Source of the DNA: a virus | Taxonomy: Duplodnaviria; Caudoviricetes | IMG/VR virus record: IMGVR_UViG_3300036987_000310 | Coordinates: 64,001 to 128,000 of that record | Reading direction: 5' to 3' (one strand) | Length of the DNA stretch: 64,000 bases | Shown here: positions 1 to 64,000 of the stretch, piece after piece | Layout: each line of letters begins with the position of its first letter | Numbering within the stretch: the first letter of the stretch is position 1 | Position numbers and translations under genes: made by a program | Notes under the pieces: model-generated | The model's input: the letters and a program-made list of their open reading frames with translations, nothing else | Told to the model about the DNA's origin: nothing | Database searches by the model: none

Positions 1-3000
1 GCATACTTCAAAATTGACGACGAGATTGTCAAAGTTGACAGCATTGTTCAAACCGGTCCGACTGCGTTTGTCGTCAACATCAACCGTGGAGCCTTGCAGA
101 CGGTCATCAGGGACCACAAATCTGGAACGATTGCTATTCTTGTCACGACAAGGCCCGACGGCTTGTATGCTGACCAGGTTGCGTCGACAGACATCTTGGA
201 CATGCGACACGCTGTGTCGGAGAGCTTCGATTACGGAACTGTTCTCAAAACAAACTTGACAGAGCTGTTGAAGGGGAATCTGAGGACGACGTGGAAGAGA
301 TATGGGTCCACAAACTCTGCAGGCCCTATTGTGTTTTATGGGGACAGAGTCACCGATTCTTCCGTGTTTGTTGGAGGCTTGTCGAGGTTGGACGAGCCAA
401 ATGGAAATCGGCGCGCATTTTCCGATGCTGTCGTCACTGAGCGCTATACGGCCACGGCTATCGTTCCATCAGACGCCGGAACGATATTAGATTATTTGAC
501 TGTCAACGTGGTTCCGTATGTCAATCAGGTTCAGTGGACCGGTTCAGATGCATCTCGCGTTCCCGGATCCGGACTCAGACTGAATGGCGGAATCGACTGG
601 TGGTGGAACGGCGACGAAATTACCATAAAGCTGTCCGATTTTCAGGCTGGCTTGCCGACATCGGACGCTGACCAAGTTCGATTTGTTCTTCCAAGCGAAG
701 ATGAAGACGCCGTGCTCATCCACTTCGAGGGCATGACCACTGATCCCAACGGGGGTGAGCCAACGGATCCGCCTGAGACTGCTCCCACGGCTACGATTCC
801 GACCATGGACGACGCCGGAAACGTTTACGCGCCTATTGGCAATCGCATTCTAAAGCATGGCCAGGGCATCACGGTGTCCACGAACATGTCAGGAGACCTT
901 GTCATCACGCTGAACTCTGGGACTGCAGGGTTCATGCTAGACGAGTTCACTGACGCCATGTTTGGTTTTGCGACACCCACGCAAGCTCTTGCTGTGCTCA
1001 CGACCATGCACATAGAGTTTGCGGTAGTTTACGGAGCCGGACGAGGTTTGTCGCACAAGCCGAAGCACATCCACACAGTGAACTGGCTTGGAAGCCCAAG
1101 CAACTCGTCCAAGGTCATGCTGCGGCCCGGCCTTCCTTCCATGAACCGTATGATTCCCACATACTTGGGCGAATCTCCGCTGGTTCAAACCGGGAAAAAC
1201 AGAACGCTGGCCCGAACGTCCGAGGTCATGGTGGACCCCGGGTCAAAGTCTGTGTATGTGGCTCCATATCGAAATATGCTGATTCCGAGTCTTTTGGCTC
1301 GAAGTGGATATCAACTGAACTGGTTTGGAGCTTCACCTTTCACGTTTCAGGGCCCGATGCCTGAGCTCAGTCAAGACGGGTCCACGGTGGTCCACGCCAC
1401 GACTGATCCGCTTGACTTGTTCTATAGCCATCGCTTGAACGGCGTAGTCAACTACGCTCTGACAAGATACGTCGAGATTCCAATGGAATGGCTGCCGCGT
1501 CCCGGCTTGCACCACATTCCGATCATGGCTGTCACAAACAGCGTGTTTTCTTCTGGCTTGAACCTTTTGCTCATGTCGAAGAAAGGCCCATTTGTTGGAC
1601 CAAACACGTCCGATTGGAATAGAAACCTTGTTAGCTATCCGGACAGGGCTGGATACTATATTGTGACTCCTCGTCCCTCTGAGACTTACGGGGGGTCCAG
1701 TGGCTCCTACTCGATTTTCGGGCAGAAATACACTAATTCGAAGATTTCTTTGGCGGATGGAACATACTTCAGAGGCATTCAATTCCCTCCGTTCATGGCT
1801 CCTGCTCGAATAACCGGCGTTTACTTGAGAGACCCGGCGACCTATCCGGTGGTTCCGAACCTCAGTCCCTTCGATTTAAACCGTCAATACGTTGGACTTC
1901 CGGGTTCCGATGTGAACCTGCTTCGTGACGATTGCGACGCTGCCACTGTTCTTCTTGACGTCGACACCAACGGCGATCTGACTTTCATTCTGAGCTTGGA
2001 CGCGATAGACCTAAGCAAAGCTCCGGCTGGAACCACGTTTGAAAGTTCACACTTTTTGGTTGAATGCACACTGTTTGCATTTGATCGCGGGTTCCTTCAA
2101 ACAAACGGGCGCTTGCTGGTTTGCAAAACCACTGGTGGCGGCTCGGTGTCGATTGACGTCAACGGATTCACCAACGCCACAGATGCAGCTGTCGGAATCA
2201 TCGCGCCAGCGCCGATGACCTCTGGTGCCACAAACAATGAAGTCACGATTTACTATAGTCGTGTGCCATATCAGGGGGACGTGTTCGGGACTCAAAACGC
2301 ATACTCGGACGATCCTCAGCGCGTTGGACCTCTAACTATCGGCGAAGCTCAAGCAGTGTTTCAGCACCCGCTCGGGTCTCCTGACACGTTAAGTTTGCAA
2401 AACAAGACCGGGTTTGAGATTCTGGCTTCGATGTCGTTCACTACTTCTCTTGGAACCGGCAGACTTTCCGGTTCAACCCCAATTCCTCTTCTCAGCACTG
2501 TCAGCAACCCTGATGGAGTCCCGGACTACGTCGGAACCTTGGTCGATCTTGATAGAAGGTTTTCGCTAAATCGTGTTGGGTATGAAGATTGGGCAACTCA
2601 AAAATTCCCGATTACCGCTGCATCTGTTGCCAATAGGCCGGAAATTAAAAGAGATGGCCTTTCAGAGGTTTACGATAGGGATTTGCACCCAGAGTTTGCC
2701 GGGTGTGTGAGCAATCTCCCGCTGGGAATATGGTTCAGAGACAAGGATTTCGTTGGAAAAATCCTATATCAAACCAGGTCGGCGTCTGACGCTGCTTCAA
2801 TTCCGATTGGAACTCTATCGTTTCACCCGTTCCACTCCGCTCAGACTTTATCAACTGCAGGGTTTTCGCGCTGGGAAGGCACCGAATTCGTGTGTGGAAG
2901 CGCGTCTAACGTGACTGGCGTCGGCAGCGAATCCCTGATCAAGGTTGACGGAACATCTGTGCCGACAGACGTGTACAATTTCAAGACGACAAGAGGTGGC

Positions 3001-3645
3001 GCTGCGTACTCGGTCACGACTCCTTGGGCTGGCACTGACATCGCTGCCAAGGTTACAAAGGCCAAGCCGAATGCTGAAGTTGGCTCTGTTCTAGCAGGCG
3101 TAGCCTATTTGGTCCGATCGCAGCCGGAAACGGTCGGTTCTGTTGAAGTTCATGCAGGGCACGAGCTTCAAATGTTCATCGTAACTCAAGCGTCTCCGTC
3201 ATATTTCCGGGGCACGGAGGTAGTCCACTCTGCCTCTGGAACGAATGAGGGCTTTACAGCCGTTGACAGGTTCCGGATTTGGGGAAGGCCCCTCCAAAAG
3301 CAGAGAGGCGGCGTCGACATGTCGATTGTTCCGTCTGCAAAGCCTGTATTTGTGAACGATGTGTGGGATGATCCGATCTTTTACGGATCCAGCGACCCCA
3401 GCTTGTCGTCGTACAAGCAGGAAGCTGTCACAATTTCGTCAAATGGGCAAACGCTGTTTCCGAACGCTCTCAGCGTCAGGCCGCTTGATCCGTCGACAGT
3501 TCAAGCCTATTTGAACGGAGTGAAGCTTCGATATGGAGTCGATTACATTGTTGGCGGGCCGCCTTTGAATAGAGATTTGACGTATATGGGGGCCCCTTCT
3601 CTTGTTGTTGCTGACGTTCTTGAAGTTTGGTACGCACAGCTCTAA
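1..3645 (+). CDS. Large virion structural protein (baseplate/tail-associated), 5'-truncated by window edge
   Basis: Frame is open from base 1 (AYFKIDDEIVKVDSIVQTG...) into the 1183-aa ORF. It is Gly/Ser/Thr/Pro-rich and beta-strand-like, with no enzyme motifs, and lies directly upstream of a tail-fibre-like gene. Confidence 0.6.
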   Translation, partial: AYFKIDDEIVKVDSIVQTGPTAFVVNINRGALQTVIRDHKSGTIAILVTTRPDGLYADQVASTDILDMRHAVSESFDYGTVLKTNLTELLKGNLRTTWKRYGSTNSAGPIVFYGDRVTDSSVFVGGLSRLDEPNGNRRAFSDAVVTERYTATAIVPSDAGTILDYLTVNVVPYVNQVQWTGSDASRVPGSGLRLNGGIDWWWNGDEITIKLSDFQAGLPTSDADQVRFVLPSEDEDAVLIHFEGMTTDPNGGEPTDPPETAPTATIPTMDDAGNVYAPIGNRILKHGQGITVSTNMSGDLVITLNSGTAGFMLDEFTDAMFGFATPTQALAVLTTMHIEFAVVYGAGRGLSHKPKHIHTVNWLGSPSNSSKVMLRPGLPSMNRMIPTYLGESPLVQTGKNRTLARTSEVMVDPGSKSVYVAPYRNMLIPSLLARSGYQLNWFGASPFTFQGPMPELSQDGSTVVHATTDPLDLFYSHRLNGVVNYALTRYVEIPMEWLPRPGLHHIPIMAVTNSVFSSGLNLLLMSKKGPFVGPNTSDWNRNLVSYPDRAGYYIVTPRPSETYGGSSGSYSIFGQKYTNSKISLADGTYFRGIQFPPFMAPARITGVYLRDPATYPVVPNLSPFDLNRQYVGLPGSDVNLLRDDCDAATVLLDVDTNGDLTFILSLDAIDLSKAPAGTTFESSHFLVECTLFAFDRGFLQTNGRLLVCKTTGGGSVSIDVNGFTNATDAAVGIIAPAPMTSGATNNEVTIYYSRVPYQGDVFGTQNAYSDDPQRVGPLTIGEAQAVFQHPLGSPDTLSLQNKTGFEILASMSFTTSLGTGRLSGSTPIPLLSTVSNPDGVPDYVGTLVDLDRRFSLNRVGYEDWATQKFPITAASVANRPEIKRDGLSEVYDRDLHPEFAGCVSNLPLGIWFRDKDFVGKILYQTRSASDAASIPIGTLSFHPFHSAQTLSTAGFSRWEGTEFVCGSASNVTGVGSESLIKVDGTSVPTDVYNFKTTRGGAAYSVTTPWAGTDIAAKVTKAKPNAEVGSVLAGVAYLVRSQPETVGSVEVHAGHELQMFIVTQASPSYFRGTEVVHSASGTNEGFTAVDRFRIWGRPLQKQRGGVDMSIVPSAKPVFVNDVWDDPIFYGSSDPSLSSYKQEAVTISSNGQTLFPNALSVRPLDPSTVQAYLNGVKLRYGVDYIVGGPPLNRDLTYMGAPSLVVADVLEVWYAQL

Positions 3646-3669
3646 TGACGGGTGGACTGAGGAATTAAC

Positions 3670-6600
3670 ATGACTAGGCCTCGCGCATATCAGGTAAACG
3701 ACCCCGGAACTCATCACGTCAAGTTTCAGTTGCCGACCGTTCCAACTTCGTCGACGATGAGTTTTGTTGGCGGAGACTACACTGATTTTCTAAACGCTAC
3801 TGAAACTCAAATTTATGGCGGGGCAGAAGAGCCTCTTCCCGCAAGAATTGTTGGGCCAACGCAAGAGCCTTTCACCAATATTTTTTCGGCCAACCAGCTT
3901 GGGATAGTCATGACCGGCGTAAACAGCGGTCTTGTCATGCCAGTCATTTTTCAGGCGGGAGATTTTGTGACAATCGGGGGAATTTCTTCCCTTACAGTTT
4001 CAAAATTGGCTGCAAGAATTAACGCTACGTTGGCAACATACGGTGTCACCTATGCTGCAGCAACAAATGAAAACGGATATCTGAACGTTGTTAGCGCCTT
4101 CGGGGCTGACATGTCTACCGGGGTTGGCGCTTCCGTGACTCTGACGGAAACTGGTTTCACCGCCGGGATTATTCAAAAGCTTGGTTTCGGAGCCGTTTCG
4201 TCGGTAACTGCTTCCGGGTCCGCTCCCACTCGAGGAATAATAACAGAATCCGCCGACGGGCGCGGCGGACACTTTCCTCTCAGATACACGAATGGCGAAT
4301 CTGTTTTGTCTCAAACGACAAATTTGATTGGCTGGGTTGACAGTTCTTCAAGAATCAAAGCATGGCCAAACATTGTTGGTGGCCAAACAATATACGGGCG
4401 TCTTTCCCGTACGTCCACGCCGTCGTGGAAACTATCGTTTTTTGCAAACGGATATCAACCTCCCACTGTCACGTCAATTGGCGGCAACTTCTGCGCTTTA
4501 ACGGCGGCAGACACAATTCGTTTCCAGGTTAGCGGAATTGATCCGATTGATGGGAACAGCTTCAGCATACTGACAACTGTCAATTTTAACCTCGTCATCA
4601 ACAGCGTCGTCGATGTTGTGAACGCCATCAACGCAGCTTGGTGGACTGCGTCTGGCAGTGGTCAGGGGACAATGGTGTCCTCTTTGCCTGAACCGTATGT
4701 TCTAGAGTCTACAGATTCTATATACATTCGCGTTGACGGGTCCACAGCCATAACGGTCACTTTTAGCGCTGCAGACGGTCCGATGACCGCCAAAAGCGTT
4801 GTTGACGCAATCAATGCTGCATGGACTCTAGCCGGACAACCTGGGGTTCTTGCTTATGTTCATGTCATTGGCGGTTTGAATTATGTGAAGCTTGTTTCGC
4901 AAACAGTTTCCGGCCCCACTTCCAGCGTTGAAGTTGCTGGCGCGCGCACTGCGATAAACAAAATTGGCTTTCCTTATGGGAAGGTGACGGGGTCAAATCT
5001 GGTCAGCGTCTATGGGCAATCAGAGCTCAGAGTTTTGGTCCCGATCATTGATGTGATGGACGGTGGCGGGTCCGTGTCGATGTTTATCATGAACATGCTC
5101 GGATCAGCCAAAACTCTGCTCGGGCTCGGACATGTGACGTCATGGGTGTACGCTAGCGTTCAAGAGATTGAAGCCACGCCGATAATCTATCCTGACACAT
5201 CAGGAAGCGTTGGCATAAATATGCTCATTCCCGAAGTCATGGAACTGGGGGAGGTTCCCCTGGATGAAATGACTACGCTGCAGGAGTTTGTGAACCAAGA
5301 CACTGTTCAACAAGTTAGAACATGGGCCGGAGCAACCAACGCAAACCGCCCCGTCGTATATGACCGTAACGGCCGGGTTTCAAAAAACGCCGCCGCCGGC
5401 ATGGTGTATGACGTTCTTGAAGCCAAGGGAGTTGTTCTTGGCAGCGATCAATCAAACAACTACACCCCGCGTTTGAACATTCCTTTTAGGTACGACGCCG
5501 CCGCTGTCGACGTCGTCACCGCTCTTTCCGAATCATTTGCGACTCCGTCAAACGTGGCAAGCGCGAGTCCAGTGACTCAAGCGTTCAGAAAATATGTCGT
5601 CAACAATCAGACCTTGACTCACGACTACGCGTCTTGGAATGCGAAACGGGCTGCGCAATGGGAAAAAGACATTGATGGACGCGTAGCTGCGGCCATGTCG
5701 TTCGACAGTCGAGGCAACTTTGCAATAGCTATTCGAGATGCGGCAAACAATGCTCCGTGGTCTGTTTGGGACCGCATGCCTTTTACGATTGATCTGAGCA
5801 CGCCAGACTCTCCAACGCTCTATTTGAGAGGGTCTTCTGCAACAATTTCCACGCCAGATTCCAGAATGACGCTGATCGACGCCAACATATCCGGAAACAC
5901 TGTTGGAGAAAATCACGTTTCTGCTTATTACAACGGTGGTCAATTTCTGCGCATAGCCGATCGTGACGCCACGGAGCTTGATGACGGGTACTCGTTGATG
6001 CATTCTGTCAACGCTCGCGCGTCAGTTACATGTGGCGACGGGGTTAACACTTTCGGAGACTTTAACGGAACCAATGCAATTTCTTCAGCCATAAACTTCA
6101 TAGAGACCAATGTTTCTCCTAACGCAAATGCGACAATCTATGTCAAAAAAGGCGTTTACAAAGCGAGTTCGCCGATAAACACAAGTTTAAACTTGTCGAT
6201 AATCGGGGTTGCGCAAGCTGACGACACAGCAAGCTGCACAATATACAATCCGTCATCCATAGGGGACACGCTTACAATAACGAGATCCGGAAATAACGGG
6301 TCTCTACACCTGAAAAATGTCAACCTGCTTTTTGACATCAGCGGCGTTTCTTCAAGGTACAGCCTGGTTTTGGTGGACGGAGCCACTGTAGTAGCTGAGG
6401 ACTGTTCGATTAAACAAACGAAGATTGAGAATCCAATTCCTCAATCCGAAAGTAATGAAGGAGTTTGTGGACGTCCAGCACAAGGTGTATTTAGGCGTTG
6501 CAGAATGTCCAATATTGGCTTGAATGGAAGGCCGATACTAACGTTTAACAACGTTGTTAGCGGAAACAGTTTTGTTTTTGAAAATTGCATGTTCAAGGCC

Positions 6601-8286
6601 ATAAACCCGAACACTCAATGTGTGCAAATCAGGGCTGCAAACAGCTTAACCACATTGAGCGTGTTTGATGGTTTGAGATTTGTTGGATGCGATTTTAGCT
6701 TAAGCTATGCCACGAAGACTGGAAACAATCTCACAGCAAACACTGGTTTGATAGATCTTCATCCGGGTCTAGACGCAAATCCTGGTGAAAACGATGTTAG
6801 AATTAACAAGGGTCTTTTAGTTAAAAACATTGTGTTTCGGGATTGCAAAGTCCGCGTTGGTTCTCCGTCATCCGGCATCAACGTTCTTTTGCATTTGATA
6901 CCAACAGCAAACGGAACAAATGCTAACGTTGTCGGAACGCCGTTCACATATGTGGACAACCTCGTGTTCGAAAACACCTCGTTCACCCACACGCCTCCGA
7001 CGGTTAATGGAAACCCAAACGCCTTCACTATCGCATATGGCGCCAGAAGCGTTGTGATAATAAACTGCAAATATGAGCTGACGGGGTCCGGGCTGTTGTC
7101 GGCTCATGGCATTGCAACTCACGATGTTGCTTGGGCTTTGCATGGTGGCTTGTCCAACGGGGGCGCATCTGGAGATCCGCAAAACGCGTGGGCGTCTGCG
7201 CCAGACACGCCATGGGGCACTATTGCCATCATGGCAGACGATGTTAAAATAGACAAGTTCGACGTAACTGGTCTTTTGCAGAAGTGTTCGACAATTGGAG
7301 CTAGCACGTGGTATGAAGGAGATGCATACATCCTTTACGGTCGCACTCTTTCCATAAAAGATGTCACATGCAGTTACGAAACATTCGCTGGGGCCACCAG
7401 CAGAAGCTATCCGATCCATAGATGGAGGCTTTTCAATTTGATGCACGAGTCCATGACTGGTAGCGGAGTCACATATGAGCCCTCAGGGACTGCTGATGGG
7501 CTTGTGCTCATCGGCAAACAGTCGTTGAGCACTTCGGACCCGCATTGGGCTCTTTTGAGTTTCATTAGGCTGCACGCTAAGAACATTCATCTAACAAATT
7601 CGTCAGTTACTGGCTTCAAAACTGATGGTGGAGACCCGAGCGACGGGTGCGGCGCGTTGGTTTCCATTGAAGGTAATGGGCTCTGGTACTCGCCATATAT
7701 GAATGGAATGGCGAAGATAACGAACTCAGTGTTTAGAGACACTGGTTATGGGATCCGATACGACTATTTTGAAACAGTGCATGGAGCCATGAATTTCGAC
7801 ATCTCTGGAAACACGATTACTGGATGTGAAGAGTATGGCATCAGGCTTAGAATCAGTTATTCTGGGTACGGAACTGTTTCAAAAAATTATGTTTCAAATT
7901 GTGACAAACCGGGAATGGGATTCTTTTATGACCTCGGGTACTCTAACTTGAACATTGTGGACAATATTTTTATTGATAACTACCCGACAGATGGTGAACT
8001 CAACTGCAGACAAATTCATATATACCCGTTGTACACTTCCAGTACAAGAAGCCCGAAAGTCTTTTTAGACAGGAACACTGCTTATGAAACGATTAAGGGC
8101 GGGGGCATAGGCATAACACTTTTGTCAGGCGGCTCGCCAGCCGGACTTCCAGCCACTGGTTCCATAAGCACAATTTATGGAGCAGAAACCGGTCTAAATG
8201 CATTTCCGGCTACTTACAGATGGACTCCCGCTGCACTCATGGTCAGAAACCCAGGTTACCTAGTTACGCCATCCCCTAGTATTTAA
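3670..8286 (+). CDS. Tail fibre/tailspike-like protein with C-terminal parallel beta-helix (pectin-lyase-like) region
   Basis: 1538 aa. N-terminal repeats AARINATL / VVNAINAAW / VVDAINAAW. GDFNGTNAISSAI..IYVKKGVY resembles a beta-helix entry motif and is followed by Asn/Ile-rich repeats (ISGNTITGC, VSKNYVSNC, IVDNIFIDN). SD-like GAGGA upstream. Confidence 0.65.
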   Translation: MTRPRAYQVNDPGTHHVKFQLPTVPTSSTMSFVGGDYTDFLNATETQIYGGAEEPLPARIVGPTQEPFTNIFSANQLGIVMTGVNSGLVMPVIFQAGDFVTIGGISSLTVSKLAARINATLATYGVTYAAATNENGYLNVVSAFGADMSTGVGASVTLTETGFTAGIIQKLGFGAVSSVTASGSAPTRGIITESADGRGGHFPLRYTNGESVLSQTTNLIGWVDSSSRIKAWPNIVGGQTIYGRLSRTSTPSWKLSFFANGYQPPTVTSIGGNFCALTAADTIRFQVSGIDPIDGNSFSILTTVNFNLVINSVVDVVNAINAAWWTASGSGQGTMVSSLPEPYVLESTDSIYIRVDGSTAITVTFSAADGPMTAKSVVDAINAAWTLAGQPGVLAYVHVIGGLNYVKLVSQTVSGPTSSVEVAGARTAINKIGFPYGKVTGSNLVSVYGQSELRVLVPIIDVMDGGGSVSMFIMNMLGSAKTLLGLGHVTSWVYASVQEIEATPIIYPDTSGSVGINMLIPEVMELGEVPLDEMTTLQEFVNQDTVQQVRTWAGATNANRPVVYDRNGRVSKNAAAGMVYDVLEAKGVVLGSDQSNNYTPRLNIPFRYDAAAVDVVTALSESFATPSNVASASPVTQAFRKYVVNNQTLTHDYASWNAKRAAQWEKDIDGRVAAAMSFDSRGNFAIAIRDAANNAPWSVWDRMPFTIDLSTPDSPTLYLRGSSATISTPDSRMTLIDANISGNTVGENHVSAYYNGGQFLRIADRDATELDDGYSLMHSVNARASVTCGDGVNTFGDFNGTNAISSAINFIETNVSPNANATIYVKKGVYKASSPINTSLNLSIIGVAQADDTASCTIYNPSSIGDTLTITRSGNNGSLHLKNVNLLFDISGVSSRYSLVLVDGATVVAEDCSIKQTKIENPIPQSESNEGVCGRPAQGVFRRCRMSNIGLNGRPILTFNNVVSGNSFVFENCMFKAINPNTQCVQIRAANSLTTLSVFDGLRFVGCDFSLSYATKTGNNLTANTGLIDLHPGLDANPGENDVRINKGLLVKNIVFRDCKVRVGSPSSGINVLLHLIPTANGTNANVVGTPFTYVDNLVFENTSFTHTPPTVNGNPNAFTIAYGARSVVIINCKYELTGSGLLSAHGIATHDVAWALHGGLSNGGASGDPQNAWASAPDTPWGTIAIMADDVKIDKFDVTGLLQKCSTIGASTWYEGDAYILYGRTLSIKDVTCSYETFAGATSRSYPIHRWRLFNLMHESMTGSGVTYEPSGTADGLVLIGKQSLSTSDPHWALLSFIRLHAKNIHLTNSSVTGFKTDGGDPSDGCGALVSIEGNGLWYSPYMNGMAKITNSVFRDTGYGIRYDYFETVHGAMNFDISGNTITGCEEYGIRLRISYSGYGTVSKNYVSNCDKPGMGFFYDLGYSNLNIVDNIFIDNYPTDGELNCRQIHIYPLYTSSTRSPKVFLDRNTAYETIKGGGIGITLLSGGSPAGLPATGSISTIYGAETGLNAFPATYRWTPAALMVRNPGYLVTPSPSI

Positions 8287-8771
8287 TGAAATATTTCAAG
8301 GCGTTGTCTAAAAGGTTGTACGAGCTGATGGTGGAATATCCATTGGCTGTTGCTGCCGCCGTTCTTTTGGCCGTCGGCGCCATCGCAATGGCTCTTGCTG
8401 GGCGTGATGTTCAAATAGGCGGTTTGCTGGAAAAACTCTTCGGGAAGAAAAAGACAGACCCCAATATTCGTGTCATTCCGCCGTTAGGGCGCGTAGACGC
8501 CAATGGGAACCCCATTCCTCTTGGCGAATCAGACAAAAAAGGCTACGTGCAAGCGCCAATAAGCACTAAGATCATTGCCCCCGGTGTGTTTTCAAATCCA
8601 GACACGATAGTCGTTGTCCACCCAAACAAGGGTGAGATAACGATTCCACTTCCGGTTGGGGTTAAAAACAAAGACGTGTCTGAAGTCATTGAAATTCATC
8701 CGAACGTATATGAAATTAAAAACAATGACAAGGGTGTTAACACGTCTGAGCTTGAGGAAATTTTGAAATGA
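8286..8771 (+). CDS. Single-pass membrane protein (N-terminal TM helix)
   Basis: Hydrophobic stretch LAVAAAVLLAVGAIAMALAG, then a Pro/Gly-rich soluble region. Start overlaps the upstream stop (TAATG); ATGA overlap with the next gene. Confidence 0.6.
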   Translation: MKYFKALSKRLYELMVEYPLAVAAAVLLAVGAIAMALAGRDVQIGGLLEKLFGKKKTDPNIRVIPPLGRVDANGNPIPLGESDKKGYVQAPISTKIIAPGVFSNPDTIVVVHPNKGEITIPLPVGVKNKDVSEVIEIHPNVYEIKNNDKGVNTSELEEILK

Positions 8772-9382
8772 AATTTGTCGTGTTGGCGCTTTTTGTTTTG
8801 TTGTTCAGTAATTTGGCGTCAGCACAAGACTGTGTTCCATGCGACGGTAAATGTTTAACGCCAGATCAAGTGGAAAAGCTGCGCGAAGCGGTTAAAGAGT
8901 TGAAAGACATTCACGAGTCGCCAACAACGATTGAATTTCAGGACATCATTGTCATAATTCGTGATCTGGACGGGCGAGTTTATGTTAACGGCGGGTTTAA
9001 AAAACCATTGCGTTTGAAAGTGAGGATTGGTAAACACGTCGACAGGGACGTTCTTGCGACAGTTGAAAGTCGTATCTGGTACAGGCCCGAACCTGAATCT
9101 CCGATGTTTCGTTTAAGAATTCGAGCTCAAGCTGGGATTCTGATTCCTGAAATGATAAAAACAATTTCAGGAGATGAAAAACAATTTTGGGATGGCGGAG
9201 TTGGGTGGGACTTTTTTCACATTGGGGACGTGAACCTGGCGGCGTTTACGGGAGTTCGTAGCGCTGGGATCGGACCTGGAGTCGACATAACAAAAAACTT
9301 TGGCGTTCATGCCGGATATGCTGTAGTATACGACGGTTTTTCGTCAAGTGCACTGATGACAGCATATTTTAGCTTTAACTGA
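8768..9382 (+). CDS. Exported protein with signal peptide and C-terminal amphipathic beta-strands (outer-membrane protein-like)
   Basis: MKFVVLALFVLLFSNLASA-Q is an SPase I-type signal. A short coiled coil follows, then alternating Gly/aromatic strands ending TAYFSFN. Confidence 0.55.
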   Translation: MKFVVLALFVLLFSNLASAQDCVPCDGKCLTPDQVEKLREAVKELKDIHESPTTIEFQDIIVIIRDLDGRVYVNGGFKKPLRLKVRIGKHVDRDVLATVESRIWYRPEPESPMFRLRIRAQAGILIPEMIKTISGDEKQFWDGGVGWDFFHIGDVNLAAFTGVRSAGIGPGVDITKNFGVHAGYAVVYDGFSSSALMTAYFSFN

Positions 9383-9389
9383 GGACTTC

Positions 9390-9614
9390 ATGTCAACTCA
9401 ACACACTTGGGGACAACCATCACACACTGTGCAAGAGTATGTGGTTGACGAGAAATTGGCTGAAAAATTTCCGGGACGATTCGTAGGGTCCAGTGATGTG
9501 TGGACTAAAACATGTACGAATTGTGGCTTGGAAATTGGATCTCCATCAGGAGATTTCACAAGATCAGACGTGATTTTTCCTGACTGCGAATCGTACGAAG
9601 CCGCAAAAACATAG
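9390..9614 (+). CDS. Small CxxC (Zn-ribbon-like) hypothetical protein
   Basis: 74 aa, CTNCG motif, GAGGA upstream of ATG. Confidence 0.5.
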   Translation: MSTQHTWGQPSHTVQEYVVDEKLAEKFPGRFVGSSDVWTKTCTNCGLEIGSPSGDFTRSDVIFPDCESYEAAKT

Positions 9615-9750
9615 TCATGACTGTAATCTGTGTTGATGATTTCAGTCGACTCGCAGCACATTGAAAACCCGTTAAATTCGATTGCAGCCTGGTCTCAAGT
9701 CGGAAGCTTGATTTGTACCTCATGCACTCAACTGGCCGTATGAAACACTC

Positions 9751-11871
9751 ATGATTCATACTGACTCTGGAAAGACCATGGAACAAGCTGCTTTTTTGGA
9801 AGAGCTGCGTAAAATTCGCAATATGGAGAAGATTAATCTTAAGCCTTCTCCATATCTCAAAAGTGAATTCATGGACGACGGGGGCGAAGTCAGACCGGTA
9901 GTTCTTCGCGAGTATCAAAAGAAGCATGTGTTTGAAATGCTTCAAGTGGTAAAACACATAAACGGGTCGGACACGGGGCTGGGTAAGACGCTCGAGATTT
10001 TGAGCACGATTGGATATGTTTGGCTCAAAGAGCCGGAATACGTCCCCATCGTGTTGACAAAGAAGTCAGCTCTTCATCAGTGGGCTGCAGAAGTCGACAA
10101 GTTCATGCAAAGCATGGAAGTGACCACAGTCGACGGAAAACCATATGACCGGGAGAAAACTTACATAAAATTCTTTCAGAGCGATTTAAACAAGAAGCGC
10201 TTGCTGATAATGACGTACGACGTTTTGTTGAAGGATGCGAACGGGTCCGTCGTGCGAAACTCCGATCATAAGGCGTCTTCTGCTGATCATAAGGCGCTGG
10301 TTAAAGCTCGCAAGACTTTGAAGGAAGTTCAAAAGGCTGCCAAAGCCGAGTCTGAGGTGTTCGAAACCTGGTTCAACAGCCGTCCGTACGAAATTTGGGA
10401 TCACGCAAAATCTGTCGTAGCTGTCGGTCCAGAAAAACCGCCGAGGCCCCCTGTTCCGAATAACTGGACCGAAGAGGACGAGAAGCAAACCCAAAAGTTC
10501 GAGGCGCTTGTCAACGCCGCTCAATCTTGGAAGGTTGAAGCTGATCGTTTGGACGCTATTGTGCACCCAACTGTTGTTACCCCCGGCATCATTGGGCAAA
10601 TCAAAGCCTTCATGGCATCACATCCGAACGCCAAATTCATGCTGGTGATGGACGAAGCCCACGTGGTCAAAAACCATCGCGGGAAAATACACGCAACTGT
10701 GGCTGAGCTTGCAAAGCACTGTGAGAGGGTTTACGGCCTCACCGCGACTCCGGTTAAAAATCGCTTGATGGAGTTTTTCTCTCTATTTCGGATTGTTGTT
10801 CCTGGCTTGTTTCCGAAAGTCACCCAGTTTCAGAACGAATTTTGCATCACCAAGCTCCAGCGCATCGGCGGCGGCAAGCAAGTTCCCATAATAGTAGGCT
10901 ACAAAAACCTTTCCAGGTTTGTCGACGTCATAGAACCATTTTACTTGTCGCGTCGCAAATACGATGTGGCCGCTGAGCTTCCGCGCTTGGTCACTAGGGA
11001 GCTGCAATGCGAACTGACTGACCTGCAGGAAGAGTTGTATGACATGGCCGAGGCCGGCCTGTTGGAAAAGGACTCCGACCCTGACGCGTCGAGCGCGGCT
11101 GTGCTTGGGGCCATGACATACGTGCAGGAGGCCGTCAACTCGCCGACTTTGTTGAACAACGATGATGGTGAACCATGGGAAGGAAGTTCTCCGAAAGTCG
11201 ACACGCTTTTGGAGCTTCTCGAGGACGAACTTGACGGGGTTAAAACCATCGTCTTCTCCCGGTTTGAGCGCATGGTTTCTCTAACCGAGACAGCTTTGAA
11301 GGCGAATGGTGTCAAATGTGTGCGCATTACCGGAAAAGAAAATAAGGCGTCGGACAGAGAAAAGGCCAAAACAGTTTTTCAAGATCCAAATTCGGGCGTG
11401 AACGTGATTCTGATAACAGAAGCCGGGTCTGAGTCGATCAATCTTCAAGCAGCCGAGCATTTTGTTCTACTGGACTCTCCATGGTCTTGGGGGACTTATC
11501 TTCAGCTCATCGGCCGCATGATTCGCATAGGAAGCCATCACACAATGACCGTAGCCACCCATCTCGTGGCTGTAAGGCAAGATGGACGCAAAACTATCGA
11601 CCACTACGTGATCAAGAAGCTCAAGACGAAAAAAGCTCTTGCAGACAAGGTCGCGGGGGAAGGGCTGAAGGACGGGTTGAAGTTCGTCAAGGACGACGCC
11701 ATGGAGCTCGTGTCCATGCTAAAGGAAGACACAAAAGATACTTCGAAGGGCCAGAAGGGCGCCAAAGCTGCCAAAACAAGTTTGGGCGGTTCAAGTCCTA
11801 AGAAGACCCTTTCTTGTGTCAAGAACGACCCTCCCGTTGCCGTGGTGAATGTCGACTTGTCGGAGATATGA
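9751..11871 (+). CDS. SNF2/SWI2-family (SF2) helicase/translocase
   Basis: LREYQ Q-motif, DTGLGKT Walker A, LVMDEAH Walker B, LTATPVKNRLMEFFSL motif III, IVFSRF, ITEAGSESINLQAA, QLIGRMIRIG motif VI. Confidence 0.9.
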   Translation: MIHTDSGKTMEQAAFLEELRKIRNMEKINLKPSPYLKSEFMDDGGEVRPVVLREYQKKHVFEMLQVVKHINGSDTGLGKTLEILSTIGYVWLKEPEYVPIVLTKKSALHQWAAEVDKFMQSMEVTTVDGKPYDREKTYIKFFQSDLNKKRLLIMTYDVLLKDANGSVVRNSDHKASSADHKALVKARKTLKEVQKAAKAESEVFETWFNSRPYEIWDHAKSVVAVGPEKPPRPPVPNNWTEEDEKQTQKFEALVNAAQSWKVEADRLDAIVHPTVVTPGIIGQIKAFMASHPNAKFMLVMDEAHVVKNHRGKIHATVAELAKHCERVYGLTATPVKNRLMEFFSLFRIVVPGLFPKVTQFQNEFCITKLQRIGGGKQVPIIVGYKNLSRFVDVIEPFYLSRRKYDVAAELPRLVTRELQCELTDLQEELYDMAEAGLLEKDSDPDASSAAVLGAMTYVQEAVNSPTLLNNDDGEPWEGSSPKVDTLLELLEDELDGVKTIVFSRFERMVSLTETALKANGVKCVRITGKENKASDREKAKTVFQDPNSGVNVILITEAGSESINLQAAEHFVLLDSPWSWGTYLQLIGRMIRIGSHHTMTVATHLVAVRQDGRKTIDHYVIKKLKTKKALADKVAGEGLKDGLKFVKDDAMELVSMLKEDTKDTSKGQKGAKAAKTSLGGSSPKKTLSCVKNDPPVAVVNVDLSEI

Positions 11872-12667
11872 CATGGTTGAAGGGTGCAGTTGCGGCGGAA
11901 ACGGGATTGTTGAGAAAGATGGAAAGCTGTACGAGTGCGTATGCGCTTTGTTGAGGCGGCGCGCTGCGTCCATGCCCCCTTTCATTCGGACTGCAAATTT
12001 GCAACCCGGACACACGTCGCACAGGTTGCACGATCTGACAAAGAAGTCTTTGTTCATTTTGGCCACTTGGCCGGACATGAAGGCAATCATCAAAGCTGTC
12101 ATGATCCGTCACATGAACTTGTTTGTGCGAATCACATCCGACAACGACATACTTCACGCTTACGTCGGGGCGATGTCAAAGAAGAACAAGGGCGACAACG
12201 AAGCTACTTTTGAAACTGTTGGCGACTTTGTTGGCCCTCCCGATTTGGTGATCATAAGGCTAAATGCTTTGACCAGGCCAAACAAGGCTGCTGCCGGGGC
12301 CCTGGAAGAAGCCATGGTTTGCCGCATGGACCAAGACAAGGCAACATGGTTTGTGTCGGACATGGACCGCCCATTCACCTCGTCAAGCCCAGCTCACTCG
12401 GAGACTCTTTGGGATCTCATGGAAGCATGTGCCAAAGTTCGTGTTCCTCCAGTTTTGCCTAGAAATCTTCCGACCGGAATGTTCGATTTGGAATCAGTCG
12501 AGTCCAGCATCAGTCCTGTTGCTCATAAGAGTGAGCCGAAGAAGGAGACAAAGAAGCGTTCGAAGCCGGATCCCACCCCGAACGTTGACCAAGAAGACAA
12601 CTCTGGTTTGGGAATGTACGGACAAGGTGTTGGTAAAAGCAAGAGCTTCGGTCGAGGCGGGGACTGA
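11849..12667 (+). CDS. Zn-finger protein, possible degenerate DnaC/IstB-like helicase loader
   Basis: N-terminal CSCGGNG...YECVC, central alpha/beta region (PDLVIIRL, TWFVSD) and no intact Walker A. Translationally coupled to the DnaB-like gene. Confidence 0.45.
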   Translation: MSTCRRYDMVEGCSCGGNGIVEKDGKLYECVCALLRRRAASMPPFIRTANLQPGHTSHRLHDLTKKSLFILATWPDMKAIIKAVMIRHMNLFVRITSDNDILHAYVGAMSKKNKGDNEATFETVGDFVGPPDLVIIRLNALTRPNKAAAGALEEAMVCRMDQDKATWFVSDMDRPFTSSSPAHSETLWDLMEACAKVRVPPVLPRNLPTGMFDLESVESSISPVAHKSEPKKETKKRSKPDPTPNVDQEDNSGLGMYGQGVGKSKSFGRGGD

Positions 12668-14187
12668 TGGAACGCATTTTGCGCGGTTTGATGCAGATCG
12701 GGTCGGTTCCGGAAGCCGAAGACTGCCTTCGGAATTGGAACCGGCTCCAAGAATACTCTCTCGATTTTCCGACTGTTGAAGATAAGCTTATCTTTGACTA
12801 CTTTCGAACTTTTTACAACCAGATGTCCGCTCCTCCGGACTTTGCAATAGTTCGCGAGTATTTCGAAAAAGAGGACAATATTGAAGTGGCGTCCCGCCTC
12901 GACGAAGTCAAGGCGGCTCAGCCATACATTGGGACAAACTACCTTGCCATAGTTCGCGCCGAAGAAGATAGACAACAGACTAAATCCATAGTCATGCTGT
13001 TTCGAGATGCGAGCATGATTGCTGAGCACGGGCGGAACGTAGACAGGCCTGTCAATGGAAAGAAGGTTTTGAAGGGCGTTCCTGACGCCGTGAACTACGT
13101 ATACGACAAGCTGCACGACTTCACGCGCGTAGAAGGGGGCGAGAAGCTTGAAGGAGTGGTCAGCGAGGACGCCGACGAGTTCATGGAAGAGTATGAAGTC
13201 GTCGAAAAGATGGATAAATATGCCGGGCGAAACTTGTTCGGGCTCGAGCCTGTCGACACTGTGTGTCGCGGCCACCGAATGGGGGAATATTGGATCCACA
13301 CGGCTTTCGCCGGAGAATTGAAGACGTCGCTTGCTTTGAACTATGCGTACAACAATGCATTTGTGTACGGCAAAAACATTTTCTACGCGATTTTGGAAAT
13401 GCCATACAAGCAGCTTCGGCGCCAGTTGTACGTAATCCACTCTTCTCACGGAAAATTTGTGACTGAATGGTGGAAAGAAGATCAAAAAGCTGGAATCCCT
13501 CCTGAGCACAGATACGTTGGTCTCGACTATCGCAAAGTTCGCGACGGGGAATTGTCTCCTCGCGACAAGGAGCGTCTAAAGAAAGTCGCCCAAGACTTCA
13601 AAGCAACATCCAGGGGTAGGCTCTTTGTTTGGAGGCCGTCAGACGAGGCCACGATCATGGACATCCGCCGCAAGGCCGAGATGTTTCACAACAAGTACGG
13701 GTGTGACGGCATAGTTGTTGACCATTTGGGCTTGGTCAAGCCAAAACACAGAACAAGCGACTTCGTCACAACTCAGAACGCCGTTGTTCGAGATGGACGC
13801 CTGATGGCTTTGAACTTTGCTCGAGGTCGTGGCGTTCCCGTCATGGCACTGTTTCAGATGAACAGGCAGGGAAAGCTTCGAGCTGACAAGAACGATGGTC
13901 GCTACGACATGGCAGCTATCAGCTATGCAAACGAGGTTGAGAAGAGCGCGGATGTCATCACATGGACATATTTGAACGATCAGCTTCGTAAAGAGGGCAA
14001 GTTCTATATGGGGAACTTGAAAAATCGAGACAATCCAATGTTCGATCGCATGATCGGTAAGATTTTGTGGATGTCGAAGCGCATGCGCGCAATCGAGTCG
14101 GGGCTAATTGACATGGACAACGATCGCCTGATCGTGTCTGCTGGAGAGCACATCAGTCAGCTCACGGCTGCAGACCTGATGATCTGA
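12667..14187 (+). CDS. dnaB: DnaB-like replicative helicase (SF4)
   Basis: AFAGELKTS (variant Walker A), ILEM (H1a), GIVVDHLGLV (H2), PVMALFQMNRQG (H3), EVEKSADVI (H4), LKNRD arginine finger. Confidence 0.85.
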   Translation: MERILRGLMQIGSVPEAEDCLRNWNRLQEYSLDFPTVEDKLIFDYFRTFYNQMSAPPDFAIVREYFEKEDNIEVASRLDEVKAAQPYIGTNYLAIVRAEEDRQQTKSIVMLFRDASMIAEHGRNVDRPVNGKKVLKGVPDAVNYVYDKLHDFTRVEGGEKLEGVVSEDADEFMEEYEVVEKMDKYAGRNLFGLEPVDTVCRGHRMGEYWIHTAFAGELKTSLALNYAYNNAFVYGKNIFYAILEMPYKQLRRQLYVIHSSHGKFVTEWWKEDQKAGIPPEHRYVGLDYRKVRDGELSPRDKERLKKVAQDFKATSRGRLFVWRPSDEATIMDIRRKAEMFHNKYGCDGIVVDHLGLVKPKHRTSDFVTTQNAVVRDGRLMALNFARGRGVPVMALFQMNRQGKLRADKNDGRYDMAAISYANEVEKSADVITWTYLNDQLRKEGKFYMGNLKNRDNPMFDRMIGKILWMSKRMRAIESGLIDMDNDRLIVSAGEHISQLTAADLMI

Positions 14188-14215
14188 CCATAGCGCTTTT
14201 GTGTTTCGTCGACGC

Positions 14216-14668
14216 ATGAACTTCGTCAGAATCGCCATGCGCATTGCGTTCAACGTGCGCACTGCCGACGACCACCTCAAAACTTCAGATATAAGAAAGC
14301 TTATCGGGAGCGATCCGGAGCTCACTGACGACTTCTTGTTTGCCCTCATGAAGCACGACGACTTCATGGAAACTTTATATGGCTTGGCTGGCGATCGGCT
14401 GTCAGACAGCAACATACGAAAGCTGAAGTTTTTGCACAGGGGCCTGGCGAGCGAGTTGTCTTCTTTAATGAACAAGTTGGCGGAAAGATTTCCCGGTGCG
14501 AATTTTCTGCTTTTCAAAAAAGAGGTTTCTCGAGTTGTGGGGGAAGAGGTCCTTAACCCGAACGTCATGATCAGGGAAATGAACGAATGGACTTATCAAT
14601 GGCACGATGTTTTTTCCCACATGGTGCGTGAGGCCGGTAAGCTCTTGGCTGCCGAGTCAAAATCCTGA
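14216..14668 (+). CDS. Hypothetical protein with N-terminal RIAMRIA motif
   Basis: ATG at 14216 is in frame with the 155-aa ORF; helical; fills the gap between dnaB and the protease gene. Confidence 0.6.
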   Translation: MNFVRIAMRIAFNVRTADDHLKTSDIRKLIGSDPELTDDFLFALMKHDDFMETLYGLAGDRLSDSNIRKLKFLHRGLASELSSLMNKLAERFPGANFLLFKKEVSRVVGEEVLNPNVMIREMNEWTYQWHDVFSHMVREAGKLLAAESKS

Positions 14669-14690
14669 GATTTTGTTTAGCTTTGTCCAC

Positions 14691-15308
14691 ATGTGGACAA
14701 AGCTAAAATCTTTCCTGCTGAATCGTACACTGTTTCTGATTTCGATGGGGGTCTTCACAGTTGTAGTGATTGGACTGTTGACGTACTTCCAAGCAATGGG
14801 TGTCAAAAAGATTCCCCTTGACGATCTGATGGAAGTTAAGCACTATCGAGACTCTGTCCAGTTTCCGCTACGCGTGTACTGCAGCGGATTTAATGAGCAT
14901 CAGATGGAGATGTGGGCAGAAGCGAGCGCAGCCTGGAAGCGAGCGGACGACAGGTTGGACGTCCAGTTCATCTCATGGGAACCGCCCACCCCGTTTTCCG
15001 AAGATTTTTACAAAGACTTCGAAAAACGGACGCTTTGGCAACTTGACCCGAACGACAAAGAAACAGCGTTGATGTTTCTGAAATATAGCATTCGCACAGA
15101 CGGGTTTGCCGTTGGAAATTTCATTGCCATCGTTCACGACAAAGAATTGACAGACCAGCAGAGCTTGACGATGTATGCGCACGAACTTGGCCATATGGTG
15201 GGCTTCGAGCACATCAGGGACGCGTACCCAGCCATGATGAATTTGACTGCCAAGAAGGCGATTACGAAATATGACCTTATGCAGGTCGACTACGTGTACC
15301 CTCGCTAA
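14691..15308 (+). CDS. Membrane-anchored metzincin (matrixin-like) zinc metalloprotease
   Basis: HELGHMVGFEH (HExxHxxGxxH), Met-turn PAMMN, N-terminal TM LFLISMGVFTVVVIGLLTYF. ATG chosen at 14691. Confidence 0.85.
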   Translation: MWTKLKSFLLNRTLFLISMGVFTVVVIGLLTYFQAMGVKKIPLDDLMEVKHYRDSVQFPLRVYCSGFNEHQMEMWAEASAAWKRADDRLDVQFISWEPPTPFSEDFYKDFEKRTLWQLDPNDKETALMFLKYSIRTDGFAVGNFIAIVHDKELTDQQSLTMYAHELGHMVGFEHIRDAYPAMMNLTAKKAITKYDLMQVDYVYPR

Positions 15309-15718
15309 CCCAGAACACTTAAGATTGGCTGGACGTGTTCCATCGTCAATCCGCTCGGATAAGTGCACACGTGTCTTTTTGCAACTTTTCCCATGAAAGT
15401 CATATCGTCGATGACGACGTATGACTCGGCGGGGTTCTTTTCCAGGAAAGCGAGAATTTCGTCGTCTCGACTTCCGAAAGAAGGAGTTTTTCCGACAATT
15501 TCTCCTGTGAACCCTGCTTTTTTGAATTCTTCCCTGATGTCCGGGAGAGATTTTCCGAGCCGGAACGCCGATGAAATTACGACAAGTGCCCCTGTGTGTG
15601 CGATGATGTGGTTAAGGACTGACACGTGCTCCGGCATCAAAGCCGTGCCCATGTCTAACGGGTTGTGGACGATTCCCGGGTTCATGACCCCATCAATGTC
15701 AAGAAACGCGAATTTCAT
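15305..15718 (-). CDS. HAD-superfamily phosphatase (Swiss-Army-Knife RNA-repair HAD-like)
   Basis: FAFLDIDGVMN motif I, LVVISSAFR, SRDDEI, SYVVIDD motif IV. Confidence 0.8.
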   Translation of the reverse strand: MKFAFLDIDGVMNPGIVHNPLDMGTALMPEHVSVLNHIIAHTGALVVISSAFRLGKSLPDIREEFKKAGFTGEIVGKTPSFGSRDDEILAFLEKNPAESYVVIDDMTFMGKVAKRHVCTYPSGLTMEHVQPILSVLG

Positions 15719-15789
15719 GGAAAATGATACTTGCTTTGTTTTCACACTTTCGTTTTGTAAATTCCGGGCATAAGCGAGTACCCTCAGCC

Positions 15790-16131
15790 ATGACAACCGG
15801 GCAATTTTGGTCCAGAGTATACACCACAGACTTTGACCTCTTTGAAGGAGATCTTGTTAACGGACCAATCAACACTGCGTTGAAAGCCGCTTTTGTCGAT
15901 GCATGTTTTGCGGTGGAAAGTGTCGGGGCGGGCTCGAGGCCCGGTTCCCTTGCGTCCGTGACTATTTCGATGACTGAAGACGGGGACTATCGCCTAGAGG
16001 CTGTTTCGGAAGGGAAGTCTTATGCGATTGTTACACAAAAATGTCACAAGTGTTTAGCAACAATCCATGGGGACTTGCACCCGTTCAACGGGTGTGACGA
16101 AGTCCTTTTGGAAGAAATTCATAACAGTTAG
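15790..16131 (+). CDS. Hypothetical protein with C-terminal CxxC/H/C and shared C-terminal tag (LEEIHNS)
   Basis: CHKC...H...CDEVLLEEIHNS; TACCCT-N5-ATG upstream. Confidence 0.6.
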   Translation: MTTGQFWSRVYTTDFDLFEGDLVNGPINTALKAAFVDACFAVESVGAGSRPGSLASVTISMTEDGDYRLEAVSEGKSYAIVTQKCHKCLATIHGDLHPFNGCDEVLLEEIHNS

Positions 16132-17030
16132 ACCGAAGCCAGTTTTTTGGCAATTCTGGCAAGCTTCGATGCGTTTTTCTTTTCCGCGGTCAAGGATTCG
16201 AACATGGCGGTGATGAGCTCGTGCGCATACGAACTCCATACGTTTGTTTCAGCAATGTTTGACGTCAGGTCATAAGACGCCAACGAAGACGCAGCTTTTT
16301 TAAACTTTTCGGAATCAAACCCGTCCGCGTCATGAGCCATTTCCATGATTTTCTGCGCGTTCTCCATCACGCTGTCTTTGGCAAACTTTAGCCCTTTTAG
16401 CGCAGACGAATCCGTGAGAAGGTCCATGCTGTATGCCTGAAAATCTGACTTCGCCTCCAAAGCATTCTTGAAAGCTCTTTTCATCTCCGGATCTAGACTG
16501 GAGTTGTTTATGTCAGCAACTTTTATATGGTCTCTTTTGGTCAGGTTTATTGGTGGCGGCAATGCCGCCACCCGGAAGGCGATCCTGACAAGTGTCGACA
16601 AACGCGGGCTGCCCAAGCTTTTGTCGATGACCCTATACATTTCTGATATTAGACCATGCATTTCGAAAACCCAACTGCTTGCCTCTTGAGGCAGTTCTGG
16701 CCCCATCATGAACTCATATGACGCTAGCTTGTTGAACGCGTCATTGTATCTCAGCCAGTCAGCATCTGGAACTTGAGCTTTCACTTGTTTCATCAAATGT
16801 TGGATCACGTCCAGAAGAGGTCCCTGACGCATTTTTAAGTTTCTGAAGACTTTTGCATCCGTGATGCTTTGACGACTTGGGATTGCTGCAAGAACGTCTT
16901 CTCTAGTTTTCAGCGCTTTCTTGAACGCTCTTTTCCACTCGTCCGGAATTTTAGACATTTCCAAGGCGCCAATGTACAAATGCGGGCCGGTGATGTCGAT
17001 TCTTGGCGGCTTAGACGACGTTCTGACCAT
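16128..17030 (-). CDS. Hypothetical protein with internal tandem duplication
   Basis: Two ~150-aa repeats (PPRIDIT...EWKRAFKKAL...KLASYE / PPPINLT...EMKRAFKNAL...SLASYD), each ending in an RIA motif. Confidence 0.7.
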   Translation of the reverse strand: MVRTSSKPPRIDITGPHLYIGALEMSKIPDEWKRAFKKALKTREDVLAAIPSRQSITDAKVFRNLKMRQGPLLDVIQHLMKQVKAQVPDADWLRYNDAFNKLASYEFMMGPELPQEASSWVFEMHGLISEMYRVIDKSLGSPRLSTLVRIAFRVAALPPPINLTKRDHIKVADINNSSLDPEMKRAFKNALEAKSDFQAYSMDLLTDSSALKGLKFAKDSVMENAQKIMEMAHDADGFDSEKFKKAASSLASYDLTSNIAETNVWSSYAHELITAMFESLTAEKKNASKLARIAKKLASV

Positions 17031-17065
17031 ATACAGGGGTCAACATTAGAAGTGTACTGTTCTTT

Positions 17066-17671
17066 GTGGATCGAACATCGGACCAGGAATGGGTTCAAGA
17101 GCGCATACGAGCTGTGTCAAGACAGTATGGGGCTTTTGACGCGTTGACTGAAGAAGGGATTGAGCTGGAGGATAAAAATTCGACTGTTCAAATTCCGTGT
17201 CCTCTTCCCGGTCACGGGCCTGACAACAGGCCGTCTGCCAGGTACTATGCCGCTGAAGGGTCCAATTCAGAACACTTCTTTTGTTTTAAGTGCAAAGTTA
17301 GATTGGACGGCATCGGCCTCATGGCAAAAATGCGCGGCATGGAGTTTATGCGCGCTTTGTCGGAGCTTGAGAGACGATTTGGCATAAAGACCCCGCGGCG
17401 TCCAGAGGCGGACATTGGCATACCGGCAGACAAAAGCGGGTTGTATGAATCTGAAGCGTGGGCAGACGTGCCACGCGTCTTGTCGATCCTGGAGAAAAAG
17501 CTCAAGAGACTTCGACACAGAGTTGCAATGCTCGACTATGTCAAATGGTGTAGAGTGTTGGATGCGATGCAGTGGGATTTGGATCGTGGAGCTGCTCCCA
17601 CCATCATGGTGCCCACTCTCATGAAGCTCAAAACATTGATGGACAACGCCGGGCAAGATGCAGATCTTTGA
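17066..17671 (+). CDS. Primase-type CHC2 zinc-binding domain protein (no TOPRIM)
   Basis: IPCPLPGHGPDNRPS...FFCFKC...DGIGLMAKMRGMEFMRALSEL..RFGI matches the DnaG ZBD pattern. GTG start. Confidence 0.7.
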   Translation: MDRTSDQEWVQERIRAVSRQYGAFDALTEEGIELEDKNSTVQIPCPLPGHGPDNRPSARYYAAEGSNSEHFFCFKCKVRLDGIGLMAKMRGMEFMRALSELERRFGIKTPRRPEADIGIPADKSGLYESEAWADVPRVLSILEKKLKRLRHRVAMLDYVKWCRVLDAMQWDLDRGAAPTIMVPTLMKLKTLMDNAGQDADL

Positions 17672-18116
17672 GTATTCTTTGAGCCTTTGCACTGGGGAAA
17701 CGATAAAAGTGTCTGAGATATCGATGGGGGCTCTCGATAAATTTGAGAAGGCGGCTTTCAAGGATCCAGCGGCTTTCAAGGCAATGTCCAGCGTGGTGTC
17801 TCTATGTACGAAGGCTCCTCGTCAAGCGATGGAAGACGCAAAAATCGGGCACACGAAGCCTCTCGAGAAGCTTTTGGGAACGCCTCCTGTGGGAACTCTC
17901 ATGAAAATAGACCGACCCGTGTGCATGAACGTATCGGACTGCGCAATGGCCGACAGTAAAAAATGCACCGCGCGTTTCTCAAAATTCCCTGAATGCTGGG
18001 ACTATTCCATGGATGTTGATGTCGATTTCACCGACAGCATGGCGGCGGCTCATGAGATCGTTAAAGAAATCGTGATGGCATGGCGCAACGGCAGGTATGT
18101 AATCATTTCCGAGTGA
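17658..18116 (+). CDS. Cys-rich hypothetical protein
   Basis: 152-aa ORF overlapping the upstream stop; C-x5-C-x7-C-x8-C cluster. Confidence 0.55.
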   Translation: MQIFEYSLSLCTGETIKVSEISMGALDKFEKAAFKDPAAFKAMSSVVSLCTKAPRQAMEDAKIGHTKPLEKLLGTPPVGTLMKIDRPVCMNVSDCAMADSKKCTARFSKFPECWDYSMDVDVDFTDSMAAAHEIVKEIVMAWRNGRYVIISE

Positions 18117-19011
18117 ACTCGTAAGCGAGCTCTTCCATCAAACGTGAAGCCCTGGCCGTGAACCTCGATGGTATTTCGACTTGAACTTCGATTATCAGAT
18201 CGCCTGTTCTCCCCGTTTGCGCGTTTTTCACTCCATGTCTTAGAACAGTCAGCTGGCCCCCCGGCTGGATTCCGGCTGGAACTGGAATTTCAATGTCTGA
18301 CCCGTTCAGTCCCACAATTGACGTCATACAGCCACGAATCGCGTCCAACACTCCAATTTTGACAGTTGTGGTCAAATCGTCACCGCATCTTTTGAAGCGC
18401 GGGTGGGGGATTCCGACAATTTTGATGAAAAGATTCCCTCTTAAACGGTTGTCTGCGCTTCCAAAAAAACTGATCGTCTGACCAGCCTCCACGCCCGCTG
18501 GGATATTTACTTTTACCTCAACCTCGCCTTTGGTTTTTCCTTTTCCTCGACAGCGAGGACAAGCTTGTGCGGGAATTGTTCCAGATCCTTTGCACGTGAG
18601 ACACTGGCGAGATGTGTTATTGAATCCCCATATTCCTTTTGTTTTTCCCGTGCCTAAACAGCTCACGCACGGCATCATCGGTGTTCCGGGAACAGCTCCA
18701 GCTCCAGAACACTTTTTGCATTTTACAGATTCTACTTCCACATTGACTTTTTTGACACACCCGAAAACTGTTTCTTCCATGGTGAGACACACCACGGCTT
18801 CCATATCTTCGTCTATGAACTCCGGCTCTTCTGAAAACCTCCGGGAGTCCTTCATGGTGTTGAATGCGTCAGTTATTTCCCTGAATTGTTCCGCATTTCC
18901 GCCTTTGTCAGGGTGAAACCTGGCGACAAGCTTCCTGTAAGCTTTTTTGATGTCGTCCAAGCCGGCATCTTCCGCAACGCCAAGCACTTCATATGGCTCT
19001 CTCGGCATCAT
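18103..19011 (-). CDS. dnaJ: DnaJ chaperone (J domain + four CxxCxGxG repeats + C-terminal domain)
   Basis: PYEVLGV...IKKAYRKL..RFHPDKGG; CKKCSGAG, CVSCLGTG, CLTCKGSG, CPRCRGKG; GDLIIEVQVEIP. Confidence 0.95.
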   Translation of the reverse strand: MMPREPYEVLGVAEDAGLDDIKKAYRKLVARFHPDKGGNAEQFREITDAFNTMKDSRRFSEEPEFIDEDMEAVVCLTMEETVFGCVKKVNVEVESVKCKKCSGAGAVPGTPMMPCVSCLGTGKTKGIWGFNNTSRQCLTCKGSGTIPAQACPRCRGKGKTKGEVEVKVNIPAGVEAGQTISFFGSADNRLRGNLFIKIVGIPHPRFKRCGDDLTTTVKIGVLDAIRGCMTSIVGLNGSDIEIPVPAGIQPGGQLTVLRHGVKNAQTGRTGDLIIEVQVEIPSRFTARASRLMEELAYEFTRK

Positions 19012-19047
19012 ATAACGCTACCCGCTGGTTTCGTTGTATGATCGAAC

Positions 19048-19257
19048 ATGGCAAAGTGTCACATGTGTGCCATGGAAGCCGATGTTGTCGATTTGGAGCG
19101 GGGAGTATTTTTGTGTCGTTGCAACAGCTCCATGTTCGAACGGGTTAAAGCCCGTTTCATGTACCGATGCGTCACGTTCAACGACAATTTTTCCTCGCAC
19201 CCGCGTTGGGAGCCGTCCATTTTTGAAACAATCGTCGACCTTGTCGATGACAGCTAA
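19048..19257 (+). CDS. Small Zn-ribbon hypothetical protein
   Basis: CHMC...CRC; TATGAT-N5-ATG upstream. Confidence 0.5.
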   Translation: MAKCHMCAMEADVVDLERGVFLCRCNSSMFERVKARFMYRCVTFNDNFSSHPRWEPSIFETIVDLVDDS

Positions 19258-19266
19258 GAGGTACTC

Positions 19267-22095
19267 GTGTTTTTGCAACAAGCAGACGACAAAGTCTCAA
19301 TTAGTCGCGAGTGGTTTTCTCAATACGGGTTTCACCTTGTCGACGGCATTCCCAAGCTCAAAAAGCTTGTCGACATGTGCATCAGCAGGGGTTTGTACTC
19401 CATAGACTTGGAAACCACAGGGGTCGACAATCGGATTTACAAAGACGAGTATTTCGAAGACGGAAAAGTCACAAGACATGGCATGAGAACGATCGACAGG
19501 ATCGTCGGCGTGTGCATCTCGTTTGATGGTCAGCACGGGTACTACATTCCACTGTCGCATGAGCCGGAAGACTCTGGGAACCTTCCGTGGAATGAGGCAT
19601 GGGACGAGCTTTCTAGGCTTGTCAACAGTAAAGCTCGGGCAATTTTTCACAACAAGAAGTTTGACGCAGAGTTTTTGTTCCCGGTTGTCGGGAAAGAATA
19701 TTACAAAGTAGATGAGCATGAAGACACCATGCTTTTGGCCAGAGTGATAAACCCAATCAGAAGTTCTCCTGCTGGTCTTAAGCCGCTGACGAAGATTCAT
19801 TTCGGCATTGAAATGGTAGAACTCGATGAGCTTTTCACGCCAGAGAAAAAAGAGCAGCTGCGCAAGGAGAAGAAAAAGTACAACTTTGCTCTTCTCCATC
19901 CGAGAGAAGGTCTCGAGTATGGATGTTCAGACGGGATTTTTACATACAAACTGTGGTTTTCTATGAAAGACAAAATCCACGGCCACGACTTGATGATGTA
20001 CAATCTGGAAAAGTCGTTTTGCAACGTGGTCCAGAAGATGGAGCGGAACCGCGTTCACGTGGATGTTGAACGTGTCGAACAATTGTCGGTGGAATGCGAC
20101 ACCATGTTGAAAGAGACCGGCGACACTGTCCGGAACATAATTGAGTCCAAAACAGGCAACACCGGCAAATGGCGCACTTTGAATGTCGGGTCCCCGAAAC
20201 AGCTCTCTATGGCTTTGCTTACGGACCCTGAGGGGCTGCTGCTCAAGCCAACGAAGTTCATGCTCGGCGACGATGGCGATGCGTTGTCCGACGACAACGA
20301 TGACGATGATGATGACGACGGAAGCACTGCGCAAAAGCAGTATACGCTCAAGGACGAAGCCTTGAAGTCAATGGACGCTGCTTACGGAAAGCTTTTTAAA
20401 ATCCAACGCAACGGCGTCGTTGACAAAGAAGGAAAACCGAAGCCAGAAAGCATATTTGACATTGTGCTTGAATATAGGCACTATTTGAAGATGAAGGGGT
20501 CATATATAGACAAACTCATGGCCTCGCACGACAAATATGGCGACGTTCGGCCTGTGTTTAATCAAATGGGCACGGATACAACTCGCATGTCTTCGAAAGC
20601 TGGAAAAATAGCAGACGGGTTTTCCGGCATCAACTTCCAGGGGATTCCTCGGGATTCGGACGATGACAAGCCCGAACTGTTTAAACAGATCCGCACATGC
20701 ATCATTCCGCGTCCTGGATGGTTTCTCGTGAAACTTGACTACTCTGGCGAAGAGCTTCGTGTTGTGACCAATCTGTCTGGCGACCCTGTGTGGACAAAAT
20801 CTTTTTTGCACGAAGACGGGGACGTCCATAGCATCACTTCAAAAACATTGTTCGGCAAAAGCGACGTTTCCAAAGACGAAAGAAACCGCGGCAAACGATG
20901 CAACTTTGCATTCATCTATGGCGGAGGAGCCGGAGCCATCTCTCGTAACGTCGGGTGCTCCATTGAAGACGGTAGCAGACACATGGCGAATCTTCGCGCC
21001 GCCGTGCCTGTTTTGATGGGGTATGTTGATTATCAGAAGGAGTTTGCGCGCAAACACAAATGCATATATACGGCATTTGGGCGCCGTATCCCAATCCCGA
21101 CGATAGACTCCCCGATCAGGGCGATTAGGGCTAAGGCTGAAAGATGCGCGATCAATTACACGATTCAGGCTACTAGCGCCGACGTGTTGAAATTTGCTCT
21201 ATGTCTAGTTGATAAAAAGATCCGCGAACTCAAATGGGAAGATCGCGTTCGATACGTCATGACAGTGCACGACGAAGTCGTGTATGAAGTGAAGCCGGAG
21301 TTTTTGATGGAAGTCGTCAGGAAGCTCGATGAATGGATGACGTTCCCATGGAAGCTTCCTAAGGCTCACGGCCGGGACTGGCAAGTCCCTCTCATGACTG
21401 AGCCTGGAATTGATGTCAACTGGAAGGCCAGGTATGACTATTTCAAGATGGTCGATGGCGTTCCTCCTGTTCCAAAGGACATAGTTGACGGCGTTTTTAA
21501 AGGCAAGCTGAAAAAAGACGAGTTTTTCTCAAACGGAAAAATATACCAAAAGGTACCCTCATTTCTCGATGGTTACATATACCGTTTGGAAGAGGACGCT
21601 GACTCAAGAGTACCTCAAGAGATACTCGAGCCTGATGCTGGTGTGGCTTCTTCAGGTCAAGCGCCTGAGAAAATGCCTGATGCTGGTGTGGCTTCTTCAG
21701 ATCAAGCGCCTGAGAAAATGCCTCCCGCGCCAACAGAAACGCCAACAGAGACGCTTGCGACTGACTCCCTGCCCGATATAGGCTTGGAGGTGTCGGAGCC
21801 CACTCTGGACAAAGAAAACCCCGGGAAGACAGTTATGTTGTCGGCGACTTTGACGCGAACGGGGCCTTTGGTTAAAGCGCCTGAAAATTCACCGGGACAG
21901 GTGTTCAGGTGGATTTTTGGAGCCATTCCCTCAAAATCTGCCATGAAAAAACTCCACGCCGCGTGCGTGCTTGCTGAGGGAGATGTTCCGATCCGAATTG
22001 TCAATCAAAAAGGAGACATCCTGATCAGCGAATCCGAGAAAATTCTTGTTGATGCCGCCAAATTCAAGGTGTTGGCTGAACTGTTCGGTATTTGA
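19267..22095 (+). CDS. polA: Family A DNA polymerase with 3'-5' exonuclease
   Basis: ExoI SIDLETTG, ExoII FHNKKFD, ExoIII YGCSD; polymerase motif A KLDYSGEELR, motif B RNRGKRCNFAFIYG, motif C VHDE. Confidence 0.92.
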   Translation: MFLQQADDKVSISREWFSQYGFHLVDGIPKLKKLVDMCISRGLYSIDLETTGVDNRIYKDEYFEDGKVTRHGMRTIDRIVGVCISFDGQHGYYIPLSHEPEDSGNLPWNEAWDELSRLVNSKARAIFHNKKFDAEFLFPVVGKEYYKVDEHEDTMLLARVINPIRSSPAGLKPLTKIHFGIEMVELDELFTPEKKEQLRKEKKKYNFALLHPREGLEYGCSDGIFTYKLWFSMKDKIHGHDLMMYNLEKSFCNVVQKMERNRVHVDVERVEQLSVECDTMLKETGDTVRNIIESKTGNTGKWRTLNVGSPKQLSMALLTDPEGLLLKPTKFMLGDDGDALSDDNDDDDDDDGSTAQKQYTLKDEALKSMDAAYGKLFKIQRNGVVDKEGKPKPESIFDIVLEYRHYLKMKGSYIDKLMASHDKYGDVRPVFNQMGTDTTRMSSKAGKIADGFSGINFQGIPRDSDDDKPELFKQIRTCIIPRPGWFLVKLDYSGEELRVVTNLSGDPVWTKSFLHEDGDVHSITSKTLFGKSDVSKDERNRGKRCNFAFIYGGGAGAISRNVGCSIEDGSRHMANLRAAVPVLMGYVDYQKEFARKHKCIYTAFGRRIPIPTIDSPIRAIRAKAERCAINYTIQATSADVLKFALCLVDKKIRELKWEDRVRYVMTVHDEVVYEVKPEFLMEVVRKLDEWMTFPWKLPKAHGRDWQVPLMTEPGIDVNWKARYDYFKMVDGVPPVPKDIVDGVFKGKLKKDEFFSNGKIYQKVPSFLDGYIYRLEEDADSRVPQEILEPDAGVASSGQAPEKMPDAGVASSDQAPEKMPPAPTETPTETLATDSLPDIGLEVSEPTLDKENPGKTVMLSATLTRTGPLVKAPENSPGQVFRWIFGAIPSKSAMKKLHAACVLAEGDVPIRIVNQKGDILISESEKILVDAAKFKVLAELFGI
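21631..21720 (+). repeat. 45-bp tandem duplication within polymerase C-terminal linker
   Basis: cctgatgctggtgtggcttcttcag(g/a)tcaagcgcctgagaaaatg x2, one mismatch; encodes PDAGVASS[G/D]QAPEKM. Confidence 0.95.
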
Positions 22096-22131
22096 CATCA
22101 GCGAGGGCAGACCCCGTCACCACAGAAGCGA

Positions 22132-22788
22132 GTGTCTTGGCTGGAAAGACTCATTAACATGGTTGGAATGTTCGAATATGGTGAAGTTGAGTGTACGTGC
22201 TCAGACCATCTGACTAGACAAATAGCCATAAAAGTTAGTGCCCCGTGGTGCGTTGTTCAAACAGCCATGGCGATAATGCTTGGTCATGGGTTCGTAGACG
22301 CATTGTGTCTGAAGCAGCCGCTCGTGGCCTGGGTTCCGCAGATACCGCTTGATCGCTTTCAAGCTTCGGCAATTGCCGAAGTTCCAAACATGCCTGAAAG
22401 AGTTTCGGCAGTTGTTCAGGACAGGGTTTCCTCATCTTTGCAGCTGTTTGCCGACCTTGCGCAAGTGTTGAAAAACCCAGATGACGCAATCGGATTTCTC
22501 CCGATGGGAGTGTACGTGGTTTTTCAATTCCGAAGCACGTATGAAGGGTTAGCTGAGATTGTGCAAAAACTGGAGCCGATGGGGACTCCCGGCGTGCTCG
22601 AATTTCGCTATGCTGTCGCTTCAGTTTTGGCTGAAGTTCTCATCGACGCAGGAAGCATTGACAGTATCGAATTTGACGCTAACAATATACCATTTTTGCT
22701 TGGACCCGCTGCTCTTGACAATTTTTCCGATTTGGCAGCGTCCGCCATTCCCGCACAAGGACACGATTCTTTTCGCAAGGATGGATGA
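22132..22788 (+). CDS. Hypothetical protein, weak resemblance to ThyX fold without catalytic motif
   Basis: DDAIGFLPMG...FRSTYEGL...EFRYAVASVL echoes the ThyX C-terminal EDARxxLP...EIR pattern; no RHR motif. Confidence 0.4.
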   Translation: MSWLERLINMVGMFEYGEVECTCSDHLTRQIAIKVSAPWCVVQTAMAIMLGHGFVDALCLKQPLVAWVPQIPLDRFQASAIAEVPNMPERVSAVVQDRVSSSLQLFADLAQVLKNPDDAIGFLPMGVYVVFQFRSTYEGLAEIVQKLEPMGTPGVLEFRYAVASVLAEVLIDAGSIDSIEFDANNIPFLLGPAALDNFSDLAASAIPAQGHDSFRKDG

Positions 22789-23481
22789 AAAGAGCTCAAT
22801 TCGGTGAAACGCCAGGTTTGCCGACTGTTCCATCCCAGCTGCGTTCTCCCTGCCAAACTCTATCTCATGCCACGGACCGTCCATTTGTACGAAAGACACC
22901 ACGTCTGCCAGCTTTTGTTTTGCAATTTCCACTATTTTGTCCGGGTCGGACAAATGAGCAAATGCTATTTCGTTCCCTGACAAAGCTATTAGAGCATGCT
23001 CTTTTTCTGCCTCATGGGCTGCTATGGCTAGACTTGATGTTATGCCAGGGTGCACTATGGGCCCCGCCTTGTGCAGGTCTCCATCCATGCCTCGATATTC
23101 TGGGGGATGGTAAACGTCTTTTTCCCCTATTGGCATTACAGACAGGCCGGTTTCGCAGCTGACTAGATATAAGCCAGGGGCTTTCCTTTGTTGTTCCAGC
23201 TCTTCCAGCAGCGTTCCCGCGGCTTTGTCAAGAAGATGCTCAGTTCCGGGCTTCACAAGCTCCACAGCTTTGACGAGATACGATTTCGCCTCGATGGCTT
23301 TGTCGTGAGCGGCAACCACGTCGGCAAGTTCTTGATTTTGTTGCAAAAGATTGCGCAGCTGTAGCAAATATCCAGCCACAACATCTTTTTCCACGCGCTT
23401 TGCGAGAGGAGACCCCGGAATTCGAGCCAAGACGGATCCCGGGTCGTCCCCCCATTCATAGTCATTCTTCGCCATCGTCAA
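22621..23481 (-). CDS. Hypothetical protein
   Basis: 286-aa ORF with normal composition; coupled to the upstream minus-strand gene. Confidence 0.55.
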   Translation of the reverse strand: MTMAKNDYEWGDDPGSVLARIPGSPLAKRVEKDVVAGYLLQLRNLLQQNQELADVVAAHDKAIEAKSYLVKAVELVKPGTEHLLDKAAGTLLEELEQQRKAPGLYLVSCETGLSVMPIGEKDVYHPPEYRGMDGDLHKAGPIVHPGITSSLAIAAHEAEKEHALIALSGNEIAFAHLSDPDKIVEIAKQKLADVVSFVQMDGPWHEIEFGRENAAGMEQSANLAFHRIELFSSILAKRIVSLCGNGGRCQIGKIVKSSGSKQKWYIVSVKFDTVNASCVDENFSQN

Positions 23482-23968
23482 AAACGAAGACGCAGCCAGG
23501 CCCCGCCTCCGCCTCCTCTGTTTTTAAATTGTGGCCCCCGACCATGACCGGTTGTTCAAATGGCGTGTTGGGGGCGTTGGCCTGACGCACGGGCAGTTGC
23601 TCTTCGACTGGCGTCACTGCTTCCTTTGTGTCAGCATCTGTGTCTGGAACGTCATCATATGTCATGAATTCATCGGGCGCTGGTGATGGAACTGTCTCAA
23701 ATGACGGAGTGCTGACAATTTCTGGAATTTTCCCTGAACCAATGGGTTCGAACTTTAGGTTGGCTGCGCTTGGATTGTTTGATCTCTGCACATTTTCAAA
23801 CAAAACCGATCTCCAGTTTTTGACTCGATTGTCAAAAACTGATGCGTTCCCCCAACTCCTTGCACATTCTCTATTGGAGCACAGAGTGCAAAACTCTCGA
23901 TTAAAAGCGTCAATCGGAGCTCCTTTGAACTCTGACATGCACTCGCTCAAGTAGTCGGCTTTGTCCAT
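23462..23968 (-). CDS. Hypothetical protein with Cys cluster and acidic/Pro-rich tail
   Basis: FCTLCSNRECARS; TATCGT-N6-ATG upstream. Confidence 0.6.
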   Translation of the reverse strand: MDKADYLSECMSEFKGAPIDAFNREFCTLCSNRECARSWGNASVFDNRVKNWRSVLFENVQRSNNPSAANLKFEPIGSGKIPEIVSTPSFETVPSPAPDEFMTYDDVPDTDADTKEAVTPVEEQLPVRQANAPNTPFEQPVMVGGHNLKTEEAEAGPGCVFVFDDGEE

Positions 23969-24169
23969 TAATCGACGATACCACTAAGGTGTTGCACCCT
24001 TTCGGCAAAGGTGAGTCTATCTCTGAGCTAGTCGCTTACTTGAGTAGTGAGTCAAGGTAGGACGCGAACGCATCGATCGATGAACACAGTATAATCGTAC
24101 ATGCACAAAAACATTGTGCGAAGCTTGCGTCCGTGGTATGTTTAAAGTGTTTTTCGTCGGAGGTGTCAG

Positions 24170-24841
24170 ATGAGTCTGCCCATGGGGGAACGAATAAGGG
24201 TAGTTAAGACTTCTTCCAAGCCTTCAAAAGCGCCCCCGGAAAGACTTCCGTGGCCAAGGAAAGCCTCTGACGACCTTGACGTGGAACTCGGGGTTGACGT
24301 TGAGGCCAAAATTCAGGACATCACAAAGATCGTCCACAAATACTTTCGCGTGGCAGACATCCCAATGGAAGAGCTCATGCAAGAGGTTTTTGTGACGATA
24401 GTCCACAAAAACCACACGAGATCGGCCCACGATCCGCGGAAGAGCTCATTCGGCCATTATGTCTACATGATTGCAAACAACGTTTGCATAAACCTCGTTC
24501 ATCGCAAAAAGCGTTATGATAAAGAACGGGATTCCCTCGACGCCCCAAGCGGCTCTGACGATTCCAGGAGCTTGTTGGACACGCTGGACTCTTCCTCAGT
24601 TCGTCCATGGGACGAAGACCTCCTGAGCGACCATATGAAAAATATGGAGTACATCATGCGTCGTCATGGACAGAGGGACCTGGCGAGGTACATGCGAGCG
24701 GTCCGCAGCGGCGCTAGCCCAGATGTTATTAGAGAAGCGTTGTCTTGGGGTGATAGAAAGATGTCCAATAAAACAATTCGGGATTTCAGGATTCAGATAA
24801 AGATGACGCTAGGAGCGTTGTTGGACCAATCCGCAGCCTAA
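24170..24841 (+). CDS. RNA polymerase sigma-70/ECF-like factor
   Basis: EELMQEVFVTI...HDPRKSSFGHYVYMIANNVCINLVHR resembles sigma region 2; helical C-terminus; strong SD GGAGGT. Confidence 0.7.
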   Translation: MSLPMGERIRVVKTSSKPSKAPPERLPWPRKASDDLDVELGVDVEAKIQDITKIVHKYFRVADIPMEELMQEVFVTIVHKNHTRSAHDPRKSSFGHYVYMIANNVCINLVHRKKRYDKERDSLDAPSGSDDSRSLLDTLDSSSVRPWDEDLLSDHMKNMEYIMRRHGQRDLARYMRAVRSGASPDVIREALSWGDRKMSNKTIRDFRIQIKMTLGALLDQSAA

Positions 24842-25077
24842 TTTCTGGCTTTCCAGCCGGAAATCATTTCCATATATTTGTTGATCATGCGGTCCAGCTT
24901 CATCGGCTGAACTTTTCCTTTCAAATTCATCGACAAATGGCTTCTTAGGAGTGGAAGAGCCGTTGCTGGGTTTTTTAGCAAGTCCCAACAGTTATCGCAC
25001 ACGTAAATGTCTTTTTCCAAGCCGTCTTGCTTTCCAACTCGAATTTTTCCAACAGAGTTGCAGTATTCGCACGTCAT
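24838..25077 (-). CDS. Small Zn-finger hypothetical protein
   Basis: CEYC...VCDNCW; ATGA overlap with the upstream gene. Confidence 0.55.
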   Translation of the reverse strand: MTCEYCNSVGKIRVGKQDGLEKDIYVCDNCWDLLKNPATALPLLRSHLSMNLKGKVQPMKLDRMINKYMEMISGWKARN

Positions 25078-25670
25078 GCTACGAATTCCTTAGCTATTGA
25101 AGCAATTATGTTGTCGAAATCCGGGCCTGGGTCCATGGACAGCTTCTCCGCAATCAAGAGAGCTATTGGCATCGGGGCTTTCGTTCTTAAAAAACTGTCT
25201 TTCCCAACCGCTATTTCAAATTGCTTCGCAAATGTTATATGTGCTTCCGACGATTCGTATGGCTCGTAAAAGTTGACGGACGTGGAACCCGGGCTGCAGG
25301 CTTCTGGGGGAGACTTGACGAAGTGGGCGGAACAAGTTGTGGGGCGAACTGGATAAGCGTCGCATCTGGCTTGGTTCAACACTGGACACGGAATGCCCAT
25401 TTTGAACCAAGCCAGAGGCTTCACTTTTGCCGCCATTTTTCTTTGCTCTTCTGCCGTTTTTGCCACTCTGTCCCATTTGCTGTTTTTCTTCAAAAAGTCC
25501 ACCATGACCATGGCTTCGGCCAAGCTTATAGCCACATATCTTTTACAGCAGGCGCTGCACCCTGGCTTGCATGAAACTTTCGAAGTTTTGACAACGCTAA
25601 TTGACGCCTGCTGAGTTGCTGCCTTCATCGCAGCCCTCACCGGTTCAATTATCGCCGTTTTGACGTTCAT
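25074..25670 (-). CDS. YkgJ/FliB-like Cys-cluster (Fe-S or Zn) protein
   Basis: CKPGCSACC, CPVL...CDAYPVRPTTC. Confidence 0.75.
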   Translation of the reverse strand: MNVKTAIIEPVRAAMKAATQQASISVVKTSKVSCKPGCSACCKRYVAISLAEAMVMVDFLKKNSKWDRVAKTAEEQRKMAAKVKPLAWFKMGIPCPVLNQARCDAYPVRPTTCSAHFVKSPPEACSPGSTSVNFYEPYESSEAHITFAKQFEIAVGKDSFLRTKAPMPIALLIAEKLSMDPGPDFDNIIASIAKEFVA

Positions 25671-26005
25671 TAGTTCACGATTGGGAACGCATCGTCCAAC
25701 GATCTGTTTTGTATGTCGGCTGTGACGGTTTTTAGGATGGATGCGTCTTCTGTAAGGCGCCCTATGCTTTCGATAGCTCGTCGTCTAATTTGTTCTTCTA
25801 TTTTTTCCCTGCACCATTTGCTTGTCAACAAACGCCGATGCAAAAGGTCCCTTGCTTCGAAAACGAGCTGGTTTTCCACCGCCAATACCGAGTGGCCTGT
25901 CGGACATAGATGCTCTAGTAGACATTTTCGCGCAAATCGCGTGGCGTATAGCTCAATTGGTTTCAACAAGCCCTTTTTTGAGTTGGCCACGACTTCGATT
26001 TTCAT
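25670..26005 (-). CDS. Hypothetical protein
   Basis: 111-aa ORF coupled on both sides by overlapping start/stop. Confidence 0.5.
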   Translation of the reverse strand: MKIEVVANSKKGLLKPIELYATRFARKCLLEHLCPTGHSVLAVENQLVFEARDLLHRRLLTSKWCREKIEEQIRRRAIESIGRLTEDASILKTVTADIQNRSLDDAFPIVN

Positions 26006-26661
26006 TGAACGCTGCTCACGGCCTGGCTGCTCTCCACCTGACTGATGAAGCTTTCGGCCTCGGCATCGTCAACTTTGTTATTGAACAAAGAAAACTGGTC
26101 TTCGTGTCGGGAAAACGACTTCTCGTCCTTCAACACGTTGTACAGGGACTGCCTGGACCAGTACCCCCATTTTGACGTAGCCTTTTTCCAAATGTCGGCA
26201 GCAGACATTTGGGTTTTATCTGCAAGGATTTGCTTCACCGCATCTTTGAGAAGAGGGCGCCCTTCCACAGTCTTTTTTTCGGAAGCAGAGGCTGCTTTCG
26301 CCGGCTTGGCGGGCGCGGGTTTCTTTGCCTCGGGCGCTGGCTTCTTCGCTGCCTTTGGCGCGGGTTTCTTTGCCGCGGGCTTCTTCGCCACGGGCTTCTT
26401 CGCCACGGGCTTCTTCGCTGCGGGCTTGGGTTTTGGCTCAAGTTTTTGCGCAGGCGCGGGCTTCTCCACTTTTGCCGTCTGCACGTTCGATAGGCCTCCC
26501 ATCAGGCCCTTCATCTCCTTGACAGCATCGGTCAAAACCGCCTTTTGCTTGTTGATGGCAATAACGGAGTTGTCGATTCCCTTCAGCAACGAGTTGATTC
26601 TGGCGATTGCTTGCTTCGGGGTTTTCTTTGTTTTCGGGGTTTTCTTTGTCTTCGTATCCAT
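26002..26661 (-). CDS. Histone H1/AlgP-like Lys-Ala-Pro repeat DNA-binding protein with C-terminal winged-helix-like domain
   Basis: AAKKPVAKKPVAKKPAAKKPAPK repeats (15-bp DNA repeats at about 26340-26430); LKDAVKQIL...MSAADIW...SRQSLYNVL resembles a wHTH. Confidence 0.7.
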   Translation of the reverse strand: MDTKTKKTPKTKKTPKQAIARINSLLKGIDNSVIAINKQKAVLTDAVKEMKGLMGGLSNVQTAKVEKPAPAQKLEPKPKPAAKKPVAKKPVAKKPAAKKPAPKAAKKPAPEAKKPAPAKPAKAASASEKKTVEGRPLLKDAVKQILADKTQMSAADIWKKATSKWGYWSRQSLYNVLKDEKSFSRHEDQFSLFNNKVDDAEAESFISQVESSQAVSSVQ

Positions 26662-26662
26662 G

Positions 26663-26911
26663 TCACTTGCCTTTCTTGTCGTTGGATCCGTCGATCCGAC
26701 GCTGGATTCTAGTCACGTCAGCAAAGCTGACAATGTTAAGCGTCCGGCATATTTTTTCTTTTTGGTGGCTAAAATTGTCGAGAATGGCTTTTTGTCTCGG
26801 CATGTCAGCCGCCTCAAACGCTGCTTTGGCGCTTGACCATAGGGCGTCCCAATTTATTTTTTGTTTTTTGGCAGACGCCCTTGAAACTTGTAACTTGTAT
26901 GGTTGTCCCAT
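26663..26911 (-). CDS. Basic hypothetical protein
   Basis: 82-aa ORF heading the minus-strand operon. Confidence 0.45.
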   Translation of the reverse strand: MGQPYKLQVSRASAKKQKINWDALWSSAKAAFEAADMPRQKAILDNFSHQKEKICRTLNIVSFADVTRIQRRIDGSNDKKGK

Positions 26912-26920
26912 TTGTCAGAC

Positions 26921-26950
26921 TTTACAATTTGAACAATCTTTTTGTATAGT
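26921..26950 (+). promoter_or_regulatory. Sigma70-like promoter, probably leaderless
   Basis: TTTACA (26921-26926), 18 nt, then TATAGT (26945-26950); ATG only 5 nt downstream. Confidence 0.6.
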
Positions 26951-26955
26951 AATAT

Positions 26956-27123
26956 ATGACATATGACGAATTTTCCGGCAAGCTGCGCGAGATAAAGGAA
27001 GAGTATGAGTGCGCCAAAAAGTCAAAAATGAGCACCATAAAACAGCTTGAGGACTATCTCGTTGAACGTAAGGGAAGACGTTTTTCCAAGGGTTTGAAAT
27101 CGCTAAAAGGCCTGAAAGTGTGA
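26956..27123 (+). CDS. Small basic hypothetical protein (55 aa, below ORF-track cutoff)
   Basis: MTYDEFSGKLREIKEEYECAKKSK...LKGLKV*; immediately after the promoter, 4 nt before the next gene. Confidence 0.5.
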   Translation: MTYDEFSGKLREIKEEYECAKKSKMSTIKQLEDYLVERKGRRFSKGLKSLKGLKV

Positions 27124-27127
27124 GAAC

Positions 27128-27454
27128 ATGAACGTTTCTGACGCTTGGACCGTTCTTGGTAAAGATTGGAACTCAATAGCTGAGACCCTCTCGTCTTTAC
27201 CCGACGCTGCCGCTCGTATTCAAGCCACTGAAAGCCTGCTCATTGATGCCAAGAAGCTTGCCAAGAAGTTGATGGCCGTACATCATCCGGACAAAAATCC
27301 TGGAGATTTTGACGCTGCCGCTCGATTCCAACGCGTGAAAGACGCTTTGTTGACGATAGAAGATAACACGGAATCGTTTAAAGCCAAACACGAGTCTATG
27401 AAAGCTCGCGCTGAACAGAGAGCAGCCTCGGATGGCTTCATCGTGATAAAGTAG
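27128..27454 (+). CDS. Stand-alone J-domain protein
   Basis: DAWTVLG...AKKLMAVHHPDKNPGD...RFQRVKDA. Confidence 0.75.
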   Translation: MNVSDAWTVLGKDWNSIAETLSSLPDAAARIQATESLLIDAKKLAKKLMAVHHPDKNPGDFDAAARFQRVKDALLTIEDNTESFKAKHESMKARAEQRAASDGFIVIK

Positions 27455-27476
27455 ACCTCTCATCGGGTGGTTTTTC

Positions 27477-28238
27477 GTGCCAATCCTAACAGCCATCCAG
27501 TATAAGCCCCGGTTTGCCACTTGTTCGGCAGACGTGTCTGACAACTTCAGGAGATGCGCCGACCTGGTGAATCAAGCCGCAGCGCTCGGGTCAGAAGTTG
27601 TTGTTTTTCCGGAGCTGACTTTCACAGGATATAGCTTTCTGTCGTTTGACGACGCCATACTTGTTGCAGAGCGTCGTGACGGGCCTACGTTCCAACGCAT
27701 GTCCAACATGGCGAAGATCTTGAAATGCTATGTTGTGTGGGGTTTTGTCGAAGCAGACGGGGACTTTTTATATAACTCAGCTTCCATGGCTGGTCCGAAC
27801 GGGGAGTTGCTTTTGACAAACAGGAAACTGAATCTTTGGGGAAATGATTTCCTGTGGGCCACGCCAGCAGACGACCTTCCCGGGATAGTTCAAACCGAGC
27901 TCGGGTGGCTGTCTGTTGTGGTGTGTAGAGATATTATCGATAAAGTTCCCGCAAAATCTGGAAAACCTGGAGTTTTTGTCAACAGGAAGGTTGACCTTGT
28001 AGCCGCACCCATGAACTGGGGAGGCGGGGGGTTTCCTGCAACTGATTGGATGGAGTTTTCGCAGAACAACTCGTGCGCCTTAATAGTTGCCAATAGATGG
28101 GGCGTTGAAGAAAACAGGTCTTTTCGACACGATTTCGGCCAGGGTGGGTCATTGATTGTCGGGAAAGATCTGAAGTCGCACATAGGTGGTTTGAAGTTCA
28201 ACAGCAACAGCGTGGTCGCCGCTATGGTCGACCTTTGA
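27477..28238 (+). CDS. Carbon-nitrogen hydrolase (nitrilase superfamily)
   Basis: Glu-Lys-Cys triad: VVFPELTFTGY, NRKLNL, VVVCRD; YNSA motif. Confidence 0.85.
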   Translation: MPILTAIQYKPRFATCSADVSDNFRRCADLVNQAAALGSEVVVFPELTFTGYSFLSFDDAILVAERRDGPTFQRMSNMAKILKCYVVWGFVEADGDFLYNSASMAGPNGELLLTNRKLNLWGNDFLWATPADDLPGIVQTELGWLSVVVCRDIIDKVPAKSGKPGVFVNRKVDLVAAPMNWGGGGFPATDWMEFSQNNSCALIVANRWGVEENRSFRHDFGQGGSLIVGKDLKSHIGGLKFNSNSVVAAMVDL

Positions 28239-28244
28239 GGCATT

Positions 28245-28640
28245 ATGGCAGATGACTGCAGTCAAACTCCATGCAGACGAGACCCTAATGAAGAGTATGG
28301 CCCGAACACTCGGGTCAACCCAGACGCCACAAAGTGCACATTATGCACTGGAGACAAAACGAACAACATTTTCTATGTTCCTAGGGCTGAAGGGTACCCA
28401 TGGAGATGCGTGCTGGACGAGTTAACATACGAGCAGGTGGCCTCTGTCATTCAACGCGTTCCTGGGGCCAAAGAAGACTTGATGCGGATAACGGACGATC
28501 CCATACTGCTAGCCATGGCTAGAGATTTGGAACTGGTGGAAGATCCGATTGACGAGAACGAGCGCATACGCAAAAGGCTGCATGCAAACAGCCTCCCCAT
28601 GTACACAGTCCTTAAGGGAAATATTGACGGAACCCCATAA
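28245..28640 (+). CDS. Hypothetical protein
   Basis: 131-aa ORF with GAGG upstream; CTLC motif. Confidence 0.5.
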   Translation: MADDCSQTPCRRDPNEEYGPNTRVNPDATKCTLCTGDKTNNIFYVPRAEGYPWRCVLDELTYEQVASVIQRVPGAKEDLMRITDDPILLAMARDLELVEDPIDENERIRKRLHANSLPMYTVLKGNIDGTP

Positions 28641-28643
28641 ATG

Positions 28644-29360
28644 TCAGGCATACTGCCTGAACAATGGTCCGCCATAGTAGCCTAATCTGGCTCTATCAAT
28701 TACAACATGCGCTTTTTCTGTCACTAGCTTTGTGAGATCTATGTCCATCACATATGCCAAAACAAACGCATAGATGACGACATCGGGAAGTTCAGAGAGC
28801 ACTGCTGCGCGAAGACCCTCGCTAGCGTCTCCTCCATGGCGGAACGCCTTGACCATTTTGTTTAAGAGTTCCCCGGCCTCGCCTGCAACACCAGCCGAGT
28901 AATAAAAAGCCGGGTTTTGTCCGTAGGCTTCTTTCTCACCCATTTGCTTGATGTTGCACAGTATTTTGTGTGATTCGACGATGGCTGAAAAGATGTCGTC
29001 CGGCGCTTGTTCTCGCTCTTTCTCCAATTGTTGGATACGATGCATTAGAAAGTCCCGGATTTCCACTCCGCTGTTATAGGCAGATAAGCGAATCTCGTCT
29101 TTGGCCTTGTTCAACACGGCGTTTAACTCGTTGAGCCGGGCGTCAATTTCTGATTTCGTGTGCTTCGGAATGAAGTCTGTGTTGCATGCAAAACTTGCTT
29201 CATGCAACACTAGAGACGTTCCATATACGCCAACGCACTCGCCGTCTATCTTTGGCTCAGGCTGAAGCCACACTATTCCGGTTGTGTTGTCGACATCGTG
29301 AACCGAGTGCAGCCTTCCTCGAAACACGAGTTGCATTCCTGGCTCTAGCGAATCGATCAT
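28644..29360 (-). CDS. MazG-like NTP pyrophosphohydrolase with N-terminal extension
   Basis: GVAGEAGELLNKMVK...LSELPDVVIYAFVLAYVMDIDL (ExxE...ExxD). Confidence 0.75.
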   Translation of the reverse strand: MIDSLEPGMQLVFRGRLHSVHDVDNTTGIVWLQPEPKIDGECVGVYGTSLVLHEASFACNTDFIPKHTKSEIDARLNELNAVLNKAKDEIRLSAYNSGVEIRDFLMHRIQQLEKEREQAPDDIFSAIVESHKILCNIKQMGEKEAYGQNPAFYYSAGVAGEAGELLNKMVKAFRHGGDASEGLRAAVLSELPDVVIYAFVLAYVMDIDLTKLVTEKAHVVIDRARLGYYGGPLFRQYA

Positions 29361-30097
29361 CAGACTACCTTTCTTCTGGCTTCGACTGTCACCGCGTGAA
29401 GTTTTTTCGACTCCTTCTCCAGGAACTGATAATACGGGCTCAGCTTGTTTAACGGATAAGCTTCCGTCATGTTGGAAGAATGCATGACGGAAAAATCTTC
29501 TACCATGCGATGAAGAAAATTCCTAATCTCGCAGTTTCCTCGCAAGACTTCCCGACGCATGAACTGATAAAGGCTCATAAAATCTGCAGCTTTGACAACC
29601 GCGTCCACATATGTGGCGGCACTGGCTTGGGCAGCTGTTTGATCTGCCAACCATGACACTTGTTTTACCGCTGTTGGAATCAAATTTTCAATCATGTCTT
29701 TTTCTGCTCTATCCATTTCTTTTTTCAAAGCAGATGAGCTATATTTGAACGGCCTCACCACGTCTCCCGTCACGGCTTCTCCCATGTCGTGCGTGGCAGC
29801 TTTCAACATTATTGCGAGCAGAACAGACTGTTTTCCGTACTTCTTTCTTTCGCGACTTGAGCTTTGGCGTTGAAGCTCTTGATGTATCATAACTGCATAT
29901 AAAACTACCCAAAAACTGTGGTCTGCAACGTTTTCTGGAGTTGTTATTGGGATGCTGCTATACCTCCATACGTTGGATAGCCGACGGATCTCTCCTGACG
30001 AAGCACATACAACATTGCTCCATGGGTTTAAACTTACGGAAGGATCAGGGTCGTCGATTGCTTCGTCGAGTTCCGGTTCGCGCTTAGACTTCTTCAT
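29360..30097 (-). CDS. HD-domain (YfbR-like) deoxynucleotide phosphohydrolase
   Basis: WRYS...ENVADHSF...ATHDMGEAVTGDV..PFK...VKAADFM. Confidence 0.85.
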   Translation of the reverse strand: MKKSKREPELDEAIDDPDPSVSLNPWSNVVCASSGEIRRLSNVWRYSSIPITTPENVADHSFWVVLYAVMIHQELQRQSSSRERKKYGKQSVLLAIMLKAATHDMGEAVTGDVVRPFKYSSSALKKEMDRAEKDMIENLIPTAVKQVSWLADQTAAQASAATYVDAVVKAADFMSLYQFMRREVLRGNCEIRNFLHRMVEDFSVMHSSNMTEAYPLNKLSPYYQFLEKESKKLHAVTVEARRKVV

Positions 30098-30284
30098 TTG
30101 TAGACATTACAGGAAGCATAGGCAAAGGATCTGTTTGCGGGGACAAGTCGCACACGCATCCCTGAATGCCGTTTTCAATCATTTTTCGCAACACTTCCGA
30201 AGCTTCCTCAGGCTCCAAAAAGGCGTGTTTGACAATCAGGTCGCCCTCGTGATCAGTGTATTCTATTGAATAAAATTTTTTCAT
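30084..30284 (-). CDS. Small acidic hypothetical protein
   Basis: MKKFYSIEYTDHEGDL...; internal ATG of the 121-aa ORF chosen. Confidence 0.4.
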   Translation of the reverse strand: MKKFYSIEYTDHEGDLIVKHAFLEPEEASEVLRKMIENGIQGCVCDLSPQTDPLPMLPVMSTNEEV

Positions 30285-30320
30285 TGCGTAAATCCGGCAA
30301 TATCCGAAGTAACCAGAAAC

Positions 30321-30659
30321 ATGGAGAACTCTAAAGTTTGCATTTTTGACCCCGGGGACGTGGATGAGATTGGCCCATGTTCCGGGTGTTTGAAACCGCT
30401 CCGGTTGGTAAATCACGCCTGCAAAAAATGTCGCTCGCGCTTCGGTCAAAACTGCGGAATACTTTTTCGAAGATTCCGTGAAAACCCGACTCTATGCGCC
30501 AGGTTCTATGAGGTTTTGCCGCCCGGAAAGCAAAAAGTGTTCATAGACCTTTTCGGCCTCCCTCCTGACTGTCTTGCACCCGACGAAACACCTCGGAAAG
30601 TGTTTCGTCCCCATTTGCGCGTTGTTTACTCAGCGTCGAAGCAAAATCAGGAAGACTGA
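30321..30659 (+). CDS. Cys-rich hypothetical protein
   Basis: CSGC...CKKC; 112 aa. Confidence 0.45.
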   Translation: MENSKVCIFDPGDVDEIGPCSGCLKPLRLVNHACKKCRSRFGQNCGILFRRFRENPTLCARFYEVLPPGKQKVFIDLFGLPPDCLAPDETPRKVFRPHLRVVYSASKQNQED

Positions 30660-31059
30660 GACTGCGCAAGTTCGCAGCGCTTTCAAGCATGTTCAGCACA
30701 CGAAGGGGGTCTCCCTTCACTTCCATGGCCTTTTGAACTAACTCCATGGCAAGCTTGTCCCGCCAGCGGTCAATTTCAGCTACGGAAATCGGCCGCAATT
30801 CTCCCCCTTCCACCACCACCCACTCTCCACTTCCGAGCCATAAATCGGCCTTTGAAATTGTGTGGCGGTCTTTGTCAGTACACGGTCTTTCAACGCGGTT
30901 TTTTGACATTATTTTGACGTCGTCGTTTTTGTCAATCATGACTGCATCCGGTACGGACGGATCGAATTTTGTTGGAAAAAATCCGATCACATGAATGCTT
31001 TCATGACCACTATCATAAAAAACGCCATCACTAGACATATGACCGCAACCCCCATCCAC
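30541..31059 (-). CDS. Hypothetical protein
   Basis: 172-aa ORF; the 3' end overlaps the opposite-strand ORF, so boundaries are uncertain. Confidence 0.4.
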   Translation of the reverse strand: MDGGCGHMSSDGVFYDSGHESIHVIGFFPTKFDPSVPDAVMIDKNDDVKIMSKNRVERPCTDKDRHTISKADLWLGSGEWVVVEGGELRPISVAEIDRWRDKLAMELVQKAMEVKGDPLRVLNMLESAANLRSLSLPDFASTLSKQRANGDETLSEVFRRVQDSQEGGRKGL

Positions 31060-31337
31060 TTCATCAAGTTCATGGACACCGAGAGCCAGTCCATCGACAA
31101 TTCGACAGTCTTTTGTTCTGGAGAACTATTGTGGGAAACCCTGCTGTAGGAAACCATGCTGTTCAGCTGATCCAGGGTCATATACCCAGCTTTCACCGGG
31201 ATATTTGCCGGCATGAAAGACGACGCGGGGACAATCGTCCCTGATCGCAGCAACTTGTGCGGACTATTTCCACATTGCACGCAAACAGTTGCCATGTCAT
31301 CATTTGAAAAACCGCACGTGTGACAAAGCTTCATCAC
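30987..31337 (-). CDS. Zn-ribbon protein with C-terminal TM helix
   Basis: CHTCG...CVQCG; WMGVAVICLVMAFFMIVVM. Confidence 0.55.
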   Translation of the reverse strand: MMKLCHTCGFSNDDMATVCVQCGNSPHKLLRSGTIVPASSFMPANIPVKAGYMTLDQLNSMVSYSRVSHNSSPEQKTVELSMDWLSVSMNLMKWMGVAVICLVMAFFMIVVMKAFM

Positions 31338-31987
31338 AATTTCCTGTTCAACTGCTTGATCCCTTCAGTCAACAGCGTCTGCACTGAGTCTGTTCTGTCC
31401 TGAACGGATTCCACGAATTTTTGCACATCATGCTTAGCGAAACCGAGTCCCCTTAGGCCAACGCCGAGCTGGTTCATAGTTTCACTGCACTCTACCGATG
31501 GTTCGAGCTTTTCATCGGATTCAGACCCGAGTTGTTCCCGCGATTGTTCCCACTCGTGCAGTCGCATTGCAGACTCAATCTTCATGTCAGCGTTTATTCT
31601 GTCAACTTCAGAAAGAGATTGCTGGAACAACCCGATTAAGAATGGGGAGTCCAGCCACCAATCTGAGTCCACTATGTCGATCATAAAGTCGACAAACGAC
31701 ACTGACTCCATGATCGATGATCGAATTTGAGGTCGCTGTGTGCTGACGGACACAAGTCCGCATGTGGCACTCACAGTTCCATTTTCTTGCGTGATGGCCT
31801 CGATCATGTGCACGGCGTTCCTGTTTTCGGCTTCGACCAACAGGAACCGGCTCACTGACCCACTGGGTGAAAACATCCCAAACACATACCAGGCACGGTC
31901 CAACCCAAAAGACGGGTGTCCGGGTCCAGCCACGACAACATCTTTTACCCGAATGTTTCCCATGCCTTGGATACGTTGTCCAGGCAT
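31334..31987 (-). CDS. Hypothetical protein with C-terminal RuvA domain III-like helices
   Basis: LGVGLRGLGFAKHDVQKFVESV...SVQTLLTEGIKQL resembles the RuvA CTD (ALxxLGY/F...VEELIxxALK). Confidence 0.55.
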   Translation of the reverse strand: MPGQRIQGMGNIRVKDVVVAGPGHPSFGLDRAWYVFGMFSPSGSVSRFLLVEAENRNAVHMIEAITQENGTVSATCGLVSVSTQRPQIRSSIMESVSFVDFMIDIVDSDWWLDSPFLIGLFQQSLSEVDRINADMKIESAMRLHEWEQSREQLGSESDEKLEPSVECSETMNQLGVGLRGLGFAKHDVQKFVESVQDRTDSVQTLLTEGIKQLNRKL

Positions 31988-32002
31988 GAATTTTCGCTAT
32001 AT

Positions 32003-33310
32003 TTAGGAATGTGTGTGAATATGGTCTTGTGTAATCAAAGGTCTACTGCACGTAGGACAACTCGGAATTTTTTCCAGCTCTTTCAGAACACTATTCAGAT
32101 CTTTAGTGGCTTGCGCAAACTCGGCATCAAGCCGATTTATTTCAATTGTCGCACTGTTTATCTCAACAAACGTTTTCTTAGCTGTACCGACTTTTTCCAA
32201 ATCCTCCAACATGTTCAAACTGTCCGGGACTTGGGTATCAAGCTCCAAGGCGTTTACTGACCCTTGAAGTCTTTCAATATTTGACTGCATCTTTTCGGCC
32301 AAAGCTGCCCTGTCAACTTCCGACTTGTCAGGAAGATTCGGCACTGTCAAAGATCCAACCGGCTCCAGTTTTTCGGCGGACTTTTTCAGATCGTCTATTC
32401 CGTCATACTTTCTAATTCTTGCCCAATCGCCATAATGTTTTGTTGGTGCTTCTGGCACACCAATGTTTTTTCCTCGAAGAGCGATTACTGCTTTTGCGGC
32501 GACTTCAAGCTGAATCCACAGCCTATTCATGTTGACCGTGCGCTTTATGTCGTCGCCAAACGCCTCAAACGGAACTTGTATTTCATCAAACCCATCCAAC
32601 AGCATGACTGCGGAATGCGCGCTGCTTATCCCCAGATGAAACTTTTTGCACTTCTCCACTCTGGTTTCATACTGGACAATTGATTCTGCTTGGTTTTCCA
32701 GTTCTTCCACAATCTCAGCCAAGTTATCCAGCTTGTCCACTTTGCTCAGGTTTTGTTTAAACCTGACAGCTTCGATTGCTGCTGTTTTACTTTCTTCGAC
32801 AAGTTTTTTCTTGCTTTTAAGCCCGAGGGTTATCGCGTTTTGCAACACGTCTAGACCCGATATTTCAGATATGAACTGTGTGACAGTGGGACCCCCTTCG
32901 TCCAAAAGGAACACGGGGGCCCACTGGGACGCATACCACGGGTACAGGTCTCTGTCTCCTACTCTGACGCTTCCAAATCCCATTGCAGCCACCGGTTCTG
33001 GCTGCCTCTGTCCTACGTTTTCTAGCTTTTCAGACTTGCCGTCAATAGTGTATCTGTTGAGGCCTCGTTCAGCTTTTTCCCACAGCAGGCCCCATTGTTC
33101 GGACGACAAGCGAACGGAACACGATTTGGCTCCCGTTCGAATAAGATTCGTGACGGGCTTGTTGAGAAGAGCTCCTGAGATGGAGCGCATGATTGCACTT
33201 TTTCCGATGTTGGTTTTGCCGGTCACGCATGTAAACCCGGCGACTTCCAATTCAAGCTCTTCGATTGATTGGTAGTTTTTTATCGAAATGCGCACTGGTT
33301 TAAGACTCAT
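32003..33310 (-). CDS. SbcC/Rad50/gp46-like ATPase, N-terminal half ending at Zn hook
   Basis: ISIKNYQSI, Walker A GKTNIGKS, Q-loop ASQ, long coiled coil, terminal CPTC. No ABC signature or Walker B. Confidence 0.75.
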   Translation of the reverse strand: MSLKPVRISIKNYQSIEELELEVAGFTCVTGKTNIGKSAIMRSISGALLNKPVTNLIRTGAKSCSVRLSSEQWGLLWEKAERGLNRYTIDGKSEKLENVGQRQPEPVAAMGFGSVRVGDRDLYPWYASQWAPVFLLDEGGPTVTQFISEISGLDVLQNAITLGLKSKKKLVEESKTAAIEAVRFKQNLSKVDKLDNLAEIVEELENQAESIVQYETRVEKCKKFHLGISSAHSAVMLLDGFDEIQVPFEAFGDDIKRTVNMNRLWIQLEVAAKAVIALRGKNIGVPEAPTKHYGDWARIRKYDGIDDLKKSAEKLEPVGSLTVPNLPDKSEVDRAALAEKMQSNIERLQGSVNALELDTQVPDSLNMLEDLEKVGTAKKTFVEINSATIEINRLDAEFAQATKDLNSVLKELEKIPSCPTCSRPLITQDHIHTHS

Positions 33311-33318
33311 GGCGCACC

Positions 33319-34788
33319 TCAGTCAATCATGTCATCTGTTATTTCTGGCACAGATGCAGCTTCCCCGTCTTCCCCGTCTTCCTCAATAATTTCCCCATCC
33401 TCGTCCACGGACACCCCGTTCACCGTAATGACCTCAGGTCCCTCGTCCGACTCGTAGTCATCGTCGTCCGCTTCGCGCTTTGTCACCGCGTCTTCGGCTA
33501 GTTTGGCGAGCTGTTCATCGTCTAGCACTCTGAACCCCTGAAGAATGTTTTCAGTGCATTGGTGAACCAATTCGTCAACGAGTTGGTTTGCTGCTAGTTC
33601 CATTCTGAAGCGTTCAATGCCCACTGCTTCAACTGTTCGACCGCTTCCTGTGGCGTACTTGAAAACATCTTGTCTTTGCTTGTTTTTGCCAACCGAAATA
33701 ACCTTGTATGCTTGAGCCACGTTCAACATCGTTCGAAGTTCGTCTATGCCGACGCCATATCGAATCGTTATGAGACCAGAGTGCCCCTGCGTGGCGTCAA
33801 TCTTGTTTTTGATCATCTTAATTTCGACGTCTGTCGAAATCTGTATGTCTTCGCGCTTTCTCGTGAGAGGGTTCCACAGCTTTGCTTTGGCCGACATCTT
33901 TGGCTTCAACATCATTCTGAGCGTCGCCCAAAATTTGAGCGCGTTTCCGCCAGTGGTGGTCTTTAGAGATTCTTCGCTCCTGGCCATCTTGGAAGCACCG
34001 ATTTTGTCGCGCGTTTGATTCAGGAACATGACATGCGTTCCCGTTCTAGCTATCACGCTCTGGAGCTTTGGCATCCACTGAGACATGAGCCGCGGGATTT
34101 CTGCCACGCCAAGCTTCTGATCTTCATCGGACGTGTCCCGTTTAATTTCTCGAGACGACACCAATCCAGCGACGGAGTCTATGACGATGAAGTCTACCCC
34201 CTGTAACGCCGCTGTCATAGTCAGAGCTTCGGTTTCCTCGAATGTGTGTGGTTGCACACGAATGGCGCGTCCATCGCCCCCGACCTCTGGAGGTCGAAAG
34301 TCTACGCCGAGCTTCATGGCATAATGGTCTCGAACCGCACATTCCAAGTCCACGTATAAGCCGCACCCGTTTCCGTTGTCTCTCATCAAGGCGTGAGCCA
34401 TGCCTGTCATGGCGATAGTGGACTTTCCGGAGCTTTCTCTGCCGAAAACCTCCGATATCGTCCCTCTCGGCCACCCCGGGCATACAAAAGTGCCGTCAGG
34501 AAGACGAGACCCTCCAATGAGGAGGTTCATGATGGTACTGCCTGTCGGAGTATAGTCCTGTTGAAATTTCGGGGTGACAAAAACCCCTTTGATCTTGGTT
34601 CTTTTTTCAATCGAGTCCTGAAATTTTCTGAGTTTCGGATGCAACTTGACCATAGATTTCGACATTGTTCCTCCAGAGTCTAGAAACTCAGAATACACCC
34701 GTTCAGTCATACGTCCGAGAAATTTTCCTGGGGCAGCCTTCTGTTGGACAGGAATGGCCGTTCCAGTTTCCAAATAGTCGTTTTGCAA
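33319..34788 (-). CDS. recA: RecA/UvsX-like recombinase
   Basis: EVFGRESSGKST Walker A, LYVDLE, IVIDSVAGL Walker B, MFLNQTR, TTGGNALKF, IKNKI; acidic tail. Confidence 0.92.
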   Translation of the reverse strand: MQNDYLETGTAIPVQQKAAPGKFLGRMTERVYSEFLDSGGTMSKSMVKLHPKLRKFQDSIEKRTKIKGVFVTPKFQQDYTPTGSTIMNLLIGGSRLPDGTFVCPGWPRGTISEVFGRESSGKSTIAMTGMAHALMRDNGNGCGLYVDLECAVRDHYAMKLGVDFRPPEVGGDGRAIRVQPHTFEETEALTMTAALQGVDFIVIDSVAGLVSSREIKRDTSDEDQKLGVAEIPRLMSQWMPKLQSVIARTGTHVMFLNQTRDKIGASKMARSEESLKTTTGGNALKFWATLRMMLKPKMSAKAKLWNPLTRKREDIQISTDVEIKMIKNKIDATQGHSGLITIRYGVGIDELRTMLNVAQAYKVISVGKNKQRQDVFKYATGSGRTVEAVGIERFRMELAANQLVDELVHQCTENILQGFRVLDDEQLAKLAEDAVTKREADDDDYESDEGPEVITVNGVSVDEDGEIIEEDGEDGEAASVPEITDDMID

Positions 34789-34833
34789 CGACTTCCTTTA
34801 CTGCTGGAACTGACGTCATGCTAACAGAGGTTT

Positions 34834-35535
34834 TCACAGAGATTCCAAATAAGTGAGCAAATTCGGGTCGATGCTCGACTTCATTGGCAGGTCAACTGAA
34901 CCAGTCGGAATTTTCGAGAATTGAAACCACCTTGAATTTTCGCGAAAAGCGTGTGCCACTTGTTTGACACTAATGGAACCGTCGTTCTTCTTGCGTTTAC
35001 GTTGTCGTGTTAAGAATACCCTAGCCTCGTGTGCCATGAGTTTGTCCGGGGATAACTCCCCCCGCATGCATTGGATGAAGCGCGCTGCCGCACGAGCAAT
35101 GCAATATGCGTCCGCTTCGTTGTTGTCCAAAATTTTTGACTGCATGGTGTCCAATTGAACAAATCGTTGCATGTCGGATTTGTCTGCGTTTCCTTTGCCG
35201 GTCACAGCCAATTTTAGAGTCATAGGGTCAAAAAGCACGCAATCGCAGCGACGTTCAAAGATTGGCTCTAACGAAAACATCATGAGCGCGTAATGGGCTG
35301 ATGCATTCACCGATTCAAACGCTGGCGATTCTATGCCTACAGCTTGCACCTCATAGCGTCTCAACAAGTCTGCCACGAGAGACCTGAACTGCATGAAGCG
35401 AGCGACCGGAACAGTCAAAGGGAGGGTGCCAACGTGTCCTGACGCAATCAGATGTTGGCGTGGAGTTTTTGCATGGCTGTCATAGACGCACCAACCATAA
35501 GCTCTTAAACTCGGATCTAAACCCAGAGTTAACAT
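34834..35535 (-). CDS. ruvC: RuvC-like Holliday junction resolvase
   Basis: TLGLDPSLRAYGW, VGIESP, GKGNADKSDM, DNNEADA acidic catalytic set. Confidence 0.75.
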   Translation of the reverse strand: MLTLGLDPSLRAYGWCVYDSHAKTPRQHLIASGHVGTLPLTVPVARFMQFRSLVADLLRRYEVQAVGIESPAFESVNASAHYALMMFSLEPIFERRCDCVLFDPMTLKLAVTGKGNADKSDMQRFVQLDTMQSKILDNNEADAYCIARAAARFIQCMRGELSPDKLMAHEARVFLTRQRKRKKNDGSISVKQVAHAFRENSRWFQFSKIPTGSVDLPMKSSIDPNLLTYLESL

Positions 35536-35632
35536 CTTGGCTGAGCATAGTCCATGATAATGTTAAATCGTGGAGCTGACTGGCTTGGAAGAGTTCACGG
35601 ATGAACTCTTCCAAGCGGCAGTACTGGTCAGG

Positions 35633-36523
35633 TCACGAGATCAAATCGTCATATGACGTAATCAGTTTTGGCGTTTCTGCCTGTGCACCGGAGGAAATCT
35701 GAGCAGAGCCGGAGCCAGAGCCGGAGGCCCCCAGTTTTTCCATGAGCTTGTCTAGCTTCATTTCGAAGCCCAGATTGTTTGAGACGTGCTTGTATGCGCG
35801 AAGTCCTTGATCGAGAATCCAAGCTCGAACTTCCGGGTCGCAGTCCTCTCGAGCCCAGAAAGCTGTCGAAGCTGCTTCGATTTGCTGCTTCTGGAACTTC
35901 GGATCGCCATCAAGAGTGACGCGGAGGTCGATGACCTCGCGCTTGTCATTCTTTGCATCTGTGTAAGCCGCTTCAAGCTTCTTGAACTTTTTGGCTGGCA
36001 AAACCCAGATGTAGAAGTTGGTGTATTTGCGCATTTTGAGCAAGTCTCCGTCCACTTGCCCTTTGTCGTCGATCGGATAGGTCATGATAACCGTGCCAAC
36101 CTTTTGGTCAGCATCTCCGAACCTGTTGCAACATTCTTCAGGCTTAACCATGGTTGAGCCTTCATATTTGCTGAGACAACGAATCGTGCCAACGCCTTCT
36201 CCGTAGTGGGTGAAAGCGACTGAAAACCGCGGCTTCTTGATGTCGAGACGATCGACTTCGGTCAGTTGTTCGACGGGCTTGCTCAGCTGTTCGGCGATTT
36301 TCTGGTCGATTTTCACGAGCAGCTGTGCTTTTTCCTCATCGGAAAGAGGTGCGCCCTTTTCGCGGGCTTTTCTCGTCAAGATGTCATCGTGGATTTTCTT
36401 GAACGCAATCACGCTGACACGATGCTTTTCTCCGGGACGGTTTTGCTTGAAGGTTTCTACCCCGACGGTTTTGATGATCTTTGCATCATCGAAGCCAAAT
36501 TCCATCACATTTGAATCGCCCAT
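35633..36523 (-). CDS. Putative single-stranded DNA-binding protein (gp32-like)
   Basis: Sits in the recA/ruvC cluster; aromatic-rich core, Gly/Ser linker and acidic end YDDLIS. Function inferred from context. Confidence 0.45.
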   Translation of the reverse strand: MGDSNVMEFGFDDAKIIKTVGVETFKQNRPGEKHRVSVIAFKKIHDDILTRKAREKGAPLSDEEKAQLLVKIDQKIAEQLSKPVEQLTEVDRLDIKKPRFSVAFTHYGEGVGTIRCLSKYEGSTMVKPEECCNRFGDADQKVGTVIMTYPIDDKGQVDGDLLKMRKYTNFYIWVLPAKKFKKLEAAYTDAKNDKREVIDLRVTLDGDPKFQKQQIEAASTAFWAREDCDPEVRAWILDQGLRAYKHVSNNLGFEMKLDKLMEKLGASGSGSGSAQISSGAQAETPKLITSYDDLIS

Positions 36524-36532
36524 CTTTGCCTC

Positions 36533-36580
36533 TTGAACGGTTGAACGGTTGAACGGTTGAACGGTTGAACGGTTGAACGG
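36533..36580. repeat. Perfect tandem octamer (TTGAACGG)x6
   Basis: Six exact copies in the 5' leader of the 35633-36523 gene, ending just before its RBS (AAGAGG). Confidence 0.97.
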
Positions 36581-36633
36581 TTGGCTATCTGCCGTTGTTG
36601 TTTATATTACACTCAAACAAATCACTTAAAAAG

Positions 36634-37482
36634 TCACAAATCGCTGAACACCACATCCACAATAGATGCTTTTACGCCGTCGTCGTCCCATTCGACAAGG
36701 GCTCTCGGAGAACTTTCCTTGTCATTTTCTTCGGCCATTTTGTTTTCCTCAGCAGGCTCCAAGTCTAGAGATGACTCTGAACCTAGATCGACAGGGTTGT
36801 TGTTCAGTGGCCCTAAGCTACTGAAAAAATCGGCCATTTGTTGTGCGTGCATTTCGTCGACAGGCTCGGGAAGGTCTTCCGGCCGTTTGCTCGGGTCAAG
36901 CAGGTCTTTCGGGTCGATTTTTCCTTGCACGACGGGAGGGGGCATTCCATCGGACACGGTCCGGTCTTGGTTGGCCTGCGGTTTCGCATACCCATCCCCT
37001 CCACCGAGTCGTGTGTCGGCATCATCTTTCACGAGCTGACGTTGGGACTTAATGTCGGCGTTTGTGCGGACCAAGTCCTGGTGTTTCATTTTGATAATTT
37101 TCAGCGTCTCGACGACGTCTAGCATGCCGACCTTCAACGATGCAAGGTTGTCGTGCTCCTCTTTCAACATGCTGGACACCACAGCTTTGCGGTCCTCTAT
37201 CGATGGCTGCTTTTTCACGATCGGGTCATCGGCCAGCTTCTGCGCTGTTTTCAACTCCAGGTCGAGCTCCATTTGCCGAACTTCGACCGACAAGTTTTTG
37301 GCTTGTTTGCCGACCGTTTGCAAGTAGTATATGACTCGGTTCAAATACTTTCGACACAGAGCTATGCGCCCATTCAGGTATTTTGACCCAAGAGATGGGA
37401 GGGTTGGGTCCTCAGCCAACTCCACCTCGAATTCAGATATTTCGTCAAGAATTGACGATAATTGTTCTGACGTATATCTCAT
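36634..37482 (-). CDS. Coiled-coil hypothetical protein (possible recombination mediator)
   Basis: Heptad-rich N-terminal 170 aa, acidic/Pro tail; TAATCT-N6-ATG upstream. Confidence 0.6.
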   Translation of the reverse strand: MRYTSEQLSSILDEISEFEVELAEDPTLPSLGSKYLNGRIALCRKYLNRVIYYLQTVGKQAKNLSVEVRQMELDLELKTAQKLADDPIVKKQPSIEDRKAVVSSMLKEEHDNLASLKVGMLDVVETLKIIKMKHQDLVRTNADIKSQRQLVKDDADTRLGGGDGYAKPQANQDRTVSDGMPPPVVQGKIDPKDLLDPSKRPEDLPEPVDEMHAQQMADFFSSLGPLNNNPVDLGSESSLDLEPAEENKMAEENDKESSPRALVEWDDDGVKASIVDVVFSDL

Positions 37483-37497
37483 TGGCGGAGATTACAG

Positions 37498-37878
37498 TTA
37501 GTTTGGGCGCGGCTCTTCCCCTGGCTGTCTTTTGCGTGCTTCCGCACTAGCCGCTTGAGCGATTATTCTGAAATCTTCCCACAACGGCCCGTATTTTTGA
37601 GCTGTTTTCTCGCCCTCAGACTCAAATGTTAAAAACTCGACTACCTGGTCCACTCCTCGCCAGTCCCCTTGAATCACTGCTTCGATTGCTGACTCCCCGA
37701 GTACGGAAGAGAAGCGATCTACGGATCGAACCTTCTCAAGCTCAACTGACAGAGCTACGACAGTTCTGAGACGATGCTTTCTTTCCCATTTGTCGACAAT
37801 GCACCACGCTCTGGAAATTGTCTCCAGCCGGTGTTCCCCGAATTTTTCCAGAATTTTGTCTAGAAGTTTACTGGCCAT
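37498..37878 (-). CDS. Hypothetical protein
   Basis: 126-aa ORF in a coupled minus-strand run. Confidence 0.5.
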   Translation of the reverse strand: MASKLLDKILEKFGEHRLETISRAWCIVDKWERKHRLRTVVALSVELEKVRSVDRFSSVLGESAIEAVIQGDWRGVDQVVEFLTFESEGEKTAQKYGPLWEDFRIIAQAASAEARKRQPGEEPRPN

Positions 37879-38083
37879 CTTTCATGGCTGCTTTCGACTC
37901 TTCAGACAGTTTAAATCCGCCAACTGTTTTGTTTGTGGCATCGACATCCGCCCCGGTCCTCTTGTCGTATCTTCCGAACTCGGTCACAACCAGCGTTTTG
38001 GTGACGCGAACAACTTTTTCTTTTCTGTTTTTATGGTTTTTGAACAATCCGTGCCCGATGGTTTCAACCCATTCAAGAGCCAT
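37868..38083 (-). CDS. Small basic hypothetical protein
   Basis: 71-aa ORF overlapping its neighbours by about 11 nt. Confidence 0.45.
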   Translation of the reverse strand: MALEWVETIGHGLFKNHKNRKEKVVRVTKTLVVTEFGRYDKRTGADVDATNKTVGGFKLSEESKAAMKDGQ

Positions 38084-38642
38084 TTCTTTCCCCTTTGATC
38101 ATGAGGCTTAGCACGGCGTCCACAAGCCTGATTCGTTCTTGCATGGAAGGCGTGTTTATCTGAAAATATTTGAGTCCCCACATTTCGAGCATGAATTTTA
38201 TTACAGCGTCTATACGGATCAGATCGTCCCATTCAACTTTTTCGCGAACTCCGTCATTACATATTAACTGTTTGGATGGGCGGATAAAAAATATCGCGAC
38301 GTTGTCTTCTCGAAGTCTATCCACATACTCTTCGAGGGCATGGTCTCTGATGACTCCTCGCAACACTGTCGTGTGCATGGCGGCATACGCCAAATTGTCG
38401 AAGCTTCTATCGGAAACAAAATGCTCTTTTTTTGACTCTTCTGTTATCTGTCTTTCCAACACGCTTCTTTGGTATGCGTTGACAGCCTGAATGTCGGACC
38501 TCAACGCTTCCAAAGTGATTTCTTTTTCAGCCAGAAGCAACCGAGCCACTTCTGTCAAAAGAGAAAGCCCATGTTGTTGCGCCGTATATCGCGCCATGGT
38601 TGTTTTGCCAGTGCTGTGCGATCCGACGAAATATACTCTCAT
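38073..38642 (-). CDS. P-loop NTPase/kinase (AAA_28/NadR-like)
   Basis: VYFVGSHSTGKTT, LLTEVAR, FVSDRSFDNLAY. Confidence 0.75.
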   Translation of the reverse strand: MRVYFVGSHSTGKTTMARYTAQQHGLSLLTEVARLLLAEKEITLEALRSDIQAVNAYQRSVLERQITEESKKEHFVSDRSFDNLAYAAMHTTVLRGVIRDHALEEYVDRLREDNVAIFFIRPSKQLICNDGVREKVEWDDLIRIDAVIKFMLEMWGLKYFQINTPSMQERIRLVDAVLSLMIKGERNGS

Positions 38643-38651
38643 CTTGCATAT

Positions 38652-39143
38652 TTAGGAAGACGTTATCGATTCTAAAAACCTTACGAACAAAGGATTTCTT
38701 AGAGCGTGCTGTCCTCGAGCGTCCCGCACGAGCCGTATGGCGTCGTTTCTTGACATTTTCTCCGGCCCAAAACACAGGGCCAATGCGCACACGAGGCCTG
38801 ACCTGTTTCTTCCAGCCAGGCAGGTGACGAGAACCTCATTGCCTTCTGAAATTCTTTTTATGACGTTTCTGGCTGCCCGCGTTGCAGTCCTAGCACACTC
38901 TTTGGCCATGAATTCGAAATTGTCGTCCATCGGGGCGTGCAAGACTTCTTGGCCCCCAAACAGCCCCGCTTCTGGCTGATATTCTCTTGCGCACAAGACA
39001 ATGGTGTCAAAATCTGCTAGCGCTTGTGAACTTGTTCCGCGTTCGTGGGCGGACAAAATCGGTGGGGCGTTTCCTATCCAAAGGCCGCCGTGAACATTGT
39101 GGGCAAATGACGGGCTCCCCTCTATGGTCAGGATTCGGCTCAT
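38652..39143 (-). CDS. Dual-specificity (Cys-based) phosphatase
   Basis: GLWIGN, MDD acid loop, VTCLAGRNRSG (CX5R), AIRLVRDAR. Confidence 0.85.
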   Translation of the reverse strand: MSRILTIEGSPSFAHNVHGGLWIGNAPPILSAHERGTSSQALADFDTIVLCAREYQPEAGLFGGQEVLHAPMDDNFEFMAKECARTATRAARNVIKRISEGNEVLVTCLAGRNRSGLVCALALCFGPEKMSRNDAIRLVRDARGQHALRNPLFVRFLESITSS

Positions 39144-39940
39144 TGTTCGTGCACGCCATCTAAGGTTGCGGACTCTGGGTGTCTGAAAACAGTTAGCGGC
39201 CCTTCATAACTGACAAGTCCGCACAACTCCGGGTCTAAAGCCACATCGCAAAAGGACATCATTTTGCCATCCACGACAAGCTCCGTGTTCATGAGCCTCA
39301 CAACTTGCGAATAATCGACATGCTTCGTGTTGTGGGCGGTGCCAAGAGTTTGCCATATGGCGCCTCCCCCGGGGCATGCAAACGGACCGTTCTTTCGCAC
39401 TTTTGCCTTTGTGTGCCACCCATAGTTGGTAGCCACGTCTTTTTTTCCCGCCAATTTGTTCGACAAAACCCAATCTTTTCCAACGTCTGCCACCAGCCCA
39501 ATCGATCCGTCAGCTATTTCTTGAATTGATGCGTTTGTTGATCGAACGATCGCTTCCGTAACTGCTGCGCTATGCTTCGCCATTCGCGACGTATACGCCA
39601 TTTTTGAATCCGGAGTTTGTGTATTTGGCTCTAGTTTGACTTTGGCGCTAGCATATATCAAGTCTGCAATCTTTGGGGTTAGCATGGACATCAAAAGCAT
39701 GTCCGCAATTCTTTGTTCACCATCCATGGTTGCATTGATTCTCAAAAAATCATTTGGCTCCCCCACCATCAGTGCATCCGACATCACGCTTACTATCGCA
39801 ACGTGCTCTTTCCACTTGGACTCTATGTTCACTATTCTTGGCTGGAGATAGTGTCCTGTCCCGATGATGTTGATAATCTTCTGCTCCCTGTCTGAAGTGT
39901 TTTCTTCCGGAAGTTCTTTAACTATTTCGGAAGCTTTCAT
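39140..39940 (-). CDS. Hypothetical protein adjacent to endolysin
   Basis: 266 aa with NYGWH and HNTKHVDYSQ motifs that look enzyme-like; ends LDGVHEQ. Confidence 0.6.
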   Translation of the reverse strand: MKASEIVKELPEENTSDREQKIINIIGTGHYLQPRIVNIESKWKEHVAIVSVMSDALMVGEPNDFLRINATMDGEQRIADMLLMSMLTPKIADLIYASAKVKLEPNTQTPDSKMAYTSRMAKHSAAVTEAIVRSTNASIQEIADGSIGLVADVGKDWVLSNKLAGKKDVATNYGWHTKAKVRKNGPFACPGGGAIWQTLGTAHNTKHVDYSQVVRLMNTELVVDGKMMSFCDVALDPELCGLVSYEGPLTVFRHPESATLDGVHEQ

Positions 39941-39986
39941 TGATGAAGCCTTTCATCAACTTCTGTGAAACTCTTTGAATGGCCGT

Positions 39987-40742
39987 TCATTGTTCCCCCA
40001 GTTCAAAATGCATTCCGTCAGGTCTTTTCGGAAAATTTCCTCCCCAAAAGAACCCGAGCTCACTTGCTGCCGGAACTAAATCCCTTACTGACCCATGTGC
40101 CCCGGAAGCAGGTGGGGGAACACCCAACGGGTTCCATTGAGCATTGATGTCAAAAGCTGTGGCAAATGCGTGGGAGCTTAAGTATGTTTTGCTCCCACGC
40201 ACAAACCTCGGAGCCCACGCCCCACTCCAGGACAAAACAAAATGTAGAAGATCGTTGTCTTCCCACTTTTTCCACAACTGCACTAGTTTGTCTGCACCTT
40301 TTTCGTGAAATAAAACTGTGCAGTCTTTTGGCGCCCCGATCACACCAGCCAACTGAGGGATTTCCACCTTCTTGAGCTTTTTGGCCCACGAGTTGGTGAT
40401 TTTTATTGTTTCAGGGTTATCTGACGATGAAGCAGCAACATAAGTCAGCGGTCCAAAAAGGCGCTGCTTGTCCATGTACGTTAGCGCTTTGACAAATCCG
40501 CCAGACTGCAGGACGTTGGCTTTCCCGTACCCCAGTTTCGCCGCTTCTTGCAAAGTCTTCGGCCCGACAACTCCGTCGTTATCCAAGCCATGTTTTTTCT
40601 GGAATTCGATTGTTGCGTCGCGGGTTTTAGGGCCGAACGATCCATCAACTACCCCGGGGGCCAACCCTTGCCCGACCAGAAACAGCTGCCATTGTCTCAC
40701 ATCTTGTCCAAACTTGCTAATCTCGAGCATTCGTCCCTCCAA
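39987..40742 (-). CDS. Endolysin: peptidoglycan-binding domain + M15 family peptidase
   Basis: DVRQWQLFL...DGSFGPKTRDATIEFQKKHGL..DGVVGPKT (PG_binding_1); LSSHAFATAFDIN (SxHxxxxAxD) and DGMHFE. Confidence 0.85.
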   Translation of the reverse strand: MEGRMLEISKFGQDVRQWQLFLVGQGLAPGVVDGSFGPKTRDATIEFQKKHGLDNDGVVGPKTLQEAAKLGYGKANVLQSGGFVKALTYMDKQRLFGPLTYVAASSSDNPETIKITNSWAKKLKKVEIPQLAGVIGAPKDCTVLFHEKGADKLVQLWKKWEDNDLLHFVLSWSGAWAPRFVRGSKTYLSSHAFATAFDINAQWNPLGVPPPASGAHGSVRDLVPAASELGFFWGGNFPKRPDGMHFELGEQ

Positions 40743-40774
40743 CGGAGGGACGTTACCGCAAGTTTAATCCTCTG

Positions 40775-41014
40775 TCACACCGGGGTCCCTTGACATGCGT
40801 GGGCCACCATCCCGACCAAGGCCCCCACGGCCACAATTAGGGCCACGAGATAGAAGCCAAAATCGTCTTCCTCGCTTTCAAGACGCCCTTTAGGAGGCCC
40901 GGCACTCTGGTGCACGGGCCTTGGGTCCTCTAGATCATGTGGCTTGTTCTTGAGGTCAAACTTCGCTGGCATCATTCCCATGGTCCTTTCACGCGGCCAC
41001 GAGGACATGGACAC
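40775..41014 (-). CDS. Small membrane protein (C-terminal TM) upstream of endolysin
   Basis: FYLVALIVAVGALVGMVA; start uncertain. Confidence 0.45.
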   Translation of the reverse strand: MSMSSWPRERTMGMMPAKFDLKNKPHDLEDPRPVHQSAGPPKGRLESEEDDFGFYLVALIVAVGALVGMVAHACQGTPV

Positions 41015-41080
41015 GTTTTGCAGATAGTGATTACCATGGACATGAAAACTTTCAACTTGTCGACTGGCAATGGGCTTGGT

Positions 41081-41896
41081 TCAACCCTTGGTTCGACGCC
41101 AAATTGTCAACATGTCGTTGGTGCTAGGCCATTGAGGAATGGACACTGTCGCTTCAAGAGCAAAGTCCCTGCACAAGATTTTCCGGAACCTTTCATCGGC
41201 AGTCGTGTCGGAAAACTCGCCAACATACGCCAGGCGCTCTCCTCTCCAATGTTTCAAACATTGGGAGGCCATGTCTCCCCTTGGGGGCCAGCATAGCAAG
41301 AGAGTCTTGTCAGCGTGATCCTTTAGAATTTCCGGGGTTCCGTGCGCAACCTTCATGTGCTGCTTCGATCCGACGTGCCATGGGTTGCAGGCAGACACTA
41401 GCGACTTTAGAGACCCGGGCGGGGCTCGATCGTACGCGTGCACGCTCGCTCCCATTTTTCGCAAAAGAAAGGCCCAGTATCCGGTGCCTGCCCCCATTTC
41501 AACAATTGGCGACAACGCGGCTATATGTCTGAGAGCTTCTTCGGTCGGAACGGCCCACGAATATCGAGACACGAGATTATCTCGAAGCTCAACCACATCA
41601 GAAGCTTCAAGCCCTCGAGACCGGGCCTCCAAGAATGTTTTCAGAAGAGGATTGGAATCTTGAACCAACGTTTCTTTCCTCTTTTTTGAAAGTTTTTTGA
41701 TTTTGGCCTCGAGCTTCAGGGCGGCAGAAACGTCTGCAACTCTGGTATGCCACGCCACAGTCAAAAACCCGCGGCCACGGGTGAACTTAGCGCCTTTCCC
41801 GCTTCGGTGCTGCTCAAGGCGCCTCATTAGGTTGTCAGTCGCCCCTGTGTACAAGGACCCGTCTCCGCATCGAATCATGTAGACGACCCAAGGCAT
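41081..41896 (-). CDS. GIY-YIG nuclease domain fused to class I SAM-dependent methyltransferase
   Basis: VYMIRCGDGSLYTGATDNLMRRLEQH.SGKGAKFTRGR (UPF0213-type GIY-YIG), then VEMGAGTGYWA and LLLCWPP in a single ORF. Confidence 0.8.
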   Translation of the reverse strand: MPWVVYMIRCGDGSLYTGATDNLMRRLEQHRSGKGAKFTRGRGFLTVAWHTRVADVSAALKLEAKIKKLSKKRKETLVQDSNPLLKTFLEARSRGLEASDVVELRDNLVSRYSWAVPTEEALRHIAALSPIVEMGAGTGYWAFLLRKMGASVHAYDRAPPGSLKSLVSACNPWHVGSKQHMKVAHGTPEILKDHADKTLLLCWPPRGDMASQCLKHWRGERLAYVGEFSDTTADERFRKILCRDFALEATVSIPQWPSTNDMLTIWRRTKG

Positions 41897-41934
41897 TTTA
41901 CCCTCCCTGACGGATACTGCGCGAGTGGTCAGAT

Positions 41935-42765
41935 TTACGCTGCGTCCGCGTTGTCTACGAGAATTTCAGGCACGGATTTTCTTCTGTCTGGATCTGCCAT
42001 GCTGCACGGGTTTACAACAGTTTCCATGTTAAACCCGAAAAACAGGCCCGGAATGTTCACATTGGCAGAGTTGGACAAAGCTTGGACAACCCCGCGATCG
42101 TCCAATTTCCGAAAGAGCGTGGCTAAACGAACATGATCATCATATGAAAAACCGTTTGGCGTGTATTGGGTGAACTTTGAAGTCTTTGACGTGGGCATGT
42201 AGGGAGGGTCGAAGTATGCCGCGTCTCCAGGCCCAGCGTCGGTGCACATGTCCTCGAAATCTGTTTCCGCAAGCTCTGCCATGTTTAGCGCTGCGGAACA
42301 AGCTCGAAGATTTTCTTCGACGAAGATTTTTGGGTTCACATATTTGCCAAACGGAGTGTTGAACCCACCGTTTCTGTTGACTCTATACAAGCCGTTAAAG
42401 CATGTGTGGTTTAGGTAGATAATCCTCGCAGCTCTTTCAGTTTGGCTCATGCAGCTCGGGTCCATGCTGCGAATGTTGAGGTATGACTGTCTGTCATACA
42501 CGAATTGAGGTTGTTTCAATAAGTCAATCAAACCGTCAATGTCGTCTCGCACGGCTTGATATGCATCCATCAAATCCGGGCATTTGTCTCCAATGACAGC
42601 CCGGTCAAATCGCTTTTGACGAGCAAGCTCAAAAAAGACGATGCCGCCGCCCAAGAAAGGCTCGTAGTATGTTCCGATTTTCTTAGGTAGCTTATCGAGA
42701 ATTTTGGAGAGCATGCGGCTCTTGCCGCCCGCCCACTTCATGAATGGTCTCGGGATGGTTGACAT
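41935..42765 (-). CDS. dam: DNA adenine methyltransferase (Dam/D12 class)
   Basis: PFMKWAGGKSR, YYEPFLGGG, YLNHTCFNGLYRVNR.GGFNTPFG, YFDPPY, LSNS. Confidence 0.92.
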   Translation of the reverse strand: MSTIPRPFMKWAGGKSRMLSKILDKLPKKIGTYYEPFLGGGIVFFELARQKRFDRAVIGDKCPDLMDAYQAVRDDIDGLIDLLKQPQFVYDRQSYLNIRSMDPSCMSQTERAARIIYLNHTCFNGLYRVNRNGGFNTPFGKYVNPKIFVEENLRACSAALNMAELAETDFEDMCTDAGPGDAAYFDPPYMPTSKTSKFTQYTPNGFSYDDHVRLATLFRKLDDRGVVQALSNSANVNIPGLFFGFNMETVVNPCSMADPDRRKSVPEILVDNADAA

Positions 42766-42786
42766 CGTGTTCAACCTTACGCCCGA

Positions 42787-43128
42787 TCAAGAGTTCATCA
42801 CAAACACCATCGACACGGCGTGTTCCCAAGCCACAGCCGAGTCACAATCTTTTGCCAAAACCGCATGGATGTCAAACTCTTTTGTGGCTCCGAAAAGTTT
42901 GCAAAGCTGTTCATACTCGATGGTGTTGTTTTCGAGATGAAGTCTTTCTTTGGAGACTTCATTGATGAACGTCATTATTTCAACGAGTCTTCTTTGAAAG
43001 GCGTTAAAGCCGTCTGGCACAAACATGCGGTGTTTGCACCCCGAGCACTCGTGCCATGTTCCTTTTTGAGACTTTCCATCCATGAGACGAAAGCCAGGCT
43101 CTTCTGGGATCCAATTGTGAGGTCTCAT
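42787..43128 (-). CDS. Zn-ribbon hypothetical protein with shared C-terminal tag-like end (MVFVMNS)
   Basis: WHECSGC; DCDSAVAWEHAVSMVFVMNS. Confidence 0.55.
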   Translation of the reverse strand: MRPHNWIPEEPGFRLMDGKSQKGTWHECSGCKHRMFVPDGFNAFQRRLVEIMTFINEVSKERLHLENNTIEYEQLCKLFGATKEFDIHAVLAKDCDSAVAWEHAVSMVFVMNS

Positions 43129-43428
43129 TTATGCCGAGAAAATCTCGAGACATTCAGCCTCGGAGCGAGAGATTTCACAGTCTCTGATAGGTTTGAACTG
43201 CCAAGTTCCGCCTTTCACCGACTCCCAGCACGCAGAGCAAATAGCGATCGGGGTGCCGTCAGGAAATGCCGCCCAGCGGGACGGAGGACTGTGCTTGCCG
43301 TCGTCCCATTCGCAACAGTCGAGAGAGCGGTCCGGACGAATCGATCTGTAGATGCGCAGCCCGAACTGAAACTTGTCGGCGACCTTCGGCATGGGACAGT
43401 GTACAGTCGGGGCGGCGTAGGGCGCCAT
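43129..43428 (-). CDS. Cys-rich hypothetical protein
   Basis: ICSACW; abuts the next gene. Confidence 0.45.
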   Translation of the reverse strand: MAPYAAPTVHCPMPKVADKFQFGLRIYRSIRPDRSLDCCEWDDGKHSPPSRWAAFPDGTPIAICSACWESVKGGTWQFKPIRDCEISRSEAECLEIFSA

Positions 43429-43656
43429 GCGTCGGGCAGAATGGATCTGCCCGATCTACAAAAAAAACGCGGGGTGGAGTTTCAAAGGACAACAAATGCT
43501 GCATGCTGACTTTTCAACGCTCAATGTTCACGGCTTAGCTCTGATGGAAAGGACAAATGCTGAAAGCTGCCCAAGGGTTCATCGCCGGAGCCAAAGTCGT
43601 TGTAATGAAAGCATTTAGCTTTCATTGTTCCTTCTACTCCTCCAATCCCGCTCCCG

Positions 43657-44199
43657 TCACATTGAAGCGTCGGGCAAGCCCTCGACTTCAACGATCAGAG
43701 TCTTATGGTTTACAGTCTCGACCGCATTGTTTAGCTTGACATACTTCTCTCGCAAAGACTCAAGAAGTTCAACCTGTTCCGCGGTGGACATGTCAGAAGT
43801 CCATGGGCGCGACGTTTTTTCCACATAACGTCTTCCGTTATCGTCATAGCTGACGTCTTGCAGCGTGTCGACCCCCTCTTTTGAGGTTCGAACAGGCAGC
43901 TCTTCCAAGCGCTTGATCGTCCCCTTTAGCTCAGATAAAGTTCTCACCGCCATGGCGAGAGACACCGTTCGGCTTCCCCATTCAAAGCTAGTCGACGCGT
44001 TTGCTATCGCTATGGCAGTTTGCAGCTCCACCAGTCGCTTGATAAGCTCATTGAGCTTTTCGCGTGATTTGTCAAATTTGAAAGCAGGAGGATCGTCGTC
44101 ACGGTAAAACACACCTTGGAGACGACCTGACCATTCCTTGACTTTGCCCTTGATTTGAGCCACTTCCCGAATCGCCTCGGCAATTGATATTCGTGTCAT
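43657..44199 (-). CDS. Coiled-coil hypothetical protein (DIP1984-like pattern)
   Basis: ISIAEAI...LQTAIAIANAST...KLNNAVETVNHKT; TAAACT-N6-ATG upstream. Confidence 0.6.
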   Translation of the reverse strand: MTRISIAEAIREVAQIKGKVKEWSGRLQGVFYRDDDPPAFKFDKSREKLNELIKRLVELQTAIAIANASTSFEWGSRTVSLAMAVRTLSELKGTIKRLEELPVRTSKEGVDTLQDVSYDDNGRRYVEKTSRPWTSDMSTAEQVELLESLREKYVKLNNAVETVNHKTLIVEVEGLPDASM

Positions 44200-44407
44200 G
44201 GGCGCAGTTTACACTTGATCTAGTCACATCGTTTGAATTCGTTGAGAATGGCGCGATAAAATGGGCTGAGGACGCGCAACACTGCACCCTTCGTGATGAC
44301 AAACCTTGCCTGGGTTGTCATGTCAGCTGGGGCGATCTTCCGCTACTCCTCGTTTCGCAGTCGTCCCTCAAGCAGGGCAGTCAACTGCGCTATGACCCGT
44401 TCGGCTC

Positions 44408-44656
44408 TCAGATGTCCTCCCTTGGTAGGACAGCCAAGGTGACGTAGACGTCCGGGTGTTCGGTCGTGTCCTCGGGAGCATCAGACACCCGGACATGCCT
44501 GTTGTCGATCACCCAACAGCCCTTGATGCTCGGCAGAACAACACGGTCCCCAGGGTGCAAGGCGAGAGCCACTTGTGCATTCATCTCCGTTCTGCCGATA
44601 GTATCTCCATCCAGAAGAGCCCTTCGCAATTCAACACTCGCACGCATTGGCTTCAT
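44408..44656 (-). CDS. Hypothetical protein
   Basis: 82 aa, ATGA overlap with the deaminase gene. Confidence 0.45.
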   Translation of the reverse strand: MKPMRASVELRRALLDGDTIGRTEMNAQVALALHPGDRVVLPSIKGCWVIDNRHVRVSDAPEDTTEHPDVYVTLAVLPREDI

Positions 44657-45138
44657 GTCGACCCATTGTTTCGCATGTTGGTTTCGACCACTTCCTTGAC
44701 ACTGAAGATCTCAGGGCGGGGCTCAACCCGTCTAAAGTCTATGTCGCATTTGGAAATCAAATCCGGATCGAGAGGGATGCGGTATTGCTCATCAAACACA
44801 ATGGAGCGCACGCCAGAATTTATGAGCATCTTGAAACAGTTATAGCAAGGCGACAACGTCACATATGCCGTCGCCCCGTCAATGCAGGTTCCATGCTTCG
44901 CTGCTTGAGCCACAGCGTTAACTTCTGCGTGAATAGTTCTTATACACCCTCCGTCAGGGCCGATTTCACACCCGACGTCAGTGCAATGTGGCTGTCCGCG
45001 TATGGACCCGCCATAACCGGTCGACAAGATTGCTCTGTCGCGAACTATCACACATCCAACTTGTTTTCTGTTGCAGGTTGACCGCTCAGCGACTTCACGA
45101 GCTATCGACAGGAAATACTCGTCCCAGCTTTTTCGCAT
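44653..45138 (-). CDS. dCMP deaminase
   Basis: WDEYFLSIA..VAERSTC.RKQVGCVIV, STGYGG, HAEVNA, SPCYNC. Confidence 0.92.
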   Translation of the reverse strand: MRKSWDEYFLSIAREVAERSTCNRKQVGCVIVRDRAILSTGYGGSIRGQPHCTDVGCEIGPDGGCIRTIHAEVNAVAQAAKHGTCIDGATAYVTLSPCYNCFKMLINSGVRSIVFDEQYRIPLDPDLISKCDIDFRRVEPRPEIFSVKEVVETNMRNNGST

Positions 45139-45172
45139 GAGACGAATTACACTCCTGCAGTGTCAGCATTTG

Positions 45173-45299
45173 TGGCGGGTGAAGGAATCGAACCTTCCTG
45201 GCGTGTGGGCACAAACGGCGTCTCCCTTTCGGGAGAGAGTGGAAAATGCCGGATTGTCTTCCTTTTGGTAGAAGCGGGATCCCAGATCCCTAACCCGCC
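45173..45299 (-). ncRNA. tRNA-like RNA 1 with module inserted in variable region (anticodon arm ambiguous)
   Basis: Acceptor GGCGGGT/ACCCGCC; D hairpin GGGATC-TGG-GATCCC; T arm GAAGG-TTCGATT-CCTTC; insert GGCAT..CCACTC-TCTCCC(GAAA)GGGAGA..GTGCC-CACACG. Confidence 0.75.
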
Positions 45300-45305
45300 T
45301 AATTG

Positions 45306-45434
45306 AAAACGCTCGAGTGTCGATGCCGGTTTTGGTGCACGAGGCAGGACTTGAACCTGCAACTTCCTGTTTCGTAGACAGACGCTCTACCTTTGAGCAA
45401 CTTGCGCTTGTTGGAACCGATGATTGAGCGTTTT
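45306..45434 (-). ncRNA. Module wrapped around tRNA-Arg(ACG)
   Basis: Terminal 9-bp stem AAAACGCTC/GAGCGTTTT; CGGTT/AACCG inner stem; CCAACAAG before and ACACTC after the tRNA. Confidence 0.7.
45333..45407 (-). tRNA. tRNA-Arg(ACG)
   Basis: GCGCAAG TT GCTC AAAGGTA GAGC G TCTGT CT-ACG-AA ACAGG AAGTT GCAGG TTCAAGT CCTGC CTCGTGC A CCA. Confidence 0.9.
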
Positions 45435-45435
45435 C

Positions 45436-45572
45436 GGAGCGGGACCCGGGAGTCGAACCCGGAAACTTGTGAGCAAGATTTGCGGCTTCCTTGCGAAAGC
45501 GAGGGGGCTTGCTGGTTGAGCATTGGCTCCACTGTGGAAAAGTGGTGAGGAACCGATCCTCTGTAGTCCCGC
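45436..45572 (-). ncRNA. tRNA-Gly(TCC)-like RNA 2 with ~65-nt variable-loop module
   Basis: Acceptor GCGGGAC/GTCCCGC + U discriminator (Gly-like); anticodon arm CCACT-TTTCCAC-AGTGG; insert AGCAAG-CCCCCTC-GCTTTC(GCAA)GGAAGC..CTTGCT-CACAAG; T arm CCGGG-TTCGACT-CCCGG. Confidence 0.82.
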
Positions 45573-45580
45573 GAAAGTTT

Positions 45581-45707
45581 GGACGTTCGAGTGGCGACGC
45601 TGATTTTTGGCTTGCAAAGCGGGACTTGAACCCACTACACCCAGCTTTTAAGGCTGATGCTCTACCCAATGAGCTATTTGCTTGTTAGAGCCGCTGTTTG
45701 AACGTCC
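45581..45707 (-). ncRNA. Module wrapped around a tRNA-like core with UAA anticodon
   Basis: Terminal 8-bp stem GGACGTTC/GAACGTCC; CTAACAAGC before and CCACTC after the core. Confidence 0.72.
45608..45683 (-). tRNA. Atypical tRNA, anticodon TAA (Leu) on a short-variable-loop body with 5-bp acceptor
   Basis: AAGCAAA TA GCTC ATTGGGTA GAGC A TCAGC CT-TAA-AA GCTGG GTGTA GTGGG TTCAAGT CCCGC TTTGCAA G CCA; pairs 1 and 2 of the acceptor are A-A mismatches. Confidence 0.65.
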
Positions 45708-45844
45708 TGGTGCAGGGCGAAGGAGTCGAACCTTCTTAGCTTGTGAGCACTTCGAATGCTCCTGGTGAGGGAGCGAGTGGAAACGCTGGAGACTTTTGTC
45801 GTCGTGTCCAAATCACGATGGGTGACCGTCACCCTGTGCCCTGC
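45708..45844 (-). ncRNA. tRNA(TTG, Gln)-like RNA 3 with variable-loop module
   Basis: Acceptor GCAGGGC/GCCCTGC-A-CCA; D hairpin GGGTGA-CGG-TCACCC; anticodon arm TCGTG-ATTTGGA-CACGA; insert CCACTC-GCTCC..GGAGC..GTGCT-CACAAG. Confidence 0.82.
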
Positions 45845-45852
45845 ATATTAAC

Positions 45853-46012
45853 CGCGTCCGAGTGGCAAATCTGTTTTACGCTTTTGACGATTTTCCTGTC
45901 GTTGCCTTTACCAGTTTGGCTACTCCCCCTAGTTTTTCCGTGGTGGGGGAGGCGGGAATCGAACCCGCATTGTGCTTTCGCACTTGCTTGTTAGATCAAC
46001 CGTATGGACGCG
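45853..46012 (-). ncRNA. Circularly permuted tRNA mimic with terminal module (YrlA/Y-RNA-like topology)
   Basis: 5'-CGCGTCC..CTAACAAGC, GTGC(GAAA)GCAC, T arm GCGGG-TTCGATT-CCCGC, CTCCCCC-ACCA, 11-nt linker, GGGGGAG, D arm GCC-AAACTGGTAA-AGGC, ..CCACTC-GGACGCG-3'. Confidence 0.78.
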
Positions 46013-46014
46013 AT

Positions 46015-46143
46015 TGGCGCCGGACCTTGGATTCGAACCAAGTTGCTTGTGAGCAGGACTTGAAGCTCCCTTGCGGGGGCGAGTTGGCCAGCTGGGCTTA
46101 GATCAGCTTAAGAGGCTGGTGGGGACCATCCCCAGTGTCCGGC
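46015..46143 (-). ncRNA. tRNA-Lys(CTT)-like RNA 5 with variable-loop module
   Basis: Acceptor GCCGGAC/GTCCGGC-G-CCA; D hairpin GGGGA-TGG-TCCCC; anticodon CAGC-CTCTTAA-GCTG; insert CAACTC-GCCCCC(GCAA)GGGAGC..CTGCT-CACAAG; T arm CTTGG-TTCGAAT-CCAAG. Confidence 0.82.
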
Positions 46144-46144
46144 A

Positions 46145-46221
46145 TGGTAACGGGGGCAGGATTTGAACCTGCGACCTTGAGGTTATGGGCCTCACGAGCT
46201 ACCAGACTGCTCTACCCCGCA
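46145..46221 (-). tRNA. tRNA-Met(CAT), initiator-like
   Basis: TGCGGGG..CCCCGTT-A-CCA with 1:72 mismatch; D stem GAGC/GCTC; anticodon TGAGG-CC-CAT-AA-CCTCA (C33, only two G-C pairs at the loop-proximal end). Confidence 0.9.
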
Positions 46222-46254
46222 TCGATGACGACATGAACTTTCAAAGAACGAGAA

Positions 46255-46390
46255 TGGGGGAGGGCGAAGGAGTCGAACCTTCTATGCTTGTTAGAATCGC
46301 TTGATGCTTTCGCACGGAAAGCGAGGGGCGAATCTGGAACGCAGTTGCGTCGGATTTACCGTCCGATTGGGCGCCGTGCCCAAGCCCTCC
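46255..46390 (-). ncRNA. tRNA-Tyr(GTA)-like RNA 6 with variable-loop module
   Basis: Acceptor GGAGGGC/GCCCTCC-C-CCA; anticodon TCGGA-CGGTAAA-TCCGA; insert GATTCGC-CCCTC-GCTTTC..GAAAGC-ATCAA-GCGATTC-TAACAAGC; T arm GAAGG-TTCGACT-CCTTC. Confidence 0.82.
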
Positions 46391-46398
46391 AAAACAAA

Positions 46399-46481
46399 AC
46401 GCTCGAGGTGAGATGCTTGGATTGACCCGCGCGCTTGGCGGGTCGAGCCTTCCAGCTTGTCAGCATCTCTGGATGAACGCT
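46399..46481 (-). ncRNA. Stand-alone module RNA (no tRNA parts)
   Basis: GCGTTC/GAGCGT outer stem; AGATGCT/AGCATCT inner stem; GACAAG, CACCTC; apical hairpin GACCCGC-CAAGC-GCGGGTC. Confidence 0.6.
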
Positions 46482-46484
46482 CAC

Positions 46485-46736
46485 TCATATTTTACATTTG
46501 AGACCACTGTCTGTCAATATCTGGCAAACATCTTCAACAAATCGACTACACGGCGTCAAAGCCACGGGCCCTGACACGATTTCAACGCTGCCGTCCGAGT
46601 GAACGGTCACATCCTCTAGATAACCTGGCAGTTTTTCCCACTTTTCACATCGAAGAGCGTCTCTCAAGCTGTCAGAACACTCCCAATCGCGTATTTGACT
46701 GTTGAGTGCCAAAATGACGAAAAGCACAACTTTCAT
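46485..46736 (-). CDS. Small hypothetical protein (possible signal peptide)
   Basis: MKVVLFVILAL...; ATGA-coupled. Confidence 0.45.
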   Translation of the reverse strand: MKVVLFVILALNSQIRDWECSDSLRDALRCEKWEKLPGYLEDVTVHSDGSVEIVSGPVALTPCSRFVEDVCQILTDSGLKCKI

Positions 46737-46984
46737 GAGTCTTGAACGTCCGAAATGTCAAGCAAAATTTTGGCGTTGTCCCTGAAATACTCTATGTCAG
46801 CCATCCTGGCTTCCAGCTCCCTCAACTGCCCCTCAATGGTGTCCACTTTTGCTCTCAGGACTTCAACCTCAGTGGTGTCAAATTTCGCCTCCATGGTTTC
46901 AAGAACTGGCGCAACAGATCTTTTAAACAATTTTATGGAACTGCGCGCTTGTTTGGAAGATGTTCGCTTCAACCGTTTCATCAC
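46733..46984 (-). CDS. Small coiled-coil protein
   Basis: VEVLRAKVDTIEGQLRELEARMADIE; coupled to the ThiF gene. Confidence 0.5.
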   Translation of the reverse strand: MMKRLKRTSSKQARSSIKLFKRSVAPVLETMEAKFDTTEVEVLRAKVDTIEGQLRELEARMADIEYFRDNAKILLDISDVQDS

Positions 46985-47553
46985 ACCCTCATGGCACCAG
47001 TGGGCGTGATTTGGAACCCGTGTTTTTCCCCGGAGTTTAGGAATTTTTGGGCTGCCGTGGCTATGTACGAAGCCACGGTTGCTATGAACGGAAGAAAGTC
47101 ACCATTCTCGCATGTTGCCCCTCCGGCTCCGTCTTCATCATCGATGACGAAATTTTCGCTCCAAATGACTCGCCCAAATTGTCCCCCGGCCGCCAACGTT
47201 CCGTGCAAACATGGAACGTTGGACTTGGAGAAGTTTTGAACGATTCTTCTGGCCTCTCCGTTGTCCAAACAGTCGATGATCAAGTCAGCGCCAGCCAACA
47301 GCTGGTCGTCGTTTTCCGACGACAGCTTGTGCGGAATGGACCCGATTTTGATTGCAAACAGAAACTGCATGAGCTGTTGAAGCGCAACAGTCTTGTTCTT
47401 CCCCACGGCATTTTGCGCATGGAACTGGGATGCTACGTTCTTGCGCTCGATTCTGTCGAAATCGATGACGTTGATTGTCGCTTCGCAGTTTCGGAGAAAA
47501 AGGGCCACGTGAGACCCGAGCGCTCCTACTCCGACGATTGTCACCTTCTTCAT
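46981..47553 (-). CDS. E1-like ThiF/MoeB adenylyltransferase
   Basis: VTIVGVGALGS, IDFDRIERKNVASQ, GKNK, IIDCLDNGEAR; candidate catalytic Cys in GGATCE; no CxxC Zn motifs. Confidence 0.9.
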   Translation of the reverse strand: MKKVTIVGVGALGSHVALFLRNCEATINVIDFDRIERKNVASQFHAQNAVGKNKTVALQQLMQFLFAIKIGSIPHKLSSENDDQLLAGADLIIDCLDNGEARRIVQNFSKSNVPCLHGTLAAGGQFGRVIWSENFVIDDEDGAGGATCENGDFLPFIATVASYIATAAQKFLNSGEKHGFQITPTGAMRV

Positions 47554-47561
47554 GTCATCCG

Positions 47562-47906
47562 TTACTTTTCGAGTTTGTCCATTTCCGCAGCATTCAAGAA
47601 GTCTTCGACGTCAGAAACCCCGTATTTGTCCTGCAAGACCGAGAGAATCCCAGCGTGCCGCATCTTTGCCTGTTCGAGCCGATCGTTTGCCGTGTCTTTT
47701 GTGATGAGCCCTGATGCCAAAGCATTGAATATGATAGACTTTTCGACCGTTTCATGCGCCTCAAGCTGTTGAAGAACAGCCTGTTCCGGCGTCAGGCTTG
47801 TGTCGGACTCGAACTTCATGCTCAAGAACTCGGATTGTTTTTCTCCGTTTCTGTTGACTTCCATGATTTTTGAAATTGAGAAGCTTTTAACAACTAGGGC
47901 CATCAC
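47562..47906 (-). CDS. Hypothetical protein
   Basis: 114 aa with strong SD GGAGGAG. Confidence 0.55.
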   Translation of the reverse strand: MMALVVKSFSISKIMEVNRNGEKQSEFLSMKFESDTSLTPEQAVLQQLEAHETVEKSIIFNALASGLITKDTANDRLEQAKMRHAGILSVLQDKYGVSDVEDFLNAAEMDKLEK

Positions 47907-48030
47907 TCCTCCTGAATTCCATGCCGCCCGTTTCTTCCCGTCTCAGAAAAACGTTCTCTAGAATTACATCTAGAATGTAGCGTGGTAGATCGTCAGTTAG
48001 TGGAGTTTGCAACTATCAAGCTTTGACCAG

Positions 48031-48246
48031 TTATTCTCCATGAACGGACTCCACGATTCTTGCAGTGGCTTCAGCAGCTTGGCCGTCGCTCCACCAGCCG
48101 TGACCATCAAAGTGCATGCCGCAATGATCGCGCTTCATCACGCACTTTCCACAGCCTTCCCACGGACCACAAACCTCACACCGTTCTTTTATTGGCAAAC
48201 ATGGAGTCGGGTCTGACGGGCGGTTTATCAAGTCCATCGTGGACAT
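48031..48246 (-). CDS. Small Cys/His-rich protein with tag-like C-terminus (VESVHGE)
   Basis: CEVCG...CGKC...HCGMH. Confidence 0.5.
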   Translation of the reverse strand: MSTMDLINRPSDPTPCLPIKERCEVCGPWEGCGKCVMKRDHCGMHFDGHGWWSDGQAAEATARIVESVHGE

Positions 48247-48255
48247 GCGACATGA

Positions 48256-48531
48256 TCACAAAATGCCGAATGGTGTCTTGGGGCGGCACTGTATGAGAGC
48301 CCAAGGACGCGTTTCATTGGGCTCAAACCTGTCCACTACGAAGTCTGTGAAATCCGCGCCCGGATCGGCAGAGATTCCCGGGACAGTTCCTGTTCGAACA
48401 GCTTCAGTAACCCATCGTTTGATGTCGACGTCCGCCGCATCCCGATTCACCGTGTCAGACAAGTCTCCATTCTGACCATTCCAAGTAACATTTACGCGTG
48501 CTTCTCCGATTTGAACGATTTCGTCTGCCAT
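48256..48531 (-). CDS. Ubiquitin-like (beta-grasp) protein with C-terminal PFG-IL
   Basis: Strand-strand-helix-strand-strand pattern (RVNVTW, QNGDL, DIKRWVTEAV, FVVDRF, LIQCRPK); DNA reads CCA TTC GGC ATT TTG TGA; lies between the E1 and JAB genes. Confidence 0.7.
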   Translation of the reverse strand: MADEIVQIGEARVNVTWNGQNGDLSDTVNRDAADVDIKRWVTEAVRTGTVPGISADPGADFTDFVVDRFEPNETRPWALIQCRPKTPFGIL

Positions 48532-48545
48532 TTGCGTCTCCTAAT

Positions 48546-48881
48546 TCAGGTTCTTTTGTTCTTGAACATCACCACTACTTCTTGAGCAAATCTTTCAGAG
48601 CTGAAGTCCGACAGCACTTCGCTCAATGCACGAAGAAATGCGACAATGTTGCGTTTTTCTTCCAAATCTCGTCTGGCGCGCTCTACTTTTTCAGCCCTGG
48701 TGTCGTTCAGGGTTCGGTAGTCGAAGAAAACTTCTTTGGCGAAGTGTTCGTGCCTAAGAATCTCATTTTCGGTATCCTTGACGGAGTTTTGAAAATGATC
48801 TAGCGCTGCGTTGACTATCCACTGAAAATGATGGTCTTGAAGTTTTGCCGCGATGCTTTTCAGATTTCCGAACTTATCCAT
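48546..48881 (-). CDS. Helical hypothetical protein
   Basis: 111 aa; TAAACT-N5-ATG upstream. Confidence 0.55.
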   Translation of the reverse strand: MDKFGNLKSIAAKLQDHHFQWIVNAALDHFQNSVKDTENEILRHEHFAKEVFFDYRTLNDTRAEKVERARRDLEEKRNIVAFLRALSEVLSDFSSERFAQEVVVMFKNKRT

Positions 48882-48889
48882 GCAACAGT

Positions 48890-49282
48890 TTACACGCGGG
48901 GCGGCCGAATTTCCGACAGCTCTCGAAGCTTATTGACCCAGTCAAACCCGAGGTTTGTCTTTTCTGCCGCCCCTTTATAGTCAAGCTTTTCCGGACCAGT
49001 CCACACTATGGTTGCCGCCATGTCGCTGGTGAAAATCCACCACACCAGTCTCTTCCCTAAAGCCGCTTCGATCGCGGCGAACGTGGTCAAATCAGTGTGA
49101 GACGGTTGTGGGACTCCAGAGCCCGGGTGGGTGTGTGCGAATCCAGCGACGGCGTCGCGGTTTCCCCAGATGACGTCCCACAAGCTTCTGCTGTCTGGCA
49201 AAGCGCCAACGTTCCTGTCGTTCGGAGCATGCCAGTACATGACTTTCCCGTCGTTGTTTACGACAGCCCCCGCTTCTTTCAT
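48890..49282 (-). CDS. JAB/MPN+ metallo-isopeptidase
   Basis: KEAGAVV (N-terminal Glu), GFAHTHPGSGVPQPSHTDL = HxH-x7-S-x2-D. Confidence 0.85.
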   Translation of the reverse strand: MKEAGAVVNNDGKVMYWHAPNDRNVGALPDSRSLWDVIWGNRDAVAGFAHTHPGSGVPQPSHTDLTTFAAIEAALGKRLVWWIFTSDMAATIVWTGPEKLDYKGAAEKTNLGFDWVNKLRELSEIRPPRV

Positions 49283-49701
49283 GACATCTCCATTCGCACT
49301 TGCATCAACAACTTCCCAAGCATGTTTTTTCCTTTGCCTGTCTTGGAGTCAACCCCCCAAAATTTGTCCCCCCATGAGTTTCCTTCAACAAGCTCGACGT
49401 CGCCTGTGTCAAGAAGCTGCTGACGAAGACCAGGGTCTGAGAATTTTTCTCGCAAAAGATCCAACATGACTCTGATTTTTACGTTCTCCCAATCTTTCCT
49501 GAGAGTCGCTCCTCGTCCGAGTTTTTTAGCTTCGCCTGCCGTTTTAGCCATCCTGATCTTTGACCGTTCGACAGGGCTGAGCGTTTTTGCTGCTTGGTAT
49601 GCATGCTCCACAGTTCGAAATGAGACGCCATCGTAAAAAACTCGACTGTCGTAAAAATTTGACAAAAACGCATGCTCGTTGAAAAACTTGTCGATTTTCA
49701 T
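49279..49701 (-). CDS. NADAR (YbiA-like) hydrolase
   Basis: FLSNFY, TVEHAYQAAK, AKKLGR, DWENVKIRVM...KF, LVEGNSWGDKFWG, GKNMLGKLLMQVR. Confidence 0.92.
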   Translation of the reverse strand: MKIDKFFNEHAFLSNFYDSRVFYDGVSFRTVEHAYQAAKTLSPVERSKIRMAKTAGEAKKLGRGATLRKDWENVKIRVMLDLLREKFSDPGLRQQLLDTGDVELVEGNSWGDKFWGVDSKTGKGKNMLGKLLMQVRMEMS

Positions 49702-49889
49702 TGGCTCATGACTTCCATGACTGGATGACGACTAATGCACACCCAACAAACGCGTTGCCCATCAATATTTCCGCTCTGGACTCTTCCAGAGTGCATATGA
49801 CTTTTCGGAAGCCACCACATGCGAATCTTCTTACACCTAGGGCATCTTTTGTGCCTCGGACGCTTTCTGTTCTTCGCTCGCTTCTTCAT
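49698..49889 (-). CDS. Basic Zn-finger protein with C-terminal tag (VMEVMSQ)
   Basis: CPRC...CWVC. Confidence 0.55.
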   Translation of the reverse strand: MKKRAKNRKRPRHKRCPRCKKIRMWWLPKSHMHSGRVQSGNIDGQRVCWVCISRHPVMEVMSQ

Positions 49890-49895
49890 CTGCGC

Positions 49896-50168
49896 TTACT
49901 TATCTTCTGGTTCATTCATGGGCACATATGGCTCGTATCCTTCTCGCCTGTTGTGCTCCTGCATGGCTTCCACCCAAGAGCCTGCCTCAAATTCATATAG
50001 CAGTTCTGACTCCGGACTCATGAAGCCCTGTTCAATCATCTTTTTAGCGTTTTCCTCGGTCGTGAGCTGGACGCCGCCTTCCTCCCCGTCCAAAGCATAG
50101 ATAAAGTTGTGGCAGACGAACTTGACTAGCCCTTTGGCGTTGTGCGGCCAGTATGGGACGTCGGACAT
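49896..50168 (-). CDS. Acidic hypothetical protein
   Basis: 90-aa ORF in a coupled run. Confidence 0.5.
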   Translation of the reverse strand: MSDVPYWPHNAKGLVKFVCHNFIYALDGEEGGVQLTTEENAKKMIEQGFMSPESELLYEFEAGSWVEAMQEHNRREGYEPYVPMNEPEDK

Positions 50169-50234
50169 TGCTTTAGCTTTCTTTACATGTCGACATGTTC
50201 ATTTCGCCGACGCTACAAACATCGTTAAGTTGGT

Positions 50235-50540
50235 TCATGACGACTGCACCTCGTCGACTACAATTAGATTCATGGCGTCTTTAACCGACACCTCGACAAG
50301 AGCTTTCCAGATTGTTGCATTAATCACCACGCGTGTTTTATGCTCTTCGCACCGAAACACGGTTAGCGTGCCTCCGGGGCGAAGAAAAGCACGCGTTGCT
50401 GGTTTTCCGCACTTAACGCCAGCGCGCGATCCGCTTTTTTTGTGCGGAAAATGGCCACAAACCGGCAATTTCACCGCCCTATGACTTTTACGACCTGTCA
50501 CTCGACTTCCTCGAATGCTCCTAAAGCGTTCCTTTTCCAT
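50235..50540 (-). CDS. Cys/His protein with C-terminal tag (VDEVQSS)
   Basis: VCGH...KCGKPA...RCEEH. Confidence 0.5.
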   Translation of the reverse strand: MEKERFRSIRGSRVTGRKSHRAVKLPVCGHFPHKKSGSRAGVKCGKPATRAFLRPGGTLTVFRCEEHKTRVVINATIWKALVEVSVKDAMNLIVVDEVQSS

Positions 50541-50725
50541 TCGCGGCCTAAATCTTTAGATACGATTCTCACTATATCTTTGTGGTCGTGTTCTATATCC
50601 GAAAGCCAAACATCAACCTGGTATTCGGAATCGACGCGAACGCTTCCGGCGTGGGTGGGGCCGCCCGGCCCGTGCTTTTCGCCTGGCCCGGCCGGGGTGT
50701 CGTCATGGAGCTCAAGTTCGATCAT
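50498..50725 (-). CDS. Small acidic hypothetical protein
   Basis: 75-aa ORF. Confidence 0.4.
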   Translation of the reverse strand: MIELELHDDTPAGPGEKHGPGGPTHAGSVRVDSEYQVDVWLSDIEHDHKDIVRIVSKDLGREWKRNALGAFEEVE

Positions 50726-50918
50726 TGGATTTCGCTTTCAACCAACTTTCAGCTTCGTCGCCGATTCCTTGTTTTCTCGCCCATTCTTTTAAACTTTGAT
50801 CGGTTCCAGACTTCTTCCAACGTCGAACCATGCTGCGCCGCGCCTTTTTCCCGATGCCCTTATACCCTTCATTCATTGCGCCCTCACACGGGTGGTTGCC
50901 AGCAAAAGTGCTGGCCGA

Positions 50919-51167
50919 TCATGACCTCGAAGAGTGTGGACCGTGAACTGCGGAGTTCACGACTTCACCTCCGCTGCTGAATGGCGTCGAGTTATACCTG
51001 ACAACGCCGTTTGCATCTGAGAATTTGTGAACGGTGAACGAGCTCGTGTTTTCCAGAGCTTCTTTCACCTTGTCCACTGTGGACCCGATTTCGCCGGATA
51101 TCTCTTCAAGAGTCCCAGCGCCGTGGAAACAAAAATGTTTGCGCAGTTTAATTTCCAAGTCTTTCAT
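50919..51167 (-). CDS. Small HTH-like protein
   Basis: GTLEEISGEIGSTVDKVKEALE resembles an HTH. Confidence 0.45.
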   Translation of the reverse strand: MKDLEIKLRKHFCFHGAGTLEEISGEIGSTVDKVKEALENTSSFTVHKFSDANGVVRYNSTPFSSGGEVVNSAVHGPHSSRS

Positions 51168-51168
51168 T

Positions 51169-51471
51169 TCAACAGTCCTTTGGAAGCCTGTTTAAAATCT
51201 CATCCAGAGAGCGGTTTAGCTCTTGGACCCTGTCTTCCAAGGTCTCGTTCAAAAGATGTTGCTCAATCGCCCCAGCCACAGCTGGCTTTTCACATATTTT
51301 TTCAAATCTTTCAAAGTCTGCAATAATGTTTTTGAAAAGATTTGAAACTGCAGTGTTTCGGGCTTTCCCTTGCAACTTTTTCAGACCTTCAAATTCGGAT
51401 CGATACTGACTAGAATTTTTCCAAGTTATGCTTTCGTTGACGTCTTTAATCCACATGGCGATACACCACAA
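51169..51471 (-). CDS. Coiled-coil hypothetical protein
   Basis: 100 aa; LEDRVQELNRSLDEIL. Confidence 0.45.
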   Translation of the reverse strand: MWCIAMWIKDVNESITWKNSSQYRSEFEGLKKLQGKARNTAVSNLFKNIIADFERFEKICEKPAVAGAIEQHLLNETLEDRVQELNRSLDEILNRLPKDC

Positions 51472-52387
51472 GCTTTCCGAGCTTCTCAGCTTCTCGAATC
51501 ACAGCCGGCAAAGACTCTAGCGTGAAGTACGTGTCCCCTCGCTCGTTAGTGTCATGATCTGTTAAGCAAATGCCGGCATCGACTATTTGCAAAGTCATGG
51601 CATCGCAGGTGCACTCAAATCGACGCCGATCCAAGCGAAACTTCACTACCATTTCAGCTCGGTGAATCGCCCGCCTATGATCAAGGTATATAGCACCACC
51701 AACGGCCAGAGCGGCTCTTGCCGCCTCTCCGAAATCGTGCTGGGCCATTTGGCGCCTTCCAACCCCATCCCCGAGTTTTTCGATGAGCTGCAATCGGCGT
51801 TCTTCCAAACGTCGACGCTCTTCTTCTTCCAAACGCCTACGCTCTGCCTCAACCCGCCTACGCTCTGCCTCAACCCGCTGCCACGTTTCCATTCGAAACG
51901 CTGCGTCTAAAGCAGGAGCCACGCCCGGAACGTCATCGACTGACAACTTCTCGTCCAGGTATGCTTGGAGCACGTCGTCCTCGGGTCCGAGGGGCATCTC
52001 CTGACACTTGTACACCAGAGGCCCGCCCTCATGGGTTCGACCTGACGAAATGCGAACGAAGCGGTCAAGGCCTGGCTCTATGAGCCAGACGCGCTCCGAG
52101 TGACTAGTTATTTTGGCCGGGTCGGAATCGACTCTCGCGTCATCTGCCACAAGCCGGTCTCCAACCAGATACCCGCAAACAAGATATTTCAGAAGATCCG
52201 GAACCGGATCTGTTTGCGCAAACAGCTTAGCTTTCCTTCCAGAAATCGAAAAAATGTTCCACCCGTGCTCTTCCGGAAGCTTCCCGTCCAGGGACCAAGC
52301 TCGAGGCCCTGATCGCAGAGACCTACCTCCAATCCAAGGGAGTGTTATGGTTTCATCTCCTGACTGAAGAAGGTCGCGCCAGCCCAT
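51446..52387 (-). CDS. Putative E2 (UBC-like) domain protein with N-terminal domain and charged coiled-coil linker
   Basis: C-terminal strands then LQIVDAGICLT (cf. E2 active site GxICL) then helix FTLESLPAVIREA; ERR-rich linker with a 21-bp tandem duplication at 51834-51875. Confidence 0.5.
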   Translation of the reverse strand: MGWRDLLQSGDETITLPWIGGRSLRSGPRAWSLDGKLPEEHGWNIFSISGRKAKLFAQTDPVPDLLKYLVCGYLVGDRLVADDARVDSDPAKITSHSERVWLIEPGLDRFVRISSGRTHEGGPLVYKCQEMPLGPEDDVLQAYLDEKLSVDDVPGVAPALDAAFRMETWQRVEAERRRVEAERRRLEEEERRRLEERRLQLIEKLGDGVGRRQMAQHDFGEAARAALAVGGAIYLDHRRAIHRAEMVVKFRLDRRRFECTCDAMTLQIVDAGICLTDHDTNERGDTYFTLESLPAVIREAEKLGKLVVYRHVD

Positions 52388-52422
52388 GTTGTTGGTTACA
52401 TCAACAACATAGCGATTTACGG

Positions 52423-52902
52423 CTATGAGTTCATTATGTCCGGGACAAGCTTTTCTCGTTCAATTAACCCCTCGCATCTGTTTGCTGGATCGGGAAACAG
52501 CGGAGTACACCCGAGCCCTGTGTACTCATGGAAGCAAACCATGACTTTCGGCAATGCGGAGTACGTAACTTTCAAACCGTTTCCACCGTTTGCTTTTAAG
52601 TTTGGATGAGTGCACTGAGTCCCTTCGCGATTCATGCAGTTTCCGCACAAAAGCATGAATTTCCCGGGGCCGCCGCGCCCCCACGGGATTTCTCTGTACA
52701 ATCTCTCATGATCGTTTATGACTTTCTCACATGCCTTGCTTCTGCAGGTCACGAGAATCTTTTCGGGGTCGATGCTGTCATCTTCTCTGCATTCCCACCA
52801 CATAGTGAACTCGCAAATGTCATCTTTTTCAAATCCGCACAGCTGACATCGTTTAAAAACGCTTAGCGGAAGCGCGCCATCGGACAGACTTTCCATCACC
52901 AC
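52423..52902 (-). CDS. Cys-rich protein with C-terminal tag (VPDIMNS)
   Basis: CQLCG, CRSKAC, LCGNC, CTH. Confidence 0.6.
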   Translation of the reverse strand: MVMESLSDGALPLSVFKRCQLCGFEKDDICEFTMWWECREDDSIDPEKILVTCRSKACEKVINDHERLYREIPWGRGGPGKFMLLCGNCMNREGTQCTHPNLKANGGNGLKVTYSALPKVMVCFHEYTGLGCTPLFPDPANRCEGLIEREKLVPDIMNS

Positions 52903-52948
52903 TCCTTTTCACATATCCGTCGAGCAATGACATTGGCGAACCTTCGGG

Positions 52949-53401
52949 TCATTTGTGGCAACAAAAACCTTTATCGTCGCCATAGTGCCCACAATGCCGC
53001 AAAGTTGTGCACACTACCCACACCTGACGAACAACCTGATACTTCTTGTTCGTCACATCGATCAAACACGGAACTTCGTCAGCCGTTAAGTTACCGCGGC
53101 AGTCCACATTCGCTCCGTAGATATGCCCTTCGTTGCCGCTGGCCATCCACAGCACTCGGTGCGCGTAATCGTAAGCATTGTCGACGCTCCAATACATGCA
53201 CACGGGATCGCCAGGAGCCCATCGGGTCATTCTATCGAGGCGCTCACCTTGACTGTTTAGACCGACTCCGCACGACATCGGGTCGACAATCGTGGACACG
53301 GCGTCCATCAGTTGGTCTTGGTTTTCTCCAAACCCGAACAAAATCAAGACGGATGCCCAAAACATCACGCTCGCCCCCGATTTTCTTCTGATTCTAACCA
53401 T
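52949..53401 (-). CDS. Exported/membrane Cys-rich hypothetical protein
   Basis: N-terminal hydrophobic segment VMFWASVLILFGF; 150 aa. Confidence 0.4.
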   Translation of the reverse strand: MVRIRRKSGASVMFWASVLILFGFGENQDQLMDAVSTIVDPMSCGVGLNSQGERLDRMTRWAPGDPVCMYWSVDNAYDYAHRVLWMASGNEGHIYGANVDCRGNLTADEVPCLIDVTNKKYQVVRQVWVVCTTLRHCGHYGDDKGFCCHK

Positions 53402-54330
53402 TCTTCAGAGCTTGCCTGTCGGGAATCGTCGTCCACAGCTTTCAAAACTTCCATCGGGTCTATCTCGTCCAGCATCTTCACCCGAACTTTTTTCCTCGTC
53501 TCGTTCAAAACTTTGGTGGACGGGCAAAAGCAATCGTCGAGCTTTTTCTTAGCCGAGACAATTGCTTGAACGCTTTCCGACATTTCTGTCGTCGATTTGG
53601 CAGTCGGAACCACAGCCATTCTCACCCGCCTTGCGTCGTCTGTTAGCTTGAGATAGTCGGAGCTCACTTTTTCCATACTCCGGTTTTCTTCGGTGAGAAA
53701 ATCTCTCGTGTTTACATAAACTATCGAGAACCATGCGGCGATGATGACAATGGATGCCAAAACTCCCCAAAAGAACATGGAGCCATGGCTCCATCCGATG
53801 GACAAAAGATACAAAGCTGTTGGCAATAAGCCCAACCACGAGATTGTCATGATGCCGCCTCTGGCATACTTGTTTATCGAGCGTCGATCTTTGAGCTTGT
53901 CGCTAAGCTCTGACGCGGTTTCCGCCAGAGCTCCAGTTTCGGACTCCAACTCTCTCAGATATGCGACGTATGCCAGTTTGCGCTCTCTGTTGGGCTTTTC
54001 AGCGTTCAATTTTTCCAATGCTTCCGCCTGGCATTTTTTGCCGAGCTCTTCTTCCACCTCTTTCCTTATTTGCGGTTTTAGTTCTTTTCTTACCTCTGGG
54101 ATAACTTCTTCCTTAACAGAAGCTTTCAACCCTTCGGAAACGATTGCAAGAAACCTCTTGTCTTCCCTTAGGTTTTTTTCGATCACAGCCCTCAAACGGT
54201 TTTGTTCTACGAGGCTGCTTCTGAGCTGAACATAGTCGCTGCGAGTCAGCTTATACTTTTTAGCTTCTTCAAGTTCACGAACAGTGAGCTGCTGGATTTC
54301 GTTATTGATTTGCGATCCGTTCAGTGCCAT
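53365..54330 (-). CDS. Two-TM membrane protein with N-terminal coiled coil
   Basis: TM1 GIMTISWLGLLPTALYLLSI, TM2 FFWGVLASIVIIAAWFSIVYV, followed by a helical cytoplasmic tail. Confidence 0.65.
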   Translation of the reverse strand: MALNGSQINNEIQQLTVRELEEAKKYKLTRSDYVQLRSSLVEQNRLRAVIEKNLREDKRFLAIVSEGLKASVKEEVIPEVRKELKPQIRKEVEEELGKKCQAEALEKLNAEKPNRERKLAYVAYLRELESETGALAETASELSDKLKDRRSINKYARGGIMTISWLGLLPTALYLLSIGWSHGSMFFWGVLASIVIIAAWFSIVYVNTRDFLTEENRSMEKVSSDYLKLTDDARRVRMAVVPTAKSTTEMSESVQAIVSAKKKLDDCFCPSTKVLNETRKKVRVKMLDEIDPMEVLKAVDDDSRQASSEEWLESEENRGRA

Positions 54331-54334
54331 GGCT

Positions 54335-54667
54335 TCACAACCTGTGACCGAATGTTTTTTCCGTCATTAAATTTGTTACCAGCGCAGCATTGCAGTCTTC
54401 GGGCGTTCCAGAGTTTTCAAGGTCCCCGCGTTCCGGGGTTTTGCATACGTGGTTGCCGGTGCGACTGCAGATGGTCCACGTTTCGCTACCGCATACTGAG
54501 CACTGCCACAACTTCGTGTCGTTATGCAAAACTTTGACGAAACGCCAATCGTGTTTTGTTTTGATTTCTTCGTAAGAAATGGGAACGACGACCTCTTGAG
54601 CCTCTCCGTCCTGTTCAAAGTTCAGGAGAGCATCATATCTGTTCAAGAGGTCGTCGTGTTTGGTCAT
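54335..54667 (-). CDS. Zn-ribbon protein
   Basis: WQCSVCG...ICSRTGNHVC...DCNAALVTNLMTE; ATGA overlap with the vWA gene stop. Confidence 0.55.
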   Translation of the reverse strand: MTKHDDLLNRYDALLNFEQDGEAQEVVVPISYEEIKTKHDWRFVKVLHNDTKLWQCSVCGSETWTICSRTGNHVCKTPERGDLENSGTPEDCNAALVTNLMTEKTFGHRL

Positions 54668-56550
54668 GCGGCCCAAGTGGGTTTGCAGAGAAGATCTTGC
54701 TTCAATATGGTATCAACGAGCGTGACGCGCGGAACCGCGACAGCCCGAGCCGTCGCGCCGACTGGAGTTGCTGCGACGAGCGCACGAATCGTACGAGGAA
54801 TCGCGTACGGATCTGCGAATGTTGCTTCGTCAATCATGAAGCATGGAATCCCGAGTCGGGCCGCGGTGTCGCGAACTGCGGACCCATACCCTCCTAAGTT
54901 GACGACTCCGTACATCATGCCTCCTCCAACCTTCACAAAGCCGAAAGCCATGGGGCGAAGTTCGGACGTGTTGACGTCATTCTCAAACGACGACGCTTGT
55001 TCATCTCCAACAAAGATGAACAAGCTGTCTTCGTCGTCGCCAGGCTTGTGGGCCTTCAAGGCGCGGATCCCGGCTCCATAGTCGGTTCCGCCTCCAGCGC
55101 GAATGCCCTTGAAGGCGTTCTCCACTCCAGCTGCAGAGGGGTGGCGGATCTGAAGCTCGCGCCCCTGCGTGTTGAAAATGGACACGTGCACTTTGTCCGG
55201 CGGGAACCCCTGAAGGAATTTTGCGACGTGAGATTTGGCAGCCTCAATCGCATTTTCCATCGACCCAGAGACGTCCACCATGAAGTACACGCGCATGCCC
55301 TTCATAGTTTCTTCGACCGCCTTTTGCAGAGCCCCGTCGGCTGCTTCTTGCAGCTTTTCCTGAGTCTCCTTAGACTTGACGCGGTTGGCGATGTTGGCCG
55401 CCCGCATGTCTTCAGCGTTTTTGACAGCTTTGTTCCACCTGTCTTTGACGTCTTGGACCTCTAGCAGCCCAAGCTCCTCGAGAGTCGGCGTGTAGATGAT
55501 CAAGTCCTTGTCGGACAGAGACTTGGCTTCAATTGCTGCGGCCATGACGGCGCGCGTGACCCCGACCTCTTTCGGAAGAAGTCCGACGACCCGCTTGAAA
55601 TTCGGCTTTTCACGAACGATCTTTTCGCAGATCTGTTCTTCCGTCATTCCTTCCCAAGTTTCGGCTGCAGCCATTTCCTGACCGATTGCGAGCTGGCGCC
55701 TGCCGTCTTTTGCCTGCGCCTGCTTCCAGCGCAGAATCTCAAAGAATTTCGTCGTTTCAGGCTTATATCCGACGCAACGCGAAAGCTCCATGACAGTGGA
55801 TCGGAAGCCTGCTTTCACGAGGCCTTCGAGAAGCTTCGTGTTCTGCTCTCGATGTCTCAGCCACTTCTCCACGGCCTTGTCCCATCGGCCGTAAAATGGC
55901 CGACGAGCTGACCTCCCAAATCCAAGCTCGCGATTGACAGCCGCCACCCCTGGAAGGGAAAGCAGATCGTGGACGCGCAAGAGAAGCTTCGGATTGAAGT
56001 CCTTTCCGTCCTTGCGAGAAAGAAGAAGCATGGCCTCGCCAACGTCACGATAGTCTTCATCGTAAAATGCGACTTTTCCGCCGTCGACAACCGAGTCCCC
56101 CTTGCGGGACTGGCACAGCATGAACGCAGCCAGAACAACTTTCAAGTCGCGATGCTCCTGACCGAAAGCATACGACGCCCACCGAGCTGCGAATTCGTTG
56201 TCGAGCTTCCAGACTTCGGCGACTTGCGTGTACATCCAAACTGCCACTTCCGGAAACAGGCCGGCCGGCCTATACTCCCCAACGATGTTCGCGCCTTCTT
56301 TCACTTTCCCATCATCTTGAAGAACGCCTAGACGAGTGCGCACAGACTTCTTTCCCTGCTTGGAAAGCTTGTACACAATTTTTTGCTTCGGATCGCCTTC
56401 TTCTTTGTGGGTGACAGGTTCCCATCTGACGCCGACGTTGAAACGGTTATCGGCGACTACGATGCCAGGGCGGTTGTGGACCGCGTGGTCCGTGTAGCCG
56501 AGAAGCGTTTGAATAATTCTCTCTGCCGGTCCTAGATTTTCTTTGTCCAT
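54664..56550 (-). CDS. Ro60/TROVE-like protein: helical N-terminal region + C-terminal vWA domain
   Basis: MIDAS VDVSGSM...GGTDY...VGDE; about 400-aa basic helical N-terminal region as in the TROVE+vWA architecture; lies between rtcB and the Y-like RNA array. The vWA call is firm; TROVE is inferred. Confidence 0.65.
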   Translation of the reverse strand: MDKENLGPAERIIQTLLGYTDHAVHNRPGIVVADNRFNVGVRWEPVTHKEEGDPKQKIVYKLSKQGKKSVRTRLGVLQDDGKVKEGANIVGEYRPAGLFPEVAVWMYTQVAEVWKLDNEFAARWASYAFGQEHRDLKVVLAAFMLCQSRKGDSVVDGGKVAFYDEDYRDVGEAMLLLSRKDGKDFNPKLLLRVHDLLSLPGVAAVNRELGFGRSARRPFYGRWDKAVEKWLRHREQNTKLLEGLVKAGFRSTVMELSRCVGYKPETTKFFEILRWKQAQAKDGRRQLAIGQEMAAAETWEGMTEEQICEKIVREKPNFKRVVGLLPKEVGVTRAVMAAAIEAKSLSDKDLIIYTPTLEELGLLEVQDVKDRWNKAVKNAEDMRAANIANRVKSKETQEKLQEAADGALQKAVEETMKGMRVYFMVDVSGSMENAIEAAKSHVAKFLQGFPPDKVHVSIFNTQGRELQIRHPSAAGVENAFKGIRAGGGTDYGAGIRALKAHKPGDDEDSLFIFVGDEQASSFENDVNTSELRPMAFGFVKVGGGMMYGVVNLGGYGSAVRDTAARLGIPCFMIDEATFADPYAIPRTIRALVAATPVGATARAVAVPRVTLVDTILKQDLLCKPTWAA

Positions 56551-56566
56551 AGTCTTCGTCTCCCAA

Positions 56567-56583
56567 GCCCGCGCTGGGCGGGC
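56567..56583 (-). promoter_or_regulatory. Hairpin in 5' leader of the vWA/Ro-like gene
   Basis: GACTC-GCCCGC-CCAGC-GCGGGC, just before the SD GGGAG. Confidence 0.55.
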
Positions 56584-56649
56584 GAGTCATGCCGGGTTTA
56601 CACTCGGCAGGTTTGAATTTCCGCTAAACGTTTTTTGTCAAAGATTTGC

Positions 56650-56973
56650 ATGGCCCCAGATCAACTCGCCGCTGCCCTGCGCGCTGTTGCCGCAAAGATT
56701 GACAACTCCAAAGAGCCTTCAAAGGAGCTCGTGGCGGATGCCATAAAGCATTTGATCGCAGGGGTGGAAAAAGTGGACATCGCCCCGCCTTTTGTCACGC
56801 CCGCAGAAGATGCCGGGGTTGTCACGAATCCCGAAACGAGGGTTAACAATCCCGTAAACCCACCATCTCCAATTAAGCGGCAAGAGCCTTGCGACCATTA
56901 TCGCTTGGTCAGGGAAGGTGGTCGGTGTCCTAACTGTGGAGAATACTTCAAACCGAATTTCGGCAATTTCTGA
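56650..56973 (+). CDS. Hypothetical protein, N-terminal paralog of 62844-63269, C-terminal Zn ribbon
   Basis: MAPDQLAAALRAVAAKIDNSKEPSKELVADAI; CPNCG. Confidence 0.65.
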   Translation: MAPDQLAAALRAVAAKIDNSKEPSKELVADAIKHLIAGVEKVDIAPPFVTPAEDAGVVTNPETRVNNPVNPPSPIKRQEPCDHYRLVREGGRCPNCGEYFKPNFGNF

Positions 56974-57077
56974 TCATGAGTTTGGCTGGCGAATGGAGAC
57001 GCCAGATTCGAACTGGAGCCGGATTTGCTACCTGTGCCTCGCCGTGTCGAGGACTCGTCTTCATTCGCCAGCCAAAC

Positions 57078-57422
57078 TCACATCTCCATCATTTCTTCAA
57101 ACTTGAGAATGTTGTCAAGCTCCGCTTCGAAAAAGCAGAATTTGAACGCTATCGCATGAAGCCCGGAGGAACTGGGGAAGTTGCATCTTTCCACAAGCCT
57201 CTTTCTCAAGTGGTCGGGGACATCTTTCCCAACATTGATGAATGACATCATCCCGACTATTTGAAATGACAGCCATGCTTTATCTCCCACAGCTGGGGAC
57301 CCGTCGCTGTTTGTTTTTTCGGGGGGATCGTGGGGCCACCTGAATGAGTGCCCGCACCGGGAACATGCCCACGTGTCTCCTTCAAGCTCCCAATTGTGAT
57401 CTGATTCTTTCAACACATCCAC
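57078..57422 (-). CDS. Zn-ribbon protein with C-terminal tag (FEEMMEM)
   Basis: GTG start after TATAAT-N4; WACSRCG. Confidence 0.55.
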   Translation of the reverse strand: MDVLKESDHNWELEGDTWACSRCGHSFRWPHDPPEKTNSDGSPAVGDKAWLSFQIVGMMSFINVGKDVPDHLRKRLVERCNFPSSSGLHAIAFKFCFFEAELDNILKFEEMMEM

Positions 57423-57427
57423 GGTGA

Positions 57428-57832
57428 TTATACCTGAAACCAAACATATGGCACGGACCCAGGAAGCGCGAACCACGCGTCCCGCGGAAGGCAGTATCCG
57501 GCAAGGCCCAAGCCGATTGCCAAGCACATGAAGGCTTCCACCGACCTGTGCTCGCCCCATTGGCTTCCATTTCTGTCGTAGCACAGTTCCAGGAACGAGG
57601 CCCCATCGCCTTTGCCCCTCATGAACTTGTCTGAAACAATTTCCATCATCAACGCGACGACCGGTTTTCTCAGGGCCTCAAGACGCCCGGGATGCAACGC
57701 GAATGTTCTCACGACGCCTTGCACGATAACGGCGTCTTTCGGAGGCTTCCCGTCAACAACTTCGCTTTCCCGGAACAGGACCCCGTGCTCGTCGTTCACA
57801 TACATGTCTTCCACTCTTTCAGAAAGCTCCAT
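57428..57832 (-). CDS. Hypothetical protein
   Basis: 134 aa; FLELCYDRNGSQWGEH; SD GGAGGA. Confidence 0.6.
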   Translation of the reverse strand: MELSERVEDMYVNDEHGVLFRESEVVDGKPPKDAVIVQGVVRTFALHPGRLEALRKPVVALMMEIVSDKFMRGKGDGASFLELCYDRNGSQWGEHRSVEAFMCLAIGLGLAGYCLPRDAWFALPGSVPYVWFQV

Positions 57833-58291
57833 TCAGTCCTCCATCGTCACAACGACCAGTCGCATGTTGACCAACGCTGTGATTTGATCTATCGTCATTC
57901 CTGAATCGAATGCTTCGTCAATGGATTTTGTCAACGTTGACAAAATTTGTTGCTGAGTTTTCGGAGCAAATGCGAAAACTGGGTTGTTATCGATTCCCAT
58001 AATCCACGAGTGTTGTGACAACACATCTTCTCGTATCCTTGCATCCGTCAAAGGCTCAATTTTCCACCAAGCTCCGTGGAGCTTTACGGATTCGCCATGG
58101 GGGCGCATCCCAGTGTGATGCGACGTCATGGGCGCCGCAATCCATAGGACCGTCGGCCCTTCGTTCATCACCGTCGCATTCCAGTCACGGAACTCCACTG
58201 GATCGAGGTCAGCAACTTCGTAGTTTTCTTCCCACCATTTTGGAATGGATTGGGATGGCAAACTGTGCAAGAAGCGTTGGGAGCTGCTCAT
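57833..58291 (-). CDS. Hypothetical protein
   Basis: 152 aa, ATGA-coupled; ends VVVTMED. Confidence 0.55.
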   Translation of the reverse strand: MSSSQRFLHSLPSQSIPKWWEENYEVADLDPVEFRDWNATVMNEGPTVLWIAAPMTSHHTGMRPHGESVKLHGAWWKIEPLTDARIREDVLSQHSWIMGIDNNPVFAFAPKTQQQILSTLTKSIDEAFDSGMTIDQITALVNMRLVVVTMED

Positions 58292-59079
58292 TGCACGACC
58301 TCTTTTAGTTTTGAATACAGAACCTTTGGGTCAGTGCGGGATAGACCAGACATTTGCCCATCGTTCAGTTCAATCACGATCCATTTGCCAGACTGTGTTC
58401 TGGCAACATCCACAACGTAAAACCTGGCAGAGTCCCCAATCCTAGTGATGACTTCTTGAAGAAACGAGGCCGGAACCGAGCTCGGGTCAGGACAACCGCC
58501 CGGGATGTCGTCTTCATAATTTGACCAGTAAAACCCGCCACACAAAACTTGTTTGTCGCAAACGAAAAACCTATATTCTTCAGCCACAGGCATTCCTTGA
58601 AGCCCATCCATCAATTTAACAAGCGGAACATACTCGCGTGCATAAATGTGTTGATCGCATATAAGGCCGTCGTCCATGAGGCGGCATGCAACTTCAACAG
58701 CGTCCCGCTTGCTTTGCGCAAACATGTGGGTTTTCCATTGGAACTTTTTCGAATTCGTGGCACCTTTGACAACAAACGGACCCGCGTTGTCAGGAATGTC
58801 CTGAAGCCGCCTCCAAGTGCGGGGCGTCAAATCGCCCAAATCGTCCACCCAGTTCCCCAAGTCAGCAATATATGAATGTTGTCGAAAGCTGTTGATGAGC
58901 TTGGATCCGAAGTCATCCAGCTCTTGCTCCAGCTCGCGGTAAAATGGCAAAACGCTGTACCTTCCAATCACCAACGATTCTCGGGGAATGCGAGACCGCA
59001 GTTCCACAAGTTTGAAGTGGGGCGCAACTGCGGCCGTTTCTTCAGGGCACATGCCCCGAGCAAGCACTATCGATTGCAT
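58288..59079 (-). CDS. ATP-grasp protein (R2K-clade-like)
   Basis: LVIGRYSVLPFY, FVVKGATNSKK, YAREYV, EEYRFFV, FYVVDVA...WIVIELNDGQMSG (E-x-N). Start re-assigned to ATG 59079. Confidence 0.8.
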   Translation of the reverse strand: MQSIVLARGMCPEETAAVAPHFKLVELRSRIPRESLVIGRYSVLPFYRELEQELDDFGSKLINSFRQHSYIADLGNWVDDLGDLTPRTWRRLQDIPDNAGPFVVKGATNSKKFQWKTHMFAQSKRDAVEVACRLMDDGLICDQHIYAREYVPLVKLMDGLQGMPVAEEYRFFVCDKQVLCGGFYWSNYEDDIPGGCPDPSSVPASFLQEVITRIGDSARFYVVDVARTQSGKWIVIELNDGQMSGLSRTDPKVLYSKLKEVVQ

Positions 59080-59153
59080 AACAACAATTACAGCAAAGAC
59101 AGCTACCACCGATATGCGTCGCTGGTCGGCGAGGGCAACTCTAATCAGCCCCT

Positions 59154-59405
59154 TCAAATCATTCCAGGCTCGTGCCACCGGTCGTTTTCGTTGTCCCAAT
59201 GCCGGACGTCATATAAATTGATGTCGAACATCAGGTATGCTACCTGCCACGACAGATCGATGCCCGCATGGTCGCCCTTGGTGGAAGCGCGAAACCGGAG
59301 GTATAGGTCCGGTGCGTGCTCCGGCCACCAGCTGAGTTGTGCTGACAAGGATTTGTGCCTCGTCAACTCCAAGTCGAGACACAGGTCGCGATTCTTGCGC
59401 AGCAT
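59154..59405 (-). CDS. Hypothetical protein
   Basis: 83 aa; DHAGIDL...NLYDVRHWD. Confidence 0.55.
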   Translation of the reverse strand: MLRKNRDLCLDLELTRHKSLSAQLSWWPEHAPDLYLRFRASTKGDHAGIDLSWQVAYLMFDINLYDVRHWDNENDRWHEPGMI

Positions 59406-59406
59406 C

Positions 59407-60816
59407 TCAGTCGGATCCCTTTATGCTGGCCAAGGGGTAGAGCCGCCGCTCGACGCGCGCCACTCCGGCCTTTTGCAACACCGCGAGCACTGCGTCGAGG
59501 CTCTTGTACACGTGGGCGCATTCGTCCAACGGCACGTGCTTGGTGTTGCCGACAATGCCTTCCACTGCCACGGAGCCAAACTGGCGCTTGACTTGGCGCA
59601 TCTCGTCGTCTATGCGCAGTTGCTTGTGCTCGAACTTGCGCTTGGCCGCGCCCCGAGCCAAAATGCGCCCCGATCCGTGGTTGACCGAGCATGCCCAGGC
59701 ATGCGCGCCGTCCAGAGGCGTCAGCACCGCTGCGCCTTCGAACATGCTGCCGGGAACGATGATTGGGTGCCCCACAGCCGCCCATCTCAGCTGGTTCGCG
59801 ATGTCCGGATGGCCCGCCGGCATGGCGCGCGTCGCGCCCTTCCGGTGCACTAGACCGCGCTTTGTCGTCCCGTCTGGCAGCACCAGCGTCTCCTCCTGGA
59901 TTAGATTGTGCGAGATTTCGTAGTAGACTTCGGCATCAACTCCAAACTGCTCCTGGAACGCGCGGCGCACGGAGGCGGCCATGGCATGGCGGTTGGCAAT
60001 CGCGTAATTGGCTGCCGAGTTGTGATGCGCCCAGTATTGCTTGCCCGTTGGCTCTTCAATGGATAGCCACGCTTCGCCGCGGCGTTTTGACGACCAGCCT
60101 CGGACCCTGGCTGCTTCGTAGAAGAAGTGCTCTGCGGTCTGGTATCCGTAGCCGCGCGAGCCTGAGTGGATCATGACCCACAGCGAGCCGTCGGCCTCGT
60201 CGCCTTGCAGTTCGATGAAGTGGTTTCCGCCGCCGAGCGATCCGAGCTGAGCCGCGGCCTTGCTCCAGGCACGCTCGATCAGCTTGAAGTTGGTGCCGTC
60301 CGCCACGGGGAGCTTCACTCGCTCGCACGAGTTCGGCAGCACGTCCAAGGGCTCTCCGCCGTTCTGCATGATTTCGAGCAGGGTTTCCTCGCTGAATTCG
60401 GGCATGAGCTTCGGCCTGTTCATTCCGATCCCGACGGCGACGCGCTTCTCGACTTCCGAAATCCAGCGCTCGCGCGGGTACCGATTCTTGAAGTGCCCGG
60501 CAGTCAGACCATCCACCCGCATCAGCAGCATACCGCAGCTGATGTCGTACCCGCTTGCTGCCATCACGAGCGTGCCGTCGGTGACGAGCACGCATCCAAC
60601 AGGAACCGAGTATCCTGAGTGCGAGTCGGGCATGAGGTATGCGCCGGTCACGCCTTCGTACGAGGCGGCGTACATCAGCTGATTCCACACCTCCTCTTCG
60701 GAGGCCGCATACAGCTCGTCCGACAAGAACGCGTGGCCGTCCACCTTCATTGTCTTGGTTTTCGCCAAAACGTAATGACCGTCGTCGAGACGTTGTGCTG
60801 CATATTTGAGCGACAT
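59407..60816 (-). CDS. rtcB: RNA ligase RtcB
   Basis: MPDSHSGY..PVG, GYDISCGM, GSLGGGNHFIE, HSGSRGYG, HNLI, HRKGAT, PGSM, HGSGR, LDECAHVYK. Confidence 0.96.
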   Translation of the reverse strand: MSLKYAAQRLDDGHYVLAKTKTMKVDGHAFLSDELYAASEEEVWNQLMYAASYEGVTGAYLMPDSHSGYSVPVGCVLVTDGTLVMAASGYDISCGMLLMRVDGLTAGHFKNRYPRERWISEVEKRVAVGIGMNRPKLMPEFSEETLLEIMQNGGEPLDVLPNSCERVKLPVADGTNFKLIERAWSKAAAQLGSLGGGNHFIELQGDEADGSLWVMIHSGSRGYGYQTAEHFFYEAARVRGWSSKRRGEAWLSIEEPTGKQYWAHHNSAANYAIANRHAMAASVRRAFQEQFGVDAEVYYEISHNLIQEETLVLPDGTTKRGLVHRKGATRAMPAGHPDIANQLRWAAVGHPIIVPGSMFEGAAVLTPLDGAHAWACSVNHGSGRILARGAAKRKFEHKQLRIDDEMRQVKRQFGSVAVEGIVGNTKHVPLDECAHVYKSLDAVLAVLQKAGVARVERRLYPLASIKGSD

Positions 60817-60918
60817 GTTATTTTCTTTCAAGAGCTCGTTCAAGTAGCTGTCGGATCAGAGTTGGTCAATTACACCTCGTAAAAGTATGAAACTCACACG
60901 AACGATGTAAACTTCGGC

Positions 60919-61329
60919 ATGAGACTCCTGCTTGTAGACAAAGATGGAAAGCTTCAAGCCGAGCTGGACGCACCTTCTGTGCCTTCCGCGGTGATTCACC
61001 GTTGTCGGGCGTGGATGAGGGACGAGACCCGTCCAGACAACGTATATCAGGAAGTAACCACCTGGCCACTTCCTCCTGAGGAAAGATATGGCCCTTATCC
61101 CCAGCAAACCAGATGGTTTGAACTTCGGGAGAAGTTCGGGGAAAAGGGTGCGTACAAAGAGCTCGCCCGAAGGATGCGGCAAGTGGCCGACCATTTAGAC
61201 AAACTCTCCGAGAAGGGAGGATGGCCGGACGTCTTCGGATGCGAATACCCGGCCGCTGAGCCTATGTGCTCAGACGGCCATTTCATCGACGGGATCGGAG
61301 TGACGCTGTCGTTTCCGTGGCCGGGGTGA
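60919..61329 (+). CDS. Hypothetical protein
   Basis: 136 aa; TG-TAAACT-N5-ATG upstream. Confidence 0.55.
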   Translation: MRLLLVDKDGKLQAELDAPSVPSAVIHRCRAWMRDETRPDNVYQEVTTWPLPPEERYGPYPQQTRWFELREKFGEKGAYKELARRMRQVADHLDKLSEKGGWPDVFGCEYPAAEPMCSDGHFIDGIGVTLSFPWPG

Positions 61330-61416
61330 TGGCGGAAGTCAGCCGAGTCGAACGGCATGGTGTGACCCACGCACCGGTTAGCAGCCGGGCCTCGCGCCGC
61401 CGCGAGATTGACTTCC
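61330..61416 (-). tRNA. tRNA-Ser(GCT)
   Basis: GGAAGTC/GACTTCC-G-CCA; anticodon CCGG-CT-GCT-AA-CCGG; long variable arm; T loop TTCGACT. Confidence 0.85.
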
Positions 61417-61417
61417 A

Positions 61418-61502
61418 TGGCGGAGAATAGTCGAATCGAACGACCAGCCTTGCGGCTGCTCCGGTGTTCGGGACCGGTTGCCCACCTTGAGCAGTATCCT
61501 CC
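61418..61502 (-). tRNA. tRNA-Ser(CGA)
   Basis: GGAGGAT/ATTCTCC-G-CCA; anticodon CCGGT-CC-CGA-AC-ACCGG (C33); variable arm CAGCC(GCAA)GGCTG. Confidence 0.85.
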
Positions 61503-61759
61503 TAACGAGATTTATGGGCTTCACAAACCCAGCGAACTCTTCCGCGATTGTTTACGCCCCAATTCCTGCCGGTGGCAGTTTCACGACAAGAACGGGCAGA
61601 GCACAAAAGAATTTGCACGTTAGAGAAACCGCGGTCCCTGCCCGTGAAGCCGTTCAGCCTCGCTAACCCTATGCTTTTGCACAATCGACACTGCTTATAC
61701 CTGGTTGGATCTACTCCCCCAGGCAAATCGGTGAACGGTTCCCATTCATGATTACACAT
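61502..61759 (-). CDS. Small Cys/His-rich protein
   Basis: CNH...CRLC...CSARSC...VCEAH. Confidence 0.5.
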   Translation of the reverse strand: MCNHEWEPFTDLPGGVDPTRYKQCRLCKSIGLARLNGFTGRDRGFSNVQILLCSARSCRETATGRNWGVNNRGRVRWVCEAHKSR

Positions 61760-61762
61760 CCT

Positions 61763-61972
61763 TCAGCTGTTCCTTTTCGGAAACCCGAGCGCGTTTTTCT
61801 TGCCACGTTTGGAAGTTAAAGCAGCCTTTTGCTGCTTGATGCTTCCAACACTTGCACAAGAGACACCCGGCCCGATTACCCTTCGGTCGCCTGCGCTTAT
61901 GGTTTGCCATTGTGACCTCCTTGCCGCCACCAGCGGCGCGGCTATGGTCACAATTTCGTTCGCTCTACACAT
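61763..61972 (-). CDS. Small hypothetical protein
   Basis: 69-aa ORF overlapping the upstream stop. Confidence 0.35.
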   Translation of the reverse strand: MCRANEIVTIAAPLVAARRSQWQTISAGDRRVIGPGVSCASVGSIKQQKAALTSKRGKKNALGFPKRNS

Positions 61973-62330
61973 CGTGTATTTCTTGAATTATGCAAGATTT
62001 TGTTTCACAAAAATCTTCGATGTGCTCCCCACATCGAAGACAGAATGAATGGATTGCGCCGACGCGATCTTCTATGCGCATAATGCCAATGCGCTCCGGG
62101 ACTGGGTTTTTCTTGGTGTTGACGTACACCGGCAGGCCGAAAAGCGTTCCCATCATTCCTATGCGCAAGAGCTCCCCGTGTGTTTCGATATCCAGGTGTT
62201 TTCTGCCAAACTTTCTGATGTGCGCATAGTCTGCGATGTGCATTCTAATTATCGCCGGGAAGACTTTTTTGTCTTCGAGCTTTTCCAGAACGTCGCAAAC
62301 AAACTCCAACGACAAAACATACTCAGACAT
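61965..62330 (-). CDS. Protein resembling a capsid P-domain fragment + Zn ribbon + C-terminal tag (IQEIHDV)
   Basis: IRMHIADYAHIRK...ELLRIGMMGTLFGLPVYV; CLRCG...C...C. Start moved to ATG 62330 because 62335-62417 is a tRNA. Confidence 0.55.
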   Translation of the reverse strand: MSEYVLSLEFVCDVLEKLEDKKVFPAIIRMHIADYAHIRKFGRKHLDIETHGELLRIGMMGTLFGLPVYVNTKKNPVPERIGIMRIEDRVGAIHSFCLRCGEHIEDFCETKSCIIQEIHDV

Positions 62331-62334
62331 GTAG

Positions 62335-62417
62335 CAGAGGGATGAGGACTCGAACCCCAGCGGTTTCCCGCCCATCTGTTTTCAAGACAGCGCCGGTCCC
62401 TGACCGGTTACCCCTCT
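62335..62417 (-). tRNA. tRNA-Ser(TGA)
   Basis: AGAGGGG/TCCCTCT-G; D hairpin CCGGTC-AGG-GACCGG; CTGT-CT-TGA-AA-ACAG; variable arm GCGG(GAAA)CCGC; no encoded CCA. Confidence 0.85.
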
Positions 62418-62420
62418 AAG

Positions 62421-62558
62421 TCAAGACTCCATCAAGTCCTTCACCATTTGGATTCGCATCCGGATGCGTGATAATTTCTTGTTTGCACCGCATGCAAATC
62501 CAATCGGTCCACTGCCCGCCATATTTGGACATGGACGCGACAAGAATTCATGGACCAT
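62421..62558 (-). CDS. 45-aa protein with C-terminal tag (VKDLMES)
   Basis: MVHEFLSRPCPNMAGSGPIGFACG...QMVKDLMES*. Confidence 0.45.
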   Translation of the reverse strand: MVHEFLSRPCPNMAGSGPIGFACGANKKLSRIRMRIQMVKDLMES

Positions 62559-62566
62559 GTTTGCAA

Positions 62567-62779
62567 TCAGGCGTCCATGACTTCTTCGACAGAGGCCGGA
62601 ACCTGGAGCGGACTCCCGTGCTTGTTGAACCACCTGGACCTCTTTTTCATACAACTCCCACACAGTACTACGCGACGGCCATCCGGAACCAGCGGACCCC
62701 AATGAACTAGCGTAGCGTGTTCTTCGCCACAGTTGTCTTCACACTTCCCGAAGTCTCTTCCGCCAATTGTGTCTGCCAT
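62567..62779 (-). CDS. Small Cys/His protein with C-terminal tag (VEEVMDA)
   Basis: CEDNCG..H...LCGSC. Confidence 0.55.
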   Translation of the reverse strand: MADTIGGRDFGKCEDNCGEEHATLVHWGPLVPDGRRVVLCGSCMKKRSRWFNKHGSPLQVPASVEEVMDA

Positions 62780-62843
62780 AGCCCCTTTTTACGCTCGAAA
62801 TTTTTGAATTTTCGTCATAAGACTTGAATGAAGGTGTTCAGAT

Positions 62844-63269
62844 ATGGATCCAAAAGAGTTGTCGTCCCATCTCAACGGAATTGCTGACAAGATCGATGCT
62901 TCAAAGCAGCCGAGCCGAGAGCTGGTTGCGGCAGCTCTTCGCGACACCATCGCGGCCGTGGAGCGAAACAAAGACCTGGCTAAGAAGAAGGACAAAAGCA
63001 AAGGCAAGATCAACAAAAAGGATGTTGACGCGTCGACGGCTTCTTCCATGCACATGGGGCTACTTGAAAAGTACAAGGACTTCCATGACACCGGGGCGAA
63101 CCTTATGGGGTTTCGAAACGTGGTCGTCGACGGAATTCCGGAAGACTCCCCTAACGACGTCATGGCCGCTCGGAAAGAATGTGCTGCGGCGTTTGATGCC
63201 CTCGACCAAGCCTTGAAGAACGCGCGGGCATGTTACAGCAGACTTATGGCGTCGTTGGCAGGCATATAG
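62844..63269 (+). CDS. Hypothetical protein, N-terminal paralog of 56650-56973
   Basis: MDPKELSSHLNGIADKIDASKQPSRELVAAAL; SD GAAGGT. Confidence 0.65.
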   Translation: MDPKELSSHLNGIADKIDASKQPSRELVAAALRDTIAAVERNKDLAKKKDKSKGKINKKDVDASTASSMHMGLLEKYKDFHDTGANLMGFRNVVVDGIPEDSPNDVMAARKECAAAFDALDQALKNARACYSRLMASLAGI

Positions 63270-63293
63270 CCCTCTTATGGATTGGGTTCCTTC

Positions 63294-64000
63294 ATGGAAC
63301 CCAAGTTCACCATTTACTGCCATACCCATATCGAATCAGGCCGGCGCTACATTGGGCTCACTAAGCACACGATGTTGCACCGCTGGAACCAGCACTGCGC
63401 CCAAGCCAAATATTCAAAAGGTGGGCGGTGGCATTTCCCTAATGCCATTCGCAAGTATGGGAAAGACGCTTTCTCTCATGAAGTGTTGGAAACTTGTTTA
63501 ACGCTTGAGGAGGCGAACGCCGCAGAGCAGAAGTGGATCGAGCACTTCAAGACGCGGGATCCTCAGTTCGGTTTCAATCTGGCAGAAGGAGGGTCTCACA
63601 CCCCACATCCCGCAAAGAATCCGTGGGACGATCCTGAATATCGCGCCAAAGTGGCGCCCATTCTGAAAAAATTCATCGCTGCCGGCCACACGCCCGAAGC
63701 TTTTGCTAAAATGACCGCCACCCATCGCACGCCCGAGTTCCGGGCCAAGCGATCTGAAATTTCCAAACAATTTCAGGCAGACCCCGGATATCGAGCCAAG
63801 ATGTCGCTAATTGAACAACGTTCTCATGCTAGACCGGAAGTCAAGGCAAAAATCTCACTGGCGTCGCGCAGCATTGTGAAACAGCCTGTTGACGATGCGA
63901 CTCGAACCAAACTGAGCCGCGCCGGTAAGGGCCGGCAGCTAAGCGATTCCACGAAAGCGAAGATCAGCGCTACAATGACAGGCAAGAAATATGCGATCGA
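63294..64000 (+). mobile_element. GIY-YIG homing endonuclease with NUMOD3-like repeats, 3'-truncated (not in ORF track)
   Basis: MEPKFTIYCHTHIESGRRYIGLT...RWNQH...AIRKYGKDAF..EVLE...E..WI...GFNLAEGG, then PEYRAK / PEVKAKIS / DSTKAKIS repeats; frame open to the window end. Confidence 0.88.

Follow-up and report, generated by a model that had tools for sequence, protein, structure and literature searches.

A short C-terminal motif shared by many otherwise unrelated proteins of a huge bacteriophage

Most genes of huge phages are orphans that offer no handle on what their products do. The DNA discussed here, a window of 64,000 nucleotides from a 377-kb phage genome (positions 64,001 to 128,000 of IMG/VR record IMGVR_UViG_3300036987_000310), raises the question of why many different small proteins should end in nearly the same few residues. 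A preliminary description of this window had quoted eight open reading frames (ORFs) with such an ending; all eight are present as quoted, and a ninth clear member at 46733-46981 (ISDVQDS) was absent from that list. Between 15790 and 62779, 9 of 73 genes carry the tag. These predicted genes, and two weaker candidates, are as follows, each with its score against the profile described below.

15790..16131, plus strand: tagged gene, 113 aa; CxxC...H...C knuckle, then CDEVLLEEIHNS and the stop; score 19.2; convergent gene next.
46733..46981, minus strand: tagged gene, 82 aa; coiled-coil-like; ends ILLDISDVQDS-stop; score 15.4.
49698..49889, minus strand: tagged gene, 63 aa; CxxC...CxxC zinc ribbon; ends HPVMEVMSQ-stop; score 12.0.
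50235..50540, minus strand: tagged gene, up to 101 aa (start uncertain); ends LIVVDEVQSS-stop; score 15.6.
52423..52896, minus strand: tagged gene, 157 aa; Cys-rich; ends EKLVPDIMNS-stop; score 16.6, coding score 19.7.
57078..57422, minus strand: tagged gene, 114 aa; ends ILKFEEMMEM-stop; score 11.5; next called gene convergent.
61965..62330, minus strand: tagged gene, 121 aa; copy of a major capsid protein (MCP) segment, CxxC...C...C knuckle, then SCIIQEIHDV-stop; score 12.9.
62421..62558, minus strand: tagged microprotein, 45 aa; ends IQMVKDLMES-stop; score 16.9.
62567..62779, minus strand: tagged gene, 70 aa; zinc ribbon, Pro-rich linker, then PASVEEVMDA-stop; score 18.2.
48031..48246, minus strand: probable weak member, 71 aa; Cys-rich; ends RIVESVHGE-stop; score 7.0.
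39140..39940, minus strand: probable weak member, 266 aa; ends ATLDGVHEQ-stop; score 6.7, coding score 37.

A homologue with 66% identity that starts MTTGQFW confirms where 15790..16131 begins, and orthologues of this gene end CEAVLVQEVMDS and CEVVLIEEVMLT, so that the tag has been kept with an exchange of H and M at -3. Other starts were adjusted to their surroundings: 57078..57422 was shortened because its 168-aa form overlaps the gene at 57428-57832, a longer 61965..62330 would cover the tRNA-Ser gene at 62334-62417, and a 93-aa TTG form of 62421..62558 overlaps 62567-62779. What follows each tagged gene is varied, as had been claimed: a convergent gene after 15790..16131, a 35-nt gap after 52423..52896 and, 3 nt downstream of 62421..62558, the tRNA-Ser gene. 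A 66-nt gap separates 50235..50540 from its neighbor, and the stop of 49698..49889 overlaps the next start (ATGA). The gene at 46733..46981 was called without using the tag and gave only weak, sub-threshold HSBP1/coiled-coil matches in Pfam; 49698..49889 sits in a gap between genes called blind to the tag, as 62421..62558 and 62567..62779 sit between called genes. Pfam and PHROG searches gave no family for 49698..49889, none was found for 52423..52896, and 62567..62779 yielded a sub-threshold treble-clef match only. The looser matches listed at the outset fared unevenly. Those at 48031 and 39140 are probably weak members, because the score band from 6 to 10 holds 28 ORFs where about 3 are expected; 42787 (score 0.8) and 57833 (0.7) look like chance, and the internal VTNLMTE of the ORF at 54335 is absent from the internal profile matches, in a scan of called genes.

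An iterated profile of the last ten residues finds 93 ORFs across the genome, as against about 0.7 expected, and these represent about one in five of the roughly 508 phage genes. The consensus, some 7 to 11 residues long, reads [DE]-E-h-h-V-x-[EKD]-[VI]-[MHQ]-[EDSN]-[SAET]-stop. Its core does not vary, with V at -7, V or I at -4 and M, H or Q at -3, and always lies exactly two residues from the free C-terminus; in all 93 members the motif runs up to the stop codon. The enrichment extends well beyond the window: the strict motif ends 43 six-frame ORFs of at least 30 aa genome-wide, as against 2.7 expected from its internal rate, and 34 of the 43 lie outside the window, in 312 kb on which the preliminary description had not drawn. 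At a profile score of 14 or more there are 76 ORF ends and only about 7 internal sites among some 102,000 positions of called genes. Per-position binomial tests on 485 genes whose calling made no use of the tag likewise show M at -3 in 66 genes where 11 are expected (p = 4e-30), along with enrichment of V/I at -4 and -7, of E at -5 and -10, and of C at -12 (22 observed, 7 expected). The E at -5, which closes a V-x-E triplet from -7 to -5, is swapped for K in 19 of the 93 members. Positions -2 and -1 mostly hold [EDSN][SAET], Gly being scarce at both (4/93 each), and from -12 to -1 Pro and Gly are depleted to 0-5%, compared with 10-14% where the tag is missing. Tagged tails do not surpass those of untagged proteins in helical hydrophobic moment, and structure predictions for two tagged proteins (pLDDT 45 and 36) are too poor to give the shape of the tag. 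No description of such a tag was found in the literature searched.

The signal is one of protein and not, as had already been argued, of an overlapping ribosome-binding site. Information in the tail is confined to codon positions 1 and 2, with third positions near random; the E, D, V, I, M, H and Q of the tag are encoded by many different codons; the commonest Glu codon is GAA, not GAG, and GAA is preferred at -5. After the stop, information content is at most 0.1 bit at each position from +3 to +47. Tagged genes also resemble untagged ones in their surroundings, with a convergent gene downstream in 20% and 17% of cases, respectively, a downstream gap of more than 40 nt in 40% and 35%, and similar stop-codon usage. 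Random third positions, absence of downstream conservation and an untagged-like context together indicate that the ending is no ribosome-binding site and no DNA repeat either. A by-product of Shine-Dalgarno sequences or translational coupling was rejected since there is no dependence on a close same-strand start and no GGAGG-like nucleotide conservation, and a dispersed DNA repeat supplying gene ends was rejected since no nucleotide identity continues past the stop codon.

The carriers are mostly unrelated to one another, as first supposed: once the tag is trimmed, 79 of 93 have no BLAST relative in the genome, and some families contain both tagged and untagged members. Accessory proteins that are small and evolve fast make up nearly all of the set (zinc-ribbon microproteins, ankyrin-repeat proteins, pieces of MCP, orphans), and ankyrin repeats are the sole Pfam family among 91 carriers. 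The description of most carriers as Cys/His-rich is true in part: they contain twice as much Cys as untagged proteins do, and CxxC occurs in 35% of them as against 17% of untagged ones. In one third, a Cys-containing knuckle directly precedes the tag, and with the excess of C at -12 the tag could, in that subset, belong to a single diverged zinc domain as its closing element and not be an independent peptide. Most tagged genes lie in an accessory region at 100-270 kb of the genome, away from the structural modules. One 308-aa gene has an internal relic tag as well as a terminal one, as expected if two tagged genes had fused. A gene caller blind to the tag missed 23 tagged ORFs, 21 of them in otherwise empty intergenic gaps, so the motif also rescues tiny genes that are overlooked by such programs.

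The tag is restricted to one clade. Three related phage contigs of 139, 242 and 274 kb carry 14, 25 and 16 members, respectively, at thresholds set for 0.5 expected; these tag-bearing relatives (G1, G2 and G5) are fragments, 33-64% complete and 655 kb in total. Each has its own dialect, varying in M, H or Q at -3 and in S/E or a hydrophobic residue at -1, and one GC-rich relative uses V-D-x-V-H-D-[L/aromatic]. More distant phages of the same capsid family (LR745208.1, Tunturi_5 and phage G) lack the tag. A full-length phage DnaJ (18103-19008 in the window) is syntenic in all tag-bearing relatives; were the tag an Hsp40 client signal or an EEVD-type ligand, it would be expected to bind the C-terminal domain of this J-protein. 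Any reader that is proposed can be tested for covariation with the lineage dialects.

What might such a tail do? The tag is a true linear motif, short, portable between unrelated proteins and kept by selection at the protein level, and it probably serves as a docking peptide whose free end is recognized by a single partner. Both the binding itself and the existence of one reader for all carriers are our inference. Carriers would dock to this shared partner through their free C-termini, which would hold binding modules of many kinds on one machine, each protein combining a variable module with a constant C-terminal tether. The task of that machine may be chaperoning, proteolysis or processing, or loading into a particle. 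A tail common to about one fifth of the proteome supplies the handle that the genes otherwise lack: with it, some 90 proteins in each genome fall into one functional class, for which a common partner is predicted that could be pulled out with just one peptide. If the tail does tether variable modules to one machine, it would represent a new phage route to organize host takeover or counter-defense, as well as a ready-made portable tag for engineering. More tentatively, the tag might be the address label of a phage-wide targeting system, in which one reader conserved in the clade or the host brings the partners of about 90 interchangeable baits to a single machine for destruction, remodeling or packaging. 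Among the baits would be ankyrin repeats and zinc fingers, as well as copied segments of the capsid protein, and the system would correspond, in a virus of prokaryotes, to the Ank/F-box adaptors of poxviruses or to the SOCS-box adaptor families.

It is rather unlikely that the tail is instead a processing site or degron, at which a protease trims the tail or destroys the carrier at a set time. The most informative positions, [VI] at -4 and [MHQ] at -3, are adjacent and fixed two residues from the end, a layout that in our own reading resembles P2-P1 followed by a dipeptide leaving group. Candidate enzymes would be a phage Peptidase_C1, a DUF2201 metallopeptidase-VWA protein working with a MoxR ATPase, or a host AAA+ protease. 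The papain-like Peptidase_C1 gene (genome 155568-156374) keeps its catalytic Gln, Cys, His and Asn residues and occurs in two tag-bearing relatives and in no tag-less one, but about 48 genes share this phyletic pattern. The genes for the MoxR-like ATPase and the DUF2201 metallopeptidase-VWA protein lie within the most tag-dense region, yet neither these nor a 628-aa VWA protein and an R2K ligase have a tblastn match at E < 1 in the 655 kb of tag-bearing relatives (33-64% complete). Moreover, DUF2201_N is absent from all five relatives tested, and a MoxR homologue is present in the tag-less phage G. The MoxR/VWA pair finds no support as tag reader, there being no co-occurrence with the tag across relatives, although the relatives are fragmentary and absence from them is therefore no proof. 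Neither ClpP nor Hsp70 was found encoded in the phage genome.

A signal for particle loading is unlikely as well. According to this proposal, the tail binds the procapsid interior (capsid protein, scaffold or portal), so that the carriers enter the particle and are injected along with the DNA; to judge from the T4 internal proteins, small anti-host proteins would be plausible cargo. The MCP is a minimal 295-aa protein of HK97 type belonging to the phage G family (PDB 6WKK, phage G gp27, E = 2e-58), and in the tag-bearing relatives it is 91-94% identical, far above other genes. Pieces of it are found inside four tagged proteins, several of which consist of an MCP piece, a zinc knuckle and the tag; 61965..62330, for example, matches MCP residues 166-222 with 40% identity over 57 aa (E = 4e-12). 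Against loading, no portal, protease, scaffold, decoration or capsid candidate ends in the tag, the carriers are encoded away from the structural modules, the tag-less LR745208.1 has a 76%-identical MCP, and ninety different cargo species would be unprecedented.

Somewhat less likely again is common descent, with all carriers belonging to one very diverged superfamily whose best-conserved last structural element (a helix after a zinc knuckle, for example) has an intramolecular role. The excess of C at -12 and of CxxC fits such a history, as do the many tails directly after C-x2-C...H...C, and BLAST singletons could be diverged relatives. The same tail, however, ends ankyrin-repeat, capsid-fragment, coiled-coil-like and Cys-free proteins; in 62567-62779 it is placed after a Pro-rich linker; families mix tagged and untagged members; the 308-aa gene has both a relic and a terminal tag; and a purely structural helix need not end exactly two residues past [MHQ]. 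Finally, an artefact of nucleic acid or translation (the next gene's ribosome-binding site, a DNA or RNA repeat, or a nascent-peptide termination effect) is highly improbable and already largely refuted by the codon usage and downstream context described above, even though GAG-GTN can spell part of a Shine-Dalgarno sequence, AGGAG/GAGGT sites are in use at -13 to -9 in this genome, and about one third of tagged genes have the next start overlapping or within 15 nt.

A docking peptide of this kind can be set beside several known C-terminal signals. Ubiquitin-like modifiers need a C-terminal Gly-Gly (or small residues) to be adenylated by E1; the tag closes with [ED][SA], with few Gly at either position, and no evidence was found for the Ubl/E2 link once suggested. 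The ssrA degron read by ClpX has a non-polar end of the L-A-A-COOH type, unlike the [EDSN][SAET] of the tag, and the phage has no ClpP of its own. The peroxisomal PTS1 (-SKL) is read by the TPR protein Pex5, and the EEVD-COOH of Hsp70/Hsp90 by TPR clamps and class B J-proteins. Like these, the tag occupies the exact C-terminus of many unrelated proteins and has acidic and aliphatic residues near the end (E-E-V), but it is keyed at -3, -4 and -7 and not at -1, it belongs to a bacterial and viral setting, and the phage genome gave no TPR_12 or PDZ_2 match that could represent a reader of the TPR or PDZ kind.

Shell-loading signals include the T4 capsid-targeting sequence, the encapsulin cargo peptide, the C-terminal tail of the HK97 protease and microcompartment peptides. 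In these, too, a short portable peptide sends unrelated proteins to one shell, and the phage has a minimal HK97-type MCP. The T4 signal is N-terminal and cut by the prohead protease at L/I-x-E, whereas the phage tag is C-terminal. The encapsulin cargo peptide is C-terminal as well, but Gly/Ser-rich with a core of the L-x-I-G-S-L type, in contrast to the Gly/Pro-depleted V-x-[EKD]-[VI]-[MHQ]-[ED]-[SA]; furthermore, encapsulin cargo genes adjoin the shell gene, whereas the phage MCP gene lies at 328.6 kb and most carriers at 100-270 kb.

MoxR/VWA machines, such as CbbQ-CbbO on the Rubisco tail, can act on C-terminal tails and acidic residues, and the phage pair in the tag-dense region invites comparison, although it occurs in none of the three (fragmentary) tag-bearing relatives and MoxR is found in phage G. 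The metallopeptidase-VWA/MoxR pair has been noted in jumbo phages, where a part in virion assembly, not tag reading, was proposed (PMC7824862). The phage tag has no sequence likeness to the adaptor tethers, any part it plays in degradation is putative, and it has about 90 carriers in one phage. These tethers are the C-terminal ClpX-binding (XB) peptide of SspB and the C-terminal PRANC/F-box of poxvirus ankyrin-repeat proteins, and the design is alike: a variable target-binding module joined to a short, constant C-terminal dock, with ankyrin proteins among the carriers here too.

The preliminary description of this DNA reported eight ORFs in the window that share a C-terminal tag, the strict motif [VILF]x[ED][VILM][MHQ]xx-stop, and all eight of the quoted endings are present in the sequence. 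That motif was derived from the window only, and the remainder of the genome therefore provides an independent test. The virus is represented by a single record of 376,674 bp with direct terminal repeats and a completeness rating of 100%; the window spans its bases 64001-128000. Deposited phages offer only distant relatives of its family A DNA polymerase (window 19267-22095). The major capsid protein (295 aa; genome 328566-329453) corresponds to gp27, the capsid protein of phage G (PDB 6WKK, E = 2e-58). Across the whole genome, six-frame ORFs of 30 aa or longer end in the strict motif 43 times where 2.7 are expected from its internal frequency, and 34 of the 43 lie outside the window. An iterated profile of the last ten residues, run at a threshold for 0.5 false hits, converges at 93 ORFs with the consensus [DE]-E-[LW..]-h-V-x-[EKD]-[VI]-[MHQ]-[EDSN]-[SAET]-stop.

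The same pattern emerges from genes called with no knowledge of the tag. A home-made Markov gene caller yielded 485 genes, and every residue was tested at each of the last 12 positions, counted back from the stop.

Residues enriched near the C-terminus of the 485 blind-called genes
-3, M: observed 66, expected 11, p = 4e-30
-4, V: observed 91, expected 38, p = 8e-15
-7, V: observed 86, expected 38, p = 1e-12
-10, E: observed 74, expected 30, p = 2e-12

Also enriched in this set are H and Q at -3, E at -5 and -2, S at -1 and C at -12. The blind calls include 70 of the 93 carriers, and 21 of the other 23 occupy otherwise unassigned gaps and do not lie within other genes. Taken as an observation, the tag is confirmed and extended.

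Several properties place the signal in the protein. When the 93 members are aligned on the stop codon, information sits in codon positions 1 and 2, while third positions come close to random (codon -4, for example, has A9 C36 G27 T21 at its third base), and no position from +3 to +47 past the stop rises above 0.1 bit. GAA predominates for Glu within the tag, and V, I, M, H and Q are spelt by many codons. Downstream context is much the same in tagged and untagged genes: the next gene is convergent in 20% versus 17%, overlaps or begins within 15 nt in 31% versus 36%, and follows a gap beyond 40 nt in 40% versus 35%; stop-codon usage is likewise alike. A ribosome-binding site for the following gene is therefore rejected by the near-random third positions and the ordinary downstream context, as had been argued at the outset for an overlapping Shine-Dalgarno sequence. 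A DNA repeat as the source of the tag is rejected by the lack of information from +3 to +47. The tag is also strictly terminal, with 76 ORF ends scoring at least 14 versus about seven of some 102,000 positions inside called genes, and Pro and Gly are underrepresented between -12 and -1. One 308-aa protein (genome 242813-243739 (+)) has an internal high-scoring EFIAKEVMET, followed by a Pro-rich linker and then another tag at the terminus, as if two tagged genes had merged through a lost stop codon, with EFIAKEVMET as the relic. The docking, packaging or degradation signal originally proposed is partly supported, in that the signal acts at the protein level.

Nine firm members lie in the window, including one at 46733-46981 that had been overlooked. 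The looser matches first put forward fared unevenly: the ORFs at 48031 (score 7.0) and 39140 (6.7) are probably weak members, because their score band holds 28 ORFs versus about three expected, while those at 42787 (0.8) and 57833 (0.7) are at chance level. Gene starts were revised for some members.

15790-16131: start corrected from a homologue; structure model (alignment of 3 sequences) with mean pLDDT 45, too poor to use
57078-57422: start shortened, the longer form running into another gene
61965-62330 (-): start shortened because the longer form overlaps a tRNA; structure model (single sequence) with mean pLDDT 36, likewise too poor to use
62558: start correction giving a 45-aa protein

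None of the nine window carriers matches a Pfam or PHROGs family at cut-off. Genome-wide, the carriers are mostly unrelated to one another, as the preliminary description held for those in the window: once 12 residues are trimmed from the C-terminus, 79 of the 93 have no BLASTP relative within the genome (E < 1e-4), and some small families contain both tagged and untagged members. The sole recurrent Pfam family among 91 carriers is the ankyrin repeats, with four members. Cys is twice as frequent in carriers as in other proteins, and CxxC is present in 35% of them versus 17% of untagged proteins. Almost all are found in the accessory region at 100-270 kb, avoiding the structural and replication modules, and none of the phage structural proteins ends in the tag.

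In the carrier at window 61965-62330, a segment copied from residues 166-222 of the capsid protein (40% identity, E = 4e-12) is followed by a zinc knuckle and then the tag. Other small tagged proteins with capsid segments occur at genome 133270-133500, 198219-198419 and 313716-313937, and an untagged one at 190784-191302. The reused segments cover residues 17-44, 115-163 and 166-246, most of them joined to a zinc knuckle plus the tag, and no other core gene was observed to be fragmented and reused like that. The accessory region also houses a family of eight untagged paralogues (window 56650-56973 (+) and 62844-63269 (+), with six further copies in the genome) that is spread across it, often on the strand opposite to its neighbours; this family is kept in all three tag-bearing relatives described below and belongs to no Pfam family.

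Those relatives are three IMG/VR contigs (139, 242 and 274 kb; 33-64% complete) with polymerases 61-70% identical to that of this phage. The profile from this genome finds 11, 21 and 9 tagged ends in them versus 0.25-0.5 expected, rising to 14, 25 and 16 once the profile is re-iterated. For scanning public collections, back-translated DNA patterns proved too degenerate (0-3 matches per known positive genome at usable specificity). Orthologues of window 15790-16131 end CEAVLVQEVMDS and CEVVLIEEVMLT, and the copy in this genome ends CDEVLLEEIHNS. The tag has dialects: in one relative (IMGVR_UViG_3300037851_001277; 66% GC) it reads V-D-x-V-H-D-[L/aromatic], where -3 is always His and the last residue is hydrophobic, being L, F or Y (for example at 140470, 164137 and 220235), and in the two others [VI]-M-x-[DE]. 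The former dialect should be useful for covariation tests. No tag signal occurs at any position in LR745208.1, Tunturiibacter phage Tunturi_5 or Bacillus phage G, which are complete or near-complete and share the capsid family (the LR745208.1 capsid is 76% identical). The tag is thus a trait of one clade.

What might read the tag was considered among the following genes.

Window 18103-19008 (-): full-length class A DnaJ, with J domain, CXXCXGXG zinc domain and C-terminal domains
Genome 155568-156374 (-): papain-like Peptidase_C1, catalytic Gln, Cys, His and Asn intact; best PDB match xylellain 3OIS
Genome 234511-235617: MoxR ATPase
Genome 229187-230635: DUF2201 metallopeptidase-VWA protein
Window 54664-56550: 628-aa VWA protein
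Window 58288-59199 (-): ATP-grasp of the R2K clade, predicted to ligate peptides or amino acids, directly adjoining RtcB (59407-60843 (-))

Both DnaJ and Peptidase_C1 are candidate readers, belonging to families that act on peptides. The DnaJ gene adjoins the polymerase in every tag-bearing relative; a complex prediction that paired DnaJ (4 aligned sequences) with the tagged 70-aa protein at 62567-62779 scored 0.00, which speaks neither for binding nor against it. Peptidase_C1 is present in two tag-bearing relatives and in none of the tag-less genomes. Judged from sequence, [VI] at -4 and [MHQ] at -3 with exactly two residues after them may represent a P2-P1 plus dipeptide geometry. A Cys-rich protein with a lipoprotein-like signal (genome 155164-155568 (-)) overlaps Peptidase_C1 by one base, and both are kept in a tag-bearing relative.

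The MoxR ATPase and DUF2201 metallopeptidase-VWA protein, both real genes, are weakened as a reader. A tblastn search of 655 kb from tag-bearing relatives matched neither of them, even at E < 1; DUF2201_N is lacking in five relatives, and a MoxR homologue occurs in tag-less phage G. Since the relatives are fragments, missing homologues make this candidate less likely and no more than that. One relative encodes an unrelated AAA_5 gene. The 628-aa VWA protein was rejected for want of any tblastn match at E < 1 in the same 655 kb, and the R2K ATP-grasp, considered as a possible C-terminal ligase for the tail, was set aside too: it has no such match in the relatives and nothing positive in its favor. 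A genome search found none of the standard readers TPR_12, PDZ_2, ClpP or Hsp70. Phyletic profiling yields 48 genes found in two or more tag-bearing relatives and missing from every tag-less genome, ten of them kept in all three relatives and mostly tail-like or without assigned function; 48 clade-specific genes are too many for naming a reader.

Other features were recorded in the window.

14796-15308 (+): matrixin-like HExxH peptidase, below Pfam cut-offs
15305-15718: HAD_SAK_2 RNA-repair domain protein
24182-24841 (+): sigma-70 region 2-like protein
27477-28238 (+): carbon-nitrogen hydrolase
32003-33310 (-): Rad50-like ATPase with zinc hook, below Pfam cut-offs

Elsewhere, at genome 205-255 kb, the recurrent element TCGGAAG-N(~13)-GCGCGTATCGG (for example 246750-246790 and 248510-248550) stands directly upstream of the ribosome-binding site of tagged and untagged genes alike and is promoter-like.

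A survey of jumbo phages (PMC7824862) covers phage DnaJ, the MoxR-metallopeptidase-VWA pair, R2K ligases and the zinc-ribbon expansion in phage G; it makes no mention of the shared tail, and no description of the tag was found in the literature searched. The architecture is that of a variable module joined to a constant C-terminal element at the free end. The tag lacks the sequence or context features by which each of the known systems compared here is defined; it works like adaptor tethers, such as the SspB XB peptide and poxvirus Ank-PRANC, and like the end-read address tags PTS1 and EEVD; the likeness to capsid or compartment loading peptides is less close.

Follow-up and report, generated by a model that had tools for sequence, protein, structure and literature searches.

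The minus strand between 45170 and 46481 of the analysed window (a 64,000-nucleotide stretch of a 377-kb jumbo phage genome) encodes nine RNAs that lie back to back and share one two-helix module. These RNAs are probably, at a likelihood we put near 0.58, Y-RNA-like partners of a divergent Ro60 encoded by the same phage, with the module as a putative docking handle and the tRNA-like parts as displayed cargo; the binding of protein to module and the function of the resulting particle are what we infer. Ro60/Y-RNA particles have been described from animals, from some bacteria and from a handful of phages, and the number of Y RNAs is usually between one and four. The system described here looks like an undescribed multi-copy Ro60/Y-RNA particle rather than a set of broken tRNAs or introns.

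All nine elements announced by an earlier note on this DNA are present (Table 1), as seen from their C-rich loop strands (CACCTC, CCCCTC, CAACTC, four copies of CCACTC, CCCCTC and ACACTC) and from the ACAAG word found in eight of them. Within the 64-kb window, CYNACAAGY occurs 17 times against 7.8 expected, and eight of the 17 fall within 1.06 kb on a single strand. Five elements consist of a full cloverleaf with a 60-70-nt insert in the variable region. As previously described, three of the inserts are GNRA-capped (GCAA, GCAA and GAAA) and intact cloverleaves carry the anticodons GTA, CTT, TTG and TCC, the fifth (element 9) reading CAA with C33. In unmodified form none of these five giant genes is recognised by ARAGORN or Rfam, which call three plain tRNA cores only in the array: Met-CAT, a 'Leu'-TAA with a 5-bp acceptor and Arg-ACG. 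The TTGACA-17-TAAAAT preceding the array is a consensus match only; it is the sole promoter-like site in 44900-46800, where shuffled sequence also gives a mean of 1.0.

Table 1. Features of the locus in window coordinates, in the direction of the minus strand
Feature	Position	Strand	Remarks
RtcB RNA ligase	59407..60843	-	276 bits; 13 kb from array
628-aa divergent Ro60-like protein	54664..56550	-	N-terminal beta domain, TROVE-like helical ring, VWA domain (by predicted fold); candidate module partner
313-aa protein, unknown	51446-52387	-	between Ro60-like gene and array
JAB	48890-49282	-	Pfam and PADLOC
91-aa protein	48256-48531	-	between Ro60-like gene and array
ThiF/E1-like	46981-47553	-	Pfam and PADLOC
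Promoter-like site, sigma-70-like TTGACA-17-TAAAAT	46489..46517	-	immediately upstream of first RNA; 11/12 consensus matches
Element 1, open-ended (permuted) module, cargo a small hairpin only	46398..46481	-	alignment, MFE fold
Element 2, giant tRNA-like, Tyr-type loop CGGUAAA (G33)	46255..46390	-	51.2 bits; variable-region module 46286-46336
Plain tRNA-Met (CAT) within array, without module	46145..46221	-	ARAGORN; Rfam tRNA 58 bits
Element 3, giant tRNA-like, Lys-type loop CUCUUAA	46015..46143	-	52.4 bits; module 46045-46094, GCAA cap
Element 4, open-ended module around circularly permuted tRNA mimic	45853..46012	-	X 6/7, Y 7/7 pairs
Element 5, giant tRNA-like, Gln-type loop AUUUGGA	45708..45844	-	42.4 bits; module 45739-45788
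Element 6, open-ended module around tRNA-like core 45608-45683	45582..45706	-	anticodon UAA, 5 acceptor pairs only
Element 7, giant tRNA-like, Gly-type loop UUUCCAC	45435..45572	-	48.7 bits; module 45465-45514, GCAA cap
Element 8, open-ended module around tRNA-Arg (ACG) core 45333-45407	45308..45432	-	10-bp Y helix
Element 9, giant tRNA-like, loop ACCAAAA (CAA, C33)	45170..45299	-	39.5 bits; module 45201-45251

The module has two helices, X and Y, separated by an internal loop that ends in CUC, and an unpaired word, N-ACA(A/C)GC, at the base of X. Helix X is closed by conserved A-U and G-C pairs, the internal loop is asymmetric with the invariant CUC at the end of its 5' strand, and helix Y opens with a G-C pair. 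The unpaired word reads ACAAGCAA or ACACGCAA, and the letters conserved across module alignments are CAG, CUCG and CU-N-ACA(A/C)GC, often with AA next. The conserved word is longer than the (C/T)(C/A)ACAAG first proposed. ACAAG stands in eight of the nine elements, and the GAAA-capped module of element 9 has CACACGC in its place (ACACGC where the others have ACAAGC). The helices differ in sequence between copies and still pair, as had been noticed: over 45 distinct copies, 88.7% of cells are paired, whereas shuffling brings this to 64.7% and sliding the partners to 31-50%. Changes on both sides are found at all 13 of 13 base pairs. The module is genuine, and its structure is under selection.

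Since helix sequences diverge between copies while pairing is kept, a recent DNA repeat or mobile element is ruled out. The stretch GCUCU-AACAA, which we take to resemble rrn boxA, is not a boxA-like antitermination site either, because the strand is base-paired with covariation and that reading leaves the CUC loop and helix Y unaccounted for. Rfam scans, both at the gathering threshold and at E<=10, gave no family, ribozyme or intron matching the module; a literature search found no description of it, and DNA similarity against 50,697 deposited phages returned the array's plain tRNA-Met as the sole match. The suggestion that the module lies outside known tRNA families therefore holds with respect to Rfam, and the proposed search of related phage Ro60 loci recovered the same module with covariation and same-strand linkage.

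Two circular permutations of the module exist, in which Y is either loop-closed or open at the RNA ends. Of the four topologies proposed earlier, what stands is four kinds of cargo, whereas the module itself has only these two arrangements. The loop-closed permutation is the variable-region hairpin of five complete, non-canonical tRNA-like genes of ~130-138 nt, and the open-ended one forms a stem that surrounds a permuted tRNA mimic in one element, a tRNA-like core in two others and a plain hairpin in a fourth. The last of these, element 1, had been taken to stand alone; it indeed carries no tRNA, only a small hairpin, but it also has a helix Y (AGCGUUC/GAGCGUU, with G-U pairs) in addition to X (AGAUGCU/AGCAUCU). 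Its unpaired strands are GACAAGC after X3' and CACCUC before Y5', and its MFE fold recovers both helices (z -3.6). The MFE fold of element 5 shows the acceptor, D arm, anticodon arm, a small hairpin, X, Y and the T arm (z -3.8), and in element 7 the proposed structure is the MFE fold (z -4.4). In element 4 the cargo runs T arm, loop-closed acceptor, D arm and anticodon-like hairpin, and Rfam also reports tmRNA-like T arm/acceptor matches; the core of element 6 matches only positions 3-68 of the Rfam tRNA model.

Relatives extend this range and reveal an autonomous module, found within a variable region, as a replacement for the anticodon arm (L008 3487, L009 6490, L017 1690 and L031 4283), as the closure of a permuted mimic or alone with a 17-nt cargo. 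Counterparts of element 4, with the permuted mimic in an open-ended module, occur in L007, L009, L015, L018, L020, L022, L028 and L031. The linkers joining module to tRNA body vary from 7 to 15 nt on the 5' side and from 0 to 6 nt on the 3' side.

The candidate partner is the 628-aa protein, which by its modelled structure is Ro60-like in fold only, with a helical-repeat ring followed by a VWA domain. The models are of moderate confidence (pLDDT 73-76). Foldseek's top matches are Ro60/TROVE, and a protein-atlas feature search leads to TROVE/vWA_Ro60 clusters. In the whole-protein structure search the list was filled by VWA domains and uninformative for the ring, which was assessed by folding residues 95-416 separately. 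Compared with 48,161 chains, this helical domain alone ranks 1yvp_A, 9l5y_B and 2nvo_A first to third, all of them Ro60, at Z 10.1-10.6 over 238-260 aligned residues, the next match being at Z 6.5; the VWA domain reaches Z 14. More than 1,700 homologs are found in metagenomes.

Sequence models give a different view of this protein, and we count it as a counter-point that profile searches with TROVE, DUF2828 and PDB sequences fail to identify it. Pfam assigns VWA_2 only, TROVE (PF05731) does not match even at E<=10, and neither TROVE nor DUF2828 matches anywhere in the genome. Profile searches against PDB sequences gave no Ro60 match, and across PDB, Pfam TROVE, DUF2828, PHROGs and PADLOC only the VWA domain was recognised.

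Module and Ro60-like gene travel together. A motif scan blind to protein content, covering 2.9 million viral contigs, placed the module in 20 genuine huge-phage contigs, 19 of which encode the Ro60-like protein, always on the same strand and at 1.5-16 kb from the module. The exception, contig G011 (68% complete), has three modules and no detected Ro60-like, TROVE or DUF2828 gene. Starting instead from the protein, 68 loci yielded 65 covariance-model matches, all 65 on the strand of the Ro60-like gene, and a looser script counted over 130 modules there and 8 on the opposite strand. The array lies either right after the cassette (Ro60-like/313-aa/JAB/91-aa/ThiF) or 0.2-2 kb upstream of the Ro60-like gene. 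This linkage persists in lineages with only 50-59% identity, but it does not represent many independent events, since the linked genomes all come from a single phage clade in which gene order is conserved. Overall the module recurs across dozens of huge-phage contigs. Among 185,579 prokaryote genomes the motif matches were nearly all chance; covariance-model re-scanning of 80 of at least 120 loci found good copies in a single case, a 16.8-kb contig binned as Methylobacter, so the module appears, from its sequence distribution, to be phage-borne. All 20 of 20 public runs containing the locus are DNA metagenomes.

The 313-aa/JAB/91-aa/ThiF order is retained in 59-63 of the 68 related loci, and in several of them the RNA array begins 100-200 nt past ThiF. 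As the array is equally near ThiF/JAB and the Ro60-like gene, the partner could instead be a different protein of the cassette or one from the host. RtcB is only loosely linked and may lie outside the system: it is found in 9 of the 20 module-bearing contigs and missing from 11, including a complete 398-kb genome. Thus RtcB is ruled out as an obligatory partner, and its use in the earlier note as an argument for a protein-binding handle is weak. The other half of that argument, a Y-RNA-like handle proposed from the nearby Ro60-like gene, is supported as far as computation reaches, on account of the Ro60 fold, the YrlA-like element 4, the co-occurrence in 19 of 20 contigs and the shared strand.

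The closest known RNAs are the YrlA-type Y RNAs of bacteria and phages, partners of Ro60/Rsr (RF02553; Chen et al. 2014, PMC4201824; bioRxiv 10.1101/312249). Like them, the array RNAs are small, adjoin a Ro60-fold gene, share the modular layout of Y RNAs (PMC4201824) and join an internal-loop stem to a tRNA-like domain, and RtcB is encoded nearby, as in the Salmonella rsr-yrlBA-rtcBA operon. Under a broad definition of Y RNAs, as RNAs encoded next to a Ro60 gene, those of 19 of the 20 contigs qualify, the gene being Ro60-like by fold only. Element 4 has the order T arm, loop-closed acceptor and D arm seen in YrlA, whereas the other eight elements are not permuted mimics, the majority of members having the full cloverleaf in its unpermuted form, anticodon arm included. 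The array handle also exits the variable region, while the YrlA stem replaces the anticodon stem; there are nine copies per genome here, and Pfam TROVE misses the protein. The Rfam YrlA model scores at best 25 bits against a 69-bit gathering threshold, on the tRNA-like part of element 4 only (16-17 bits on the others), and in eight related loci it gave no match at E<=0.01.

In YrlA, contact with Ro60 is made by the motif GNCGAAN0-1G, which lies on the terminal stem's 5' strand (PMC4201824). The array handle, with its CUC loop and ACA(A/C)GC, lacks this contact motif of the YrlA and phiLo Yrl RNAs, a further counter-point; GNCGAAN0-1G and CGAA are absent from the module alignments, CGAA occurring only by chance in hairpin caps.

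Thermus phage phiLo offers a second comparison, encoding Ro60 with Yrl1 and Yrl2 (PMC12135203; PDB 9KOP, 9L5Y). As in the system predicted here, a phage-encoded Ro60 has partner RNAs of its own beside its gene, and 9L5Y_B is among the top three structural matches of the helical domain (Z 10.4). The phiLo RNAs, however, are two in number rather than an array and have a stem-bulge-stem with CGAA and no tRNA cloverleaf, and the protein here has in addition a beta domain at its N terminus and is encoded within a JAB/ThiF cassette.

What the tRNA-like bodies do bears on the alternatives. U33 is absent from 12-14 of 32 family anticodon loops (~40%), the Tyr-type loop CGGUAAA is conserved although its stem covaries, the D arm of the giant genes is odd (4 nt, then a 5-6-bp stem) and their 3' ends are N-C-Y-R rather than strict CCA. 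For these reasons the bodies look, by sequence, like mimics and not decoders. The features of a canonical elongator tRNA (model match, U33 with purine 37, 4-bp D stem with A14, CCA) are not found together in them. They share with class II tRNAs and tRNA-Sec an extra helix between the anticodon and T arms, and with tRNA-Sec a D stem extended with a short loop; but the arm is 60-70 nt instead of about 13-20 nt, is the same for any anticodon, including types that are class I elsewhere, and is also found detached from any tRNA.

It is nonetheless conceivable, if unlikely, that the giant RNAs are working tRNAs whose big variable arm acts through a phage or host factor other than the Ro60-like protein, as an element of identity, protection or recruitment, for example to evade or repair host attack by tRNA nucleases or to serve the ThiF/JAB/small-protein cassette. 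Complete cloverleaves with 7-bp acceptor stems and, in many, an encoded CCA would suit such a role, as would the array's start just past the ThiF gene in many relatives; in other systems, ThiF-family enzymes work on tRNAs together with small sulfur-carrier proteins. The anticodons include frequent targets of anticodon nucleases, which often attack tRNAs such as Tyr, Lys, Gln, Arg and Glu (see also PMC11555353). This proposal leaves the open-ended, cargo-poor and anticodon-less members unexplained, and it fits poorly with the loops lacking U33, with 3' ends that are often CUA, CCG or CUG and with the invariant unpaired nucleotides of the module, identical across anticodons.

Somewhat less probable is a processing or intron cassette, in which an endonuclease would cut before C-AG and after ACAA, at the base of helix X, free the tRNA cores from open-ended forms and excise the giant-tRNA inserts, with RtcB ligating the halves. 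Archaeal bulge-helix-bulge sites function in this manner, both for tRNA introns and for rRNA processing stems. Several observations favour it. The tRNA-Arg core of element 8 and several enclosed cores in relatives have the G of ACAAG as their nucleotide +1, a counter-point to the handle reading in that this placement of ACA(A/C)G fits a processing signal too. With the insert excised in silico, ARAGORN calls a tRNA in 28 of 32 family members (tRNA-Tyr for element 2). A plain Tyr tRNA is missing from the genome, CCA/UCA is retained in the enclosed cores ahead of an A-rich trailer, and RtcB lies 13 kb away.

Against it, RtcB is missing where the module is present, as noted above. The variable linkers mean that cuts measured from the module would yield no defined variable loop, and excision makes no sense for members in which the module replaces the anticodon arm or which have hardly any cargo. 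Loops without U33 and odd D arms speak against decoding tRNAs as products, and plain copies of Gly-TCC, Gln-TTG, Lys-CTT, Arg-ACG, Leu-TAA and Leu-CAA are present elsewhere in the genome. The insert borders comprise an 8-bp helix plus unpaired C and N-ACAAGC rather than 4 bp between two 3-nt bulges; no group I core or 3-4-3 bulge-helix-bulge was found there, nor any Rfam intron at E<=10. No enzyme for introns of this kind is known to us from phages or bacteria. The excisable intron religated by RtcB, raised in the earlier note as an alternative, is therefore disfavoured. Its broader version, slightly more doubtful again, makes the module the recognition cassette of an endonuclease that cuts at the base of helix X and defines a new phage tRNA intron and processing system, one signal both splicing giant pre-tRNAs (sealed by RtcB or a host ligase) and freeing tRNAs from leader-trailer stems; if true, bacterial viruses would have their own counterpart of archaeal bulge-helix-bulge processing.

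A small self-cleaving ribozyme, with the nearby ligase acting on 2',3'-cyclic phosphate ends, is very improbable: small ribozymes typically occur in permuted forms and multi-copy arrays, as does the module within a single putative transcript, and unpaired CUC and ACA(A/C)GC are conserved, but 44900-46800 has no Rfam ribozyme match at E<=10, the fold is limited to two helices and an internal loop, without any covarying pseudoknot or junction candidate, and RtcB linkage is weak.

Under the preferred reading, that of Y-RNA-like partners of a phage Ro60, the array would encode a battery of RNAs whose module docks onto the phage's own divergent Ro60-like ring protein, leaving the variable part (a whole cloverleaf, a circularly permuted mimic, a tRNA core or a hairpin) displayed as cargo. 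By analogy with Ro60/Y-RNA particles, this cargo may tether the ring to, or gate it towards, tRNA-recognising proteins.

A large clade of huge phages carries a Ro60-fold protein missed by sequence models, together with partner-like RNAs, up to nine or more, in which one handle is set on complete cloverleaves with many different anticodon loops. The JAB, ThiF and small-protein genes between the ring gene and the RNAs form an unexpected link. If the handle docks the ring, the array would amount to a natural display of tRNA mimics on a protein scaffold and would account for 'broken' or unannotated tRNA-like genes of phage genomes. It would also open an experimental route to the role of the Ro60 particle during infection, which may be, for example, the decoying or tethering of tRNA-directed nucleases, repair enzymes or modification enzymes.

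The virus record is 376,674 bp long with direct terminal repeats (51% G+C; 39 tRNA genes by ARAGORN), and the window corresponds to its bases 64001-128000. Ten RNA genes fill one stretch of the minus strand nearly without gaps, preceded by a promoter-like site (TTGACA-17-TAAAAT). Nine of them, elements 1-9, share a module, and the sole module-free tRNA is Met-CAT. The acceptor stem of this tRNA starts with a U-U mismatch; mismatching at 1:72 is an initiator-like feature. ARAGORN and Rfam recognise only three ordinary tRNA cores in the array: Met-CAT, 'Leu'-TAA (with five acceptor pairs) and Arg-ACG. A dCMP deaminase gene begins 32 nt past the last array RNA and may be co-transcribed with the array, because a scan of 44900-46800 detected nothing terminator-like on the minus strand.

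Features of the window, the wider genome and related module-bearing loci (L numbers)
Feature	Sequence	Coordinates	Strand	Remarks
RNA array	window	45170-46481	minus	ten RNA genes
Element 1	window		minus	cargo: plain hairpin
Element 4	window		minus	cargo: permuted tRNA mimic
Element 6	window		minus	cargo: tRNA-like core, anticodon UAA
Element 8	window		minus	cargo: tRNA-Arg core
tRNA Met-CAT	window	46145-46221	minus	in array
dCMP deaminase gene	window	44653-45138		
Conserved gene string	window	46981-56550	minus	Ro60-like, 313-aa unknown, JAB (130 aa), 91-aa, ThiF/E1-like (190 aa); order kept in 59-63 of 68 loci
Ro60-like gene	window	54664-56550	minus	628 aa
NADAR-domain gene	window	49279-49701		window-specific
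tRNA-Ser CGA	window	61418-61502	minus	ARAGORN call, below Rfam tRNA gathering score in whole-window scan
tRNA-Ser TGA	window	62334-62417	minus	as for CGA
Suppressor-type tRNA	G000:C1, outside window	336141-336231		ARAGORN; 91 nt, anticodon TTA (reads UAA)
Giant tRNA-likes	L015; L022	4777; 2894		8-nt loops containing UUA/UUAG
tmRNA	L009, huge-phage contig	3560-3916		full; Rfam 135 bits; ~2.4 kb from module array
Module array	L031, DATBQC010000689.1	4100-4660		16.8-kb contig of a Methylobacter sp. metagenome bin

In its hairpin form, the module starts with a C followed by helix X, whose 7-8 pairs open with A-U (rarely G-C) and then G-C. The 5' loop strand, N-N-C-U-C, leads into helix Y (5-7 pairs, the first G-C), and a loop caps this helix (GNRA in three window copies). 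The 3' loop strand is variable (4-9 nt, first base usually A), and the return strand of X ends in CU, then one free base, then ACA(A/C)GC. This form occurs in the five giant tRNA-like genes (elements 2, 3, 5, 7 and 9), where it lies between the anticodon and T stems of a complete cloverleaf, with a small extra hairpin 5' of it in elements 2, 5 and 7. In elements 1, 4, 6 and 8 the module is circularly permuted, with Y open at the RNA ends and a cargo enclosed (open form). All motifs described in the earlier note were found: the N-N-N-CUC loop strand nine times and the ACAAG word eight times, with ACACG in the ninth element. Its four topologies hold as four kinds of cargo; the module itself has two. 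Thermodynamic folds match the model for elements 1, 5, 6, 7 and 8 (z-scores -1.5 to -4.4). Hairpin-form and open-form elements alternate, 1-3 nt apart, and directly behind the CCA end of each giant tRNA-like comes the 5' strand of the Y helix that follows. The related locus L028 repeats the order Tyr-type, permuted mimic, giant, Arg core.

The motif CYNACAAGY has 17 matches in the 64-kb window, 8 of them clustered on a single strand within 1.06 kb. Scanning 2.9 million viral contigs for the exact motif gave 24 loci, with genuine copies in 21, from 20 large contigs (73-416 kb). A covariance model made from 31 module copies found 54 matches (45 distinct) in the scan loci and the window. Paired cells amount to 88.7% in these matches, versus 64.7% with shuffled partners (none of 500 shuffles came up to the observed figure) and 31-50% with slid partners, and both partners change in each of the 13 modelled pairs. 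The 24 distinct open-form copies pair at 158/168 (X) and 163/168 (Y) positions, values inflated by the choice of copies for pairing, against partner-exchange means of 111 and 119. No Rfam family covers the module, and literature searches found no description of it. In prokaryote genomes the exact-motif scan gave chance-level matches; among 80 of the hit loci re-scanned with the covariance model, a single short contig, from a Methylobacter bin (L031), stood out. Its array comprises one Tyr-type giant tRNA, one anticodon-less form and two modules in open form, with many tRNA genes around, and the contig is either a phage fragment placed in the wrong bin or a pointer to the host.

The contigs were found protein-blind; 19 of the 20 encode a homolog of the 628-aa protein, the exception being incomplete, and the gene lies 1.5-16 kb from the array in 19/19. 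Conversely, a protein-first survey of 68 loci with 10-kb flanks yielded 65 covariance-model matches in 30 loci, all on the gene's strand. A looser script that included the open form placed gene-strand modules in ~47 of the 68 (>130 matches versus 8 on the opposite strand). Modules sit either directly 3' of the conserved gene string or 0.2-2 kb upstream of the Ro60-like gene, the latter notably in lineages only 50-59% identical. Window-specific genes, such as one with a NADAR domain, interrupt the string.

By sequence, the 628-aa product matches VWA models only, and neither Pfam TROVE nor DUF2828 has a match anywhere in the genome. Its close homologs number >1,700; most are 60-70% identical, and contigs of 200-660 kb carry many of them. 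The best Foldseek matches of its AlphaFold model (pLDDT 76) are Ro60/TROVE structures (E 2e-9 to 1e-5 over 450-550 columns), with low TM-scores. Since whole-model TM-scores were low, residues 95-416 were folded alone and aligned without prefilter to all 48,161 PDB representatives. Ranks 1-3 are the three Ro60 representatives (Xenopus, phage phiLo and Deinococcus; Z 10.1-10.6), and the next match has Z 6.5. A protein-language-model search also placed TROVE/vWA_Ro60 clusters among the nearest named neighbours. On these predicted structures we accept the protein as 'Ro60-like' at the fold level. The true partner of the RNAs could also come from the adjoining ThiF, JAB or small-protein genes, instead of or together with this ring protein.

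Family-wide, the acceptor stem of the tRNA-like bodies is 7 bp long, the T arm contains GGUUCGA, the anticodon arm carries a loop of 7 nt, and there is an unusual D arm (four bases, a 5-6-bp stem and a short loop containing GG). With the insert deleted in silico, ARAGORN calls a tRNA in 28 of 32 members (Tyr, Gln, Gly, Lys, Arg, Phe, Val, Ser, Asn, Met, Glu and Leu). Plain tRNAs elsewhere in the genome include Gly-TCC, Gln-TTG, Lys-CTT, Arg-ACG, Leu-TAA and Leu-CAA, and the genome's tRNA calls include no plain Tyr tRNA. U33, near-universal in tRNA anticodon loops, is missing from 12-14 of the 32 loops. The Tyr-type loop CGGUAAA is found in the window and four other contigs, and CGGUAAC in a fifth, while the stem beneath covaries. 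Position 37 is often a non-purine, and the 3' ends are N-C-Y-R rather than strict CCA. Some relatives carry the module in place of the whole anticodon arm; others have no more cargo than an anticodon-like hairpin, or 17 nt. Because of these loops, position 37, the D arm, the 3' ends and the anticodon-less or cargo-poor relatives, the bodies fit mimics better than decoders. The five giant genes possibly encode functional tRNAs whose arm protects or recruits, but this would leave the other module forms unexplained. An intron or processing cassette would account for the G of ACAAG coinciding with +1 of the enclosed tRNA cores. This reading is hard to square with the variable linkers, with members that are anticodon-less or cargo-poor, with the non-canonical loops and with the weak linkage to RtcB, which was detected in just 9 of the 20 contigs and is absent from one complete 398-kb genome. 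A ribozyme finds no support beyond the permutations.

The array RNAs combine a terminal or hairpin stem, a conserved internal loop and a joined variable, mostly tRNA-like part with an adjoining Ro60-fold gene. Y RNAs, especially YrlA (PMC4201824), likewise have a stem with a conserved internal loop, a variable module and a Ro60 gene beside them. There are differences: the YrlA model gives 25 bits where its threshold is 69, placing the RNAs outside that family, and the published Ro60-contact motif is absent. Moreover, the YrlA handle replaces the anticodon stem, whereas the handle here branches off the tRNA body at the variable region. Given this Y-RNA layout and the documented cases of phage Ro60 proteins that have partner RNAs of their own (PMC12135203), the module is probably the handle by which the RNAs of a divergent Ro60/Y-RNA system dock, and the tRNA-like parts would be the cargo on display. 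As for what the particle may do, the conserved loops lacking U33 would suit uncleavable decoys.

Follow-up and report, generated by a model that had tools for sequence, protein, structure and literature searches.

Two tRNA genes of a jumbo phage, one with the anticodon ACG and the other with UAA, are each enclosed by a perfect inverted repeat, and the question raised by this locus is whether such genes encode tRNAs that await release from a precursor or RNAs of another kind. The window analyzed here, a stretch of 64,000 nucleotides, corresponds to positions 64001-128000 of a phage record that is complete, measures 376,674 bp, and has direct terminal repeats; it represents an uncultured phage known from metagenomes only. 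DNA of this phage is present in public groundwater, coal, and soil sequencing runs, and no RNA run was listed among those that contain it. An earlier note on this DNA had proposed two functions for the repeats: a regulated release of the tRNAs by processing enzymes, or a tether resembling that of Y RNAs.

Both units belong to an array of small RNAs without reading frames, 1.3 kb in length, that was delineated from sequence and folds and runs on the minus strand from about 46470 to 45170. A sigma-70-like promoter (TTGACA, 17 nt, TAAAAT; 11 of 12 matches; 46489-46517, minus strand) is found just upstream. In the 5' to 3' direction, the array consists of a stand-alone copy of the paired element that we call the handle, a giant tRNA-like RNA (M1), a plain tRNA-Met, M3', a permuted YrlA-like RNA (45852-46012), M2, the clamped UAA unit, M4, the clamped ACG unit, and M5. 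Rfam at the gathering score identified tRNA only, and at the E-value level its YrlA, permuted tmRNA, and beta-tmRNA models matched only the permuted neighbor or chance overlaps; an INPHARED blastn search for close relatives returned only generic tRNA-Met matches. A ComEB-like dCMP deaminase gene (44653-45138) lies just downstream of the array. Its product was considered as a possible TadA for A34 of the ACG loop and was rejected in that role, with 144 bits for ComEB and 30 bits for TadA.

In each clamped unit, the 5' leader and the 3' trailer pair outside the tRNA to form a bipartite handle, which consists of an outer helix S1 of 8-10 bp and an inner helix S2 of 5 bp separated by a symmetric 5x5 internal loop. 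The order of elements is S1, the internal loop, S2, UC(N)ACAA, the tRNA, an A-rich joint, S2', CACUC (the 3' side of the internal loop), and S1'; the 5' loop strand facing CACUC has the form A(A/U)NCA. S1, the loop, and S2 were all recovered in the minimum free energy (MFE) folds given by RNAfold for both units (z -3.2 and -2.9). Unit 1, with the anticodon ACG, occupies 45305-45435 on the minus strand, as do all of its parts. Its S1 5' strand, GAAAACGCUC (45426-45435), pairs with GAGCGUUUUC (45305-45314), a pairing that can be read directly, appears in the MFE fold, and covaries. AAUCA (45421-45425) lies between S1 and the S2 5' strand, and the conserved loop strand CACUC (45315-45319) stands directly 5' of the S1 3' strand. 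In the fold, the S2 5' strand UCGGU (45416-45420) pairs with AUCGA (45320-45324), and this second helix covaries in 7/7 pairs. The 5' joint UCCAACAA (45408-45415) connects S2 with the tRNA-shaped body (45333-45407), which was detected by ARAGORN and Rfam (61 bits). Unit 2, with the anticodon UAA, occupies 45581-45707, again on the minus strand throughout. Here GGACGUUC (45700-45707) pairs with GAACGUCC (45581-45588), by direct reading and in the MFE fold; the loop strands are AAACA (45695-45699) and CACUC (45589-45593); GCGGC (45690-45694) pairs with GUCGC (45594-45598) as S2; the 5' joint UCUAAC is unpaired; and a body of class-I size (45608-45683) was detected by ARAGORN and Rfam (52.5 bits).

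Most of what the earlier note had described at the sequence level could be read again, with several corrections. The 9-bp repeat reported around tRNA-Arg(ACG), at 45306-45314 and 45426-45434, is exact, and its length has to be extended to 10 bp, whereas the 8-bp repeat around the UAA tRNA (45581-45588 and 45700-45707) has the reported position and length. That whole tRNAs are enclosed in the module is accurate, with the tRNA sitting between ACAA and the (Y)CA side. The motif ACAAG, said to abut the tRNA 5' end, does so in the ACG unit, where the G of ACAAGC (45411-45406) is tRNA position 1; in the UAA unit, ACAAGC (45685-45680) overlaps tRNA positions 1-4. The motif (C/A)CACTC had been placed after the CCA, and CACUC in fact follows at a distance of 13 nt (Arg) or 14 nt (UAA), where it abuts the 3' stem strand. 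The inner helix S2 was absent from that description. Between the acceptor stem and S2 lie unpaired joints, with 6-8 nt on the 5' side and 8-9 A-rich nt on the 3' side, after the CCA, and the tRNA ends of both units are topologically enclosed yet not base-paired into the stems. The proposal that the precursor hides both tRNA ends was therefore overstated: with unpaired joints beside these ends, access of RNase P is not obviously blocked.

Stems of this kind stand out from the flanks of other tRNAs. When only Watson-Crick pairs and 32-nt flanks were considered, the longest flank stems among the 39 tRNAs of this genome were these two, of 10 and 8 bp, and all others reached 6 bp at most; among 908 tRNAs from fetched loci, a stem of at least 8 bp occurred in 1.9%, most of them homologues of the clamped unit. 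An unconstrained search for leader-trailer stems that allowed G-U pairs was uninformative, because 7-8 bp are common by chance, and it was replaced by position-anchored and Watson-Crick-only tests; the case for the stems thus rests on their position and conservation. Candidates chosen on the unpaired motifs alone showed a bimodal distribution, with an S1 of at least 7 bp directly after CUC in 45% of them, compared with 4% when trailers were swapped. MITE-like inverted repeats were rejected as an origin of the stems, since within this genome the two S1 stems have different sequences, and from one genome to another S1 covaries.

Relatives were collected by a pattern scan of IMG/VR and with scripts, and the same arrangement was found in many large phage contigs. 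In a plain MAFFT alignment of 21 units, RNAalifold found S1, S2, and the D, anticodon, and T arms. Double changes were seen in 6/6 S1 pairs and 7/7 S2 pairs, not one of 500 shuffles reached the observed value on any of five measures, and sliding the partners by 1-3 columns lowered pairing from 90% to 29-46%. S1 pairing had been used in selecting the sequences and S2 never, so S2 constitutes an independent test. A covariance model (R1) detected full-length units in 18/18 related records with 70-113 bits, compared with 58 bits at most for ordinary tRNAs, and in its own genome it gave high scores only to the ACG unit (103 bits, full length) and the UAA unit (112 bits). The alignment of 27 distinct units fitted to R1 gave the same picture of covariation, with the caveat that such an alignment leans towards the model. 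Non-conservation of the stems in relatives had been named in advance as a finding that would speak against the earlier proposal; in fact, the stems have been kept throughout the 18 related records, and they covary. Invariant nucleotides are also found outside the helices, namely ACA-GC and CUC, the latter in 21/21 units.

One explanation for such conservation is that the units are genuine tRNA precursors, in which the clamp orders or gates RNase P cleavage and 3'-end processing, for example by keeping a reserve pool until some factor opens it, with a working tRNA as the product. Both bodies form a full cloverleaf with T-arm and D-arm, score well above the Rfam tRNA threshold, and carry an encoded CCA, and they share the array with a plain tRNA-Met. 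The acceptor stem of the ACG body in particular is 7 bp long, with a single A-C mismatch, and this body also has G1-C72 and A73 and is flanked by unpaired joints on both sides; several relatives also have CCA at the canonical distance. On paper, RNase P should cut the ACG unit well, a point that runs against the Y-RNA-like reading given below. Against the precursor explanation, 37 of the 39 tRNAs of this genome do without such a clamp, and ordinary, unclamped tRNAs with the anticodons ACG and UAA are present in the same genome. In a 97%-identical relative, S1 and S2 are unchanged and the CCA of the ACG unit has become CCU, which would count against a precursor as well, weakly, as it comes from one contig at depth 5 among DNA contigs of four runs.

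The identity of the bodies is a further difficulty for this explanation. In E. coli-type systems, A20 is the main identity element for ArgRS, together with C35, and leucine identity depends on A73 and, in most bacteria, on the long variable arm of class-II tRNAs; Ser and Leu tRNAs normally have such an arm. Neither of the two bodies has the full set of Arg or Leu identity elements. The ACG body has U20, where the four ordinary tRNA-Arg of the phage have A20 in 4/4, and the UAA body has G73, a 5-nt variable loop, and an acceptor stem of 5 bp, in which A1-A72 and A2-A71 are unpaired. Among the clamped units, the anticodons are diverse on a single class-I-size body (UAA, ACG, CAU, GAC, CGC, UGG, CGA, UGA, GGA, UCC, and more), so that Ser and Leu anticodons occur on class-I bodies. 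Whatever their anticodon, clamped bodies have a mean identity of 0.66 to each other, compared with 0.565 to the ordinary tRNAs of the phage, and they form one paralogous family. An acceptor-type stem starts at the G after ACA(A/C) in every unit, with 7, 6, 5, 3, or 2-4 bp; in five relatives it has only 2-4 bp. All of the units, whatever the length of this stem, have an intact handle. The many members with 2-5-bp acceptor stems cannot mature into tRNAs and still keep the handle. As read off the alignment, CCA is encoded at or near the canonical place in 6-9 of the 27 units, far above chance, and hence a free or recognizable 3' end may matter in some members. We consider the tRNA-precursor explanation unlikely, while granting it more than a token chance, and the enclosed bodies are tRNAs partly in form and probably not in function. 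Since tRNA finders would call these genes tRNA-Arg or tRNA-Leu, which is probably wrong, the locus is also a warning for annotators.

The handle is not confined to the clamped units. All five M-type giant tRNA-like cores have MFE folds with S2, the internal loop, and an S1 hairpin, three of them with a GNRA loop, and in these RNAs the handle hairpin is followed by a single-stranded U(C/A)ACAAGC and then by the T-arm. An open-ended handle flanks the permuted YrlA-like RNA of the same array. A single circular order is common to all forms: (Y)CA, S2', C(A/C)(A/C)CUC, S1...S1', A-N3-4, S2, U(C/A)ACAAGC. The sister RNAs of the array and the clamped units thus share the S2, internal loop, and S1 module, the unpaired motifs, and a place downstream of the Ro60-like gene, and the clamped units and the giant tRNA-likes differ in topology only. 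In the giant RNAs, S1 is closed by its loop and the module sits inside the tRNA, between the anticodon arm and the variable loop, at the position of a variable arm; in the clamped units, S1 is open, the tRNA is inserted between ACAA and the (Y)CA side, and the handle clasps both of its ends from outside. A role for the handle as a tRNA flank, as the precursor explanation would have it, is impossible inside the giant tRNA-likes.

This reuse would fit a second explanation, in which the handle is an endonuclease signal and a functional analogue of the archaeal bulge-helix-bulge: cuts at the two bases of the handle would free whole tRNAs, excise the handle from the giant RNAs, and let the permuted RNA circularize, with RtcB joining the ends. 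One rule, cutting after ACAA and 5' of S2', would cover all topologies, excision would leave the giant tRNA-likes with a variable loop of normal size, 4-5 nt, and an RtcB gene lies 14 kb upstream of the array. Permuted and split tRNA genes, as in Cyanidioschyzon merolae and Archaea, are processed at bulge-helix-bulge motifs, in which a 3-nt bulge, a 4-bp helix, and a second 3-nt bulge are recognized by a splicing endonuclease and the ends are joined by a ligase. The clamped units resemble them in leader-trailer pairing around tRNA parts and in an RtcB-type ligase encoded in the genome. However, the symmetric 5x5 internal loop does not have bulge-helix-bulge geometry, no splicing-endonuclease candidate was present among the neighboring genes scanned, and RtcB is not conserved with the element: a full-length RtcB was found in one of five near-complete handle-carrying relatives, and a 94%-complete relative yielded no RtcB at all. 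Excision that depends on RtcB is weakened by this lack of both conservation and geometry, and members with 2-3-bp acceptor stems would yield useless products. We regard the handle as a splicing-type signal as highly improbable.

A third explanation is that the flanking stems serve processing or stability in a general way, for instance as an RNase III-type site or by protecting RNA ends from exonucleases, with no dedicated protein partner. RNase III is commonly directed to stable RNAs by pairing between their leaders and trailers, and the whole array is one transcription unit that needs cutting. In leader-trailer pairing and in the polycistronic transcript, the clamped units are indeed similar to ordinary tRNA precursors with paired flanks and to the RNase III stems of rRNA operons; they differ in a bipartite helix that covaries, in loop nucleotides that are invariant across distant relatives, and in being reused inside other RNAs. 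An RNase III stem typically spans about two helical turns of mostly continuous duplex. In comparison with such a site, the handle duplex of 13-15 bp is too short and, with its 5x5 loop, too interrupted, and in the hairpin copies S1 has only 5-6 bp. In addition, the invariant unpaired ACA-GC and CUC, together with a partial copy of the handle in the leader of the Ro60-like gene, suggest sequence-specific recognition. A general element of this kind has, in our judgment, very little to commend it.

A candidate for such recognition is encoded 9 kb upstream of the array on the same strand, where a gene for a 628-aa protein with a von Willebrand factor A (vWA) domain, assigned from Pfam, Foldseek, and its homologues, occupies 54664-56550 (minus strand). 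Pfam found only vWA in this protein and no TROVE or Ro60 match, and phmmer against PDB sequences found no Ro60 match either. An AlphaFold model built with ten homologues was of moderate quality (pLDDT 72, pTM 0.45), and its top ten Foldseek matches were all Ro60 structures, from phiLo, Deinococcus (Rsr), Xenopus, and human. These matches extended over more than 500 columns (E about 1e-6, TM about 0.2) and were followed by vWA-only proteins with about 200 columns. The fold comparison, which is the sole basis for the link to Ro60, suggests a Ro60-like architecture and does not prove it. A homologue of this protein (51-72% identity) was present in 10/10 of the records with clamped tRNAs that were tested, always on the same strand and 2.5-9 kb upstream, and a fragment of 5.5 kb was no exception; the ten records come from one phage clade, and hence the co-occurrence does not count as independent support.

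The leader of the Ro60-like gene itself contains a half-handle, ACUC followed by a 6-bp hairpin (56567-56587, minus strand), 3 nt before the Shine-Dalgarno sequence. The homologues of G003, G004, G007, G008, and G001 likewise have N-CUC with a hairpin at this place in their leaders, which makes 6 of 11 genomes including this one, with two more doubtful cases and three genomes without a clear one. In G001, the leader hairpin has a GCAA loop and a third-position mismatch identical to those of the module hairpins of that phage. A half-handle in the leader of its own gene would be expected of an RNA-binding protein that autoregulates.

The boundaries of the units also bear on the form in which they may be released. 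S1 begins at, or 1-3 nt past, the 3' end of the upstream giant tRNA-like RNA in 22 of the 27 units, and the next giant RNA begins 5-8 nt past S1'. In this window, the junctions read ...A-CCA followed by GGACGUUC for the UAA unit, with the CCA of the upstream giant tRNA-like RNA at 45710-45708, immediately before S1, and ...U-CC followed by GAAAACGCUC for the ACG unit. Ordinary end-processing of the neighboring RNAs would thus set the clamped unit free as a discrete RNA, with its termini paired and a short tail at the 3' end, which is the layout of a Y RNA.

The handle is structured, conserved, and covarying and is linked to a Ro60-like gene, and the tRNA bodies that it encloses are non-canonical. 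The explanation that we favor, and to which we would give an even chance, is that the clamped units are Y-RNA-like ribonucleoprotein RNAs, in which the handle binds the Ro60-like protein and a whole tRNA forms the head, with its anticodon arm free. Each gene would give rise to an RNA of about 130 nt, whose leader and trailer pair into the bipartite handle and whose tRNA-shaped body would hang from S2 by two unpaired joints, UC(N)ACAA on the 5' side and the A-rich one on the 3' side. The handle would then most likely be the binding site of the phage Ro60-like vWA protein, and the clamped tRNAs may present their bodies as a mimic, bait, or tether and would not primarily serve as decoding tRNAs. 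The ACG unit looks cleavable and may still be a target of RNase P; by analogy with the YrlA of Mycobacterium smegmatis (PMC4201824), the leader would then probably stay paired to the trailer.

The interpretation given by the earlier note is thus partly supported. Of the two functions that it suggested, the Y-like tether matches the comparative data better than regulated release, because acceptor stems have been lost, identity combinations are impossible, ordinary tRNAs duplicate the anticodons, and the handle travels with the Ro60-like gene. Some results run against the Y-RNA-like reading. The Ro60-binding motif GNCGAAN0-1G, or its CGAA core, is absent from the handle, CGAA being present in one of 27 unit leaders and out of register there, and the Rfam model of YrlA (RF02553) gave 16-25 bits compared with a threshold of 69. 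The protein model is mediocre, the co-occurrence is limited to one clade, and CCA is kept in some units, all of which may be noted on the same side.

A more far-reaching extension can also be considered, in which one handle displays tRNA bodies in three ways, by their acceptor ends, at the variable arm, and from the anticodon side, and the Ro60-like ring captures host factors directed against tRNAs during infection, for instance anticodon nucleases or modifiers of the acceptor end, and sequesters them or hands them to nucleases or repair enzymes. The clamped tRNAs would then be bait with a free anticodon arm that translation cannot use. We consider this extension rather improbable. If true, it would constitute an RNA-decoy arm of phage counter-defense built on the Ro/Y-RNA principle.

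Known Y RNAs provide the closest comparison for the clamped units. In M. smegmatis, YrlA is cut by RNase P and gains CCA, and both halves stay with Rsr (Chen et al. 2014, PMC4201824); the motif bound by Ro60, GNCGAAN0-1G, lies in the 5' strand of the YrlA stem (PMC4201824, PMC12135203); and the Thermus phage phiLo encodes Yrl1 and Yrl2 together with phiRo60 (PMC12135203). Like the clamped units, YrlA-type Y RNAs (RF02553) have ends paired as stem, internal loop, and stem and a tRNA-like domain; they are encoded near a gene for a Ro60-type ring or vWA protein, for which the vWA gene of this phage is a candidate counterpart, and often lie in the tRNA regions of phages. Mimicry of tRNAs by Y RNAs has been known since 2014, but solely in the form of permuted domains that cover part of a tRNA, and why Ro60 systems are tied to the tRNA shape is a question that the present system could address. 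In this clade of jumbo phages, one covarying handle is attached to complete tRNA bodies at different points, which makes a compact system of one protein, one handle, and several heads. Such a system could show the purpose of the tRNA part of a Y RNA, and also whether the extra tRNAs of phages are sometimes components of ribonucleoproteins or decoys rather than supplies for translation.

The differences from YrlA lie in the motifs, the protein, and the head. The handle of the clamped units has its own invariant motifs, CACUC and U(C/A)ACAAGC, in place of GNCGAA (CGAA), and the phage vWA protein is far more divergent than the Ro60 of YrlA systems and carries an additional beta domain at its N-terminus. 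The literature searched on YrlA/Ro60, phages, and tRNA/Y RNA contains no description of a whole tRNA held in this way, and the clamped-tRNA arrangement appears to be a new wiring of the known tRNA-mimicking Y RNAs. Whereas YrlA carries a permuted head of D, T, and acceptor parts that is joined at the anticodon-stem position, the clamped units carry a complete, unpermuted tRNA head that is joined through its acceptor ends and leaves the anticodon arm free.

The small-RNA array on the minus strand is directly preceded by a strong sigma-70-like promoter (TTGACA, 17 nt, TAAAAT; 46489-46517), and no terminator-like site was found on that strand between this promoter and the ComEB-like dCMP deaminase gene downstream. 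The first element of the array is a stand-alone handle (46395-46469, minus strand), the handle being a module of an outer helix (S1), an internal loop, an inner helix (S2) and an ACAAGC joint. Here, S2 is AGAUGCU/AGCAUCU (7 bp) and encloses CUC and a 7-bp hairpin, with ACAAGC located within the loop. CACCUC and GAGCGUUUU follow, and we found that GAGCGUUUU is a second copy of the 3' strand of S1 in the ACG unit, a handle-clasped, tRNA-shaped body with anticodon ACG that lies 1 kb downstream (45305-45435, minus strand). Because of this copy, the S1 5' strand of the ACG unit (45426-45435) has two possible partners within one transcript. In a single 97%-identical landfill-metagenome contig (depth 5), both S1 and S2 of the ACG unit were identical, the encoded CCA was CCU (window position 45333, plus-strand T), and the 3' joint was shorter by one A.

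The array also carries a plain tRNA-Met(CAU) without a handle (46145-46221, minus strand); one nucleotide lies between its CCA and the 5' end of the giant tRNA-like RNA that comes next. Anticodon-type loops of the five giant tRNA-likes (45170-46390, minus strand), as read by eye, were GUA, CUU, UUG, UCC and CAA; all except GUA (four of five) are also present on ordinary tRNAs of the genome. ARAGORN called neither tRNA-Tyr nor tRNA-Trp in the whole genome. Outside the window and distant from the main tRNA region, it called a 91-nt tRNA (G000:C1:336141-336231, plus strand), the anticodon of which, UUA, would decode the stop codon UAA.

RtcB differed among four related jumbo-phage records that retain both the Ro60-like gene and handle RNAs: G001 has a fragment (a 106-aa C-terminal piece), G003 and G012 have only distantly related RtcB, and none was found in G002 (94% complete). 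The Ro60-like protein itself (54664-56550, minus strand) is predicted by modeling to have an N-terminal six-stranded beta domain (residues about 29-94), which is, to our knowledge, absent from solved Ro60 structures, these being composed of a helical HEAT-repeat ring and a vWA domain.
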